In this document: positions 1 to 45,927 of the stretch, in pieces
How the letters are laid out: every line of letters starts with the position of its first letter
Position numbering within the stretch: position 1 is the stretch's first letter
Source of the DNA: a virus
Lineage: Duplodnaviria; Caudoviricetes
Length of the DNA stretch: 45,927 bases
Virus record (IMG/VR): IMGVR_UViG_3300037313_000414
Location: 1 to 45,927 of that record
Reading direction: 5' to 3' (one strand)
The notes under the pieces: generated by a model
The model's input: the letters and a program-made list of their open reading frames with translations, nothing else
Databases searched by the model: none
What the model was told of the DNA's origin: nothing
Program-made: the position numbers and the translations under genes

Positions 1-127
1 CCTGCAGACGCAGAAAGCGAATATCGATCAACTCCTGGCGGATTATGAGAACGCGACGGCAGATGAACAGGTACGGATCGCGGATGAGTTACAGCGTGCC
101 GATCAGCAGTATCAGCTTAGTTTGGCC
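1..127. repeat. Terminal 127-bp exact direct repeat, left copy (circular-assembly overlap)
   Basis: Identical to 45801-45927; an ORF reads through the join. Confidence 0.95.
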
Positions 128-799
128 CAACTTTCCGGTAATATGCCGGATGGAAGCGGACGAACACTCGCAGGTTCTCAGTTTGATTGGCAGACAAGCC
201 CGAACAATCCGAATTATCAAGGTCAGGTACTGAACAACCAAGGACAGGCGATCCAAAATCAGATCAACCAAATCAAACTGTCGAATCTGCCGAATGAGAT
301 CAAACAGCAGGCGGACTTGTTCGCGCAACAGTACGCGAAAGGCGATATCGACCTGCAGACAGCGCAGTTTAACCTCCAGCAGTTGTCGGACCCGAACAGT
401 CCGGTTAACGTGGCGAAGTCGCTGGACAATCAGCTCAAGCAGATGGAAGTGGAGTATATGCCGCAGGAAAACAGGCTCAAGCTCCAGCAGTTGCAGAAGC
501 AGATTGCGGAGATCGGGAAAGCGCCGTATCGGACACCGGAGGAAGTGGCATATGACCAGGTGAAACTGCAGACGGCTCAGGAACAGTTGAAGCAGTTGCA
601 AAATTCGGCGAAAACGACGACCTCAACCGTGGACAACAAGACATCGACCAACAATTACTCTTATTTCAAGAATCAAATTCTCGGTAAGAGTGGGATCACG
701 AAAGATCAAGCCAAAGCGTATGTCCAGGCTAACGCAGGTCAGCTTTCTGACTCGGATTACCGCGATATTATCAAATGGATCGATGAAACCCTCGGATAA
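1..799 (+). CDS. 3' part of Gln-rich internal virion/ejection protein spanning the circular junction (starts 45178; about 473 aa total)
   Basis: Frame of ORF 122..799 is continuous with the ORF from ATG 45178; lies between tailspike and the large virion protein. Confidence 0.7.
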   Translation, partial: LQTQKANIDQLLADYENATADEQVRIADELQRADQQYQLSLAQLSGNMPDGSGRTLAGSQFDWQTSPNNPNYQGQVLNNQGQAIQNQINQIKLSNLPNEIKQQADLFAQQYAKGDIDLQTAQFNLQQLSDPNSPVNVAKSLDNQLKQMEVEYMPQENRLKLQQLQKQIAEIGKAPYRTPEEVAYDQVKLQTAQEQLKQLQNSAKTTTSTVDNKTSTNNYSYFKNQILGKSGITKDQAKAYVQANAGQLSDSDYRDIIKWIDETLG

Positions 800-802
800 G
801 GG

Positions 803-3800
803 GTGAACAATTTGCCGCAGAGTTTAGATGATTTCCTGAAATCGACGCAGACCGGAAGTAACGGGTTGCAAAGTATCGATGATTTTCTAGGTATCCAGCA
901 GGAACCGGACCAACAACCAACCATACCAAGCATGACGCCGTCCGAAATCAAAAATCGGTTCGGCGTTTCTAATTTTGTGGACGTTACGCAGTCCCCACGA
1001 TTCAAGGAGATCGAGCAGACGCCTGTGGTGCATGGTCCACCTGTACCGGATACGAGAAGCGGTGTGGAGCGAACGCTGGACTATATTTTCAAAGAAAACC
1101 CGGTCATGCGCGTTATCAATGCTCCTTTCGCATATGGCGCTCAAAAGGCCGCTGATATGCCGTATTTGGACGGTAAAACAGACGAACTCGGATTCCGCTC
1201 ACTCGGTGAGCGAATGGCGGCTCAGAATCCTGTAGCCTCCACAGGTAACGCGACGATCGATAACATCGCCAAGAAAGCTGGCGACCTGATCGCACCGTTC
1301 TACGGCATGCAGGGGCTTCCGTCGTCGGTTGCATCCATCCCGCTGGCACAGGTTACGGCTAATCGCATTGGCGCTCAAGTCGGCACCGGTTTAGGCGGAA
1401 AGCTTGCGTCCAGCGTGGCTACAGGAGCAATGGAAGGGGCATATCAGGGCTTTGGCGGCGAGTTGGCTACTGACACCAATCCGACTGCCGGAAAGCTGGC
1501 AGAAAGCACGGCATTTGGCGTAGGCGCTGGTGCTGGATTAGGTGTGCTTGGCAAATTGGCAGGCAGTGCGCTCGGTAGTGCCGTTGAACGGTTCAAAGCT
1601 AGAAAAGCGACAGAAGTCGCACCGGAAGTCCAACAGGCCACACAGCGTGTATTTAACGAGTATCGTAAGCCAGCCGGTCCGCAAACGCTCGACGATGTGA
1701 CAAAAGGCATAATGGACGAAGTTAACCAACGCATAACACCTCCTTTGGAGAATCCGAAACTGCTCGATAAGTATCTGCGCCAACACCTGGGCGAGGATAT
1801 CCCGAAAAACGAACTGGACGGCCTATCCTACAACGATAAGGCAGAGTTGGCGCAATACGTCAAGGACAGTCTCGACGTTCATGACGTAGCCTCACAGGTG
1901 GCGAAGGAACGAGGATATAACTGGTCCGACATGGTAGGCGCAAGGACAGAGCCAACACAGTCTGCGAATCATGTGACGCTCGATGAGATTATCGCAAAAG
2001 AACAGCCTGTCACAGAACAACCTGTAACGACTAATACTGTAACTAAACCAGTTACAGAACAACCAGCCATCAAACAGGCGAATCCGACCGTTGATGGTAT
2101 GCGTGAGCGCGGACATTCGCAGACGGTCCGCCTGTCCGACATGACGCCGGAACCGCTGAAAGACGTGTTCTCCGATCCGGAGTTGTACAAAACGCGGTCA
2201 ACCGTCAAACTGCACGAGGACGCACAGAAATACATCGCCAAAAACGGCCTGCAGAACGCCTATGATTTCGTCATGGGCGCCAAGAAAATGACGGACAAGC
2301 ACAACGCCGTGGCTCAAGTCATCGCCAAGCAGTTAGCCAACAGCGGCGATATCTCCCGGGCGATCGATGTGGTGTCCAAAACGGCGAAATCTGGCACCGA
2401 GTTAGGCCGTGCGATTCAGGCGCTGTCATTGTGGAATCGGATGGACACCGAAGGGGCAATTCTCCTTGCTCAGCGTCAGTTAAACAGGGGCAACAAAGGC
2501 GAATATGTTTCGCTCACACCGGAACAGGCGCAGCCAATCGTTGCGGCAACGGAGAAAATCCGTCAAGTGGAGCAGACGAAGAGTCTTGCAGAGGAAGTCA
2601 TGGACATTGTGGCGAATAAGCCTGCCGGCGAGAAGTTGACGGATGCAGAAGTCGCAAAGATCAAGGAGTTTCAGAAACAGGTAAGCGAGATCGATGGGAA
2701 AGTGAAGAAGTTCCTGCCGGAGGAAAAAGCCGCGAAGCCGCGAAAAGTGGTGCAGGAAATCGATAAGGTTAAACCGGAGGAACGCACCCGGGACCAAATC
2801 GTGAGTTATTGGGATGCCCGGGCCGAAATTGCGCGTCAGAAGCTGGCGAAACAGCGGAACGTGGGCATTATCGCGAACACGGAGAACCCTGTTCTGCTCT
2901 ACGCCGAGCTCGGCGTGGCAAAACTGGTCAAAGGCGCTGTGAAACTGGCAGATTTCACCGAGCAGATGGTGCGGGAATACGGGGAATCGGTGAAATCGAA
3001 TATTCATCAGGTATACAACAAATCCGTTGACTTGTTCCGTAAGTCGCAGGGTCTGCCGACGAACGATGATTTGACCAAACTCGTGAACAAGGCTGTTAAA
3101 GACCGAAAACTGGACGAATTAGAAGCATCCAGACTCCAGGCATGGGCAAAGGATATCGCATTTTACACAGACGATAATCTGCGCACAGAGGCTGTGCAAG
3201 ACCTCCAGTTAGCTTTAAAAGCGATTGGAGACTCCACACTAGGTCAGAAGATTTCGACGCTCCAGACAGGCGCACAGTTGCTGAATGCGGTGACGATTGA
3301 GCGCAACGTCATCGGCAACGTGGCTTCCCTCGTCGCCGAGAAAGTAAACAAGGTCGTTGCGGTCCCGATTGACTGGACATTTTCCAGACTAACCGGCGAA
3401 CGCACGGTCAAGTTTAATCCGCTGAATCAAGAGTCGATGTGGCGTAACTACATGATCGGCACAAAATCCGGGTGGAAAGGCGTCAGTCCGAATGGGATGC
3501 TCAATAGCTACGATATTCGACCGGAGGTTTTCGGCAATAAAAATCCATTGAAGTACATCACGAAATCGCTAGGAGCAACGATGCAGGGATTCGACCATGC
3601 GTTTTACCGATCGGCCTATGGCGATGTACTTGCAACCTATGCAGAACAACTCGGCAAGTCGCAGGGACTGACGAGAGCGCAGATTAAAGCGCAGATGCCG
3701 GACCTATTGAAACAACTCGATCAGTCCATCTATGACCTTGCAGACGAGGCAGGACGTTATGCGACATACCAGGACGACACACTGCTGTCACATGGTGCGG

Positions 3801-5116
3801 AAATGCTCAAGCGTGGACTGAACAAGCTGACGGATAAGCCGGTCAGTATGATCGTTGATAAGGGTCTGTTGCCTAAATCACTCTCGACGGAAGGATTCGG
3901 CCTAGGCGATATCGTGCTGAAATATGCCAAGACTCCGGCTAACCTTATCATGCGCGGGATTGATTACTCTCCGATCGGCATTTTACGCGGGATGATGGAG
4001 CTTGCACCACTTGTATTGAGACGAGGCACGTTCGATCAGTACGAGGCCACACGTGCGCTTTCCCGGGCGATAACCGGCACACTTGGATTAACGGGTGTCG
4101 GATATCTGCTGGCTGATGCCGGTATCTTAACCGGATCGTCAAGCATGGACAAGGATATGCGGTCGATTCAGGAGCAGTCCGGGCAGGGTGCATATAAAGT
4201 CAACTGGTCCGCATTAGGCCGATACCTGACGAACGGATTCGATAAGAATGCCGCCAAATTCCAACCCGGGGATCACGTGATGGATTACGCTTGGTTACAG
4301 CCTGCCGCGATTTCTGTAGCGATGGGGGTTAACGCGAATAAGGCCGTCAAGGAAAGGAAAGACGGATACGCGACCGGCTGGAAGGTGGCAGAAAAGGCGT
4401 TGCTCGGCGGGCTTGCTTCTGTACTGGAGAATCCGATGGTACAGGGGATTTCTAACGTGATCGACGCCGGAACCGACATCATCAAGAAGAACGATGCCAC
4501 GAAAGCGAAAGGACTGATTAAGGGCGTACCGGCTTCGTTCGTACCTACACTTCTGAATCAGGCACGTACTGCTACCGATAACCAACAGCGTGAGACGTAC
4601 AGCAAGGACCTGTTGACAGAAATGGGCAATCTAATCAAAAATAAGTTACCCGGGCTATCCAAAACGTTGCCGGTATCCAATGATTCACTGGGCAATCCGC
4701 GTGAACGCATCCAAGGCGGTCAGGAAAACACGGTCCGGCAGTACCTTACATCTTTTTTCAGCCCGGCGAAGCTCACGGAGTATGAGGTGTCGGACGAGGC
4801 GAAAATGGTGCTCGACCTGATGAACGACAGTAACGATCAAACGATTCTGCCGCGTATCGTAGACAAGTATCTGTACGTCGATGATCCGATAACGAAGAAG
4901 CAGAAGAAGATCGACCTGAACGCGGAACAATTCTCGAAACTGCAGCAGAAAGTCGGGAAGGAGGTAACGCGAAAACTCCAACTCAGCGCGAATTACCTGT
5001 CGAACCCAAGTATCCGAACTGATGTGAAAGTAAAGCGTGTGAAAGATATCTTAAGCGAAGTGGGGGCGAAAGCAAGGAATGACCTCCGGGCCGAAATGGG
5101 GTACAAGAGGAAATAA
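803..5116 (+). CDS. Very large internal virion/DNA ejection protein (1437 aa); C-terminus resembles LPD38-type large polyvalent proteins
   Basis: Gly/Ala-rich hydrophobic segments, helical body, podovirus ejection-gene position just before lysis genes. Confidence 0.65.
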   Translation: MNNLPQSLDDFLKSTQTGSNGLQSIDDFLGIQQEPDQQPTIPSMTPSEIKNRFGVSNFVDVTQSPRFKEIEQTPVVHGPPVPDTRSGVERTLDYIFKENPVMRVINAPFAYGAQKAADMPYLDGKTDELGFRSLGERMAAQNPVASTGNATIDNIAKKAGDLIAPFYGMQGLPSSVASIPLAQVTANRIGAQVGTGLGGKLASSVATGAMEGAYQGFGGELATDTNPTAGKLAESTAFGVGAGAGLGVLGKLAGSALGSAVERFKARKATEVAPEVQQATQRVFNEYRKPAGPQTLDDVTKGIMDEVNQRITPPLENPKLLDKYLRQHLGEDIPKNELDGLSYNDKAELAQYVKDSLDVHDVASQVAKERGYNWSDMVGARTEPTQSANHVTLDEIIAKEQPVTEQPVTTNTVTKPVTEQPAIKQANPTVDGMRERGHSQTVRLSDMTPEPLKDVFSDPELYKTRSTVKLHEDAQKYIAKNGLQNAYDFVMGAKKMTDKHNAVAQVIAKQLANSGDISRAIDVVSKTAKSGTELGRAIQALSLWNRMDTEGAILLAQRQLNRGNKGEYVSLTPEQAQPIVAATEKIRQVEQTKSLAEEVMDIVANKPAGEKLTDAEVAKIKEFQKQVSEIDGKVKKFLPEEKAAKPRKVVQEIDKVKPEERTRDQIVSYWDARAEIARQKLAKQRNVGIIANTENPVLLYAELGVAKLVKGAVKLADFTEQMVREYGESVKSNIHQVYNKSVDLFRKSQGLPTNDDLTKLVNKAVKDRKLDELEASRLQAWAKDIAFYTDDNLRTEAVQDLQLALKAIGDSTLGQKISTLQTGAQLLNAVTIERNVIGNVASLVAEKVNKVVAVPIDWTFSRLTGERTVKFNPLNQESMWRNYMIGTKSGWKGVSPNGMLNSYDIRPEVFGNKNPLKYITKSLGATMQGFDHAFYRSAYGDVLATYAEQLGKSQGLTRAQIKAQMPDLLKQLDQSIYDLADEAGRYATYQDDTLLSHGAEMLKRGLNKLTDKPVSMIVDKGLLPKSLSTEGFGLGDIVLKYAKTPANLIMRGIDYSPIGILRGMMELAPLVLRRGTFDQYEATRALSRAITGTLGLTGVGYLLADAGILTGSSSMDKDMRSIQEQSGQGAYKVNWSALGRYLTNGFDKNAAKFQPGDHVMDYAWLQPAAISVAMGVNANKAVKERKDGYATGWKVAEKALLGGLASVLENPMVQGISNVIDAGTDIIKKNDATKAKGLIKGVPASFVPTLLNQARTATDNQQRETYSKDLLTEMGNLIKNKLPGLSKTLPVSNDSLGNPRERIQGGQENTVRQYLTSFFSPAKLTEYEVSDEAKMVLDLMNDSNDQTILPRIVDKYLYVDDPITKKQKKIDLNAEQFSKLQQKVGKEVTRKLQLSANYLSNPSIRTDVKVKRVKDILSEVGAKARNDLRAEMGYKRK

Positions 5117-5234
5117 ACTTCAAAAGGGCAAGCCGCAACTGACGTATGAGTTAATCGTCTTGATTTTGGTCGTCATTGCGATCATTTACTGGGTTGTTAA
5201 CGGTTCAGGTGCTGAAAATAACGGATTCGAGTAG
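5079..5234 (+). CDS. Possible small membrane peptide
   Basis: Manual translation contains LIVLILVVIAIIYWVV; start uncertain and overlaps upstream gene. Confidence 0.3.
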   Translation: MTSGPKWGTRGNKLQKGKPQLTYELIVLILVVIAIIYWVVNGSGAENNGFE

Positions 5235-5262
5235 AGTCGCCAAACGGCGGCTCTTTTCTTTT
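5233..5262 (+). terminator. Rho-independent terminator
   Basis: agagtcgcc-aaac-ggcggctct followed by tttctttt. Confidence 0.75.
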
Positions 5263-5283
5263 ACCTGGAAAGGAGGGTTACCC

Positions 5284-5433
5284 ATGATTCAATGCGAGAT
5301 CCCGGTTTGCTCCGTTGACGGAAAGCCTGCCGATCAAAGTCGTATCTACCGCCTGGTGAAACGCTTATGCGGAAAGAAGGTTGCCGACCGGCTGACATAT
5401 GAAGTCACGGTACCAAAAGATGATGAACCATGA
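5284..5433 (+). CDS. Small hypothetical protein (49 aa)
   Basis: RBS aaggaggg, ATG 5284, ATGA coupling to next gene. Confidence 0.6.
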   Translation: MIQCEIPVCSVDGKPADQSRIYRLVKRLCGKKVADRLTYEVTVPKDDEP

Positions 5434-6182
5434 CCATCGATTGGATCGCAGAACATTGGGAAGTTTGTTCGGTAATCGGCGCACTCATTCTGCGCGAGCT
5501 GACCAAGAACATGGCCAAGACTATGGCGAAGCAGACCGCCGAGAAAATGATCGAGCATTTCCTTTCGCCGCAGGAACGCATGATCCGCGATATCAAACGC
5601 AACATGCAGATTATGATGGATCACATGGGCATAGAGGGACAATGGAGTGGAGACGGTCCGATATTCGGGCACAAGGCTCGTCGGAGCTTAATGCGATTGT
5701 TGACTGGATTCTCGCGGGTGATTTTACGCAGGACATTACGATGGAGGAGGAGAAAGAGGATGCAGGTCAAGTACAATAAATTCTGGGTCGCCGGGGCCAT
5801 AACCTTCGCGATATCAACCGTAGTCAAAGCATACGGGCCTAGATGGGGCATACAGCCTCATGAGGGATGGGAGGCATCTATCTATCCCCATGTGTTGGAC
5901 GCGGTTCAGTACGGCTCCGTGGCGTTCGTAGCGTGGATTAATAAGCACCATATATTTAAAAATCCCGTCACGATCCAGGAACAGTCCGCACCAACGCCGC
6001 GCAATTATACCGATATGGTCCCGGTCATGAACGAAGTCCATAAAGGCGTGAACAAACTGTACGAGGATTTGAAAACGGGCAAGGTCAACGAATCTACGCA
6101 GGATGCGATTAACGCCTACCTGAGAATCCAGGCAATCCTCAAAGAAAAAGGTGAGCAGGATGCAGGCACGAAAGCCGGGTAA
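5430..6182 (+). CDS. Holin-like membrane protein(s); internal in-frame start at 5760
   Basis: Hydrophobic segments; directly upstream of endolysin; GGAGGAGG before ATG 5760. Confidence 0.55.
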   Translation: MTIDWIAEHWEVCSVIGALILRELTKNMAKTMAKQTAEKMIEHFLSPQERMIRDIKRNMQIMMDHMGIEGQWSGDGPIFGHKARRSLMRLLTGFSRVILRRTLRWRRRKRMQVKYNKFWVAGAITFAISTVVKAYGPRWGIQPHEGWEASIYPHVLDAVQYGSVAFVAWINKHHIFKNPVTIQEQSAPTPRNYTDMVPVMNEVHKGVNKLYEDLKTGKVNESTQDAINAYLRIQAILKEKGEQDAGTKAG

Positions 6183-6927
6183 CGCAATCGGGGTTGACGT
6201 ATCGCATTGGCAGGGCAAAATCGATTGGCTCAAGGTACGAGATGCCGGTTACTCGTTCGCCATCTGCAAAGCAACCGAAGGAAGCACAATGCCGGATGAC
6301 ACGTTTACCGCTAATATAACGGGCGCTAAGGCGGCGGGAATGGCGGTAGGGGCATATCACTTCTGCCGCGCTTCAAACGTATCAGAAGCCGTGAGAGAGG
6401 CCGAATATTTCATGTCTGTCGTGGATAGTGTCGGCGGAATGGACGCGCTTGATATCCCGCCTATCCTCGACATTGAGACGGTACACGCGAATACACGGCA
6501 GGCGATTACAGCGATCTGTCATGCGTGGTTGGAGACTGTGGAGAAGCGGTACAAAGTGAAGCCGATGATCTACTCGTTCCCGTTCTTCATCGACTCCTAT
6601 CTCGATCCGTCCTTGTCGGCTTATCCGCTCTATTTCGCCAATTACAGCGGCACGGTTCTTCCGGATCGGAACGGATGGAGCGAGTGGACGTTTCTGCAAT
6701 ACTCGGACAGAGGGACAGTACCGGGGATAGCAGGGCCGGTCGATCTGAATGAATATAACGGGACGGAGGATGATCTGATGGGATATAAATTGAGTGCAGA
6801 AGATGCCAATTACATCATCGAACGATGGCTGGCGAAGGAGTACGAACATGCATCTGATGCTGACCAGGAACGGCGTCATAGGCTGGCGAATGAGCTCAGG
6901 AAAGCAAGTGGACAACCGGAGCAGTAA
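6160..6927 (+). CDS. Endolysin, glycoside hydrolase family 25 muramidase
   Basis: GVDVSHWQG, KATEG, GAYHF, LDIE, LQYS..G.VPGI.G.VDLN motifs. Confidence 0.93.
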   Translation: MQARKPGNAIGVDVSHWQGKIDWLKVRDAGYSFAICKATEGSTMPDDTFTANITGAKAAGMAVGAYHFCRASNVSEAVREAEYFMSVVDSVGGMDALDIPPILDIETVHANTRQAITAICHAWLETVEKRYKVKPMIYSFPFFIDSYLDPSLSAYPLYFANYSGTVLPDRNGWSEWTFLQYSDRGTVPGIAGPVDLNEYNGTEDDLMGYKLSAEDANYIIERWLAKEYEHASDADQERRHRLANELRKASGQPEQ

Positions 6928-6928
6928 C

Positions 6929-6968
6929 AAAAAAAGCCCCTGTCTGCTCAGATGGGGGCTATCTTTAA
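6929..6968. terminator. Probable bidirectional terminator between lysin and convergent genes
   Basis: A-tract, then agcccc...ggggct hairpin, then T-rich tail. Confidence 0.6.
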
Positions 6969-7172
6969 CTTTTCGCCTGTGACTGGATCATGCGGCCAAT
7001 CTCCTTTTGTGAAGTATGCTGGATATAGGATTCGTTCCGCATCAGCAGGAAGGTACGTACCGTCATCGAATCCGATATGTGGCTTCATATCCCAACCAAG
7101 CACAACGCCTACGATCTTATGTTTGTCCTTCTGCTTCTGTTGCTTCTTTCGTTTAAACGGCCACACTTTCAT
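6948..7172 (-). CDS. Hypothetical protein (74 aa)
   Basis: ORF with RBS aaggag. Confidence 0.65.
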   Translation of the reverse strand: MKVWPFKRKKQQKQKDKHKIVGVVLGWDMKPHIGFDDGTYLPADAERILYPAYFTKGDWPHDPVTGEKLKIAPI

Positions 7173-7222
7173 TCACTCCTTTCATCGGTCTATTCGATAG
7201 GCCGGGGCTAAATTATCTTATT

Positions 7223-7265
7223 ATACGGCTCGCGTTCATTCGGTCGCATCGTCGCCCTTCGGCCT
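7223..7265 (-). repeat. Dispersed boundary site (GNA hairpin-core-GGCCG family)
   Basis: Minus strand aggccgaagggc-gacgatgcgaccgaat-gaacgcg-agccgtat; overlaps stop of 7236..7466. Confidence 0.75.
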
Positions 7266-7466
7266 ACTCATCCACTTTAGCGGATAATCCCCACCGTCAG
7301 GGTCCCTAAGTCCTCCACGATATTCCTCGCAATCTTCCTTTAGTACATATCGGCTCTCATCGACATAGTAACAGTCCGATCGTTCGCTGTAGACCTCGAA
7401 TACTTTCCCCTTCTGATTGGCATACCACGCATCCGGTTCGTCACACTTGGTTATGACGATTCTCAT
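7236..7466 (-). CDS. Hypothetical protein (76 aa)
   Basis: ORF with RBS aaggag. Confidence 0.65.
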   Translation of the reverse strand: MRIVITKCDEPDAWYANQKGKVFEVYSERSDCYYVDESRYVLKEDCEEYRGGLRDPDGGDYPLKWMSRPKGDDATE

Positions 7467-7472
7467 AATCGT

Positions 7473-7913
7473 TCACTCCTTATACATCGATATGTAATCC
7501 CCATTCTCACACTTTCCCTCGACCACAATTCCGCCGCACTTCGGACAATACTCCTGCTTCTCCATCTCTGGCAGACTGTCGATAATCCCCTGTAACACCG
7601 TTTCCGCTTTCATCTGCGCCATATTCGCATTGAGTACGATCTGATGGCTGTAACCCCGTACCATCGAATCAAAAATGCCTTTCCCGGTGTTTTCTACTTT
7701 GATTCCCCGGTCCCGCATCTGTCGTCTGAGCTGATATAGTTGTTCCTCGATCTTTTGATCGATTGTATTTTCCCATACTGAGCCGATTAGCGGCCATATG
7801 TCTCCGGTTGTTCTGATCTTCTCCATATCTTGTTTATTGTAGGCTTTTGCGTAGAGTAGGGATATGTATTGATCGATTATTGTTCGATCGGTGTCGTCTA
7901 TTTCTGGACGCAT
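7473..7913 (-). CDS. Hypothetical protein, loosely YhjD-like, with C-terminal CxxC motif
   Basis: RBS aaggag; LRRQMRDRGIKV..RGY pattern recalled for YhjD-like proteins. Confidence 0.55.
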   Translation of the reverse strand: MRPEIDDTDRTIIDQYISLLYAKAYNKQDMEKIRTTGDIWPLIGSVWENTIDQKIEEQLYQLRRQMRDRGIKVENTGKGIFDSMVRGYSHQIVLNANMAQMKAETVLQGIIDSLPEMEKQEYCPKCGGIVVEGKCENGDYISMYKE

Positions 7914-7925
7914 GATATTCTCCTT

Positions 7926-7967
7926 ATTCGGCCTGGGTGGTTCGGTCGAAACGAAGGCCTTCGGCCT
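7926..7967 (-). repeat. Dispersed boundary site
   Basis: Minus strand aggccgaaggcct-tcgtttcgaccgaac-caccca-ggccgaat. Confidence 0.85.
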
Positions 7968-8010
7968 GACTTGATCTTTAACTCTTTAATATATTAATCG
8001 TGCGTCGTAG

Positions 8011-8301
8011 TCAGTTCGCACACTTCACATTATAAAATTTTTCTTTATAACCTTTTCTTTCTGACCAATCCTCTCTTGAGTTGCTTAGTTTAATTTCCTC
8101 GACCTCATACAGGTCTCTAATATCACAACCAATAGTGTCTGCTATTGACAAGGCGTTATCAAAAGTCATATGTCTCCTATTCGTGCAAAAGAAAGATATT
8201 TCCCGCCGATCAAGTCCTGTTTTTAGGGCAAGTTCGGATTGCTTCATCCCGACCTCTCGAAGCCTGTCTTTTAAAAGACATTTTACGATCTGGTACTTCA
8301 T
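8011..8301 (-). CDS. XRE-family HTH regulator
   Basis: LKDRLREVGMKQSELALKTGL..ISFF..N HTH pattern; paralog of 11389..11622. Confidence 0.85.
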   Translation of the reverse strand: MKYQIVKCLLKDRLREVGMKQSELALKTGLDRREISFFCTNRRHMTFDNALSIADTIGCDIRDLYEVEEIKLSNSREDWSERKGYKEKFYNVKCAN

Positions 8302-8323
8302 TCCATATCCTCCTTCGTTATTT

Positions 8324-8355
8324 CATCGTATCGACCGAATATGCGAGGGCCGTAT
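8324..8355 (+). repeat. Dispersed boundary site
   Basis: catcgtatcgaccgaat-atgcgag-ggccgtat. Confidence 0.85.
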
Positions 8356-8360
8356 CGGGG

Positions 8361-8564
8361 TTATCCTTCTTTCTGTATTTGCTCTAAAGCTTCTTTTATG
8401 AACATGTATCCATCCAGATTATAAGCTTTCTTTAATGCTTCTTCTGCAATTTGAATACGAGAGAGTAACTTCTTATGTTCTTCCACATCATGATTCCAAC
8501 TGGATAATGGTACGATCACATAATCGTCACCTAATATCTTACGTGCTTCTTCTATTCGACTCAT
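8361..8564 (-). CDS. Hypothetical protein (67 aa)
   Basis: RBS aggagg, ATG 8564. Confidence 0.7.
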   Translation of the reverse strand: MSRIEEARKILGDDYVIVPLSSWNHDVEEHKKLLSRIQIAEEALKKAYNLDGYMFIKEALEQIQKEG

Positions 8565-8588
8565 TAAGGGAATACCTCCTAAATGATG

Positions 8589-8632
8589 ATACGGCCTCCG
8601 CCTGCGGCTAAGTGTTTTCGGTCGACTCGATG
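8589..8632 (-). repeat. Dispersed boundary site
   Basis: Minus strand catcgagtcgaccgaaa-acacttagccgcaggcgga-ggccgtat. Confidence 0.85.
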
Positions 8633-8943
8633 ACACTTCGTTTTTTCAATTTTTCTTGGACCTTTTTAAACATATCAGCTGAAATAATTGGATCTGACTC
8701 TTCCTTCACTTTCTTTTGATTCCAGAATTCCGGCCAGGGTTTATTTACGTTTTCCAATCCTGCCCGGACCTTTAATCGCTCCCAATAGGCATTCATTACT
8801 AAAAAAGCTTGATCATCTAAATCGATGTTGTATTTTATAAGACGATTAGCGAATCGAAATACACGACGCACCATATCTGCTTCTCGCTCGTTAATGACCA
8901 ACTTTCCATCGATGTAATCGTAGCCCCACATGTTTCGTTTCAT
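8608..8943 (-). CDS. Stand-alone serine-recombinase 'recombinase domain'-like protein with no catalytic domain (111 aa)
   Basis: GYDYIDGKLVINEREADMVRRVF and PIISADMFKKVQEKL mirror integrase segments YGYDTVDEKFVINEEEAENVRMIV and PAIIDRETWEEIQ. Confidence 0.7.
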   Translation of the reverse strand: MKRNMWGYDYIDGKLVINEREADMVRRVFRFANRLIKYNIDLDDQAFLVMNAYWERLKVRAGLENVNKPWPEFWNQKKVKEESDPIISADMFKKVQEKLKKRSVIESTENT

Positions 8944-9092
8944 CTTTGTCCCTCCTTCTCTTTCATCTTCTCCATCCAATAGGCTAACGTTTCCTCCGAG
9001 AATGTACCGTGGGGCAGACGTTCGAGATATTCCCACAATTTGCGTTTAACCGGATCGTCCATATTAAATTTTATCGTCTTGTTGCGGATCAT
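8940..9092 (-). CDS. Small protein (50 aa) next to putative attP; candidate recombination directionality factor
   Basis: Manual translation MIRNKTIKFNMDDPVKRKLWEYLERLP...; RBS aaaggagg; ATGA overlap with next gene; function inferred from position only. Confidence 0.55.
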   Translation of the reverse strand: MIRNKTIKFNMDDPVKRKLWEYLERLPHGTFSEETLAYWMEKMKEKEGQR

Positions 9093-9143
9093 GGTAAACC
9101 TCCTTTACCTGATTATACTATGGTTTTGACTATATGACTACAA

Positions 9144-9199
9144 TTGGGTATAGGTAACGGATGGTTACGAGACCCAATCCATCTGTAACCTATACCTAA
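9144..9199. other. Putative attP site
   Basis: 56-bp imperfect inverted repeat (18 of the outer 21 positions pair), centre GA at 9171-9172, immediately after the integrase stop. Confidence 0.7.
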
Positions 9200-9200
9200 A

Positions 9201-10706
9201 TTATTGAATATTGTACTTGATTTCCACATCTTCTCCGTTATAGATGGTAATACTGTGGATAAGCTGACGGATCGCGTTCTTTTGCGTGAGCCGGTCTCCG
9301 GATCCAATCTGATTCTCCCGTTTCTTTACACTCGATGCTACTTTGTCAACTGATCCTTCGGTTTCTCCGCTTTTGAGTTTATCGATTTCTGCATGGAGTC
9401 GAACGCGGTCATCGTCGATCCGTTGCCGTGCCCGCTTTAAGTCATCGGCAGAAATCAACTCATCCTCATACGCTTCGATCTGCCTTTGCATCTTTTGGTC
9501 CAGTCGTTCGAGTTTAATCTGCAAGTCGCGCAGCTCATCTTCATTACTCTTAGTTGCGCTAATGACTAACTGGAGTTTTGATGGCTGGGAACTGGCTGCG
9601 ATTTCTTTCAGCTGGTCAACCACAAGATTCTCGATATCGTCCCGGTCAATCCAGTGGTGGTAGCAAATTCCCTTCTCGGTATATCCGGCGCATTTATAGC
9701 GGAAATAGTCTTGAATCTTGTTCGTCGCCTTGACATGCTTATGCCGCGCATATCCGACCATCTTATGCCCACAATGGCCGCAGTACAGCAGACCGGATAG
9801 AAGCCATCGTTCGTTGTTCGCCTGCTTGTGGGATCGTTTTCGTCCTTGGAGAGTGATTTGGATTTCTTCCCATGTTTCCCGGTCGATGATGGCGGGGTGA
9901 TGATCTTCGATCACAATCCATTCTTCCTTTGGACGTTTCAGCGTCTTTCCCTCACCATTGCGCCGGTAGGTGCGGTTATAGACCAATGCGCCGAATAAGG
10001 TCTCCCGTTTGACGAGCTGGCGCACCGTATTGGGATACCAGAGACCGCCAACCTTGGTCTTAACGTTGTATTCCGGTGAGTTGAGTCGTGTGGCGATCAG
10101 GCGCGGGCCATACCCCTCCAGAAGCCAATTCACGATCATCCGTACATTCTCCGCTTCTTCCTCATTAATGACAAATTTTTCGTCCACCGTATCATAACCA
10201 TAGCATGGTATCGTGAATGCCTTTTTGGTTTCAGATGCTTTACGTGCAATACTGAGCAGATTATCCCGTACCCGTTCCCGTGTCATTTCTCGTTCAAACT
10301 CCGCGAAACTGCCCATGTTCTGTAGCATAAGCATTCCCTGTGGTGTATTCAGGTCCATGTCCATGTTCAAACATGTATATTTACAGTGGCACCGCTGGAG
10401 CTGATCGATAATCTTTAATGTGTGGTACAGCTTTCGGGAGAGTCGGTCCAGTTTGGTCGTGATGACCATGGCTACTTCCCCGGCTTCAACGTTCCGAAGC
10501 AGGCGCGTCAGCTCCGGCCGTTTCATGTTCTTTCCGCTGTAACCGTCATCGACATAAAAAACGGGTGTGCCTAACCCGTTCATTTTACAATACTGGATGA
10601 TCCGTTCTTTTTGCTCTTCGATGGAGTTACCATGCTTCGCCTGTTCATCCGTACTAACGCGAATATAGGCGGCTATTATGACTTGATGAAAGGTTACGTT
10701 CGACAT
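9201..10706 (-). CDS. int: Large serine recombinase (integrase)
   Basis: YIRVST catalytic motif, DDGYSG, DRLSR, recombinase domain, LSGLLYCGHCG Zn ribbon, coiled coil. Confidence 0.96.
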   Translation of the reverse strand: MSNVTFHQVIIAAYIRVSTDEQAKHGNSIEEQKERIIQYCKMNGLGTPVFYVDDGYSGKNMKRPELTRLLRNVEAGEVAMVITTKLDRLSRKLYHTLKIIDQLQRCHCKYTCLNMDMDLNTPQGMLMLQNMGSFAEFEREMTRERVRDNLLSIARKASETKKAFTIPCYGYDTVDEKFVINEEEAENVRMIVNWLLEGYGPRLIATRLNSPEYNVKTKVGGLWYPNTVRQLVKRETLFGALVYNRTYRRNGEGKTLKRPKEEWIVIEDHHPAIIDRETWEEIQITLQGRKRSHKQANNERWLLSGLLYCGHCGHKMVGYARHKHVKATNKIQDYFRYKCAGYTEKGICYHHWIDRDDIENLVVDQLKEIAASSQPSKLQLVISATKSNEDELRDLQIKLERLDQKMQRQIEAYEDELISADDLKRARQRIDDDRVRLHAEIDKLKSGETEGSVDKVASSVKKRENQIGSGDRLTQKNAIRQLIHSITIYNGEDVEIKYNIQ

Positions 10707-10721
10707 GATGTCCTCCTACAG

Positions 10722-10741
10722 AAAAAGCCCCGGATTGGGGC
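10722..10741 (-). terminator. Terminator-like hairpin just upstream of the integrase RBS
   Basis: Minus strand gcccc-aatcc-ggggc-ttttt. Confidence 0.5.
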
Positions 10742-10761
10742 CGTATATTCTCGTTATATCA

Positions 10762-10977
10762 CTACATGTCAAGCCGGTAAAGCGGGTAATGTTCGCCATT
10801 TTCCGGGATAGGCTCATAACCGTTCGTAGTGGCGATCACATACCAGTCTACGGCGCTCTTATAGCCACGCGCCGCGCAGTATGGGTTAGGACATACCCCG
10901 TGGGCGAATAAGCCGTTACGGGTCCATTGTGCTTCGTCGTAGGTGTGTTCGCATTCTCTGCACCATAGGTAGCGCAT
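10762..10977 (-). CDS. Small Cys-rich (Zn-binding) hypothetical protein
   Basis: CxxC...CxxxxC; RBS gaggtg. Confidence 0.7.
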   Translation of the reverse strand: MRYLWCRECEHTYDEAQWTRNGLFAHGVCPNPYCAARGYKSAVDWYVIATTNGYEPIPENGEHYPLYRLDM

Positions 10978-11153
10978 GGCGGTCACCTCATAATCGTGGG
11001 ACTATTTCCCTGTTTCGTCGAATTGACTAAAAATTCGGTAAAATCCGACTTCCTACCCTACCAAATGTCGACAGGAAATCGTATACTCTCTGTACGGACA
11101 AGTATCGAACATGAGTCAATATGAAACCGCTTAACGTAATAACACCAATTACA

Positions 11154-11248
11154 CCCATAACGAACGGGCATACCCGACGAAAGCCGGGGACGCAAAACTA
11201 GAAGGGGCTACAGCCGAAAGGCCATGCCAGCCAGTTGCCGATTATGGG
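11154..11248 (+). ncRNA. c-di-GMP-I (GEMM) riboswitch
   Basis: GGGCA..CC-GAAA hairpin-GGGACGCAAAAC...GGCTA..GAAA..ATGCCAGCCAGTTGCC; P1 cccataa/ttatggg. Confidence 0.85.
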
Positions 11249-11388
11249 TTTCGCTGTCCTTTTGACTAGGACTTTTGAACTAGGCTAAATGATTTTTAAC
11301 CTTACAGCTGAGAGCGGGTGGGAACAAATTGTTCGACACATGTTTCAATCTATAGGTTGAAACTCTCCTTGGGGCAGAGTAGGTTTTT

Positions 11389-11622
11389 CTACTCTGTATG
11401 TCTCTCGTCATCAATTTCCCACTCATACAGGTCATATGTGGTGATGTTCAGGATTTGCGCGACTGATTCAGCAATTTCCAACGACATCAACTTGATATTC
11501 CGCACATAATTTGAGACCATTTGTGGTGAGAGGGAAAGGCGATTGGCAAGCTCGGTTTGAGTCATGCCGGCTTGTTTCAATCGTTGACGCAGAAGACATC
11601 TCCCGGCCCGGAGACGTGTCAT
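11389..11622 (-). CDS. XRE-family HTH regulator, probably SOS-controlled
   Basis: LRQRLKQAGMTQTELANRLSLSPQMVSNY; LexA box upstream. Confidence 0.88.
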   Translation of the reverse strand: MTRLRAGRCLLRQRLKQAGMTQTELANRLSLSPQMVSNYVRNIKLMSLEIAESVAQILNITTYDLYEWEIDDERHTE

Positions 11623-11660
11623 GCGTACCTCTCTCTTTTTTATTCAATTTTAGGTTGATG

Positions 11661-11674
11661 CAAACGCATGTTCG
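11661..11674 (-). promoter_or_regulatory. LexA/DinR (Cheo) SOS box
   Basis: CGAACATGCGTTTG matches the Bacillus consensus CGAACRNRYGTTYG. Confidence 0.75.
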
Positions 11675-11729
11675 TATTAAAATTAAAAACGCGAACGAAA
11701 TTACATCCAATGAGAACAGGCGGTGCTGC

Positions 11730-11897
11730 ATGGAGCAGAAAGATACTTTCTACATCAACCGGGAAGCATTCATTAGACTAAGCATCGATCCAAAGGAAGC
11801 GGTCGAATACTTGGAAAACAAGGAAGCAATCGACATGAATCCTGCTCATGTTAAAGCTCTTGGCCTTTTGAAGATGCCTGTTGAGAATGTTTCATAA
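11730..11897 (+). CDS. Small hypothetical protein (55 aa), convergent on the repressor
   Basis: RBS aggcggtg, ATG 11730. Confidence 0.55.
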   Translation: MEQKDTFYINREAFIRLSIDPKEAVEYLENKEAIDMNPAHVKALGLLKMPVENVS

Positions 11898-12288
11898 AGC
11901 GTTTGGCACGAACGAAAGCGATAAATTCTTTCACTTCCTCATCGGATAGCGTGATGTTGTCCACTTTGAAATTCATTCTGTCGATTATTTCCTCATCCGT
12001 TAGTTCAAGATCTAGATATTCAATCAATTTGTCTACTGCATCTTTGTTTTCTTCTCGCATATGGCCAGCTAACCTCATTAATTCGTCATAAGAATAGTTA
12101 TAAGCCTTAGATAATGACCTTAAGCTGTCTGGCGATGGGGTTATTGGCGCGCCTGTATTCGGGTGTCTGCCTTTCTCCAAAGAATCGATATATGAATGAC
12201 TCAATCCACTCTTTTCGGCAGCCTCTCGGAGGCTCATTCTCCCCCGTAACTTCCTAAGGAAACCGCCGATCTCACTCAACAATTTCAC
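11851..12288 (-). CDS. CI-like prophage repressor (XRE HTH)
   Basis: LRKLRGRMSLREAAEKSGLSHSYIDSLEKG; divergent from Cro-like gene. Confidence 0.88.
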   Translation of the reverse strand: MKLLSEIGGFLRKLRGRMSLREAAEKSGLSHSYIDSLEKGRHPNTGAPITPSPDSLRSLSKAYNYSYDELMRLAGHMREENKDAVDKLIEYLDLELTDEEIIDRMNFKVDNITLSDEEVKEFIAFVRAKRFMKHSQQASSKGQEL

Positions 12289-12292
12289 CCCC

Positions 12293-12415
12293 TGTATAAC
12301 GCATCATACACATTGTATTACAATTGTTTATTTTTTAAATAAGAAAACTTGTACGATATGGTTGACAACATGTACAACTAGTAGTACATTATATATGTGT
12401 ACAACGAGTAATACA
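12293..12415. promoter_or_regulatory. Genetic switch: four 18-bp operators plus rightward sigma-A promoter
   Basis: TGTA..ACA palindromes at 12293, 12350, 12371, 12398; TTGACA(12362)-17 bp-TACATT(12385). Confidence 0.8.
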
Positions 12416-12431
12416 GAAAGGAGGAACACGA

Positions 12432-12659
12432 ATGAAGAATACTCTCGGTTTTCTCATTGAATCACATGGGCTTGAAATCTCTACTCTAGCGCGTGAACTT
12501 GGTTGCTCTCGTAGCACAATTTACAGGGCGCTAAAGGGAAAACCGTGCTCAGGTGAATTCATGCTGAAAGTATCGTCGTACTTTGGAAAAGATGTTCGGG
12601 ATATTTTTTTTACCCCAAATGTACAACGCATAGTACAAAGAAAAAACAAAACAGCATAA
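12432..12659 (+). CDS. Cro-like HTH regulator
   Basis: LARELGCSRSTIYRALKG; first gene of the rightward operon. Confidence 0.85.
   Translation: MKNTLGFLIESHGLEISTLARELGCSRSTIYRALKGKPCSGEFMLKVSSYFGKDVRDIFFTPNVQRIVQRKNKTA
12620..12637. promoter_or_regulatory. Fifth operator, inside the Cro-like gene
   Basis: tgtacaacgcatagtaca matches the switch operators. Confidence 0.7.
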
Positions 12660-12671
12660 GGAGTTGATTGT

Positions 12672-13322
12672 ATGAGCCAGTTAGTCAAAGTTACGAGCAA
12701 CATTTTCGGAGAAGTTGAAGTGGACTTCTTTAAAAACGAGAACGGCGACATCATTATGACAGCCGAACAGATCGGCAGTGCACTTGGTTACACGAACCCG
12801 AGCAAAGCAATTCTCAACCTGTACAAACGAAACGAAAAAAGATTTGAGAAATTTTCAACCACCCTCGAAACGAGGGCGCTTGATGGCAAGTTGCGTGAGA
12901 CGCGGATCTTTAACGAAAAAGGGATTTACGAAGTAATTCGTAAGTCCACGCAGCCCAAAGCCGATGAATTTTACGATTGGGTATTTGATGTCATCCAGCA
13001 AATCCGAAAGACTGGTTTCTACATGACAACTTCTGATGTAAAGGTGCCGGAACTTCTCGAAAAGGTAAACCAACTCGAACACAAGATTGATTCATTCGTT
13101 ACCCTGACTTCCTACGAATCGAGTTTGTTGCAAAAAGCTATTGCCAAGCGAGTATGCGGAATCCAGCCGGATAAGGACGAACGCGGAGAATTGTTCCGCG
13201 AGGTACACCGGGAAATCCGCGATCGGTTCGGCGTTCCGAGTTACCGTGATGTTGCGCGAGTTGATTTCCAAATGGCGATGAACTACGTGACAAACTGGGT
13301 ACCGAAGAAAAGGGCCGCCTAA
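12672..13322 (+). CDS. Antirepressor, Bro-N plus ORF6C-type domains
   Basis: ALGYTNPSKAI, NEKGIYEVIRKS.QPKADEFYDWVFDVI; C-terminal RDRFGVPSYRDV. Confidence 0.85.
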   Translation: MSQLVKVTSNIFGEVEVDFFKNENGDIIMTAEQIGSALGYTNPSKAILNLYKRNEKRFEKFSTTLETRALDGKLRETRIFNEKGIYEVIRKSTQPKADEFYDWVFDVIQQIRKTGFYMTTSDVKVPELLEKVNQLEHKIDSFVTLTSYESSLLQKAIAKRVCGIQPDKDERGELFREVHREIRDRFGVPSYRDVARVDFQMAMNYVTNWVPKKRAA

Positions 13323-13579
13323 TGCAAATCAATATGACAACCGCAAGACTTAACAAATTGGCTGATGAATGTCACGCCGCCTCAATGGCTTATATCGAAA
13401 TCGTTACAAATGCGGCCATCGATCAAATGCAACTGTACGGAATCGAGCCATCAGAAGAAAACATCACCGTACCAAACATCGCCATGTATGCGGCAAAAAG
13501 ATTAAACGTTCCTGTCGAATCAATCGAACCTGAACTAACCAAATTTATGGTCCTGGAAGGAATGGCAGGATACGAATAG
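13322..13579 (+). CDS. Hypothetical protein
   Basis: ORF coupled to the antirepressor stop. Confidence 0.65.
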   Translation: MQINMTTARLNKLADECHAASMAYIEIVTNAAIDQMQLYGIEPSEENITVPNIAMYAAKRLNVPVESIEPELTKFMVLEGMAGYE

Positions 13580-13590
13580 GAGGCCACATC

Positions 13591-13746
13591 ATGACCAAAC
13601 GGAAACCGCTGAAACTGGTGAAACAGGTCAATCTCCAGAATGAAGAAATCGATCCTTCACAATATCAAGACTTCGCCAATAAGACCGGGGCCGCCGTAAA
13701 GTCCTGGGAAACCGGCAATGTGTACAAAGTGAAAGAAGGGGCTTAA
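13591..13746 (+). CDS. Small hypothetical protein (51 aa)
   Basis: Manual translation MTKRKPLKLVKQ...; RBS aggagg. Confidence 0.6.
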   Translation: MTKRKPLKLVKQVNLQNEEIDPSQYQDFANKTGAAVKSWETGNVYKVKEGA

Positions 13747-13824
13747 CAAATATCCCTATTATACCTGAATGATTACTAAAGTGATACTTATTGTTTACAG
13801 AATTAAACAAATTGAAATCTTCTT

Positions 13825-13856
13825 ATACGGCCTGCGCTGATTCGGTCGGGTCGAAG
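13825..13856 (-). repeat. Dispersed boundary site
   Basis: Plus strand atacggcc-tgcgctg-attcggtcgggtcgaag; 27 bp identical to the copy near 21996. Confidence 0.88.
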
Positions 13857-13889
13857 AACAAGCAAATACTTAAACCAGGAGGAAAGAAA

Positions 13890-14528
13890 ATGAATTTAAA
13901 CCTAAGCAACGTAACCAAAAGCCAATTGCGTGATTTCGTGGACATCAAGATTAACAAGCGCAAGCGTGATCTGTGGAACGAGATTACGGAGATCGTAACT
14001 AGCCGCATGTCAGAAGCTTTAAAAACCGTTCTCGGCGATGTATCTGAGTTGGAGCGCGTAGCAAGCCGGTTCGAGGACTTGCTGACGGAAAAGATTCACC
14101 TGATCGGCGATGGGTGCGTTCCAGAGTATTCGAAAACGGCCGCAAGAGAGGCTAACAAAATCTACAAGGCACATAAATACTTCTTGGATCAAATCGTGCA
14201 CGATGCTTTGACTTCGCTTAGAAACCCGACTCAAAACTATTACAGATTCAAATGCAAGTCGCTGATGGAAACATACAACGCGCTTGAATCGGAATTGAAG
14301 GAAAGATTAAAGATGTACAACGTTGGCTTATCTACACTGAATACTGAACTGAACAACGCCATTAGCAACGAACCGAACGGAAAACGCGGATACAACGCGT
14401 TAGTTGCTCTAGGCGTGGACATGTCTGATTTCGCACCGAACGGAAATCCGAATCTCCCGGCCGTTGTTAAATTGTCTGTTGATGTTTGTGTGTTGAATGG
14501 TGACTGCGACAAGAAAGAGTCTGCATAA
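13890..14528 (+). CDS. Hypothetical protein (212 aa) bracketed by inverted boundary sites
   Basis: RBS aggagg, ATG 13890. Confidence 0.75.
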   Translation: MNLNLSNVTKSQLRDFVDIKINKRKRDLWNEITEIVTSRMSEALKTVLGDVSELERVASRFEDLLTEKIHLIGDGCVPEYSKTAAREANKIYKAHKYFLDQIVHDALTSLRNPTQNYYRFKCKSLMETYNALESELKERLKMYNVGLSTLNTELNNAISNEPNGKRGYNALVALGVDMSDFAPNGNPNLPAVVKLSVDVCVLNGDCDKKESA

Positions 14529-14570
14529 GGCCGCAGGCCATCGAGTCGAACGAATAGGCGCGAGCCGAAA
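14529..14570 (+). repeat. Dispersed boundary site
   Basis: ggcc-gca-ggcc-atcgagtcgaacgaat-aggcgcg-agccgaaa immediately after TAA. Confidence 0.8.
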
Positions 14571-14581
14571 GAAGGTCTACT

Positions 14582-14773
14582 ATGTGTCCATCTTGTCAAA
14601 AGAAAGATCAAGAAATCGAAGAACTCCAACGGATCATCGCCGCTTATGAAGCGGAATCACTGATTAATGCCGGTCGGTTTCGGCAGTTTACGGCGGATCC
14701 CATTTTAGCTGCACAGACGTTTGCTGATCTACAAAAACGATTGAAGCAAAACGGAATGGAGGTAAGGACATGA
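14582..14773 (+). CDS. Hypothetical protein
   Basis: ORF in early operon, coupled to next gene. Confidence 0.6.
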   Translation: MCPSCQKKDQEIEELQRIIAAYEAESLINAGRFRQFTADPILAAQTFADLQKRLKQNGMEVRT

Positions 14774-14934
14774 TAGGGAAAGCAAGCGAAGTGAATATCG
14801 CCGAAATGGAAGTTGACTCAATCAATAAGTGGATACATGACAACCAAGAAGCGACGATCATCGATATCAAATACTCATTTCATCCAGAAGGATTCTCGTG
14901 GGCACTCATCATCTACAAGGAGGACGCACAATGA
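14770..14934 (+). CDS. Small protein, Cse60-like (54 aa)
   Basis: Manual translation ...INKWIHDNQEATIIDIKYS...ALIIYKE; RBS ggaggt. Confidence 0.55.
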   Translation: MIGKASEVNIAEMEVDSINKWIHDNQEATIIDIKYSFHPEGFSWALIIYKEDAQ

Positions 14935-15119
14935 ACGCGATATGGAACACCATCGACGAATTACGCAGCCAAATCCATCCCGATGACGAAGGAGCGCACT
15001 ATCAACTCGACGATCTGGAAATTCAACTCCGCGAGTTGGAGTCGAATGTCGAGGCGATGCAGATGGAAATCGCATTACTGAAAGGTGGACAAGCCCGTGG
15101 AAAAAGTGAAGCTGCCTAA
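14931..15119 (+). CDS. Small coiled-coil protein
   Basis: RBS aaggagg, ATG 14931. Confidence 0.65.
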   Translation: MNAIWNTIDELRSQIHPDDEGAHYQLDDLEIQLRELESNVEAMQMEIALLKGGQARGKSEAA

Positions 15120-15465
15120 AGATGTGGCGGAAACGATTGAAATCATTAGAAAGGCCAATAAACACCCGATCCGTTCAACTATGGACTTCATTTATTGCGA
15201 GGGAGAGGATTGGGATTTTCACGAACCCTCCATAACACTCAAGAAATATTGCGAAATGGATCGTTCGCAGAGGATCGAAAACATAGTTGTTGCTTTAGTC
15301 AATGGGTACGAAATTGAACCGTCGCCGGAAGAGAAGGTAAAGGCGTACTACGATGAACAATCTAACGTTTTTTCCAAAGATCAGCTCCGGCAAGACAATA
15401 CACCTTATGCAATCAGAAAAGTGCTTAATCTGCTCGGCATTGAAATCGAAGGTGTAAATACATGA
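15097..15465 (+). CDS. DUF1642-like phage protein
   Basis: KVKLPKDVAETIE...ALVNGYEIE pattern. Confidence 0.6.
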   Translation: MEKVKLPKDVAETIEIIRKANKHPIRSTMDFIYCEGEDWDFHEPSITLKKYCEMDRSQRIENIVVALVNGYEIEPSPEEKVKAYYDEQSNVFSKDQLRQDNTPYAIRKVLNLLGIEIEGVNT

Positions 15466-15689
15466 ACACATGTGTGGAATACTTGGTACTCACCGAATGC
15501 GGCAGACGCTTCTGCTGGAGCGCAATAGACGAAGAAAGCCTGCGGCGTGACTTGGAATACCGGCACTACAAACCAACGTTCGTGCAACTTTACAGCGAAT
15601 ATGAAGCGGAAATGCACCGGAAAGAGGAGCAGGAGAAGCTGGTTGCCGAGCATACCGCTGATGTGAAAGGGGAGAAACCTGCGGCATAA
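15462..15689 (+). CDS. Hypothetical protein
   Basis: ATGA-coupled ORF. Confidence 0.65.
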   Translation: MNTCVEYLVLTECGRRFCWSAIDEESLRRDLEYRHYKPTFVQLYSEYEAEMHRKEEQEKLVAEHTADVKGEKPAA

Positions 15690-15695
15690 AGGCTT

Positions 15696-15735
15696 ATTCG
15701 GCCTCTCTGCGTTAGGCGGTCGAAGAATCTCGAAT
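15696..15735 (-). repeat. Degenerate dispersed boundary site
   Basis: Plus strand attcggcc-tctctgcgtta-ggcggtcgaag. Confidence 0.55.
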
Positions 15736-15768
15736 AGGTCAATAACAAGCGAAGGATGGAGAATCGGA

Positions 15769-15987
15769 ATGAGTGATAAGTCAATATCATGGAAACCAAT
15801 GAGCATGTATGTTGCAGATGTTCTTTACACGTTCGGTGGATTGAAAGGTATGAACGCCAAAAAAATAACTAGAAGAGGAACAATATTGACCATAACACTA
15901 AATAGTGGTGATCTGCTGACTGTTAATCCACTAGATACGATTACTCAAGGATCTTACGGTGAATTGACCATTAAAAAAATGGAGTGA
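15769..15987 (+). CDS. Hypothetical protein
   Basis: ORF with RBS ggag. Confidence 0.6.
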   Translation: MSDKSISWKPMSMYVADVLYTFGGLKGMNAKKITRRGTILTITLNSGDLLTVNPLDTITQGSYGELTIKKME

Positions 15988-15992
15988 ACATA

Positions 15993-16409
15993 ATGCGTGA
16001 TATAAAGTTTCGTTACGTATTCAAGAATCATTTAGGCGAAACAGCAAGCCTGGTGTTTACCATAGAACAAGTTGAAGGAACGACAAACTTTCAAGATAAG
16101 GTAAAACAGTCAGTCGGATTTGATTTTCGCTTGATTGGAAGAGATGAATGCATTGGATTAACTGATCGTAATGGTGAAGAAATTTGGGAAAACGACATTC
16201 TCAGAAGCCCGAATGGCGCAATTGGAGTTGTGTGCTTCCACGAAAAATGGGGATCATTCTACTACAAGACAGCGTTCGGCATTAACGAATACGGCAAAAT
16301 CGTTCGTAGGATCAGTTCGGTCCGGTTCACGAATCACGCTCATAAGTACGAACGTATTGGAGACATCCACTCTACACCGGAACTACTCGAAGGGAAGGAA
16401 TCATCGTGA
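15993..16409 (+). CDS. YopX-family protein
   Basis: MRDIKFR...GLTDRNGEEIWENDIL...IGDIHSTPELL. Confidence 0.88.
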   Translation: MRDIKFRYVFKNHLGETASLVFTIEQVEGTTNFQDKVKQSVGFDFRLIGRDECIGLTDRNGEEIWENDILRSPNGAIGVVCFHEKWGSFYYKTAFGINEYGKIVRRISSVRFTNHAHKYERIGDIHSTPELLEGKESS

Positions 16410-16684
16410 GCCTGCTGATTGAAGAAGCAAAGAAACTGTATGAGGGCTGGAATTGGGAACAAGTCGCAGAGAAATTAAGTCCCTCCGATCGCGGCGCATT
16501 CCTGGCTATCGTCGGTTCTTATCAAGACTTAATCAAAGAAATCGAACGACTCCAATGTTATGAAGTCGACTATCACAAAGCGGTAGAGGACTTTCTACAA
16601 CAACGACGAGATTATGAATTTACCATTATCAATTTAAGGAACCAGACTGACAAATTGAAAGAGCAATTAAAAAAGCATCAATAA
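16406..16684 (+). CDS. Hypothetical coiled-coil protein
   Basis: Coupled ORF. Confidence 0.65.
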   Translation: MSLLIEEAKKLYEGWNWEQVAEKLSPSDRGAFLAIVGSYQDLIKEIERLQCYEVDYHKAVEDFLQQRRDYEFTIINLRNQTDKLKEQLKKHQ

Positions 16685-16688
16685 TCTC

Positions 16689-16729
16689 ATACGGCCCCCG
16701 CGTTGCTGAGCTGTTCGGTCGATTCGAAG
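16689..16729 (-). repeat. Dispersed boundary site
   Basis: Plus strand atacggcc-cccgcgttgctgagct-gttcggtcgattcgaag. Confidence 0.88.
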
Positions 16730-16745
16730 AAAGGACGAAAAGAAA

Positions 16746-17078
16746 ATGACAGAGGCTGAACTGATGGAAAAGATCAAGGCGATAGGATTACCAGAAGGTG
16801 ACGAGCGGATAAAAGGCATCGTGTGCCAGTTGATCGGACATAGCCGCATTGTAACCAGGTGTTTCGGATATGTTCATTGCGCTAGGTGCGAGAATCAGAT
16901 AGGTGACTCGCTTGGCGGTTACTGGAACGGAGAAAACGCAGTAGTAGTAGGTCATAACTGCGAAACATGCCGCACGAATTACGAAAAGATGGGATGGCAG
17001 GACAAACTATTTTGCCCGGATCCGTTCGAAGAACCGATGTTTGAAGATAGCGAAGAATCGGAAGGAGAATCCAAATGA
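16746..17078 (+). CDS. Cys-rich hypothetical protein
   Basis: Several CxxC pairs; RBS aagga. Confidence 0.7.
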   Translation: MTEAELMEKIKAIGLPEGDERIKGIVCQLIGHSRIVTRCFGYVHCARCENQIGDSLGGYWNGENAVVVGHNCETCRTNYEKMGWQDKLFCPDPFEEPMFEDSEESEGESK

Positions 17079-17317
17079 ACATCACAAACCCCAACTACAA
17101 ACCACCCCAGAATCGAAACATCGTAACGTCCTGCTGTAACGCACCAATCGTAACCGGCGCAATACACGATCCGCATCCTCTAGGATCGGATGAATACAAC
17201 GGGAACGGCATCACCTACAAAGTTAATCGCTGTGAAAACTGCGGTAACGATGAATTCGCGGCAATCGACGTATGCGAAGGATGCGGCCTGCGGGAATGCG
17301 AGGGATGCGGCGTATGA
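17075..17317 (+). CDS. Cys-rich hypothetical protein
   Basis: CC, CENC, CEGC motifs; coupled. Confidence 0.65.
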   Translation: MNITNPNYKPPQNRNIVTSCCNAPIVTGAIHDPHPLGSDEYNGNGITYKVNRCENCGNDEFAAIDVCEGCGLRECEGCGV

Positions 17318-17655
17318 CCAGGGATGAAGTGTTAGCGATGAAGCCGGGGCGGGAATTGGATGCGCTGGTAGCAGGTCGAGTGATGGGCTGGCGAGTGTTC
17401 GAAACCAAGCTTATCAAAGATGGATATGTCGCTTATCTTGCGGACTTCAACCCATCCACCAACATAGCCGCCGCATGGGAAGTCGTGGAGAAGCTACACT
17501 CAACGGGAAAATACAACCTAGCCTTGGAGTACTACCCGAATGAAAAAGATTGGGGCGCTGATTTCGACGAGTGGGGAATATCGTCCCAGGCGGTAGCCGT
17601 AACAGCTCAAGAGGCAATCGTAAAGGCCGCATTACTCGCGGTGATGGAACTATGA
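17314..17655 (+). CDS. Phage ABA-sandwich domain protein
   Basis: PGRELDALVAGRVMGW...FNPSTNIAAAWEVVEKL...AIVKAAL. Confidence 0.8.
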   Translation: MTRDEVLAMKPGRELDALVAGRVMGWRVFETKLIKDGYVAYLADFNPSTNIAAAWEVVEKLHSTGKYNLALEYYPNEKDWGADFDEWGISSQAVAVTAQEAIVKAALLAVMEL

Positions 17656-17747
17656 CCAACCTCACAATCGCCGTATGGGTCATAGCCATCGCCTTAATAT
17701 CCGCTATATCGGTACAAGCCTTATGCAAAAGGAGGTGGAGAGAGTAA
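17652..17747 (+). CDS. 31-aa single-TM peptide
   Basis: Manual translation MTNLTIAVWVIAIALISAISVQALCKRRWRE; ATGA coupling. Confidence 0.5.
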   Translation: MTNLTIAVWVIAIALISAISVQALCKRRWRE

Positions 17748-17906
17748 ATGAGCTATCAAGAGTTGTACCAACGTTACCGGCAGGCGAAGCAAGGCATGTT
17801 CGAAGCGAGAAACCCGGAAGAACGTCAACTGTGGCTAGAAATGTACCACTGGACTTTACAAGAAATAAGGAGCTTGAACGCGGCAAACGCTCAGCTCCCA
17901 ATGTAA
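17748..17906 (+). CDS. Small hypothetical protein (52 aa)
   Basis: RBS aaggaggt; manual translation MSYQELYQRYRQAK... Confidence 0.6.
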   Translation: MSYQELYQRYRQAKQGMFEARNPEERQLWLEMYHWTLQEIRSLNAANAQLPM

Positions 17907-17965
17907 TCCCCCGAGAAGGAAATTACTCATGTGAACATTGTACCACAGAAACGGAGGTAGTGAAT

Positions 17966-18448
17966 ATGCGATTGTACGACCTCACAGAGCAATACACGGA
18001 CCTGCGCGACCTATTGGAGCAGGATGCAGATAACGAAGCGTTACAGGCCATGCTGGACGGTATAGGCGGCAAGATCGAGGACAAGATCGACAACGTGCTG
18101 GCGATCCGCAACGAGAAACGGGCGAACGCGAAGATGTGCCGGGAGGAGGCTCAACGTCTCCTGGCACGTGCGGCGCAGGAAGAGAACCAGGCGAATCGGC
18201 TTGAGATTATGGTGGAATACACGATGCGGCGAACGGGAGTCGATAATGTCAAAACGAACCGGTTCACGGCATGGCTGCAGAACAATCCGCCCTCGGTCGA
18301 GATCGTGAACCAAGTCGAAATCCCCGAAAAGTATTGGAAGCCGGTTGATGCAGTACTCGATAAGAAAGCCATTAAAGAAGCGATCGACGCTGGGGAATCC
18401 GTTCCCGGCGTTACGCTGAAACAAAGCGAATCGCTTCGGGTGAGGTGA
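17966..18448 (+). CDS. Siphovirus gp157-family protein
   Basis: MRLYDLTEQY...QNNPPSVEI...IPEKY...LDKKAIKEAI..GE.VPGV.L...ESLRVR. Confidence 0.88.
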   Translation: MRLYDLTEQYTDLRDLLEQDADNEALQAMLDGIGGKIEDKIDNVLAIRNEKRANAKMCREEAQRLLARAAQEENQANRLEIMVEYTMRRTGVDNVKTNRFTAWLQNNPPSVEIVNQVEIPEKYWKPVDAVLDKKAIKEAIDAGESVPGVTLKQSESLRVR

Positions 18449-18453
18449 TAAGC

Positions 18454-19221
18454 ATGGATTCTGCTGAAATCATGAAGCGATTGCAGGAGCCATTCCCACC
18501 GGAAGATATCGAGTGGCGTGTAGGCTCTACGAACGGCGACAAGACCAAGGGCATCGCGCTGGCATACGTCACGAATCGGGCCATTATGAACCGCCTGGAC
18601 ACCATATTCGGCCCGTTCGGATGGAAAAACGAATTCCGTGAATGGAAAGGAACCAGCCAACTGTGCGGCATATCGATCAAGGTCGAAGGTGAATGGATCA
18701 CTAAATGGGACGGAGCTGACGACAGCCAAACGGAGGCGGTCAAAGGCGGGTTGTCTGATGCGATGAAGCGCGCCGGTTATCAATGGGGAATCGGGCGGTA
18801 CCTGTACAATCTCGAAAACATGTGGGTGCCGATCGAACCGGCAGGAAAGTCATATCGGCTGAGAGAGGAACCGAGACTGCCGCACTGGGCACTCCCGGAA
18901 GGTTACGAGTACAAAGGCAAACAGCCTGCATCGACTCCACCGCCGCAAGCGGCTGAATCCAATGCACCGGAAGAGGACAAGAAGCAGACGAGCGGACAAA
19001 CGGGAACAACGCCTCCTAAGTCGGAGGGGAACGGAGTCCCGATGTCAGACGCGCAGCGCAAATACATCTACAAGATCAAGAGCGAGAAGAAGATAAACGA
19101 CGATGATTTCAAGCGCATTGTATCGGAGTTGGCGGACGGGAAAACGGAAGTATCAAACCTCAACAAGATGGAAGCAAGTAAGGTTATCAATTTCCTCGCC
19201 AGTTACCAAGTCGCATCGTGA
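18454..19221 (+). CDS. Rad52/Rad22-like single-strand annealing protein (Sak type)
   Basis: LQEPFPPEDIEWRV, AYVTNRAIMNRLD, KGGLSDAMKRA..WGIGRYLY. Confidence 0.9.
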   Translation: MDSAEIMKRLQEPFPPEDIEWRVGSTNGDKTKGIALAYVTNRAIMNRLDTIFGPFGWKNEFREWKGTSQLCGISIKVEGEWITKWDGADDSQTEAVKGGLSDAMKRAGYQWGIGRYLYNLENMWVPIEPAGKSYRLREEPRLPHWALPEGYEYKGKQPASTPPPQAAESNAPEEDKKQTSGQTGTTPPKSEGNGVPMSDAQRKYIYKIKSEKKINDDDFKRIVSELADGKTEVSNLNKMEASKVINFLASYQVAS

Positions 19222-19229
19222 GGTGACCT

Positions 19230-19667
19230 ATGGGCATCGGACAAAAGAAACAAAAGCCCGAATATACCGCCTGTACCTGTAAACGGTGTGGCAAGGTAAC
19301 GGAACGTCGCACAATTGCTCTAACAAGCCTCTCTAAGCACTTCTGCGGCCCTTTATGTGTTCGGGAGTATCAACACAGCCGGAAGGTGTCCAAAGCCCGT
19401 ACAGCGCGTTTTAAGCCGTCTGCGAGGCAACGTGGTGCGATCAGTCCGAAGGTGCGGAAACAGTTACGGGAACGGTCAAATGGACAGTGTGAGCGGTGTG
19501 GTGGTGTCGCCGCACATGCGGCCCATATCAAGAGACGATGGAAGCATGAGGTACCGCCTACGGTGGAGGATTTACTTCACCTTTGCATTACGTGTCATGC
19601 CTGGGCGGATCAGACGCGGGACGGTAGGGATTGGCTCAAAAGCTTTGAAAAGCCACAGATCGTTTAG
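19230..19667 (+). CDS. HNH endonuclease
   Basis: CERCG...AHI......LLHLCITCH. Confidence 0.8.
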   Translation: MGIGQKKQKPEYTACTCKRCGKVTERRTIALTSLSKHFCGPLCVREYQHSRKVSKARTARFKPSARQRGAISPKVRKQLRERSNGQCERCGGVAAHAAHIKRRWKHEVPPTVEDLLHLCITCHAWADQTRDGRDWLKSFEKPQIV

Positions 19668-19696
19668 CGGCTCACGCTGATTCGGTCGAATCGAAG
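19665..19696 (-). repeat. Dispersed boundary site
   Basis: Plus strand tagcggct-cacgctg-attcggtcgaatcgaag. Confidence 0.82.
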
Positions 19697-19724
19697 AAAA
19701 ATCAAATGCTAAGGAGCAAATACA

Positions 19725-20015
19725 ATGCCATTTTACAAGATTTATTTCGGATTAGGTGGAGGTTACGGCGGCGCTCGTTACGACAGTACAGAAGAGTTTG
19801 ACAACGAAGAAGAGGCCGAAGAATACGCATATGAACGAGCTTGCGAAACATTCGAGTCATACAACGGTTTATACGGCCTGCAAACGGTCGAGGAGATCAT
19901 GAAAGAGGAAGGCGTAGACGAAGAATACGCGGAAGAAATGTGGAACGAACAGCGTGATAACTGGGTTGATTATCGGGTTAAACTGGCAACCGGCCCCGAT
20001 GATACAGACGATTAA
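19725..20015 (+). CDS. Acidic hypothetical protein bracketed by inverted boundary sites
   Basis: RBS aaggag; very Glu/Asp-rich. Confidence 0.75.
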   Translation: MPFYKIYFGLGGGYGGARYDSTEEFDNEEEAEEYAYERACETFESYNGLYGLQTVEEIMKEEGVDEEYAEEMWNEQRDNWVDYRVKLATGPDDTDD

Positions 20016-20016
20016 C

Positions 20017-20070
20017 AGGCCGAACGGCCTCCGTATCGACCGAACCACACAGCGATAGCGGAGGCCGTAC
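20017..20070 (+). repeat. Dispersed boundary site
   Basis: aggcc-gaac-ggcct-ccgtatcgaccgaac-cacacagcgatagcgga-ggccgtac. Confidence 0.85.
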
Positions 20071-20096
20071 CCCTGATTTAGAAAGGAGCATATCCC

Positions 20097-20729
20097 ATGA
20101 ATGAACTTAAACGAGAAATAGAAGAAGCATTAGCGAAAGCAGCGGTTAGACCTGACGGAATCATAATCAAAGAAGAATCTAAGTATTTTCCATTGCATTG
20201 GTACTTCGAAAAAGGGAACGAAGAATTGCGTGACAATTGCCTTTATTGGCTCCGTCAACTCCTAGACGAGAACCAACGACAAGAGGTAGAATGCGAACTT
20301 TTAACGGCGCAAAAGATGCATTTAATAGACGAGAACCAAGATTTAATGCGGCGTTTAGTTCGTTTAAGTAAAGTTTTATCTCCTTCGGCTTCCGAACTCC
20401 AAGCACTTCGAGACGAGAACCAAGCACTACACAAAGAACGTGATTTTTACAAAGAAGATCGGGACCGTTGCGAGCGTTTGGAACGCAAAGCATACGAACA
20501 ACTTGAAGCACAAGCGAAGGAAATTGAACTACTGAAACAACGTCTGCTTCTGCCGGAAGGTGTTTATCTTGGATACGAAAATTTAAACGCTGAACTTCAA
20601 GCACTACGAGAAAGAGAAGTACGATACCGGGAAGCATTGGAATGGTATGAACACCCCAAATGGGACGACAAAGGCGAACGCGCCCGTAACGCACTCATAG
20701 GAAACCAAGAAGAAGGGATGCGCGGATAA
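20097..20729 (+). CDS. Coiled-coil protein with internal DENQ repeats
   Basis: RBS aaaggag; heptad pattern; C-terminal YREALEWY..ARNAL. Confidence 0.7.
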   Translation: MNELKREIEEALAKAAVRPDGIIIKEESKYFPLHWYFEKGNEELRDNCLYWLRQLLDENQRQEVECELLTAQKMHLIDENQDLMRRLVRLSKVLSPSASELQALRDENQALHKERDFYKEDRDRCERLERKAYEQLEAQAKEIELLKQRLLLPEGVYLGYENLNAELQALREREVRYREALEWYEHPKWDDKGERARNALIGNQEEGMRG

Positions 20730-20731
20730 AA

Positions 20732-20980
20732 ATGCCGGAACTTAATAGGTGGGCAGAGATAAAGAAAACTCGGAAAGATCATAACTGTTTCGGTTGTCGC
20801 TCCGTAATACCAGCAGGATCGAAAGCGCACTATTACGCTGGTGTGTTTGAAGGCGAATTTTCAGCTAATCATTACTGTGAGCCGTGCTTCGATTTCCTTG
20901 ATAAGCATCCTGACTACTTTGAGGAAGGTATCTTTTGCGGCGAAGTAGCTTACGCGAGGGAACATGAAGAAGGGATATAA
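20732..20980 (+). CDS. Zn-binding hypothetical protein
   Basis: KTRKDHNCFGC...YCEPC. Confidence 0.7.
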   Translation: MPELNRWAEIKKTRKDHNCFGCRSVIPAGSKAHYYAGVFEGEFSANHYCEPCFDFLDKHPDYFEEGIFCGEVAYAREHEEGI

Positions 20981-20987
20981 CCCCCTT

Positions 20988-21028
20988 ATCCTGCTTGGGT
21001 ATTGCGGTCGACTCGATGGCGCAAGCGC
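20988..21028 (-). repeat. Dispersed boundary site
   Basis: Plus strand tgggtattgcggtcgactcgatggcgcaagcgc; near-inverse of the 24501 copy. Confidence 0.75.
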
Positions 21029-21056
21029 AAAAAACAAAAGAATAGGCGGTGCTCAC

Positions 21057-21209
21057 ATGGATGATCTTTGTCATATGTGCGACGGAAGCGGTAAAGACAG
21101 TGACGCTGTAGCTGCAGCCTCGTATCCAGACCACTGCACCAATTGCGGAGGCACTGGAATAGAACCTGAAGTTGCTGACGAAGAAGACGAAGAAGACGAA
21201 ACATTATGA
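21057..21209 (+). CDS. Small DnaJ-type CxxCxGxG Zn-finger protein (50 aa)
   Basis: CHMCDGSG...CTNCGGTG, acidic tail. Confidence 0.65.
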   Translation: MDDLCHMCDGSGKDSDAVAAASYPDHCTNCGGTGIEPEVADEEDEEDETL

Positions 21210-21226
21210 ATAGGTGGTGTTCATGA

Positions 21227-21427
21227 GTGGATTGTTGCCATCATTGCGGTTCCGATGAAGGATATTACACAAAGATGCAAGTTAGCGGACGAATTACAAC
21301 TAGATTTAAATTCGACGGTAGCGAGGCGGAAAACGGCGATATGTATGAGTACCTGAAATATAAAGGCGGCAAGTATGCTTACTGCTTAAACTGCAACAAG
21401 CAAATATTCCGCATGGAAACAAAATGA
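21227..21427 (+). CDS. Small Zn-ribbon protein
   Basis: CHHCGS...YCLNCNK. Confidence 0.7.
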   Translation: MDCCHHCGSDEGYYTKMQVSGRITTRFKFDGSEAENGDMYEYLKYKGGKYAYCLNCNKQIFRMETK

Positions 21428-21440
21428 ATAGGCGGTGTTC

Positions 21441-21626
21441 ATGGTGAAGTGTTCTGACTGCCAGCACGCGAGGAAACGGAGCATTCCGAGGAATGGTAAC
21501 AGTGCATCAGCTGGAATCCGTTTCTCCGAACACGTTTACGAGTGCCGGCATCCCAACGTAAGGCATACGGTGCATAGTTTGGGTTTTACGGGGAAGACGA
21601 GCCCAAGCAATTGCCCGCTAAAGTAA
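21441..21626 (+). CDS. Small Cys-rich protein
   Basis: KCSDCQH...C.HP...CPLK; RBS aggcggtg. Confidence 0.65.
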   Translation: MVKCSDCQHARKRSIPRNGNSASAGIRFSEHVYECRHPNVRHTVHSLGFTGKTSPSNCPLK

Positions 21627-21664
21627 TTCGATGAATATCGAGGAACTTGAGGAGGGGAAATTCT

Positions 21665-21826
21665 ATGTTTAAAGCTAAGCATTCATCTGGTGTGGTCTAC
21701 AAGATATACGCCGTGCAGCAACTTGAAGACGGTTTAACGCAGTTTTTGATTTATCACGAAGGTGCACGCAATTGGCTTTGGTGGTCTGCGCTGGACTTCG
21801 ATCCATACGAACAGGATGAATATTGA
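21665..21826 (+). CDS. Small hypothetical protein (53 aa)
   Basis: Manual translation MFKAKHSSGVVYKIYAV...; RBS gaggagg. Confidence 0.6.
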   Translation: MFKAKHSSGVVYKIYAVQQLEDGLTQFLIYHEGARNWLWWSALDFDPYEQDEY

Positions 21827-21995
21827 GGAACATAGGAGGGCATCCAGCATGAATGAAACCGGACGAATGATGAGATACCGTCCTACCTTTACGGGAACGA
21901 TGGATTTTCATGTTGATTCGCTATCATGCTAGACGATGTAGTCATGGTGTTCAGAATTGGCATTTTTATCGGATTAAAAGACTTCAAAACCGCTT

Positions 21996-22040
21996 ATACG
22001 GCCTGCGCTGATTCGGTCGATTCGATGGCGGCATAGCCGC
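21996..22040 (-). repeat. Dispersed boundary site
   Basis: Plus strand atacggcc-tgcgctg-attcggtcgattcgatg-gcggc-ata-gccgc. Confidence 0.9.
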
Positions 22041-22064
22041 AAAACCAGAGGAGGAGAAGCAAAA

Positions 22065-22388
22065 ATGTCTATCGATAAAATCACAGTTGTAGGCGGTTCG
22101 CTCCGTGCTACATTCCTAACCAACAAACTGACGGAGCAAGATTACGCAATTGGTAAAGCATACGCCTGGTTAAGCATGTTAAAAGACAGACAACAACCGC
22201 GCAAATGGATGAGGCCGTCTGCTAAAGGAACAAACATCAATTTCGACATCATTATGAATAAGGAACAACTGGAACAAGCACAAGACGAACTGGAACTTTA
22301 TTTAAAACAGGTTAACCGCCAATTCGGTACAGACCTTGAACTAACTCACCACAAGCCGCAGGCCAACGAATCGACCGAATCCGCATAA
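22065..22388 (+). CDS. Hypothetical protein bracketed by inverted boundary sites
   Basis: RBS gaggagg; ORF reads into the downstream site. Confidence 0.72.
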   Translation: MSIDKITVVGGSLRATFLTNKLTEQDYAIGKAYAWLSMLKDRQQPRKWMRPSAKGTNINFDIIMNKEQLEQAQDELELYLKQVNRQFGTDLELTHHKPQANESTESA

Positions 22389-22396
22389 GCCGGATA
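22355..22396 (+). repeat. Dispersed boundary site
   Basis: gcc-gca-ggc-caacgaatcgaccgaat-ccgcata-agccggat. Confidence 0.82.
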
Positions 22397-22484
22397 AAAC
22401 CCATCCAAAGAGAACAGGAGAGGAATCACTTCTTCTCCTGCTCCTGAAAGGTACAAAAAATGATGTAGAGGGAGGGAGAAGGGG

Positions 22485-22940
22485 ATGGCAAAGGATTGGG
22501 ATGACTTTAAGCAAGTGTACAGGAAAAGGCAGCAGGAGTTTACTGAGTGGAGATTCAAACGGCTTGAGGAAAAGGTAAGCTCACCCATCGAACGTATCAT
22601 GCTAATAGCTCTTACGGATGAGTTTGAACAGTGGGAGCCAAGGATGACAATCGAATACCAAAAGAAAATCGATAAGTACATCGTTGATTTTCTTTTAACC
22701 TACGATTCCAGCGAGAACGGAATAGTCAAAATCATCGTAGAGTGCGACGGTCATGACTTCCACGAACGCACCAAGGAACAGGCTGCGCACGATAAGAAAC
22801 GTGATCGATATTTTAACGAGCGAGGATATATCGTTCTCAGGTATACCGGAAGCGAAATTGTAAGGGATCCGTTCAATTTAACTGACACCATATACGGAAT
22901 CATGGTTCGTAAAGATGGGGTGTTGAACGATGGCTCGTAA
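22485..22940 (+). CDS. DUF559/Vsr-like PD-(D/E)xK endonuclease
   Basis: YIVDFL..IIVECDGHDFH..DKKRDRY...GYIVLRYTGSEI. Confidence 0.85.
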   Translation: MAKDWDDFKQVYRKRQQEFTEWRFKRLEEKVSSPIERIMLIALTDEFEQWEPRMTIEYQKKIDKYIVDFLLTYDSSENGIVKIIVECDGHDFHERTKEQAAHDKKRDRYFNERGYIVLRYTGSEIVRDPFNLTDTIYGIMVRKDGVLNDGS

Positions 22941-23880
22941 AGTCTTCGTATCAAGCGCAATGTCAGCAGATGAGACGTTAAGCGAAATAGCCGAAACTGA
23001 GCCTATGGCTGCTATAATGTGGCCGTGGTTACTTACCTACTTTGACGATTGGGGGCGTGCGAAAGCATCCCCGCGTGAAATCAAAAACAGTGTATTCCAG
23101 GCTAATCCTATTATAACGATCGATCTCATCAAAAAGGCATTGCAATTATATCATCCGCATCTTATTCAGCTTTACGAAGTGGAAGGCAAATGGTACATGT
23201 GCATCCCTTCGGATAAATGGTTCAAGTTTCAGACGCATATCAGAAGTAGCAAGCGGGAAACGGATGCAAGTAAAATACCGGCTCCCCCCGACTTCGAACC
23301 TGATAACGATAATAGCGCGCAAATGCGCGAGATTGCGCGAGGTGTCGCGGAGGTTGCAACAAGTGCGCGTGATTACACACCTTCACCTTCACCTTCTCTT
23401 TCACCTTCACCTTCAAATTATTCTCCTCCTTCTCGTATACGCGAGAATCCGTTCGGACTTTTCGAAACTCACAAATTCGGAAAGTTGGATGATATTACGA
23501 GAGATACAGTCGGTGATGATATCGATATGTATAGCGAGGAATGGGTAGTACGGGCAATAAAAGAGTCGGTGCTAATCAACAAAATTTCGTGGAAGTATGT
23601 ACAAAGCATTCTCGAAAGGTGGAAGAAAACAGGGCACCCGGAGCCGTGGACGCTTGAGAAGCAACAGAAACAGCCAAAGGATAACAAAGTGACGAATTTC
23701 CCGAGGCGCAGCAATTCATACCAACAGTCGAACAAGCCAAAGCTTCCGGTTGCTCCAGCTTCATCGGGTGCCCCCATGTCGGAAGATGAAATCGAGCGGA
23801 TAAGAAACTTAGCCAGGAGAATGAAGGAGGATGGAACACAAGATGGAGACGAGACTCGATCCGCGTCCGCTATACCCTGA
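22930..23880 (+). CDS. Phage replication initiator with DnaD-like C-terminal domain
   Basis: DDWGR N-terminal motif; EWVVRAIKES...SWKYVQSILERW. Confidence 0.82.
   Translation: MARKVFVSSAMSADETLSEIAETEPMAAIMWPWLLTYFDDWGRAKASPREIKNSVFQANPIITIDLIKKALQLYHPHLIQLYEVEGKWYMCIPSDKWFKFQTHIRSSKRETDASKIPAPPDFEPDNDNSAQMREIARGVAEVATSARDYTPSPSPSLSPSPSNYSPPSRIRENPFGLFETHKFGKLDDITRDTVGDDIDMYSEEWVVRAIKESVLINKISWKYVQSILERWKKTGHPEPWTLEKQQKQPKDNKVTNFPRRSNSYQQSNKPKLPVAPASSGAPMSEDEIERIRNLARRMKEDGTQDGDETRSASAIP
23311..23432. other. Putative replication origin within the initiator gene
   Basis: GCGCG iterated at 10-bp phase (23315, 23325, 23335, variant 23345, 23365), then tandem CACCTT repeats. Confidence 0.5.
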
Positions 23881-24100
23881 CAGCGCAATGTGGGAATCGA
23901 TCCTCTCCCGCGCCTCGCCTGGACTGTACCTGAAACTATGGACGGTGCGAAGTGCTGGCGCGGTGATCGAGGACGGGAAGATCAAACCGGGACTGTTGAC
24001 TCAGGAAGAATGGGATGAAGTAGTCAGACCGCATTTAGCGCCGTATGCGAATGAAATCAAGTTTCTGTTAAAGCGATTGGACGAATTAAAAGGCGCATAA
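23831..24100 (+). CDS. Hypothetical protein
   Basis: RBS aaggagg; follows initiator. Confidence 0.65.
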   Translation: MEHKMETRLDPRPLYPDSAMWESILSRASPGLYLKLWTVRSAGAVIEDGKIKPGLLTQEEWDEVVRPHLAPYANEIKFLLKRLDELKGA

Positions 24101-24115
24101 GTGGAGGGATAACCG

Positions 24116-24508
24116 TTGTCGGATAATATCATCCAAATTGATGTGATACGTGTAGAACGGAGAAAGCCGCGTAAATGTGTATGCCAAGAACGTCACTACA
24201 CCATCGACACTGTAAACCGCGAAGTGACATGCGAATGTGGAATGGTTGTCGATCCGTTTGAAGCTATGCTCGATGTAGCCAGGCACTATGAACGGATTAA
24301 TGAACAACATCAAGCACTTGACGCACAACGCCGGGAGTGGATTAAACAAAAACCACACTCCGTTTTGTTCAAACGGCTGGAACAGCAGTACATGCGCGGT
24401 GAAATGCTCCCGTATTGTCCGAAATGCGAAAACTTGTTTGATTTCAAAGACGTGAGATGCTTTGGGAACGCCGAGTTTTATCGCAAATTGGAGAAATCAA
24501 GGCGCTAG
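24116..24508 (+). CDS. Zn-binding hypothetical protein
   Basis: CVC, CECG, CPKC; RBS ggaggg, TTG start. Confidence 0.7.
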   Translation: MSDNIIQIDVIRVERRKPRKCVCQERHYTIDTVNREVTCECGMVVDPFEAMLDVARHYERINEQHQALDAQRREWIKQKPHSVLFKRLEQQYMRGEMLPYCPKCENLFDFKDVRCFGNAEFYRKLEKSRR

Positions 24509-24542
24509 CGCCATCGGATCGACCGAAATACCCAGGCCGTAA
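24501..24542 (+). repeat. Dispersed boundary site
   Basis: ggcgc-ta-gcgcc-atcggatcgaccgaaa-taccca-ggccgtaa; upstream stop codon lies in the hairpin. Confidence 0.88.
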
Positions 24543-24618
24543 GAGGAATTAATAAAATCTTGGTTAAAGCGATTAAATGATTTAAAAGGCGCTTAAAAGC
24601 GATGGAGGAGGGGATAGG

Positions 24619-25721
24619 GTGAGAGTCGGAATACTGGACATCGACACGAAGAAAGAAACAAACGGATTCGGGCGAAAGTCCAAGTATCCGAATATCGCAT
24701 GTGGAAAAATCTACGGCTATCACAAACTAAACGGCGATGAAGTGATTTATCCGTACAACGGCGAGAAGGTAGACCGCCTTTATATATCGACTATTTTCAC
24801 GAACACCCGTCCAATGATAAAGCGGATGCTACCATATTGGGAACAACGGGCGGATGAAATCCTGATCGGAGGAACTGGATGGGATGATTACACGAAAGCG
24901 CCGTACACCATAACCGAATTACCTCCCGAGATAGCCGATATCCCGCATTATCCGTGGACATACGAAATGTATGACATCGATTATGGAATTGGATTCAGTA
25001 CAAGAGGTTGCCACGTTGGATGCGCGTTCTGCGTGGTGCCGAAAAAGGAAGGGCGCGAGGAATACCGGGAAACGCGGGTGCGGGACTTGATTAATCCGCG
25101 AGGCAAACACTTGATCCTGATGAACAACAACAGCCTAGCACATAAGGACTTTTTCGAGGATGTCGCGGAAATCAAAGAACATGGACTCAGCATCCATTGG
25201 GACCAGGCAAACGACATCACACTCGTCACACCGAAGGGATTGCCGAAGCGCTGGCCTCAGTCAACTACCGGGGATTCGACGGGAAGAAAAAGCAGTTATT
25301 CTTTGCTTTCGACCTGTTAACCCGGAAGAAGATTGATCCCGAACACGGCGGAACGGTCATATACGACATGACGAAGGAGGTGCCGGAAAAGGTAAAACTA
25401 TTGGCTGAATACGGTATACCAGCTCACCACCTGGTGTTTTACATGCTGATTGGGTTTAACACAACCGAGGAAGAAGATTTGCAACGTGTGGAGATTCTCC
25501 GATCGCTCGGCTGTGAGATTTATCCGATGTTGTTCCGTGACCTTAACGGCAGGCCTGGAGTGGACGGAAACGGTAAGCCGCAGTCATTCCATGTACGGGC
25601 TTTGCGGGACTGGATCAACAGTGGTGTTTATCGCAAGACCCCATTCAAAGATTTTGAAAGACGGACATCGCACAAGAAGAAACGAGAGTTCGAAGATATG
25701 CAGATGGCTTTCAATTTTTAG
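24619..25721 (+). pseudogene. Radical SAM protein split by a -1 frameshift near 25230-25240
   Basis: RGCHVGCAFC (CxxxCxxC) in the first ORF; protein-like continuation (FAFD, FYMLIGFNTT..EDLQRV) in ORF 25197..25721. Confidence 0.75.
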
Positions 25722-25763
25722 CGCGAAGCGCCGTCGAATCGACCGAATCCACGCGAGCCGATA
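25721..25763 (+). repeat. Dispersed boundary site
   Basis: gcgc-gaa-gcgc-cgtcgaatcgaccgaat-ccacgcg-agccgata. Confidence 0.88.
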
Positions 25764-25794
25764 AAAAATCCCACAAAGGAGGAATAAACCCATC

Positions 25795-26199
25795 ATGACC
25801 ATAACCGAAACAGAAGCCTTTATCCTCGACTGCATCAAACAAAATATCAGCGTAGCGAACATGGTCCGAAAGCGGGGATGCGATGACAGTTGCATCACCA
25901 AAGCCATAACCAAATTGATCCGCAAGGGCATCATTGTCCGCGTGTCTACCGGAAAATACGAAATCTTGAACGACAACGTGACGGTTAGGACGAAACGGGA
26001 ACCGGTCCCGAAAACAGCGCAGGGACGGAAAGACAAACCGGATAACCTGGTTAAGCTCATGGTGGTCCCCTTAACCGAGGAACAAAAGCTATATGCAGAC
26101 GGACATAAGAAGCAAATGACCCGCAGCCAACTGGCCAAACGGTTAGGCGTACCGAAAATGCAGCTAAATTTCTACTTGGGAGGCAACGATGCCTCATGA
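25795..26199 (+). CDS. Putative winged-helix DNA-binding protein
   Basis: ITKAITKLIRKGIIVRVSTGKY; second HTH-like RSQLAKRLGV. Confidence 0.6.
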   Translation: MTITETEAFILDCIKQNISVANMVRKRGCDDSCITKAITKLIRKGIIVRVSTGKYEILNDNVTVRTKREPVPKTAQGRKDKPDNLVKLMVVPLTEEQKLYADGHKKQMTRSQLAKRLGVPKMQLNFYLGGNDAS

Positions 26200-26300
26200 A
26201 CAAGAGCAAACATGGTTTTCGTTGCTGTACCTGTTGCCACAAGCGCTATAACCGGTGCTACTTCCCATATCACAAATGCAAGGGGGTGGCAAAGACATGA
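26196..26300 (+). CDS. Tiny Cys/His-rich peptide (34 aa)
   Basis: Manual translation; ATGA-coupled on both sides. Confidence 0.45.
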   Translation: MNKSKHGFRCCTCCHKRYNRCYFPYHKCKGVAKT

Positions 26301-26428
26301 ACAACCGAGCAGTCGTAACCTGTAACGAGGGATTTATCAGCGCACAGATGAGTTATATCGAAGCGGTCAAATTCGCGCATCTGCTGGAAGAGCGCGGAAA
26401 CTATCAGGTAAAGGTGAGGTTGGTATGA
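26297..26428 (+). CDS. Small hypothetical protein (43 aa)
   Basis: Manual translation; coupled to rusA start. Confidence 0.5.
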   Translation: MNNRAVVTCNEGFISAQMSYIEAVKFAHLLEERGNYQVKVRLV

Positions 26429-26841
26429 GGACCATAATCGCAGAATTCCCGATCTACGTAAAACCGATGGGCGCCGTACGCATGACTCAGCGGAGCAAAT
26501 GGAAGGATGAACATGCACAAAAATATCTCAGCTACAAAGACGCGATCGGGTTTGCGGCGAAACAGCACATCAAAGAACCATTGAACAAGCCGATCAGCGT
26601 GAAACTGGCCTTTTACTATCCGATGCCGAAAAAATGGAGCAAGTCCAAGAAAGACGATGCAAACGATCAAGGTATCATGCCGGTGGTGAAGCCGGATATC
26701 GACAACTGTATCAAAGGCGTATTCGATGCGCTGAACAAAATCGCCTGGACTGATGATAACCTCGTGGTCGATGTATGGAGCATGAAACGGTACTCGCACA
26801 AACCAATGATTGCTGTGACAATCGAGGAGGTGATCGCGTGA
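26425..26841 (+). CDS. rusA: RusA-family Holliday junction resolvase
   Basis: KPDIDNCIKGVFDALNKIAWTDDNLVV. Confidence 0.92.
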   Translation: MRTIIAEFPIYVKPMGAVRMTQRSKWKDEHAQKYLSYKDAIGFAAKQHIKEPLNKPISVKLAFYYPMPKKWSKSKKDDANDQGIMPVVKPDIDNCIKGVFDALNKIAWTDDNLVVDVWSMKRYSHKPMIAVTIEEVIA

Positions 26842-27041
26842 AACCACTGGCACACGTCCACTGGCTGGACAACGGCGATGAAAAGTCGGTGCCGCTCTAC
26901 GATCAACAGTCGATTGCATCCGTCACAGCCGGTTTGAGACGCGAGAAAGTCGCCTATTGGGTGTGTATGAACAGCATGGACATCAGAATACCACCTGTAA
27001 CGCAATATACGCCACGTAGAGACACGCTGGCGAGTGGGTAG
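26838..27041 (+). CDS. Hypothetical protein
   Basis: RBS ggaggtg, GTG start overlapping rusA stop. Confidence 0.55.
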   Translation: MKPLAHVHWLDNGDEKSVPLYDQQSIASVTAGLRREKVAYWVCMNSMDIRIPPVTQYTPRRDTLASG

Positions 27042-27100
27042 GGTAAAGACAGCGGTAAGGGATTGAAACGCGTTAGAAACGAAAATAGGAGGTTATTTGC

Positions 27101-27307
27101 ATGGTATTCGAAATCGGAAAATATTACGGTCATCCCAGCGGTGAACAAGTGGCAATCGTAGGAGAGGTTAGCACGACGATGTACGGGGGTTGTCTCGTCG
27201 CAGAATCTAGTTCCAGTCCTGATTTAAAACCATTTGGCAAGGATGAATCGCACGCAGAGAACTGGTTTGAAATAACGCGGGACGAGTGGATGAAAAATTT
27301 CTCTTAG
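27101..27307 (+). CDS. Hypothetical protein
   Basis: RBS aggagg. Confidence 0.7.
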   Translation: MVFEIGKYYGHPSGEQVAIVGEVSTTMYGGCLVAESSSSPDLKPFGKDESHAENWFEITRDEWMKNFS

Positions 27308-27358
27308 GCCGAAGGCCATCGAGCCGACCGAACGACCCAGCGAAAGCGGGGGCCGAAT
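27307..27358 (+). repeat. Dispersed boundary site
   Basis: ggcc-gaa-ggcc-atcgagccgaccgaac-gacccagcgaaagcggg-ggccgaat. Confidence 0.88.
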
Positions 27359-27381
27359 CCAATCTTGAGGAGGTTAAAAAA

Positions 27382-27576
27382 ATGTACACCTATGACATGT
27401 ATAAAAACGCAGACAACGAAGCCAGTAAAGACTTCATCGCAAGAAAAATGGCAGACGAACTGCAATTTTACAAGAACAGGTGTCAAACACTCGAACAAAA
27501 CAAACCCGATCCCCTCAAGGTGCTGGAATTCCGCAAGCCGATGCACCGCATTAAGCCGCCGAATGATGCATCATAA
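27382..27576 (+). CDS. Hypothetical protein
   Basis: RBS gaggagg, ATG 27382. Confidence 0.6.
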   Translation: MYTYDMYKNADNEASKDFIARKMADELQFYKNRCQTLEQNKPDPLKVLEFRKPMHRIKPPNDAS

Positions 27577-27617
27577 AGCACAAAATGTTGGGATAAACCC
27601 GCGCAAGACCTACTAAT

Positions 27618-27628
27618 TGTGGTATAAT
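27618..27628 (+). promoter_or_regulatory. Extended -10 promoter element
   Basis: TGTGGTATAAT upstream of the 27690 gene. Confidence 0.55.
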
Positions 27629-27689
27629 AGGTATTATCTATGAAAGTCAACGGATTAATAAGTAAACATTATAGGAGGCATGGAAAAAG

Positions 27690-28754
27690 ATGAATCGAGA
27701 AGACCTGGAAGCACGTTTAGACGAGGTACAGCAAAACATTTCAATTGAAAAACAGCGCGGCCCGGAGAAGAACGCGGAACAAATCGCCATTTGGGAGCAG
27801 GAAGAAGCGGATATTCTCGCACAGATGGATCAACTGGAGAAGCAGGCCGTATCCGAACAGATCAACCAGGCGCACACGGACCGTGTTACAGCGGCATCAC
27901 AGGAAATTGCATCAATTTTGGATACGATCGAGTTTGAAGGGATGAGCATGCGCCAACTGTGCGCCGGCGAACCGCAGTATCAGGCGCTCCGCATTCTTGC
28001 TCAACAGGCGTACCAAGACCAAGCTCAGAAGTACAGTGACCAACTCCGCGCAGCCGAAGAACGGGAAGCGCAACTCAAACGGCAGAACGATATCCTGCAA
28101 CAACGAATTAACCAATCCGAGACGGAAAAACTGCAGTTGCAGACGGAACTCAACGACCGTGAATCGAAACTGCAGGCGGCAACGAGCGAAATCGACCGGC
28201 TGAACAGTCAGGTGGATGACCTTCGCAAGGAAATCGCAGTCGGCGCACGAAGCGCGGTCAAGGTGCAGGACGTGGATCAACTGACCCAACTTCGCAACCT
28301 GGCGGCAGAGATCAAGGCATCGCTTATCCCGATCTACGACAAGAAAGAAATGGACTTCAAAGGCACACGATACAGCGCGAAGCTGGCGAAAAGCGGGGAA
28401 GAAATCGAATTTTCGTATCTGGAATCGCCAAAGTATTACGAAGTCACACCGGAACAGGTGCTGGACTTTCGTCGCCAATACGAAGCCGAGCAGGCCGAAC
28501 TTGCTGCGCAGAACGATACGAACGATCAGCCACTGGCTGAACCCGAGCAGGGCCATGTAACGGGTGAACAGTTTCAAACCACGGATGAAGTACCGCCCGT
28601 ATTACCAGACGTACAAGCACCCACCGTTGATCGAGAGGTGGCATCAGAGGCGGGAACAGATGCTGTCAGCCGAGAGGAAGTTGACGCACGATTCAAACGG
28701 ATCGAGGAACACTTGGGACTGAAATCCTGGCGTTATGACGGCGAGGTGGCGTAA
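27690..28754 (+). CDS. Long coiled-coil protein
   Basis: Glu/Gln-rich heptads; RBS aggagg. Confidence 0.75.
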   Translation: MNREDLEARLDEVQQNISIEKQRGPEKNAEQIAIWEQEEADILAQMDQLEKQAVSEQINQAHTDRVTAASQEIASILDTIEFEGMSMRQLCAGEPQYQALRILAQQAYQDQAQKYSDQLRAAEEREAQLKRQNDILQQRINQSETEKLQLQTELNDRESKLQAATSEIDRLNSQVDDLRKEIAVGARSAVKVQDVDQLTQLRNLAAEIKASLIPIYDKKEMDFKGTRYSAKLAKSGEEIEFSYLESPKYYEVTPEQVLDFRRQYEAEQAELAAQNDTNDQPLAEPEQGHVTGEQFQTTDEVPPVLPDVQAPTVDREVASEAGTDAVSREEVDARFKRIEEHLGLKSWRYDGEVA

Positions 28755-29012
28755 ATGGAGTTTAAATACGAAATTGATACGAGAGTAAAAACGTCCAGTG
28801 AGCTCGTCATTTATCATACGGATGATGAAAGCGGCGAAGAGTACGAAACCGTTATTCCAGTTGGGGCGAATGGTGTTATCGAATCACATGGCTGGAGCTC
28901 GACAGAGGGATTCAGACCGAGGTATGATGTGCTGTTTAAATTACCGGACAACGAAATATCAGTCTCATTTTTCGAACCTGATTTTGAGGAAAATTGCATC
29001 GTCGAACAGTAG
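28755..29012 (+). CDS. Acidic hypothetical protein
   Basis: RBS gaggtgg; directly follows previous stop. Confidence 0.7.
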   Translation: MEFKYEIDTRVKTSSELVIYHTDDESGEEYETVIPVGANGVIESHGWSSTEGFRPRYDVLFKLPDNEISVSFFEPDFEENCIVEQ

Positions 29013-29020
29013 CAGTTGAG

Positions 29021-29072
29021 GGCCGAAGGGCATCGAATCGACCGCATTACCCAGCGACAGCGGGGGCCGTAT
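29021..29072 (+). repeat. Dispersed boundary site
   Basis: ggccgaaggg-catcgaatcgaccgcat-tacccagcgacagcggg-ggccgtat. Confidence 0.85.
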
Positions 29073-29121
29073 AGGTCTATAGCAATAGGTCTATCGGTCC
29101 CTATAGGAGGGGAATAGAACA

Positions 29122-29355
29122 ATGTCAACCATTTGCACAAGTTGCAGAGGAACAGGATATAGCGACTACCTTGAAGACAAGGACACGATATGCCTCACAT
29201 GCGGAGGAATTGGCACATTAGCAGTCGCACAAGTGCCAAGGAATCCGTTTGACTGGATGCAGTCGTGGGTGGATGCTTACGAACGAAACGTGGGAGACGG
29301 AAAGGCGAAAGCGTTTATCGAATGGGTTAACAATCAGCCAATGGCCGCAGGATAA
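29122..29355 (+). CDS. Small CxxCxGxG Zn-finger protein
   Basis: CTSCRGTG...CLTCGGIG. Confidence 0.7.
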   Translation: MSTICTSCRGTGYSDYLEDKDTICLTCGGIGTLAVAQVPRNPFDWMQSWVDAYERNVGDGKAKAFIEWVNNQPMAAG

Positions 29356-29451
29356 GCGGCAGGAGGGGAATAGAGAAGTGAAAATATTCTGGAAGGGATA
29401 TCATCCGCCTTATTGGTATCGATACTTCAAGGGGGAGAGGAGGAACAGAAC

Positions 29452-29631
29452 ATGATGGATAAAGAAGTAAAAGATAAATTCGATTATGTGGCGGAGGCGA
29501 TAAAAATAACCACGATTGAACTCGCCACACTTAAAACGGTACTTACGGCAAAAGGAGTGTTCACAAACGAAGAATACGAAAAGGTGGCAAAGGAAGTCGA
29601 AGCACTAACCACTAAGTCGTTCGGATTTTGA
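29452..29631 (+). CDS. Small hypothetical protein
   Basis: RBS aggagg, ATG 29452. Confidence 0.6.
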   Translation: MMDKEVKDKFDYVAEAIKITTIELATLKTVLTAKGVFTNEEYEKVAKEVEALTTKSFGF

Positions 29632-29690
29632 AATAGTTTCGGCAATCGTCCGGCATGACACCGAAACTAACACATAGGAGATGGTCCGGC

Positions 29691-30113
29691 ATGACTGATT
29701 GGAGAACAACGTACCACGACTTATGCAGGGAAATCGAAATATTGGAACTCCGCGCATCGGACTTGGAATTCCAAATGCGTATCGCCAAATCCATCTGCTT
29801 CCGGGGATTCGTAACCGACCAATATAGCCGCATACCGTTGGACAAGGCGCTGAACAAATATGACGACGTAAAAGACGAACTACTCGCGGTAGTAGCGATG
29901 CTGGAACACAAACAGCAGACCAAACGTGAGATTGAGAAGAGGATGAGCGAGTTTGACGGACTGGAATATCAAGTTGCGTACCGGCGCGATGTACTCCGGC
30001 AACCACTCGATGAGATCGCGGATGACCTGGGGTACAGCTACAACTGGATCATGAAAGTGAGTGCGAGGACGACATTCCGCGCAAAAGGCAGAAAGAAGGC
30101 AGAAACGGCGTGA
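29691..30113 (+). CDS. Late transcriptional activator (RinA/ArpU-like, sigma region-4-type HTH)
   Basis: LEYQVAYRRDV..QPLDEIADDLGYSYNWI; position before the packaging genes. Confidence 0.7.
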   Translation: MTDWRTTYHDLCREIEILELRASDLEFQMRIAKSICFRGFVTDQYSRIPLDKALNKYDDVKDELLAVVAMLEHKQQTKREIEKRMSEFDGLEYQVAYRRDVLRQPLDEIADDLGYSYNWIMKVSARTTFRAKGRKKAETA

Positions 30114-30250
30114 TCGGACGTGATAAAATGATATTAGGTTAGTTCATGCCGGACGAACCGAGCGAAAGGCGATTGCATAGCGCAGTCGTCTTTTTCTTTT
30201 GGAGACAAGTGCATAAGCGCATCTCGAATAAAACGAAGAGGATGAGGACG

Positions 30251-30640
30251 ATGAGTATTAGGACGTTCGAAGGTGAATCGTGGATTTGCGGCTGGTTCAA
30301 TCGGCACACAGGTAGTTTGGTTGACGTACAACAATACAGCACAGAAGAAGGGGCAAAACAGTGTGCCGAGACGTTTCGCGGCATTTACCAAACGTTTGTC
30401 GGTCGTATCGAGGACGTAACGGATTGGGAAAGTGCATCGAAATGTGATGAGGCCGAAATGGAACCAATAGATAAATATAACGAATCTACGGTAAAATCGA
30501 TCGTTGATGATATGAGATACGAATATGCGCAATATTTGCAAATCCTTATCGAAGCGCAAAAAGCCGGTCATGACTGCCACGCGGAAATGAACGAAACAAT
30601 CAAAGCGCTTCACGGCCTTATCTTCGCGAAAACGGCGTAA
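30251..30640 (+). CDS. Hypothetical protein
   Basis: ORF with gagg RBS; followed by a terminator. Confidence 0.65.
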   Translation: MSIRTFEGESWICGWFNRHTGSLVDVQQYSTEEGAKQCAETFRGIYQTFVGRIEDVTDWESASKCDEAEMEPIDKYNESTVKSIVDDMRYEYAQYLQILIEAQKAGHDCHAEMNETIKALHGLIFAKTA

Positions 30641-30646
30641 ACATAT

Positions 30647-30675
30647 GGGCGGTGCGATACCGCCCTTTATCTTTT
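30647..30675 (+). terminator. Rho-independent terminator
   Basis: gggcggt-gcgat-accgccc-tttatctttt. Confidence 0.7.
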
Positions 30676-30733
30676 GCAACGCAGTTGCCATCGAGATCGA
30701 CCGAATCCACGCAGGCGAAGCCGGTGGCCGTAT
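30676..30733 (+). repeat. Dispersed boundary site (last copy before the packaging module)
   Basis: gcaac-gca-gttgc-catcgagatcgaccgaat-ccacgcaggcgaagccggt-ggccgtat. Confidence 0.88.
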
Positions 30734-30833
30734 ATGGATCTTCTCATCCTACTAATATGTCTTATCCTCGCAATAATCATATATCGGTGGTATTGGCTAT
30801 GGCTAATCAGACAAGAACGAAAGGAGGAAGACA

Positions 30834-31052
30834 ATGACGAGGACATGTAACCACATCGGATGCTCAAACGAGGCAACGCATGAAATATGGGGAACAGCAG
30901 ACAGATACGATTACACAGACGTATGCGCAGATCACATCGACACGTACCGTATCGAAAATGACGAGGTTCTGCCGATCGGGTCAGAAGGGGTGACATTGGC
31001 GGGAATTCCTTTCGATAAGTTGCAGATATTGAATAATCATGCAGGATTCTAA
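30834..31052 (+). CDS. Small Cys/His hypothetical protein
   Basis: RBS aaaggagg. Confidence 0.65.
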   Translation: MTRTCNHIGCSNEATHEIWGTADRYDYTDVCADHIDTYRIENDEVLPIGSEGVTLAGIPFDKLQILNNHAGF

Positions 31053-31140
31053 GTATTAAAACGGAAAAGTGCTGGAATTTGCGGGATCATATCCTGAATC
31101 TTGCATAAATGAATGAATGAACCATTGGAGGTGAATCGAT

Positions 31141-31608
31141 ATGGCAGACCAGTCACCAGGCAGACCGTTGAAATTTAAGTCTGCCAAAGAACTACAGAAG
31201 AAGATCGATGAATATTTCGAATCGTGTTTCGAGGAATGGTGGTACCAAGATAAACAGGGAAACTGGCACCAGAATCTCGATCGCAACGGAGAACCGTTGA
31301 AGATACAAAAGCGTCCGTTCACGATATCGGGACTTGCGCTCCACCTCGGAACATCACGGCAAACGTTAATCAACTACGAGGAAAAGCAAGAATATTTTGA
31401 CACGATAAAAAACGCGAAGGCTCGAATTGAAAATTATACAGAAGAACAGCTATTCAACGCTGAAGCAAAGAACATGACCGGAATCATCTTCAATCTAAAA
31501 AATAATTACGGGCAATGGGCGGATAAACAGGAACTCGAACACAGCGGTGACGTTGCATTCGTCGTGAACCGCAAGAGGGTGACTCAGGATGACGGCGGTG
31601 ACAATTGA
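31141..31608 (+). CDS. terS: Terminase small subunit (P22 gp3-like DNA-packaging family)
   Basis: GRPLKFKSAKELQKKIDEYF, PFTISGLALHLG, IFNLKNN; upstream of TerL. Confidence 0.88.
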   Translation: MADQSPGRPLKFKSAKELQKKIDEYFESCFEEWWYQDKQGNWHQNLDRNGEPLKIQKRPFTISGLALHLGTSRQTLINYEEKQEYFDTIKNAKARIENYTEEQLFNAEAKNMTGIIFNLKNNYGQWADKQELEHSGDVAFVVNRKRVTQDDGGDN

Positions 31609-33082
31609 TATTGATGTAGATGACATCATGAACGCGTGGTCACATCCGATATTGGATGATACCAGCCGCTACCTCGTTCTGTATGGTGGAGCTGGATCGG
31701 GTAAATCTGTAGCGGCGGCACAAAAAATCATCATTCGGATGTTGGAAGAAAAGGGCCATAAATTCCTCGTTGTACGGAAAGTAGCGAATACACTTCGTAA
31801 CTCGGTATTTTCCCTATTACGGGGAACGGTCGCGGACTGGGGATTGTCGGAGCTCTTCAAAATCAACAAGAGCGATATGGACATAACCTGCCGGAACGGG
31901 AATCAAATCATATTCGCCGGTCTGGATGACGTGGAGAAGCTGAAATCCATTCACGGGATTACCGGCATGTGGCTGGAAGAAGCAAGCGAGATGTTGCAGG
32001 AGGATTTTCAGCAGCTGGATTTGCGCTTACGCGGTCAGACGCGGAATTACAAACAAATCATCATATCGTTTAATCCGATCTCAATCACACATTGGTTGAA
32101 GATCGTTTTTTTTGATTCCAAGAAGCCAAACAGCACCGTGGTTCACACGACATACCGCGACAACATGTTCATTGACGATGAATACAAAGCAACACTCGAA
32201 TCACTCAAGGAGCAAGACCCATACTACTACACTGTCTACGCGCTCGGGGAATGGGGTGTACTCGGTCAAACGGTTTTCAACGCACAGATTGTCACCGAAC
32301 GCATCGTGTGGCTGAAACAGGCGAATAGGACGGTTAAACGCGGTTCATTCGTGTTCGAATATGTGAATGAACAGATCATTCCGAATTCGATTAAATTCAT
32401 ACCGGATGAAAACGGACCATTGACGATATACGAGGAACCGCAGAAGGATCACCCGTACGTTATCGGCGGGGATATAGCCGAGGGTGGATTTGATTACAGC
32501 GTAGGACAGGTCAGGAACAACATCACTTGGAACCAAGCGGCGGTTTGGCGCGGAAGAGTGGACACGGACTTGTACGCGAAGCAAATGTACTGCCTCGGTC
32601 ACTATTACAATAAGGCATTAATCGGAATCGAGAGTAATTTCGATACCCATCCACATAAAGAGATGGAACGCCTTCACTACCCCAAGCAGTACATGCGGGA
32701 AACGATCGATAAATTCACGTTTACTGCTCAACAAAAGTTTGGGTTTGTCACAAGCAAGATCACAAGGCCGATTATTATCGCGTCATATGTGCAGTTGGTG
32801 CGCGAACACATCGAGACATTTAACGACATTCCGACGCTTGAGGAAATGCTTGTATTTGTCCGCGATGAGAAAGGTAAGCCGCAGGCGCAGGATGGGATGC
32901 ACGACGATCTAATCATGGCGGATGCAATTTGTCAGGAAGTGCGCGGACAACAAACCACACTTATGCCCAAGTCGCAGCCAAGCCTGAAAGACCTGCCGAA
33001 GGACTTACAGGAGGACTACTGGAAAGCATCGCCGGATATGCGGAAGTATCTAGAAGATAAATGGGGATTAAAAACGGGGTGA
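31589..33082 (+). CDS. terL: Terminase large subunit (PBSX-type)
   Basis: Walker A YGGAGSGKS, Walker B WLEEASE, SFNP, nuclease HDDLIMA. Confidence 0.95.
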   Translation: MTAVTIDIDVDDIMNAWSHPILDDTSRYLVLYGGAGSGKSVAAAQKIIIRMLEEKGHKFLVVRKVANTLRNSVFSLLRGTVADWGLSELFKINKSDMDITCRNGNQIIFAGLDDVEKLKSIHGITGMWLEEASEMLQEDFQQLDLRLRGQTRNYKQIIISFNPISITHWLKIVFFDSKKPNSTVVHTTYRDNMFIDDEYKATLESLKEQDPYYYTVYALGEWGVLGQTVFNAQIVTERIVWLKQANRTVKRGSFVFEYVNEQIIPNSIKFIPDENGPLTIYEEPQKDHPYVIGGDIAEGGFDYSVGQVRNNITWNQAAVWRGRVDTDLYAKQMYCLGHYYNKALIGIESNFDTHPHKEMERLHYPKQYMRETIDKFTFTAQQKFGFVTSKITRPIIIASYVQLVREHIETFNDIPTLEEMLVFVRDEKGKPQAQDGMHDDLIMADAICQEVRGQQTTLMPKSQPSLKDLPKDLQEDYWKASPDMRKYLEDKWGLKTG

Positions 33083-33086
33083 AATC

Positions 33087-33263
33087 ATGTATGACAACCT
33101 GAGCGATAAAGAGTTTATTGACGTTGTGGCTAAAGCCTTGGAACGGACACCGAGAGAGGGGAAAGAAGAAGATAATCCAGAGGGCGTTAGATACATCACT
33201 ATAAGCGACACACTGGCGACTAAAATTTCTGTGAGACTAAAGAAGATAGCTGAACGGATGTGA
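33087..33263 (+). CDS. Small hypothetical protein (58 aa) between terL and portal
   Basis: Manual translation MYDNLSDKEFIDVV...; RBS ggggtg. Confidence 0.55.
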   Translation: MYDNLSDKEFIDVVAKALERTPREGKEEDNPEGVRYITISDTLATKISVRLKKIAERM

Positions 33264-33267
33264 CCGC

Positions 33268-35277
33268 ATGGGAATCATAAAGGATGTGATGAAGCGCGTG
33301 AAAAAAACGGTGCAACAGGCGACGAAACAAAAGAAGCTGTCCATGTGGCAGGAACGATTGGAAGCCGCAAAAAGCGGTCAGGATATCGAACTCATGGACA
33401 AGCGTGAATATTTATACTTGGGCGATCGGACGGTCGATAAGAACGTCAATGCTACAACAACGCCAAGTAAAAAGTCCAACAATATCTGGAATATCATATT
33501 CGAGTTTACCGAATCCCAGGTTAACAAACAGATTCCCATGCCCACGGTCAAGAGTAAGCGCGAAGGATTCGACCAGGAAGCGCAGATGATCGCGGATTCC
33601 ATCGCCAACGACCTTCGCGAATCGGACATTGAGCAAATCGATGACCGGAATGAGCGGATCACACCGATACAAGGCTTTTCCATTGTCGAAGTCGCCTGGA
33701 ACCCGGACTATAAGCATCATCTGTACCGTGGCGAGATTGAGATGATCGGCAGGCACCCGAAGCAGTTAGTCCCGCAGCCGAAAGTATACAATCTGCAGAA
33801 GATGGACTATTTCTTTATCCTGTCAGACGTGACGAAAGATTACGTCAAGCGGCGTTACAAAAAAGACTTATCCGGGGAGGAAGAACAATACCCGGAGAAT
33901 ACGCGGCTGTTCGATGACGATCAATCTGCTGTTAACTCGGAAACAAAGCGAAGCGGTGCGAGTGAGACCGAAAACGAGCCGCTGACGGAGATCGTCTGTT
34001 GGTACAAGGACGAGGATGGGGATGTCTGCAAGTACGTCTGGATCAACGATACCGAGCTGGAGAACTTGCCGAAGTTCTTTTTCCGCAGAATTAAAGGGGA
34101 GATCGCCGAGTTTGAAACGTTGGAACGCGATGTGGTGAACGCGAACGGTGAAATCATCGCCAGAGCCGGTGAGAAGGTGCCGTATTTCGTTCCACAACGG
34201 TATCCCGTGTCCATTCGTATCAACGTACCGCGTAACTTCGCATTTGGTGGACAGTCTGACCTGGACATTATCCGCGATCAGCAGGATTCTATTAAGCGCG
34301 TGGTACACAAGATGGAAGAGAAGTTGGTCAAGGGCGGCACGATCATCAAGGCGCAAGACGATCACACGACATTCAACATCACCGATGAGATATATCAAAT
34401 CGTTCGCGGTTCGCCGCAACAATTAGCGCAAATCGGTACGCTTGACCTGACAGCGGATATCTCGAAGGACATTCAATTCGTCCAGGAGCAGTACCGCATC
34501 GCACAGTCCATGCTGGGGATTACGAACAGTTTCCAAGGGAAAGAAGATCCCACGGCCAAGAGTGGACGGGCGAAGCAGATTCAAGTCCAGCAGGCGTCCG
34601 GTCGATTACAGTCCAAACAGTTTAACAAGATGATCCACTACAAAGAATTGTTCCAGATCATATTCGAACTCAAAATTGCCTTTTACGATGAAATTCGGCC
34701 TTATCTGGCGCAGGATGAGACGGGCGGCGATATGTTCGGGGAGTTTGATAAGTACCGGCTTCTCATGCGGGATAAGAAAGGTAATCTGTTCTGGAATACG
34801 GACTTCATATTCGGAACGGATGGGAACTACGGTCTGCCAAAAGACCCGATGTTCATGTACGAGCAGACGATGGCGCTGTTCCAGGCACAGGCAATCGATA
34901 TCCCGCAATTATGGATGATCCTCGAAGGTCTGCAATTCCCGCAGGCGGCGAAGATCAAAAAGCAGTGGGAAGAGAAGATGAACCAACAGGCACAAATAGT
35001 GCAGATGGGACAGCAGATGCAGGAGAGCGAACAGGAACGCGCTGTATTGGAAGAACAGGTGCGGCAACTGGTCGATATGCTCCATCAAGCCGAGCAGGGG
35101 AATATGCAGTCTGAAGCGGAAACGTTGCGTCAACTCAACGAAGGGCAACGAATGGACTTCGAACACAGTCAGGCGCAGCAGGATAAGGAACATCAACGGC
35201 AGATGGATATGGCAAAACTGCAGCTGGAAGCACAGAAAATTGATGCCATGAAGCAAAAACAATTAGTTGGGAAGTGA
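33268..35277 (+). CDS. Portal protein (large, P22-like, Gln-rich C-terminal coiled coil)
   Basis: Position after TerL, 669 aa, GITNSFQG...SGRAKQI segment, helical tail. Confidence 0.82.
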   Translation: MGIIKDVMKRVKKTVQQATKQKKLSMWQERLEAAKSGQDIELMDKREYLYLGDRTVDKNVNATTTPSKKSNNIWNIIFEFTESQVNKQIPMPTVKSKREGFDQEAQMIADSIANDLRESDIEQIDDRNERITPIQGFSIVEVAWNPDYKHHLYRGEIEMIGRHPKQLVPQPKVYNLQKMDYFFILSDVTKDYVKRRYKKDLSGEEEQYPENTRLFDDDQSAVNSETKRSGASETENEPLTEIVCWYKDEDGDVCKYVWINDTELENLPKFFFRRIKGEIAEFETLERDVVNANGEIIARAGEKVPYFVPQRYPVSIRINVPRNFAFGGQSDLDIIRDQQDSIKRVVHKMEEKLVKGGTIIKAQDDHTTFNITDEIYQIVRGSPQQLAQIGTLDLTADISKDIQFVQEQYRIAQSMLGITNSFQGKEDPTAKSGRAKQIQVQQASGRLQSKQFNKMIHYKELFQIIFELKIAFYDEIRPYLAQDETGGDMFGEFDKYRLLMRDKKGNLFWNTDFIFGTDGNYGLPKDPMFMYEQTMALFQAQAIDIPQLWMILEGLQFPQAAKIKKQWEEKMNQQAQIVQMGQQMQESEQERAVLEEQVRQLVDMLHQAEQGNMQSEAETLRQLNEGQRMDFEHSQAQQDKEHQRQMDMAKLQLEAQKIDAMKQKQLVGK

Positions 35278-35281
35278 TGCC

Positions 35282-35512
35282 ATGCCGCGAATGAAGCCTT
35301 ACACCGAAATTGGTATACGGCGGTTAAAGTGTTTTAGGTGCGGATCAAGGGCACAGTTTCAATGGCAGATATGTTCAGATGGCAACATTTACAGACCGGT
35401 TTGTATGTCTTGTGATATTGAGTTAAACGAGATCGTGCTACAGTGGGCAAGATTCCCTGATTGGAAAGAAAAGATTGATAGATACAAGAGAGAAAAGCAG
35501 GGCATTGGCTGA
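35282..35512 (+). CDS. Small Zn-finger protein
   Basis: CFRCG...CMSCD. Confidence 0.6.
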   Translation: MPRMKPYTEIGIRRLKCFRCGSRAQFQWQICSDGNIYRPVCMSCDIELNEIVLQWARFPDWKEKIDRYKREKQGIG

Positions 35513-35534
35513 GACGCTGATGCCCTCTCTTATT
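35499..35534 (+). terminator. Terminator-like hairpin
   Basis: agggcattggc...gctgatgccct then pyrimidine tail. Confidence 0.45.
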
Positions 35535-35575
35535 GCCATTTTCGGGCACAGATCACAGGAAAGGTGGTGAGACAC

Positions 35576-35710
35576 ATGGCAGAAAACAAAGGCGGCGGCG
35601 GGTACAAAGTGCCGAACAGCTCGACCGGCGTAATCAAAGCGCCGAATGGGATCACCAAGAACCAAGCCACTCCGAAGAAAACAACGGGCGGCGATTTGAG
35701 AGCGAAATAA
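35576..35710 (+). CDS. Small basic Gly/Lys-rich protein (44 aa)
   Basis: Manual translation MAENKGGGGYKVPN...GGDLRAK; RBS aaggtggtg. Confidence 0.6.
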   Translation: MAENKGGGGYKVPNSSTGVIKAPNGITKNQATPKKTTGGDLRAK

Positions 35711-35752
35711 TCCGCGTGGGATCGCAGTAAAAACCCAAAAGGAGAATGAATC

Positions 35753-36733
35753 ATGGATCAAATAAGCAGAAAAACGGCAGAGGTCGCTGCCCTGCCTTGG
35801 AAATTGAACCTCCAGTTCTTTGCCGAAGAGGGCGAATATCCGTCTTTGGAGGAAAGCCCGGAATTCCGTGATGATGCGCGTGAATTTAATGCCAAAATGG
35901 ATAAATTCGTGCAGGAGCGGACAAAAGAACCGGCGCAGGAACCGGAGAAACCCGAAACCAAACCGGACAATGAACCTGCAAAAGCAACTGAACAGGCTGA
36001 ACCCCCGGAGGTCGCCGTCCCGGATCAGAAGCCGAAGCAGGATTCCGAAACGAATAAAGCCTTTCAGGAAATGCGAAAGGCGCGGGAAGAAGCCGAGCGT
36101 CTCGCAAAAGAGTCAGAGGAACGCGCAAAACGCGCTGACGCCCTCATAGCGAAGCAGTACGGTCACATGGGCATTACTACCGTCGAACAGTACGAGTCCG
36201 CGCTGCAAGCCGAGCAGGAAGCCGAGACGATGAAACGGTACGAGGAAGCCGGTTTAACGCCGGAGGAGATCGAAAAGCTTAAAAAGTTTGACCAGCTCCA
36301 ACAGGAAACCGAGCAGCAAAAACAGGTTCGGGAACAACAGGAGAATGTATCCCGTTGGAAGCAGTTGTACGATGCGTATCCCGAATTGTACGAGACAGCT
36401 CCCTTGTTCAACGAGGGGAAAGAGCCGGAATGGTACAGCGCCGAAATGAAAGCCGAGATCGCACGCGGTGCATCTCCTCTCGCGGCGTATCGGAACGCAC
36501 ATTTCGAAACCATCCTGCAAAAACGCCTTGCATCCACGAAGGAAGAGGCCAGGCAGGACGCGCTCGACAAGCTCAACAGCAAATCACACCTTGCTCCTAA
36601 CGCCGTCACTGGCGGTGATGTGGAGCATGTGGAGATCGATGAGGAAACCATGCGGATGTATCGGGCGCTTAATAAGGGCAAAACCGACGCACAAATCAGG
36701 GCATGGCACAAAAAACACGCTATGGGAGGGTAA
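35753..36733 (+). CDS. Capsid scaffolding protein with Prp-type cleavage motif
   Basis: KLNLQFFAE near N-terminus; acidic coiled coil between portal and capsid genes. Confidence 0.82.
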   Translation: MDQISRKTAEVAALPWKLNLQFFAEEGEYPSLEESPEFRDDAREFNAKMDKFVQERTKEPAQEPEKPETKPDNEPAKATEQAEPPEVAVPDQKPKQDSETNKAFQEMRKAREEAERLAKESEERAKRADALIAKQYGHMGITTVEQYESALQAEQEAETMKRYEEAGLTPEEIEKLKKFDQLQQETEQQKQVREQQENVSRWKQLYDAYPELYETAPLFNEGKEPEWYSAEMKAEIARGASPLAAYRNAHFETILQKRLASTKEEARQDALDKLNSKSHLAPNAVTGGDVEHVEIDEETMRMYRALNKGKTDAQIRAWHKKHAMGG

Positions 36734-36736
36734 CAC

Positions 36737-37147
36737 ATGAGTAATGCGGCAGGATTTCGACCGATTACACGCCCTGGAATGGGTGAATTGCCGTTCGAGT
36801 ACATTCAACTGACTGATGCAGAGGCGGCAAGCCTTGGGGAAGCGCTTGTACTGACGAGCGGAAAAGCAACAAAATGCGGGGCAACTGCTACGCCTCAATT
36901 TATCGCGGCGGCTTCGGCTGATGCGGCAACGCCGGGGGCGACGATTCCGGCATGGCGCGTGGATGAATTGCAGGAATGGACAACCGTTTCGATGGCAACC
37001 GTTGCGACTACGCTGGAGGGAAGCAAAGTTACGCTCCATACAGATGGTCTGAAAGTAACGGCAACCACAACGAGCGGTGTATTCGAAATTTCTGATACGG
37101 ACGGCGCGACGACGACTTCTAACGTACGCGGCAGATTCCGTCGATAA
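36737..37147 (+). CDS. Putative head decoration/capsid-associated protein
   Basis: Ala/Thr-rich 136 aa just before the capsid gene. Confidence 0.6.
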   Translation: MSNAAGFRPITRPGMGELPFEYIQLTDAEAASLGEALVLTSGKATKCGATATPQFIAAASADAATPGATIPAWRVDELQEWTTVSMATVATTLEGSKVTLHTDGLKVTATTTSGVFEISDTDGATTTSNVRGRFRR

Positions 37148-37163
37148 GAGGGGGCGAACATAG

Positions 37164-38174
37164 ATGATCTTCAGTAAAGCAGCCGGTCTAAACGATTCGG
37201 TATTCGGTAAGTCACAGGAACCAATCAAGATGATGCTCACCGACCAAAAGGAAGCATTTGAAGCCGAATCCGTCGTTGATAAGATTTTCAACATGGACGA
37301 AACAAGCAATTTCGCGGAGAAATACACATACGAAACTAGTCTCGGTAACTTCGAGGCTGTAGGCGAAAACGGCGCCTACCCGGAATCATCGTTCCAAGAG
37401 GGATATTCCGCTGTCATCGAACCGGACGAGTGGAAACTGCAATTCTCGGTTACGCAAACGATGATCGAGGACGCAAAAATGGGCAAAGTGAAGCAGAAAG
37501 CATATGGCTTCATGAAGTCCTACCATCGTGGACGAGAATTGTTCGGGCTAGGCATTCTTAACAATGGGACATCGACGACCATGACGTTCGGTAACAACAA
37601 CAAAGTATTCGACATCAAAGCGGCAGACGGCAAAGCATTGTTCGCTACCGATCACCCGTCCAAAACTGGCGGATATGGAGCGCAATCGAATTATTTCTCC
37701 AATCCGTTCAGCTACGACGCGCTGTGTTTGGTTGAAGAAGCCATGCAATACTTCCGCGATGATGACGGCAATATCATGGATATCTCACCGGACACCATTA
37801 TCATTCCGTCAAAAGCCCGTATCAAAAAACAGGTGTTTGACGCGATCGGTGCAGAAGAGGGGGCACCGGGAACGGCAAACAACTCGTTCAACTTCCAATA
37901 CGGACGTTGGAACGTCATTATGACACCGTATCTAACGAATGCTTCCGGCATTACGGCGGGAACGGATAGTTGGTATCTTGCTGACTCCAAATGGATTGAG
38001 ATGTACGAGGGATTGGTATTCCTCGACCGCATTCCGCTGACTGTTCGTTCATATGTGGACGAGAAGACAGATGCCAACATCATCAAAGGCCGCGCTCGTT
38101 GGATCGCTAAGCCGAACCGCTGGAACGGAATCTGCAAAGTTGATCCGGGTCTTGGCGGTACGTTGTTGAGTTAA
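37164..38174 (+). CDS. Major capsid protein
   Basis: 336 aa, ADGKALFATDHP, PDTIIIP, W.L.D motifs; position after scaffold. Confidence 0.85.
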   Translation: MIFSKAAGLNDSVFGKSQEPIKMMLTDQKEAFEAESVVDKIFNMDETSNFAEKYTYETSLGNFEAVGENGAYPESSFQEGYSAVIEPDEWKLQFSVTQTMIEDAKMGKVKQKAYGFMKSYHRGRELFGLGILNNGTSTTMTFGNNNKVFDIKAADGKALFATDHPSKTGGYGAQSNYFSNPFSYDALCLVEEAMQYFRDDDGNIMDISPDTIIIPSKARIKKQVFDAIGAEEGAPGTANNSFNFQYGRWNVIMTPYLTNASGITAGTDSWYLADSKWIEMYEGLVFLDRIPLTVRSYVDEKTDANIIKGRARWIAKPNRWNGICKVDPGLGGTLLS

Positions 38175-38187
38175 GGAGGGATACGAC

Positions 38188-38541
38188 ATGAGCGCATCGG
38201 GGTACACAACGCTTAATCTAGATGGTAAGGCTTCTCTTCAAACCGGCGAATACAGCGGAATTGACTTATCCGGTGGCGATGTGACGCTTACGGCTGACCA
38301 GGCGGTATGTGGTGTGCTGAGCGTGACAACAGGCCACGCATCGAACAACATCATCATTCCGGCGTCGATTGCATCACAATACGTTGGGAAATTGTATGTT
38401 GTTGTCAATAACGATGCTTCTCTCGCGGCGAAAATCAAGGTCGAGGGCGGGACGGCGGTCACAGTCGCGGCGACGAAAACGGCGATTGTCCGCATCAATT
38501 CTGCCGGAACAGAAGTAAAACGCGTCACCGCTGACGCATAA
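38188..38541 (+). CDS. Virion structural protein (beta-rich)
   Basis: Follows capsid gene; Thr/Val/Ala-rich. Confidence 0.6.
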   Translation: MSASGYTTLNLDGKASLQTGEYSGIDLSGGDVTLTADQAVCGVLSVTTGHASNNIIIPASIASQYVGKLYVVVNNDASLAAKIKVEGGTAVTVAATKTAIVRINSAGTEVKRVTADA

Positions 38542-38544
38542 CAA

Positions 38545-38572
38545 GGGGAGCTCCGGCTCCCCATTTTTATTT
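38545..38572 (+). terminator. Rho-independent terminator after head genes
   Basis: ggggagc-tccg-gctcccc-atttttattt. Confidence 0.8.
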
Positions 38573-38584
38573 AGGAGGGATATT

Positions 38585-38854
38585 ATGCTTCCGAAACTTG
38601 AACTGTTGGAGAAACAAATTAGCAGAACCGATCAACAATTGATCTACTATCTGATTTTAGAACAGCAGGAAACGAACCGCCTATTACGGAAATTGGCCGG
38701 GGAAGAGTCGCAGGAACAGTCTGACGGTGACATTGACAGCATGAAACGGCAGGATCTGATGAAACGAATGGCACAACTGAAAGATAAACCGGCAGGTTGG
38801 AACAAATGGGAGACGGAAGATATCCGTAAGCATCTGAAAGGGGTGGCATCATGA
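38585..38854 (+). CDS. Hypothetical protein
   Basis: RBS aggaggg. Confidence 0.65.
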   Translation: MLPKLELLEKQISRTDQQLIYYLILEQQETNRLLRKLAGEESQEQSDGDIDSMKRQDLMKRMAQLKDKPAGWNKWETEDIRKHLKGVAS

Positions 38855-39087
38855 GTCGTGTAGTGGTTGAATCGTACCGGGGAGCAGTACCAATAACACC
38901 GGATGACGACACCGTATTCGCTCCGACAAGGGGCGTTTACATCGGGAGTGGCGTGATTAAAGTTGATATGGCGGACGGAACGACTGTTACGCTGACAGCC
39001 CTCAATGCCGGCGATATTCATCCCATTTCTGTCACTAAAGTATACGCAACCGACACAACCGCGACGGATATCGTCGTGTTCTATTGA
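38851..39087 (+). CDS. Head-spike base-like protein (resembles RcGTA Rcc01079 family)
   Basis: AVPITPDD..RGVYIG.G.IKV....G..VTL...AG..HPI.V.KVYAT.TTATDIV pattern. Confidence 0.6.
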   Translation: MSRVVVESYRGAVPITPDDDTVFAPTRGVYIGSGVIKVDMADGTTVTLTALNAGDIHPISVTKVYATDTTATDIVVFY

Positions 39088-39095
39088 GGTGACCT

Positions 39096-39677
39096 ATGAC
39101 CGTCACGCTTTCGCAAATTCGTTTTACCGCCGAAGAAGAACTCGAAGATCACCTGAGTAACGAAAATGTCATCAACTGGTGCAATTTAGCGCAAACCGAA
39201 TTTCTGCTTCGCATTATCGTACCAGGCAACACGACGATTGATATCAATACGACCGATGTTTCGTATACGCTTAACACGAACATTCGGGAAATCCGCAGGT
39301 TACGTTTACAAAGTGACCTGGACAACAACATAAATCGGCCCTACAACCCCGTGTACACGTTCTATAACGGGGTTTTTGAAGTCCCATCCCCCTTTACGTC
39401 AGAAGATACCCTGTTGATCGATTATTACGCCTATCTCAGCAGTTTCGACGATATTTCAGATACAATCGACATCGCCGACCGGTTCAAGCCGCTATACACA
39501 AGTTACGTCGAAATGATGTACTACCGGCTGCCATCAACCCGTTCCAAAATAGGCGAGGCTATGGCCCAACTCATGTATGAACAGCAGTTTGGTATCCACC
39601 AATCCATCAAGAAGCAGGTAGCGGATTATTACATCATCGATAAAGGCGTAGAAAAGCCACGGGAAAGCGGGTGGTAG
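39096..39677 (+). CDS. Putative head-tail adaptor protein
   Basis: Position; INWCNLAQ helix then beta region. Confidence 0.55.
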   Translation: MTVTLSQIRFTAEEELEDHLSNENVINWCNLAQTEFLLRIIVPGNTTIDINTTDVSYTLNTNIREIRRLRLQSDLDNNINRPYNPVYTFYNGVFEVPSPFTSEDTLLIDYYAYLSSFDDISDTIDIADRFKPLYTSYVEMMYYRLPSTRSKIGEAMAQLMYEQQFGIHQSIKKQVADYYIIDKGVEKPRESGW

Positions 39678-39678
39678 C

Positions 39679-39846
39679 ATGAAATCCTATCAATTCACGT
39701 GTTGCCGACGCGACGAAAACAACCAGCTCACCATCCTGCCGGACCGGACACCGATCGTAACGGCGAATACCAGGGGCGAGGCGTTGGAGATGTTGAAAGA
39801 CTATTTCACGGAAAATCAATGTTTGCCGTATCGCGAGGTGACGTAG
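39679..39846 (+). CDS. Small hypothetical protein (55 aa)
   Basis: Manual translation MKSYQFTCCRRDENN...; fills the gap exactly. Confidence 0.5.
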   Translation: MKSYQFTCCRRDENNQLTILPDRTPIVTANTRGEALEMLKDYFTENQCLPYREVT

Positions 39847-40482
39847 ATGGCAACAGCAGGCGATGTAATGACACTCGTTCAGCAGATGAGAGCAAACGAT
39901 ATCGCGGAGATCGGCGACGATTCCACGGCACAGCAGGCGTATTTGGTGACGGTGATTAACGCCGCGCTCAAGGAGTTGGCGCATATCGCCTATCGGACAC
40001 GGATCAGCGATGCGCTAGCGATATCGGCAGATGGAGACGTAACGTTTAAATACTCCTCCAGCGCAATCACAGACCTGTACAGCCCTTTGCGGATACTGGA
40101 CGGTAATAGCAAGGCGTTGGCGAAACGAACGTCCTACGAGGCTCCTACGGGCTGGTGGCGCGAATCCGACTCGACCGCATTTAACATCAAGGGTGTCACA
40201 TCGGGCAGTTACCGACTCCACTATGTACGATACCCATCGCCTGTAACAGGGAGTGGAAGCACATTGGATTTCCCAGAGGCCGGTATCATGACACTGGCGT
40301 TTTGGTGTTCGGGCATTGTGCTGGAATCGCGTAATGCCTACGACGAGGCGAATGCGATGTATGCACGAGCGGAGAAACGGTTCGGCATTCCTGTCCTCGC
40401 CAATGAAGCGGCACGCGGTTACTCGTCCGGTGGCTATGTCCCGTCGTACGACTTCGCCAAGAAGATTCGGGGTGAATTCTGA
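39847..40482 (+). CDS. Putative second head-tail adaptor/tail protein
   Basis: VINAALKELA helix; position before nozzle. Confidence 0.55.
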   Translation: MATAGDVMTLVQQMRANDIAEIGDDSTAQQAYLVTVINAALKELAHIAYRTRISDALAISADGDVTFKYSSSAITDLYSPLRILDGNSKALAKRTSYEAPTGWWRESDSTAFNIKGVTSGSYRLHYVRYPSPVTGSGSTLDFPEAGIMTLAFWCSGIVLESRNAYDEANAMYARAEKRFGIPVLANEAARGYSSGGYVPSYDFAKKIRGEF

Positions 40483-42047
40483 TGCCTGCTACACAAACCG
40501 TTGTTGCACTGGAACCGCATGGCTTCGATGGGCAGAACACGGTGCTAAATCCGGCGACACTCCCTTTAGAGTCACAAGCGCAGGCCAAAAACGCGATCAT
40601 GCGCGAGATTGGCACAATCGGTAAACGGGACGGAAGCATACCGGTGACGGCTACGGCCTTGGGTGAAACGATCGATCACCTAACGTCATACAAGTCGTCA
40701 CCGAACGCCACGCCTGCCCTGATTGCGGCTAGTGGCACATCGCTTTACAAGTTCGATGGCACCGATACGCTGGACGAGCAGACGATGACGGACGCGTTGA
40801 ATACGAGTGATATCTATACAGTGGATTTCACGAATTCACTGCTCACATCACGCATGATAATCGGAGACGGTGCGGATTTAAAGGGATATGACGGTACGAC
40901 AGTAGCAGACATTACGCCTGCCGCTGATGATCCAAGCCCTGCGCCGCCGAATGGATTGACGGATATCAACGTGAAAGGCCATAAATACGTGTGGTCATAC
41001 TCGTATCATGTGTTCAGCTCGCCGGGCAATAACGAGGTGTACTATTCCAAGCGGTTCGAATACGATTACTGGCCCACGACACAGTTTTTCTACCTGGTCC
41101 GCGAGAATGATTACGTCAACGGTCCAGGCGTCGCGTTCGACAACGTTCTGATCGTTCCGATGCGCCGATCATGGTCGATCATAAGCGGCACAACGTTCGA
41201 TGATTTCGACGCCAGCCGGTTCCTGAACACATCATACGGCGTGATTGCTCCGCGTTCCATCGAAACGGTCACGTATCCGAACGGAGAGCAGACGATTGTT
41301 TTTCTGTCCGATGACGGAGCGCATGAGGTGTTTATCTCCGTTGCAGACGGAAACAGCAAAGTGTACGCCACTCGAAGCCTGATGAAGGATCAAATTGACT
41401 TCACCCTGTTCACAGATGCGGAAAAAGCGACCGCATACGGCAAATTCGATGCGGATAACAACTGCTACCGGCTTTATATCAAGTCCGGCGACGATCAATT
41501 CGTCTATGTCATGGACACACGCAACCGCAAATGGTACGTGTGGACGCATCCATGGGACGTGAAACCATCGATTCGGTTCGATGAAGTAACCTATTTCGCC
41601 GGATCGACCGGGCATCTGCACAAGTACGACGAGGATTTATACACGGACTGGAACGAATCGACTCAGGACACAGGTACTGCGGTCGATTTTGACGTTTATG
41701 GGCCGCTTGTGGCGTTTGAGTTCAGCGGGTATTCGTCCTACCTTGATTATTTCATGGTCGAGGCGAAGCAGTGGACGGTAACCGCGACGCTGGACGTGTC
41801 GATCGTGTACGGTGCAGATGTGAAAGTGATGGAAAGTGCACTCAAGAATCAGATTTTCACTTGGGGCGTCACGCCGTGGGGAGAGGCTCAATGGGCGAAT
41901 CTCAATTACACGGATATCCTTAACCAAGCAAAACGCTTGATTATCAAGAAGAAAGGATTTTACTTTCAACGGAGATTCCGAAATAACCGGGACGAGCCGG
42001 TTTTGATATACAAAGAGCGGTACATGGGCCGCTTATCGGGGAGGTAG
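40482..42047 (+). CDS. Putative tail nozzle/DNA-stabilisation protein (P22 gp10/T7 gp12-like role)
   Basis: 521 aa beta-propeller-like aromatic-rich sequence; position before tailspike. Confidence 0.6.
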   Translation: MPATQTVVALEPHGFDGQNTVLNPATLPLESQAQAKNAIMREIGTIGKRDGSIPVTATALGETIDHLTSYKSSPNATPALIAASGTSLYKFDGTDTLDEQTMTDALNTSDIYTVDFTNSLLTSRMIIGDGADLKGYDGTTVADITPAADDPSPAPPNGLTDINVKGHKYVWSYSYHVFSSPGNNEVYYSKRFEYDYWPTTQFFYLVRENDYVNGPGVAFDNVLIVPMRRSWSIISGTTFDDFDASRFLNTSYGVIAPRSIETVTYPNGEQTIVFLSDDGAHEVFISVADGNSKVYATRSLMKDQIDFTLFTDAEKATAYGKFDADNNCYRLYIKSGDDQFVYVMDTRNRKWYVWTHPWDVKPSIRFDEVTYFAGSTGHLHKYDEDLYTDWNESTQDTGTAVDFDVYGPLVAFEFSGYSSYLDYFMVEAKQWTVTATLDVSIVYGADVKVMESALKNQIFTWGVTPWGEAQWANLNYTDILNQAKRLIIKKKGFYFQRRFRNNRDEPVLIYKERYMGRLSGR

Positions 42048-42052
42048 GTCAA

Positions 42053-43726
42053 ATGGCAGCCGGAAATGTGCCTACAACGAATCTAACGGCTTTATACACG
42101 AATACAACGAGCGGTACACCAGCAAGCCCCACGATTTTTGACGCGGCGATTCAGGATATTGTGCAGACAACCAACGACAACTATGCCTTTACTGTTGGAC
42201 TTGTCGATTCCAACAAATTAAGCAATATGAGCATCATCAACGTAAAGGATTATGGGGCAAAAGGGGATGGAAGTACGGATGATACGACGGAGATCCAAAC
42301 GGCACTAGATCAAGGCGGCATTATTGTTATTCCGGCAGGAACCTATATGATTAATGCAGTTACAAGCAGCCACGACAATCCGACGAGTGGTGGCCTCTCA
42401 ATACCGTCGAATACCACCTTATTTATCTCTCCGGAGGCAACGATAAAAGCAATCGCCAACTCTTCTGACAGTTATGCGGTCATTCGTATCGCGGATGTTT
42501 CAAACGTTCGTATCTGCGGCGGAGGTATGATTCAGGGGGAGCGATCATCTCACAATGGATCGACTGGTGAATGGGGATATGGTGTTTGTATCAACGGCGG
42601 GGAAAATGTAACGATTGAAGACATTGTAATTAAAGACTGCTGGGGAGATGGAATCTTGGTTGGTTCGGGTAACGGGACCCCCAAATCAAGTTATCCGAGC
42701 AAAAATATTAAAATATCCGGTGTAGTTTGCGACAATAATCGCAGGCAGGGTATGAGTATTATTCACGCAGATTCGGTTCATGTGGAGTTGTCCACATTCA
42801 AAAACACGAACGGAAAAGCCCCTCAATCGGGAATCGATCTGGAACCGGAGACATCATCAGGTTACTACTGCAAAAACGTCGCAATTGTGAATTGTCACAT
42901 GGAAAGTAATACGGGTGATGGGATTCAGACACACGCTTCTGCTTCGTTCACCATAACCGGGTGTACTATTCGTTCTAATACTGGGCGTGGGATCGTGTGC
43001 AGTTCGACTGAGGGGACGATTACCGGATGCACCATCGTGGGGAATACGGAATCCGGCATCCAGCTCGACGCTTCCACTGGACTGAATGTGACGGGTAACA
43101 CCATGACGGGTAACAAAAACGGGATCGCGGTCACAGGCGGGTCGTCGAAATGCTGTATGACCGGGAACGTCTGTACGACAAGTACCTCACGCGGGATTTC
43201 TATAGTGGGCGCTAGTGATAACTTGGTAAGTTCAAATGAATGTCTGAGCAATACGGGTGCAGGGATATACCTTTTTACAGGGACAGAGAATGAAGTAATC
43301 GGCAATCTCTGCATGGCTAATTCACATGGTATCCATTTACTCAGCACATCGACAGGTAACATTCTGAACGGGAATCGATGCAAGCGAAACAGCACGAACG
43401 GCATACGGGTGGAGTCCAGCAACGACAACCAAATTCATAATAATACCTGCACGGAAAACAGCCAGACAACAAACAATACCGATCCGAATATCTTTCTGTT
43501 TAGTTCGTCCGATAACTCCGTACAGTCCAACAAGACACGACGCGGAACGCAGACGAATAAGCCAAACTATGGCATCGACGTATCAGGAGGGAGCAACAAC
43601 ATCATTGCGCAGAATGATTGCTACACAGGAGGAAACACTGGCGGTATCCGCAACACCGGAACTGGAGGCATGTACGGGGCCGGTAACCGTAACAATGACG
43701 GAACATTCAGCGCGACTCCGAACTAA
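42053..43726 (+). CDS. Tailspike/depolymerase, pectate-lyase-like right-handed beta-helix
   Basis: NVKDYGAKGDGSTDDT..IQ.AL, IPAGTY, DNNRRQG, GIDLEP, many N..GI repeats. Confidence 0.85.
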   Translation: MAAGNVPTTNLTALYTNTTSGTPASPTIFDAAIQDIVQTTNDNYAFTVGLVDSNKLSNMSIINVKDYGAKGDGSTDDTTEIQTALDQGGIIVIPAGTYMINAVTSSHDNPTSGGLSIPSNTTLFISPEATIKAIANSSDSYAVIRIADVSNVRICGGGMIQGERSSHNGSTGEWGYGVCINGGENVTIEDIVIKDCWGDGILVGSGNGTPKSSYPSKNIKISGVVCDNNRRQGMSIIHADSVHVELSTFKNTNGKAPQSGIDLEPETSSGYYCKNVAIVNCHMESNTGDGIQTHASASFTITGCTIRSNTGRGIVCSSTEGTITGCTIVGNTESGIQLDASTGLNVTGNTMTGNKNGIAVTGGSSKCCMTGNVCTTSTSRGISIVGASDNLVSSNECLSNTGAGIYLFTGTENEVIGNLCMANSHGIHLLSTSTGNILNGNRCKRNSTNGIRVESSNDNQIHNNTCTENSQTTNNTDPNIFLFSSSDNSVQSNKTRRGTQTNKPNYGIDVSGGSNNIIAQNDCYTGGNTGGIRNTGTGGMYGAGNRNNDGTFSATPN

Positions 43727-45089
43727 CGTTTGATGGACTCTGATTCCAGGCGATACAGAGAGCAAGGAACACCCAGAACACTCGGAAATTCTCTAAATTT
43801 ACGGTGAAAGCTTGTACAGCAAAAGACACAAGACCAACAAGAAGTATGGACGCTATTGCATCTTTCTTTCTGGAACGATTCAGTGTTTGAAAAATGATTT
43901 GTACAGGTTTCCAGAGCAGGATGAGAAGTCCTAATACTCCCGTTTCTGCCAGGTATGTCAAGTATGTATTATGCGGGATATTGGGCAATGACACCCCTAT
44001 GATCTTGTAGGTATTGTTCATATACTGCCCTGTACCAACGCCGAAAATAGGGTTGCCTTTCCACATTTGATAGGCAGTCTCCCACAGCAGAACGCGGTAT
44101 TGGGTACCGGTTTCGTCCTGATCTACGTTCGTCACTCGTTCGTATGACGTTTGAAGCGATGAAACGATTGCTCCTTCGTGGTCAAATGCATAAATCAACG
44201 GTGCCAGTATTGATAGGGCAAGTAAAGAAACAAAGGCCAATTTGACTAGGTTTTTAACCTTGAACGTAAGAATGAATACGATGGCCGACCCGATGCACAA
44301 CCCCAATACTCCGCCCCTGGACGCGGTGAATAAAAGAGCGGTCAGGATGATCAAGATGTTCATTCCGAACACTTTCTTTTTGAAAATCTGGTTGTACATC
44401 ACCGCGATACTTAGCGACAAAATCAAATAAGAGGCAGCCAAGTTCGGATCTTCAAATGTTCCTTTCGCTCTGTTTCCATATGTGATTCCAAGATCGAGTC
44501 CCATAGTAAAAAGAATATTACCGACAACACATAGAACAGAGAAACAGAGTGCGGTATAGTTCCACACCTTGAGGATTCGGTAGTTATTGTTTTGGAAATC
44601 ATACGAAAAAAAGCAGAGGGAACATAGAAGATACATCATGCTGACAGCGGTTTTTATGATGTTTGGCAAGCTTGATGCAGGGTCTGAACCGAAAAACAGA
44701 GGATGAATAACGCTGGCTGATATTGCAGTGATCAACAGGAAAGCATATCGAATCAATGAGGCATGCTGTTTTAAGTATTCAACAAGGAAAGACTTGTACT
44801 TCACGGACAGAAGGATAACAAATAAAACAGGAGTTAGAAAATCGGCAAACGAAGAATTGATCGTGATACCCACACGCAAATAGAAAGATATCGGCAAAAG
44901 GATAATGACTAAGTCAATCACGCGAATTCGAAACAGGCGTACCGCAACATAGCCAAATGCGGTAACTCCAGCTAGACCAAAAATGAGTGTATGACCAAAT
45001 GCAACAGGAATGCCGACCAGCACACCGACAAGTACGATGAGGAAAATTTTTGTTGCCTTATTGATACTAGAGAAAAAAGTTGTTTCCAC
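43707..45089 (-). CDS. O-antigen ligase/Wzy-like polytopic membrane protein (moron)
   Basis: Many TM segments; RAKGTFEDPN, TASRGG, R..LW, NPIFGVGTG, PHNTYL..LAETGVLG. Confidence 0.88.
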   Translation of the reverse strand: METTFFSSINKATKIFLIVLVGVLVGIPVAFGHTLIFGLAGVTAFGYVAVRLFRIRVIDLVIILLPISFYLRVGITINSSFADFLTPVLFVILLSVKYKSFLVEYLKQHASLIRYAFLLITAISASVIHPLFFGSDPASSLPNIIKTAVSMMYLLCSLCFFSYDFQNNNYRILKVWNYTALCFSVLCVVGNILFTMGLDLGITYGNRAKGTFEDPNLAASYLILSLSIAVMYNQIFKKKVFGMNILIILTALLFTASRGGVLGLCIGSAIVFILTFKVKNLVKLAFVSLLALSILAPLIYAFDHEGAIVSSLQTSYERVTNVDQDETGTQYRVLLWETAYQMWKGNPIFGVGTGQYMNNTYKIIGVSLPNIPHNTYLTYLAETGVLGLLILLWKPVQIIFQTLNRSRKKDAIASILLVGLVSFAVQAFTVNLENFRVFWVFLALCIAWNQSPSNVSSESR

Positions 45090-45120
45090 GATAACCACCT
45101 ACAGGACAGTTTTACCAATA

Positions 45121-45149
45121 ATTATTTAGTCGTTAGCAAGAAATGTCAA
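45121..45149 (-). promoter_or_regulatory. Sigma-A promoter of the moron
   Basis: Minus strand TTGACA-17 bp-AATAAT. Confidence 0.7.
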
Positions 45150-45177
45150 TGAAAATCCTTACATAGGAGGCGATCCC

Positions 45178-45927
45178 ATGCCTGTCATAAACGGTGTCAT
45201 CTACCCGGATACCCCATCTACACCGGCGAAGCTGAAAACGAATCTAGGGGCCGAATTAGGGCTTGCAGGAGCCGTCCCCACACCGCAATCGGCTTCTACC
45301 ACTCCAGCGGCTACAGCGGCCCCTACAACGCCTGCTATTCCAAATTCGAGTGTTCCCACACCACCCGTCGCCAAGGTGGACTATTCCGGCTTTAAACAGC
45401 CTACCGCAGAGGACGCCTATAAAGCGATATCTCAGCATCCCTACCTCGGCCATGAACTCGATCTTCCTGGTGCAGTAGCACCGCCTATGCCGCAGACGGC
45501 GGTGGATACACGACAACAGCCGATGTCCGCGCCGAGCGTACCGACTCCGATGAAAGATTATAACGCTATCGCCAAAGCGAGAGTCGCCGCCGCACTCGAA
45601 CAGAAACGGACAATTGCGAATCAGCAGAAGTCCGCACTCGATACGTCCTATGACCGCACACGGCAGACGATGAATGAGGACCGTGTATTAGAGGATAACC
45701 GTAACGGACGCTTGCTGAATCCGTATAACGGACGAACTAGCTTTCAACAAGGGATAACGAACCTCCAGCGTGGCAGAACGGACCTGCAGATGGCGCAGGA
45801 CCTGCAGACGCAGAAAGCGAATATCGATCAACTCCTGGCGGATTATGAGAACGCGACGGCAGATGAACAGGTACGGATCGCGGATGAGTTACAGCGTGCC
45901 GATCAGCAGTATCAGCTTAGTTTGGCC
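45178..45927 (+). CDS. 5' part of the junction-spanning virion/ejection protein (Pro/Ala/Thr-rich N-terminus)
   Basis: RBS aggagg, ATG 45178, open to the end of the window, continues at 128..799. Confidence 0.75.
   Translation, partial: MPVINGVIYPDTPSTPAKLKTNLGAELGLAGAVPTPQSASTTPAATAAPTTPAIPNSSVPTPPVAKVDYSGFKQPTAEDAYKAISQHPYLGHELDLPGAVAPPMPQTAVDTRQQPMSAPSVPTPMKDYNAIAKARVAAALEQKRTIANQQKSALDTSYDRTRQTMNEDRVLEDNRNGRLLNPYNGRTSFQQGITNLQRGRTDLQMAQDLQTQKANIDQLLADYENATADEQVRIADELQRADQQYQLSLA
45801..45927. repeat. Terminal 127-bp exact direct repeat, right copy
   Basis: Identical to 1-127. Confidence 0.95.

Follow-up and report, generated by a model that had tools for sequence, protein, structure and literature searches.

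A strand-specific DNA element at accessory-gene junctions of temperate Paenibacillaceae phages, proposed as an anchor for gene exchange

Accessory genes in a group of phages whose named hosts are Paenibacillaceae are bordered by a short dispersed DNA element, and close relatives keep a pair of copies while swapping the gene inside it, or gain and lose genes at the element's edges. The loops of its mini-hairpins make it likely that the element folds as single-stranded DNA on its own strand. We tentatively favor, as a reading that could quite possibly be right, a role as a strand-specific recombination anchor that phage annealing proteins use for accessory-gene swaps.

The window, the whole 45,927-nt stretch of DNA analysed here, holds a complete temperate phage. 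Its integrase is a large serine recombinase, a tRNA scan of it found none, and a comparison of terminases revealed no close cultured relative. The first-pass annotation had proposed about 18 dispersed sites, and the motif is present at all 18 listed positions, with 17 intact copies and one degenerate copy (Table 1); the coordinates given then fall in the right places but refer to the 5' hairpin or the outer boundary instead of the core. Under a profile retrained on element copies from many contigs, the intact window copies score 28-44 bits. Shuffled phage DNA (1.49 Mb) gave one match above 20 bits and 32 above 12 bits, so we regard the 17 intact copies as real. The profiles were trained partly on window copies, so independent support comes from the same element in other contigs. 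For the degenerate copy (15695-15723, 13 bits), the support consists solely of its intergenic position and intact second box, and a lone first box lies at 7184-7197. The virion and lysis module was said to lack a complete copy, and the best match there (40166, 15 bits, intragenic) is indeed at shuffle level.

Table 1. Element copies and associated genes in the window
Feature	Position	Strand	Remarks
Copy, short form + 5' hairpin	7222..7264	-	sense to leftward genes, unpaired; 29 bits
Copy, short form + 5' hairpin	7925..7966	-	closes pair around HTH gene 8011-8301
Bracketed gene, Cro/CI-type HTH protein	8011..8301	-	
Copy, short form	8326..8356	+	antisense, opening partner; adjoins RBS of 8011-8301 on its 5' side
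Copy, long form, inner hairpin with GCA loop	8588..8630	-	sense, unpaired
Copy, short form	13824..13854	-	antisense; opens pair around 13890-14528
Bracketed gene, 212 aa, no assigned function	13890..14528	+	
Copy, short form + 5' hairpin	14529..14571	+	closing partner; starts directly 3' of stop codon
Degenerate copy, first box damaged	15695..15730	-	antisense; 13 bits, near shuffle level
Copy, long form	16688..16727	-	antisense, unpaired
Gam-like Gp157 gene	17966-18448		just upstream of annealing-protein gene 18454..19221
Rad52/Erf-like single-strand annealing protein gene	18454..19221	+	candidate catalyst
Copy, short form	19664..19694	-	antisense, opening partner; other-run contigs diverge from window at 19693
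Bracketed gene, 96 aa	19725..20015	+	replaced by other sequence in run X4 contig
Copy, long form, both hairpins	20018..20071	+	closing partner
Copy, short form + 5' hairpin	20987..21028	-	antisense, unpaired
Copy, short form + 5' hairpin	21995..22040	-	antisense, opening partner
Bracketed gene, 107 aa	22065..22388	+	stop codon inside closing copy
Copy, short form + 5' hairpin	22355..22396	+	closing partner
DnaD-like replication initiator gene	22930..23880	+	assumed origin region; most unpaired copies face away
Copy, short form + 5' hairpin	24501..24543	+	sense, unpaired
Copy, short form + 5' hairpin	25721..25764	+	sense, unpaired
Copy, long form, both hairpins	27307..27359	+	sense, unpaired
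Copy, long form, both hairpins	29021..29073	+	sense, unpaired
Copy, long form, both hairpins	30676..30734	+	follows terminator 30647-30665; last copy before terminase genes

The family comprises 451 distinct copies, which lie in prophages as well as in phage contigs and number 1 to 17 per contig, and copies within one genome all differ from each other. Their absence from the structural module extends beyond the window: there are no copies in 358 kb of virion genes, compared with 146 in 589 kb elsewhere. Of 401 host genomes scanned, 20 contained matches, one or two each. Sixteen of the 20 host regions examined are phage-like; four chromosomal copies lie outside such regions, two of them at one shared variable site, and the chromosomal relatives were too distant to yield junctions for these four. 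Searches of annotated phage and plasmid collections with two different copies gave no real match, in what is a weak test for a variable motif (blastn, 57-61 bases). No relevant prior description turned up in the literature searched, which lacked most subscription papers. No copy matched Rfam, either in a scan of the whole window, where the sole hit is a c-di-GMP-I riboswitch away from the copies, or at E<=5 in 19500-31000.

The element spans 30-50 bases and consists of two near-invariant boxes and two optional mini-hairpins. Two boxes around a variable spacer had been recognized from the start; the boxes are real, but the spacer is discontinuous in length, at 7-8 nt or, where a second (inner) hairpin is inserted, 16-27 nt, so that its variation amounts to an optional hairpin. 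This inner hairpin is missing from about a fifth of copies. Its stem is perfect in 229 of the 262 long copies, and when search patterns placed no constraint on the stem letters, the stems found were still complementary in 23/23 and 91/91 cases, a strictly compensatory pattern. Read on the element strand, 200 of the 229 loops belong to stable-DNA classes (GNA 141, cGNNAg 50, cGNABg 5, C/G-CNNG 4), but only 5 of 229 do when the opposite strand is read; a C-G pair closes the loop in 203, and RNA-type GNRA accounts for only 8 of the 51 GNNA loops. A GNA loop closed by a C:G pair is reported to be stable in DNA even with a 2-bp stem (PMC3201870, in part). The bias is equal in sense and antisense copies, and since the loop classes follow the element strand whatever the gene direction, they point to folding in single-stranded DNA. 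Folding energies favored neither strand consistently. Covariation supports the inner hairpin alone, plus weakly its extension; it gives no box-to-box pairing, and we rejected a long stem between the boxes. A coding reading of the boxes was also rejected, because spacer lengths and 1-base indels break every frame.

That copies sit at accessory-gene junctions was borne out across the window and the family. A gene's stop lies at -17 or -23 of the element in 43 of 284 sense copies. In the window, one copy (22366-22396) covers the final codons of gene 22065-22388, and the stop codon of that gene sits in the spacer. Neither a promoter nor a terminator consensus occurs inside any core; sigma-70-type matches in 6800-31200 also avoid the cores, with one merely touching a 5' hairpin at 7966. 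The earlier reading had overlooked both the strand-specific DNA loops and a back-to-back pairing of copies around single genes. At gaps of up to 700 bp, 63 of 100 back-to-back neighbors are found, compared with 16 of 126 in the same direction and 18 of 58 face to face, and the back-to-back pairs mostly bracket one or two genes. Partners in a pair resemble each other less than shuffled partners do (10.1 vs 11.5 +/- 0.5, 70 pairs).

Confinement to the early and accessory region at gene junctions, a near-palindrome within the first box and a 5' hairpin that differs between sense and antisense copies would suit a dispersed regulatory site (a repressor or roadblock operator, or an RNA-processing or antitermination signal), with the swaps using incidental homology. 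We consider this improbable. The inner-hairpin loops follow the element strand rather than the transcript and avoid GNRA, the distance between the boxes changes by entire hairpins, more than a double-strand operator could accommodate, and the cores lack Rfam matches and promoter or terminator consensus. The operator and the RNA-processing element that the first-pass annotation had offered as alternatives are both disfavored by the loops and by the back-to-back pairing.

Most unpaired copies (61 of 68) face away from the initiator gene. Comparisons with fork direction assume the position of the origin and bidirectional replication, and the one class that separates replication from transcription splits 12 vs 5 (p=0.14). 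This orientation, together with the DNA-type hairpins, is what a single-strand priming or replication-restart signal would lead one to expect, with copies used only secondarily in recombination; we presume a likeness to ssi/PAS-like signals, which support primer synthesis on single-stranded DNA, and phiX174-type primosome sites, RSF1010 ssi, Streptomyces telomere hairpins and B. subtilis Chi may be further look-alikes. Such a role seems very doubtful given that the element is absent from 358 kb of virion genes, which also need replication, varies from 1 to 17 copies per contig and lacks the inner hairpin in about a fifth of copies, and that no primase family was seen in the element-bearing contigs.

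Comparisons between close relatives show genes changing at the element. Two pairs of contigs keep a back-to-back pair and carry different genes inside it (G150/G170, flanks 95-96% identical; L365/L433, 81-83%), and in L361/L365 a 169-bp gene lies right behind the second box with flanks that are 100% identical. Further events fall at the 3' edge (G183/L250, L088/L044, L344/L436) or the 5' edge (G150/G170, L355/L346, L020/G177, L427/L278), and four one-sided events lie within 3 bases of the 3' edge. In L241/L264, the element interiors differ between flanks that are 96-97% alike. Contigs from other runs add a kept pair with other sequence inside it (run X4, 19693-20026) and a joint of 21022 to 21418 via 19 other letters (run X6); each of these joints comes from one contig of low depth whose short side measures 25-38 letters, and six further joints in such contigs are not at copies. 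The other-run joints may stem from other phages with their own copies. Recombination is read here from contigs in all runs, in which exchange is not directly observed.

A check put forward in the first-pass annotation was whether synteny breaks at a fixed nucleotide of the site. Events do occur at the element, but no single base is preferred. The breakpoints gather at its two edges and at ribosome-binding sites close by: several fall between -2 and -5 or between -2 and +3, and several at ribosome-binding sites 16-46 bases from the element. Enrichment over ordinary junctions is modest. Relatives never cross 34 of 38 element junctions compared with 286 of 389 ordinary ones (p=0.03), or 14 of 18 compared with 147 of 227 at an identity of at least 85% (p=0.31), in both cases with related contigs that are not independent; ordinary junctions in the same regions break nearly as often (76% vs 93%). 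No circular joint at copies appeared among the joints listed for assembled contigs.

Frequent placement directly behind a terminator T-run (21 of 35 loci at one slot), both orientations and occasional chromosomal copies would fit a selfish miniature element of the PATE/MITE/REPIN kind, transposing into T-runs and persisting only between non-essential genes. This is highly improbable: flank comparisons of 14, 42 and 71 units revealed no clean empty site, copies within a genome all differ and pair partners are less alike than chance, at most two matches occur in any of the 20 positive hosts among 401, and no half-sites (split left and right ends) flank a transposase. The pair-partner and flank comparisons also led us to reject a terminal-inverted-repeat transposon.

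We searched 23 contigs and 4,189 proteins for enzymes that might act at the element and found no shared recombinase (integrase or transposase), HUH-motif family or reverse transcriptase; a distant enzyme may have escaped notice, as the majority of small proteins have no family assignment. Tyrosine recombinases, present in 4 of the 23, belong to the lysogeny integrase family. An annealing protein was found in 22 of 23. Some phages (G189 and L056-L059) have a related annealing protein but no copy. No lead came from a 354-aa coiled-coil protein that these phages commonly encode, and a small HNH family near many copies is present in only 14 of the 23 contigs. Y1 transposases occur in two of five hosts tested, and none of nine Y1 loci, several of them short, held a copy.

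A dedicated single-strand site-specific enzyme, either an HUH-type nickase or integrase-like and encoded by the host or a helper, could join or remove neighboring genes by cutting the edges of sites folded at the fork, so that a single copy would capture genes and an inverted pair would form an exchange slot. One cut would fall immediately 5' of the first box and the other where the second box ends. We judge such a gene-capture system, the main rival to our favored reading, rather unlikely. It agrees with the strand-specific folding, CG positions that are 97-100% fixed, the several breakpoints within the two short intervals given above, and the four chromosomal copies outside phage-like regions. 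The base at -2 is C in 433 of 451 copies, and CA or CT is found there in 400; CT and CA are cut sites of some REP transposases (PMC8266576, in part). The element is also biased toward the presumed lagging-strand template, as is reported for attC (PMC5371416, in part). Against the enzyme stand the lack of a shared recombinase, HUH-motif family or reverse transcriptase, the scarcity of Y1 transposases and absence of copies at their loci, and the spread of breakpoints, including those at ribosome-binding sites. Of the site-specific cassette system first proposed for this DNA, a real element with adjacent gene swaps and gains is supported, but so far neither a fixed crossover base nor a recombinase of its own.

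In our favored reading, the annealing anchor, the folded element strand would become accessible at replication forks or where DNA has been resected, and there its mini-hairpins may resist nucleases or single-strand-binding protein. Copies on two phage or prophage DNAs would next be annealed through their common boxes by the phage's own Rad52/Erf-, RecT-, Sak- or Sak4-type protein, leaving the variable hairpins as unpaired loops. If crossing over took place at both members of a back-to-back pair, the gene between them would be traded; a single crossover, completed by a joint at 2-5 bases of microhomology, would insert or delete a gene next to a lone copy. Inverted and unlike partners would be retained, since pairing with one another cannot remove the gene they enclose. 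Such annealing proteins are reported to need 23-27 matched bases and to tolerate about 17% divergence (PMC3945230, in part). Plain annealing alone leaves the perfect 2-bp stems, the fixed CG positions and the 3'-edge events unexplained, and these fit a binding or nicking protein better.

One close parallel is the PeSL (promoter early stem-loop) cassettes of T4-type phages, which likewise are short elements scattered along the borders of accessory genes in hypervariable regions, do not occur in core genes and are proposed to supply homology for gene excision and insertion; each carries a promoter consensus, and flanking copies give rise to mini-circles (PMC2839356, in part). As with PeSL, accessory-gene indels adjoin our copies and core genes are free of them, with the modest enrichment given above. 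The element differs in its lack of a promoter consensus, its back-to-back pairs, its strand-specific DNA-type mini-hairpins and its occurrence in temperate Paenibacillaceae phages.

The first-pass annotation's view that the site is not attC and has no IntI agrees with our results: the attC core boxes R'' and R', which we take to be RYYYAAC ... GTTRRRY, occur in 0 of 456 copies with flanks, and no tyrosine recombinase was found among 83 window ORFs scanned. The element also has no single long stem and no attI, its boxes are conserved in sequence, and it occurs in both orientations with close neighbors mostly back to back, whereas attC sites form a direct array. Like attC, the element packs tightly against stops and RBSs and shows an apparent preference for the lagging-strand template; attC is recognized as one folded strand (PMC5371416, in part). 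Recognition of the folded strand by a protein is a candidate likeness, suggested by the strand-specific loops.

REP/REPIN sequences with their RAYT (TnpA-REP) share strand-specific intergenic single-strand hairpins, inverted doublets and adjacent CT/CA (PMC8266576, PMC3337134, both in part). Unlike them, the element has no GTAG-headed palindrome (just 76 of 456 copies contain GTAG at any position, and the conserved boxes form no such stem), its doublets enclose genes and have unlike partners, and it is not chromosome-wide, with no RAYT beside copies and no excision seen; it thus belongs to neither a known Rfam family nor REP, a possibility that had been raised at the outset. Ends of IS91/ISCR (PMC13181058, in part), and with them IS200/IS605-derived PATEs, share hairpin-bearing single-strand ends, one-sided gain of adjacent DNA and T-rich 5' neighbors. 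The element differs from both in having no transposase, no distinct left and right ends, no fixed target tetranucleotide and no empty sites. Lambdoid boundary sequences and mycobacteriophage stoperators are also short sequences repeated at temperate-phage gene borders; they serve simply as homology or as repressor sites of a single orientation, and they lack compensatory hairpins and inverted brackets.

It is a long-standing question how temperate phages reshuffle single accessory genes so exactly at gene borders, and the known answers are relaxed homology and promoter-containing repeats. Here a whole phage group shares a DNA site apparently selected for structure, and slot contents differ between near-identical phages; defined slots with differing contents make the exchange directly testable with defined mutants. 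Its loops match stable-DNA classes from in vitro selection, and the element may be a rare natural sequence selected for folding as single-stranded DNA. Were the gene-capture system real, temperate phages would own an integron-like platform without an integron integrase, and a dedicated enzyme, if it exists, would bring new recombination chemistry with potential as a tool in Paenibacillus, a genus with agricultural use.

The motif was present at all 18 sites listed by the first-pass annotation, 17 of which score 28-44 bits while the one at 15695-15723 is degenerate; in 1.49 Mb of shuffled background, a single match exceeded 20 bits. Because the profile was trained partly on copies from the window, the independent test was other DNA. 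Scanned with patterns, IMG/VR contigs, metagenome contigs and species genomes all yielded the element, for a total of 451 distinct copies. The metagenome contigs were phage-like wherever their genes could be judged. Nine of the 15 species-genome matches proved to be loci with multiple copies, in Paenibacillus, Cohnella, Gorillibacterium and one Bacilli genome; the remaining six, single and GC-rich, look like chance. With a strict pattern, 20 of 401 host-family genomes gave one or two matches each and the controls none; in a Bacilli set, 1 of 151 genomes matched, and it was the set's center. Sixteen of the 20 host regions examined were phage-like and four were not. Among the single copies in nonphage chromosomal DNA, loci L267 and L268 have one in common, which follows the same operon in each and is flanked on either side by different DNA, and a small phage-like gene adjoins the copy in L276.

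At 45.9 kb, the window is a complete temperate-phage contig; the runs that contain it come from soil and rhizosphere metagenomes, and a terminase comparison yielded no close cultured relative. Besides the integrase and initiator, it carries a repressor/Cro region, an antirepressor, Gam-like and Rad52/Erf-like recombination genes and RusA, together with terminase, portal, capsid, short-tail adaptor, tailspike and GH25 lysin genes. The reported absence of copies from virion genes was borne out across 22 phage contigs, with none in 358 kb of virion genes versus 146 in the other 589 kb. The first-pass annotation had placed every window copy at a gene junction; of the 451 copies, 10 fall well within a gene as called by a simple purpose-made gene caller.

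Features of the window and of other element-bearing contigs and loci (G and L handles)
Feature	Position	Strand	Remarks
Lone first box	7184-7197	-	Hairpin-like flank; 25 bases behind 7222 copy; overlaps leader of gene 6948-7166
Bracket	7925/8326		
Small gene (phrog_95)	8608-8943	-	Like part of serine-recombinase DNA-binding domain; just downstream of integrase; possibly a directionality factor or remnant
Large serine integrase	9201-10706		
Lone second-box match	10738-10748	+	After terminator-like hairpin, just upstream of integrase gene
c-di-GMP-I riboswitch	11157-11242	+	67 bits; between integrase-proximal gene and repressor region, on strand opposite those genes; related matches in other runs
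Bracket	13824/14541		
Bracket	19664/20031		
Bracket	21995/22366		
DnaD-like initiator	22930-23880		
Six-base repeats	23378-23415	+	Within initiator gene; candidate origin; unrelated contigs match there
Radical-SAM-like gene, two overlapping frames	24619-25320, 25197-25721	+	Both phrog_9298; bounded by copies at 24514 and 25734; 365-aa single-frame relative between copies in L282
Coiled-coil protein, 354 aa	27690-28754	+	No known family; homologues in 14/23 element-bearing contigs, similar family in 5 more
O-antigen-ligase-like (Wzy_C) membrane gene	43707-45098	-	Opposite strand, after tailspike; likely a surface-conversion moron
Tad2-like anti-Thoeris gene	L192:1664-2122		Element-bearing region of G147
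HNH gene	G141:11515-12099		In place of first box
Single chromosomal copies	L267:6578, L268:6286, L275:6314, L276:6339		
Hairpin-1 plus ribosome-binding leader	G170:32900-33480, G150:10876-11400, L036:9290-10040		Repeated in direct orientation, behind opening copy, across two or three consecutive junctions

Along its own strand, the element begins with a T-rich or stop-codon flank and an optional 5′ hairpin (hairpin 1), followed by C-A/T and the first box, YCGWN-YCGACCGMA. Next, a linker of 3-4 bases, the last of them C, leads through either three bases or YYA-hairpin 2-GGN to the second box, RGCCGDATA, and the four CG positions are 97-100% fixed. The stem of hairpin 2, the inner hairpin, is perfect in 229 of 262 long copies, with over a dozen different stems represented. 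Patterns with free stem letters returned complementary stems in 23/23 and 91/91 cases, some contigs of the latter set overlapping earlier ones. On the element strand, 200 of the 229 loops were GNA (141), cGNNAg (50), cGNABg (5) or C/G-CNNG (4), compared with 5 of 229 for the same classes on the opposite strand, and the closing pair was C-G in 203. RNA prefers GNRA loops, which made up only 8 of the 51 GNNA loops, and four tetraloop classes are reportedly stable in DNA. Since the loop bias is equal whether a copy is sense or antisense to its gene, it tracks the DNA strand and not a transcript. GNA triloops closed by C:G are described in PMC3201870 as having unusual stability in DNA, even on a stem of two base pairs. 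We tentatively favor a reading in which the element is a single-strand-folded anchor used by the phage annealing protein. The weakness of this reading is that annealing by itself would require neither perfect stems nor edge-precise joints, which lends weight to a more doubtful rival, that an unrecognized binding or nicking enzyme acts on the element.

Hairpin 1 is commoner, and more often of GNA type, in sense copies, leaving room for some transcript-level role. Of 284 sense copies, 174 have an upstream stop no more than 25 bases from the first box; of 110 antisense copies, 93 have a downstream start 14-50 bases from that box, behind a few shared ribosome-binding leaders. It is unlikely that the element is primarily a regulatory site, a reading that fits worse than either the anchor or the enzyme. 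Back-to-back neighbors enclose one or two genes and have gaps of at most 700 bp in 63 of 100 cases, versus 16 of 126 for same-direction and 18 of 58 for face-to-face neighbors, counts that include related, nonindependent contigs. The genes inside such brackets, of which the window has four, are accessory genes of ordinary kinds (methyltransferases, YopX, PAPS reductase, RNase H and many without known function), and the two partners of a bracket resemble each other less than shuffled partners do (199 of 200 shuffles gave an equal or higher score). In 17 contigs with a recognizable replication module, 61 of 68 unpaired copies face away from it: 45 of the 47 downstream copies are sense, and of the 17 that lie upstream within the same operon, 12 are antisense. 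If the origin lies at this module and replication is bidirectional, both of which we assume, the folding strand would mostly be the lagging-strand template; the class separating such a bias from plain sense bias is small and split 12 versus 5 (p=0.14). Reading the element as a priming signal accounts for the data less well than the anchor or the enzyme, and we consider it quite improbable.

Between relatives, a gene was swapped inside a kept pair in G150/G170 (flanks 95-96%) and L365/L433 (81-83%); in G141/G166 (100/98%), the opening copy was kept and the gene replaced together with a degenerate closing copy. In contigs from three independent sequencing runs, agreement with the window ends where an opening copy has its inner edge: X4 leaves at 19693 and rejoins at 20026 with other sequence between, X2 joins 13856 to 20082, and X6 joins 21022 to 21418, each joint being a single low-depth contig with short sides and six further joints not lying at copies. 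The suggestion that breakpoints fall at a fixed base of the site was not supported; they cluster at its two edges and at ribosome-binding sites nearby. One-sided gains or losses occur at the 3′ edge in L361/L365 (a 169-bp gene, flanks 100% identical), G183/L250, L088/L044 and L344/L436, and at the 5′ edge in G150/G170 and L355/L346 (at -2), L020/G177 (-5) and L427/L278 (within hairpin 1). Others lie in the T-runs of terminators or 16-46 bases away, at ribosome-binding sites. A single terminator-adjacent slot, picked because copies occurred behind the terminator there, has a copy at once in 21 of 35 loci, after inserted DNA in 8, and none in 6. Element interiors have been replaced between flanks 96-97% identical (L241/L264). 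In two cases, around the terminator slot in L233 and in G141, the first box has given way to an HNH gene and part of the second persists, a pattern suggestive of homing endonucleases that target the element. No clean empty site appeared in 42 both-flank comparisons or 71 brackets; the former comprised 25 with a copy in both, 14 with extra DNA, and 3 in which no copy was scored, namely an HNH replacement, a degenerate copy and a chance match within a gene. A selfish MITE, which also fits worse than the anchor or the enzyme, is the least probable reading and a very unlikely one. Breaks occurred at copies in 93% of comparisons and at ordinary junctions in 76%, with p=0.03 at identities of at least 75% and p=0.31 at 85% or more; this modest excess counts against a special role for the element.

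PeSL cassettes (PMC2839356) are closest to the element in working, and attC sites (PMC5371416), to which it had been likened, and REP sequences (PMC8266576, PMC3337134) have a similar strand logic, yet it fails tests that define each of the three. Searches of an open-access library turned up no earlier description. We rate the element as a new variant among the boundary elements of phages, and there is a fair chance that it constitutes a new site-specific system.

The only family common to all 23 element-bearing contigs is HTH proteins. Library scans covering part of the small proteins, which are mostly unannotated, detected no transposase, reverse transcriptase, primase or conserved HUH-motif family; Y1 transposases occur in two of five hosts tested, with no copies near them. 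Twenty-two of the 23 contigs encode an annealing protein, but so do related phages that lack copies. In the favored anchor reading, in which we infer every step from folding onward, the boxes would supply about 25-30 shared bases, within the range of match lengths that annealing proteins require according to PMC3945230. In heteroduplexes the hairpins would be looped out, and they would either shield the strand or expose it; inverted, unlike partners would make a slot that is open to exchange but not to deletion.

Follow-up and report, generated by a model that had tools for sequence, protein, structure and literature searches.

A hairpin-bearing intergenic repeat of temperate phages as a possible recombination signal in fork-exposed single-stranded DNA

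The early genes of a temperate soil phage are separated by a repeat that may be a recombination signal in single-stranded DNA exposed at the replication fork. The repeat would fold on the exposed strand and mark slots in which accessory genes are swapped; judged from sequence comparison, the probability of this reading is roughly 45%. That the repeat acts as folded single-stranded DNA, as originally predicted, is well supported for its inner hairpin and for one strand, but neither for the outer hairpin of antisense copies nor for a stem proposed on the opposite strand. This support derives from non-circular covariation, DNA loop rules, the loops of antisense copies on the motif strand, the rarity of such loops in terminators and an orientation flip about the replication-initiator gene.

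The usual answers to the old question of how temperate phages insert genes neatly at gene boundaries are random recombination followed by selection, or shared "linker" sequences. In the linker family described here, the folding rules and the orientation lead to the replication fork, so that gene placement becomes directly testable.

The repeat and its distribution

The window is the complete phage genome IMGVR_UViG_3300037313_000414 (45,927 nucleotides), whose only integrase is a serine integrase. It contains 17 intact copies of the repeat and one decayed copy, at gene junctions and in both orientations. The repeat is 30-60 bases long, lies between small early genes and has the consensus C-WY-CG-N(2-4)-CGACCGAA-N(3-5)-CYYA-[hairpin]-GGN-RGCCGWA. 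The copies and their neighbouring genes are as follows.

7223..7263, minus: short-form element, outer hairpin GCC-GAAG-GGC, sense to the leftward genes (repeat scan)
7926..7967, minus: short-form element, outer AGGCC-GAA-GGCCT (7955-7967), arm of an inward-facing pair
8011..8301, minus: HTH gene inside the 7926/8325 pair
8324..8355, plus: short-form element without outer hairpin, antisense to local genes
8589..8632, minus: long-form element, inner hairpin GCC-GCA-GGC (8600-8608)
13825..13856, minus: short-form element, antisense, pairs with the 14529 copy
13890..14528, plus: 212-aa ORF inside the pair, no Pfam family
14529..14570, plus: short-form element, outer GGCC-GCA-GGCC (14529-14539) immediately 3' of the stop codon
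15696..15737, minus: decayed element, core disrupted and 3' block intact, under the scan threshold (read by eye)
16689..16729, minus: long-form element, inner GC-AAC-GC, unpaired, antisense
17966..19221, plus: Gam-like protein and Erf-like single-strand annealing protein (candidate machinery)
19665..19696, minus: short-form element, antisense, pairs with the 20018 copy
19725..20015, plus: 96-aa ORF inside the pair
20018..20070, plus: long-form element, outer GGCC-GAAC-GGCC, inner GC-GATA-GC (20052-20059)
20988..21028, minus: short-form element, degenerate 3' block, outer GCG-CTTG-CGC, unpaired, antisense
21996..22040, minus: short-form element, outer GCGGC-TAT-GCCGC, pairs with the 22355 copy
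22065..22388, plus: 107-aa ORF inside the pair, stop codon within the downstream element
22355..22395, plus: short-form element, outer GCC-GCA-GGC (22355-22363)
22930..23880, plus: replication initiator (DnaB_2/DnaD-like domain) about which unpaired elements flip; putative position of the origin
24501..24542, plus: short-form element, outer GGCG-CTAG-CGCC
25721..25763, plus: short-form element, outer GCGC-GAA-GCGC (25721-25731)
27307..27358, plus: long-form element, outer GGCC-GAA-GGCC (27307-27317), inner GC-GAAA-GC (27340-27347)
29022..29072, plus: long-form element, outer GCC-GAAG-GGC, inner GC-GACA-GC (29054-29061)
30676..30733, plus: long-form element, 4-nt gap between two CG, outer GCAAC-GCA-GTTGC (30676-30688), inner GGC-GAA-GCC (30714-30722); last copy ahead of the terminase genes

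All hairpins named in the original prediction are present with the sequences given there. Two of them, at 7955-7967 and 8600-8608 on the minus strand, lie outside the range to which it assigned them.

A wider search yielded 353 distinct copies at 171 loci, with 1 to 17 copies per genome. Matches of at least 16 bits numbered 228 in 76 records (1.83 Mb), which had been picked by pattern hits, versus none in reversed sequences. Where hosts of family-like copies are named, they belong to Paenibacillaceae. Matches occurred in 28 of 136 genomes of the family, at most five per genome and mostly clustered; they are located in short phage-like stretches and are not spread across the host chromosome. 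Virion-gene blocks make up 31% of the DNA, yet contain only one of 151 copies. Copies follow a stop codon and precede the next ribosome-binding site.

In the repeat logo, invariant bases are interleaved with free ones, and T runs lie before, not after, the outer hairpin. The GC-rich stem followed by a U tract that characterizes intrinsic terminators was not found in the repeat. The C at position -1 is nearly invariant even in copies without an outer hairpin (82/84). Spacers of 7-8 and 17-18 nt, one helical turn apart, are the most frequent classes; from 16 to 29 nt the spacers are continuous and lengthen as the stem grows.

None of the copies matched an Rfam 15 covariance model, either at the gathering score or at E<=10. 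A single copy was compared by BLASTN with each of two collections, 50,697 phage records and 72,556 plasmid records; these searches, insensitive at 60-90 nt, returned short chance matches only. The repeat was undescribed in a literature search that covered few subscription journals; the supplements of PMC5737381 may hold a non-Rfam motif. A Brevibacillus phage motif is called promoter-like in the consulted portion of PMC4909266.

Folding of the repeat

The original prediction that stems covary was borne out for the inner stem in the larger alignment. In a fixed frame this stem is Watson-Crick paired in 261/272 and 257/272 copies, compared with shuffled maxima of 176 and 159, and its MI values are 0.84 and 0.99 versus at most 0.07. 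GNA accounts for 126 of 137 inner triloops and GNNA for 40 of 44 inner tetraloops (34 GNYA and only 6 GNRA), no TNC or TNNC loop occurs among 289 long copies, and the closing pair is C-G in 232/268 copies. These loops and closing pairs match the rules measured for DNA mini-hairpins in section 2.3 of PMC13037366, which also deals with the exclusion of SSB by mini-hairpins. Antisense copies keep GNA/GNNA loops on the motif strand (28/35), whereas terminator-like hairpins of the same genomes have a GNA loop in 1/227 cases. The inner hairpin is missing from about one copy in six, and its loop is AAC in one window copy.

Nearest-neighbour folding was uninformative, because GCGAAGC and its complement have equal energies under the DNA parameters. 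Bacilli Chi sites resemble the commonest hairpin-plus-GG of the repeat, but covariation of the stem speaks against a Chi-site reading.

The outer hairpin is less uniform. It is present in 12 of the 17 scored window copies, with six GNA loops, three GAAC/GAAG and three non-G loops (CTAG, TAT, CTTG), and absent from the other five. In a set of 220 copies, the outer loops of sense copies (n=101) comprise 50 GNA, 14 GNYA and 28 of the G-N-A-B type, and those of antisense copies are G-led in only 11/29. The similarity of GNA/GNNA loops that had been claimed, with its exceptions unlisted, thus applies to the inner hairpin and, as a mostly G-led tendency, to sense outer loops, but not to antisense outer loops. 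Accordingly, loops in the larger alignment are constrained in the inner hairpin and unconstrained in the outer hairpin of antisense copies.

A stem with a G-T pair and a bulged A had also been proposed for the opposite strand. This pairing is possible on paper, but no compensating substitutions accompany it. Of 344 copies, 336 are fixed at the A/C position, pairing in the AT.A/AT extension is no commoner than expected, and the candidate 5-bp stem is invariant, with a predicted pair probability of 0.12 (DNA parameters). The stem would form on the strand without GNA loops and, with no backing from covariation, is unsupported.

Orientation and gene slots

Unpaired copies mostly point away from the replication gene. 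Upstream of the initiator gene 21 are antisense and 11 sense, downstream 2 and 54 (p=2e-10), although p-values overstate independence here because many downstream copies are orthologous junctions. Counted per genome, the flip stands at 9:0 with 3 ties, and it was replicated in independent loci (antisense/sense 4/3 upstream vs 4/35 downstream, p=0.012). The per-genome count uses the first set only; 15 rows hand-picked from the 40 of the independent set, with one duplicate among them, were left out of it. The "wrong" orientation is found in 11/32 upstream unpaired copies. Of the short pairs, 12 lie upstream and 9 downstream.

In the window and in relatives, single genes are enclosed by inward-facing pairs. 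Neighbouring copies are inverted in 98/183 cases, and neighbours less than 800 bp apart make up 39/60 of the inward-facing, 12/85 of the tandem and 10/38 of the outward arrangements. In two relatives (G014 and L727), unrelated cargo is flanked by DNA that is 93-95% identical across both arms and further out; G009 and L497 likewise differ in the cargo between conserved arms, at lower identity. A model of terminal inverted repeats or a composite transposon was rejected, as partner arms are unlike (similarity 0.19 vs 0.23 for random pairs, p=0.18) and both arms are seldom kept with the cargo (1/9 homologue hits). Neither the strand flip nor the inward-facing pairs had been part of the original prediction. 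Because the genes inside pairs are mostly unique ORFans, the element offers a convenient marker in searches for newly acquired phage genes.

The flanks gave a mixed picture. In a flank-switch test the ratio of both-sided to one-sided pairs was 0/8 at elements vs 27/188 at ordinary early-gene junctions (p=0.6); with this control failed, the claim of a recombination hotspot was abandoned. Breaks prefer the 5' edge only 17:9 in 30 independent groups (p=0.17). Flanking duplications of at least 8 nt occur at 16/339 copies vs 2.2% in controls, an enrichment too mild for general target-site duplication. One clear filled/empty family has an 11-17-nt duplication, which could equally be the remnant of an earlier gene end. 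After the 24501 element, positions 24536-24596 repeat the 3' end of an upstream gene (24040-24100) with 74% identity. A target motif resembling the 3' block was found at 10/53 empty sites, mostly decayed elements, and was discarded. Assembled contigs of four DNA runs contained no interpretable excision joint.

Proposed mechanism

If the repeat is a fork-exposed recombination signal, an origin inside the initiator gene would fire both ways, and the mini-hairpins would keep SSB off and leave the core exposed. The folded strand could be recognised by a host or phage protein, and exchange might proceed by single-strand annealing of the Erf/RecT type at the fork, as with lambda Red beta. On either side of the origin, one of the two arms of an inward-facing pair would always be on the lagging template, and the cargo would lie 5' of that arm. 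This would explain why pairs are found on both sides and single copies are polarised. Two-arm single-stranded DNA is annealed at the lagging strand (PMC2918612), and Erf/RecT proteins work on short diverged homology (PMC3945230). Theta replication of SPP1, however, is unidirectional in the extract of PMC5737612 used here, which argues against a bidirectional origin.

An annealing-protein gene was recognised in 29/34 records of at least 34 kb, and copy number shows no difference between Erf and RecT phages (p=0.40). The interleaving of invariant and free bases suggests sequence-specific recognition, which is not a property of annealing proteins; a search for a recogniser found none. A 354-aa protein that recurs in these phages had no informative match in the Atlas. 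A tentative and rather doubtful extension is a fork-coupled system in which a specific protein reads the folded lagging-template DNA and sends new genes 5' of the signal. Inward-facing pairs would then be replaceable single-gene slots and provide integron-like evolvability without an integrase or transposase.

Alternative explanations

The repeats are unlikely to be single-strand initiation signals of the G4-origin/ssiA kind, where a primase or primosome would load at SSB-free hairpins and junction changes would be a by-product of primer ends switching template. The likeness is nevertheless considerable. As far as described in PMC13037366 and PMC8567376, the G4, St-1 and alpha3 origins and RSF1010 ssiA/ssiB have GNA/GNNA mini-hairpins in a 40-60-nt signal with conserved flanks, RSF1010 carries an inverted pair on opposite strands, and in ssiA the hairpin has a binding stretch on its 5' side and a start site immediately 3' of it. 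The repeat likewise has its mini-hairpins on the motif strand as template strand, and the polarity of unpaired copies fits the lagging template. The Bacilli primase triplets CTA/TTA (PMC2978363), however, precede the inner hairpin in only 134/268 copies, although the specificity of Paenibacillus primase may differ, and no primase family turned up when sets of 85, 100 and 30 selected proteins were scanned against Pfam. Up to 17 intergenic copies, varying in number between genomes and avoiding virion-gene blocks, also differ from the one or two signals at those origins.

It is improbable, too, that a dedicated recombinase or HUH nuclease cuts the repeats, perhaps partly selfish, at the C|W 5' edge. 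The near-invariant -1 C would suit such an enzyme; 5' breaks cluster there and at the outer hairpin edge, and in several relatives the differing DNA stops precisely at this C. In the excerpts consulted, integron attC sites (PMC5371416) are strand-specific folded DNA at gene junctions with a variable-length terminal hairpin and an activity tied to the lagging-strand template, which the polarity of the repeat would fit given the putative origin. REP/BIME with TnpA(REP) and IS200/IS605 ends (PMC3333891, PMC6006769) are short intergenic hairpins, single or in inverted pairs, with lagging-strand bias; TnpA(REP) cuts C|T, and a similar junction is possible in the repeat. Unlike these attC sites, the repeat has no covariation-backed long R/L stem, no GTT core in its consensus, high primary-sequence conservation and no direct-repeat array; unlike REP/BIME, it lacks a GTAG foot in the logo, homogenised arms and a chromosome-wide distribution. 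The enzymes of the original integron/HUH analogy were not found either: Y1_Tnp (PF01797) occurs in 1/50 phage records and is broken there, an H-U-H motif scan of 90-260-aa proteins had no match, and no integron integrase was detected, the tyrosine integrases of relatives being ordinary phage integrases. The only family in all 34 near-complete records is HTH. The unlike arms, their rare retention, the mild duplication signal and the rarity of lone outer hairpins, the expected reciprocal products, weigh against this model as well.

That the repeat acts in cis as RNA, serving early and antisense transcripts as an antiterminator, a processing site or an antisense site, is very unlikely. The position before the ribosome-binding site, YY-GG pairing as C-G or T-G, comparable to G-U in RNA, and a possible leftward transcription from near the initiator gene, which could also produce the flip, would be compatible with it. 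However, r(GCGAAAGC) melts at 39 C and the DNA at 76.5 C in the cited part of PMC13037366, GNYA loops outnumber GNRA (42 vs 12), and triloops on 2-bp stems dominate. Moreover, 57/220 copies are antisense to their own genes, Rfam is without a match, and between 12000 and 31200 no promoter consensus lies over any copy. A single terminator-like match touches a copy, a weak minus-strand hairpin over the 14529 outer-hairpin edge.

A duplex operator or polar fork barrier with incidental hairpins is highly implausible: the helical-turn offset of the main spacer classes and the sharp conserved blocks would suit it, but spacers are continuous, stems covary and a duplex cannot extrude stems of only 2 bp.

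Relation to linker-type systems

The approximately 350 copies add natural covarying DNA mini-hairpins to a field whose review names few biological cases. PeSL cassettes of the T4-type phages RB49 and phi1 are likewise multi-copy intergenic stem-loop repeats beside variable-region ORFans, proposed as gene-shuffling linkers with no known dedicated recombinase in the account taken from PMC2839356. Compared with that account, the repeat differs in the lack of a sigma-70 promoter consensus, in both orientations and inverted pairs, in DNA-type mini-hairpin loops, in polarity about the replication gene and in its temperate phage. Like PeSL, it is located at gene junctions of variable regions. In pdif modules of Acinetobacter plasmids, inverted sites also bracket accessory genes. 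The pdif sites are fixed-length duplex XerC/D sites, whereas the spacer of the repeat varies and folds.

Distribution of the element

The 17 intact copies in the window yield a good alignment, and an additional decayed copy is located at about 15696-15737. On the motif strand, on which the consensus reads 5' to 3', an optional outer hairpin is followed by C-WY-CG-N(3; sometimes 2 or 4)-CGACCGAA, 3-5 free bases, CYYA, an optional inner hairpin, GGN and RGCCGWA. The spacer comprises 7-9 nt in short copies and 16-29 nt in long copies. Copies follow a stop codon and precede the ribosome-binding site of the next gene. Either orientation occurs; of 220 copies, 150 are sense, 57 antisense and 13 mixed. 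With a two-block profile at a threshold of at least 16 bits, 228 matches were obtained in 76 pattern-selected records, compared with none in reversed sequences. A larger set, filtered on score, G+C content and an upstream C..CG, comprises 353 distinct copies; of the 750 sequences scanned, 171 contain at least one. Covariation, folding and closing-pair counts were based on a subset of 344 copies, for which the G+C cut was tighter and two archaeal chance matches were dropped.

The window represents the entire virus record, has direct terminal repeats at its ends and belongs to a temperate phage. Among sequencing runs it is best represented in a soil metagenome, its possible source. It encodes HTH repressors, an antirepressor, RusA, terminase, portal and capsid proteins as well as the following:

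9201-10706, minus strand, serine integrase
17966-19221, Gam-like and Erf-like proteins
22930-23880, DnaD-like initiator

Named genomes with family-like copies belong to Paenibacillus, Cohnella, Gorillibacterium and Gordoniibacillus. In one Paenibacillaceae-type family the pattern was detected in 28 of 136 genomes, with at most five occurrences per genome that were mostly clustered (58 matches versus 17 for a control pattern), while 12 of 301 sampled Bacilli genomes contained it, most of these matches being devoid of the spacer features. It is a prophage element and not a host repeat.

Structure of the hairpins

The original prediction held that hairpins with covarying stems and GNA or GNNA loops act as folded single-stranded DNA. 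All hairpins that it listed are present, two of them outside the range it had assigned, but hairpins were listed selectively: three outer loops in the window read CTAG, TAT and CTTG, and five window copies have no outer hairpin. Constraint on the loops applies to the inner hairpin (GNA in 126 of 137 three-base loops) but not to the outer loops of antisense copies, only 11 of 29 of which are G-led. Stems were defined without choice by eye in a fixed frame from CYYA to the last three spacer bases, and this parsing succeeded in 272 of 283 long copies. Covariation was confirmed for the inner stem: of the 272 copies, 261 have a Watson-Crick first pair and 257 a Watson-Crick second pair (shuffled maxima 176 and 159). 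The first pair is G-C in 185 and A-T in 76 cases, the second C-G in 177, T-A in 44 and G-C in 35, and mutual information amounts to 0.84 and 0.99, compared with at most 0.07. Four-base loops follow GNNA in 40 of 44 cases, 34 of them GNYA, and the loop is closed by C-G in 232 of 268 copies; chance pattern matches show GNA in 22 of 163. Inner loops remain GNA/GNYA on the motif strand in 28 of 35 antisense copies, and no complementary TNC/TNNC loop occurs among 289 long copies.

These features resemble those of DNA mini-hairpins. According to the review PMC13037366, GNA is the only one of the 64 triloops that forms the structure, the loops GATA, GACA, GTTA and GAAB are tolerated, and GC-GC and CC-GG stems are functional whereas CG-CG and GG-CC stems are not. 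The outer loops GAAG, GAAC and GAAT of sense copies fall into the GAAB class of that review. AC-GT and GT-AC stems, which are common in the elements, are missing from its stem table. The same review reports that SSB binds such hairpins poorly. It is probable that the inner hairpin functions as single-stranded DNA. The stem proposed for the other strand never covaries: A/C is fixed in 336 of 344 copies, with C-G in 209 versus C/A in 132. With DNA parameters its folding weight is nevertheless slightly higher on the opposite strand (0.12) than on the motif strand (0.04).

Orientation relative to the initiator gene

The initiator gene, recognized in 28 of 42 records, served as the reference for polarity. 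Unpaired copies of the first set are antisense in 21 and sense in 11 cases upstream of this gene, versus 2 and 54 downstream. Corresponding numbers are 17/11 versus 1/52 within 11 kb and 9/5 versus 1/9 within 2.6 kb, and a per-genome sign test on the first-set rows gave 9:0 with 3 ties. New non-redundant loci, 40 of 90 of which include an initiator, showed 4/3 upstream versus 4/35 downstream (p=0.012), although downstream copies are often orthologous, which makes the polarity p-values optimistic. Based on these counts, the motif strand tends to point outward, 5' to 3', from the initiator on either side. It would be the lagging-strand template if the origin is located within the initiator gene and fires bidirectionally, as in lambdoid phages. 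Replication of SPP1 starts one way (PMC5737612).

Gene slots between inward-facing copies

Neighbors at most 800 bp apart are frequent among inward-facing copies (minus then plus; 31 of 46 in the first set, 39 of 60 in the larger set) compared with tandem (8 of 71 and 12 of 85) and outward (10 of 33 and 10 of 38) arrangements. Inward pairs, of which the window contains four, usually enclose one ORF, mostly without relatives or a Pfam family. Among 44 pairs compared, two slots had homologous outer flanks and unrelated cargo. Between the related phage record G014 and the related locus L727, the left side matches at 93% and stops matching about 35 bases into the left arm; on the right side the match is 94.5%, starting 9 bases before the right core. 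In other relatives, stretches of hundreds of bases differ and end precisely at the invariant C that precedes the core. Partner arms are not homogenized and cargo homologues retained both arms in only one of nine matches, so the pairs represent slots, and their interpretation as traveling transposons was rejected. Flank switching showed no excess at the elements, since ordinary early-gene junctions switch equally often. In 27 of 30 independent groups, homology breaks no more than 45 bases from the element; the ratio of 5' to 3' breaks is only 17:9, and internal crossover in any shared repeat would produce the same result.

Possible function

The element is real and apparently undescribed, and we infer its mechanism. 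Most of the facts are covered by a folded single-stranded DNA signal on the lagging-strand template, which would be a landing site for strand exchange coupled to the fork, a reading to which we assign a probability of about 0.45. An inward-facing pair would provide two arms around one gene, with one arm always on the lagging template. Invariant bases interspersed with free ones still require a putative reader that is sequence-specific. In lambda Red recombination, single-stranded DNA with two arms of about 50 nt anneals to the lagging template (PMC2918612), and Erf/RecT proteins work on short diverged homology (PMC3945230). An annealing-protein gene was recognized in 29 of 34 near-complete records, all of them element-bearing, but this gene is common in temperate phages generally.

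PeSL linkers are closest to the element in placement (PMC2839356), and attC, REP and ssi sites are alike in strand logic (PMC5371416, PMC3333891, PMC6006769, PMC8567376). The element lacks a defining property of each of PeSL, attC and REP, and has some, though not clearly all, of those of ssi sites. A priming signal would agree with the latter but is unlikely; scans of selected proteins detected no primase family. A dedicated nuclease or recombinase is equally doubtful: searches of element-bearing records revealed no dedicated enzyme, HUH families were not detected in the scans of selected proteins, Y1_Tnp occurs in one of 50 records, and the only family common to all 34 near-complete records is an HTH. 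Action as an RNA element appears improbable. The element has no match in Rfam, and r(GCGAAAGC) has a Tm of 39°C versus 76.5°C for the DNA (PMC13037366). Of 227 terminator-like hairpins found in these genomes, one has a GNA loop and 19 have UNCG, an uneven comparison as their stems are longer. A duplex operator is highly improbable.

No description of the element was found in the literature searched or in the passages of PMC5737381 consulted. Inverted slots, the mini-hairpin rules and the replication polarity distinguish it.

Further observations

After the element at 24501, positions 24536-24596 repeat at 74% identity the 3' end of the second gene upstream (24040-24100), and both copies begin with the element's 3' block. 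A second conserved junction sequence of about 40-60 bp, 98-100% identical, recurs at element-free gene boundaries that are unrelated to one another (related records and loci G036, in the 3' flank of 18181, L709, L768, L781, L288, G046 and G050). At three elements in related phages (G044:41210, G010:20100 and G001:30285), the ends of genes such as YopX differ from those of element-free relatives, and the stop codon is often supplied by the element or its outer hairpin. A Tad2-like anti-defense gene (L379:546-833, plus strand) lies immediately upstream of an element in the related record G012.

In the window, a c-di-GMP-I riboswitch (66.9 bits; 11157-11242, plus strand) separates the integrase from the repressor region. 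A 13-bp inverted repeat (29646-29658 and 30144-30156) flanks a transcriptional-regulator gene (29691-30113), with a partial third copy (29685-29695) over its start codon, all read by eye; these repeats may be an operator set for the late switch. A radical-SAM gene is divided between two frames (24619-25320 and 25197-25721, plus strand), both parts matching phrog_9298. The O-antigen-ligase-like (Wzy_C) gene at 43707-45098 (minus strand), oriented against the tail genes, is likely a lysogenic-conversion gene. A small ORF (8608-8943, minus strand) is similar to part of the recombinase domain of serine integrases (phrog_95; weak Pfam match), and a 1434-aa protein without a PHROGs or Pfam match (812-5116, plus strand) has relatives in eight related records.
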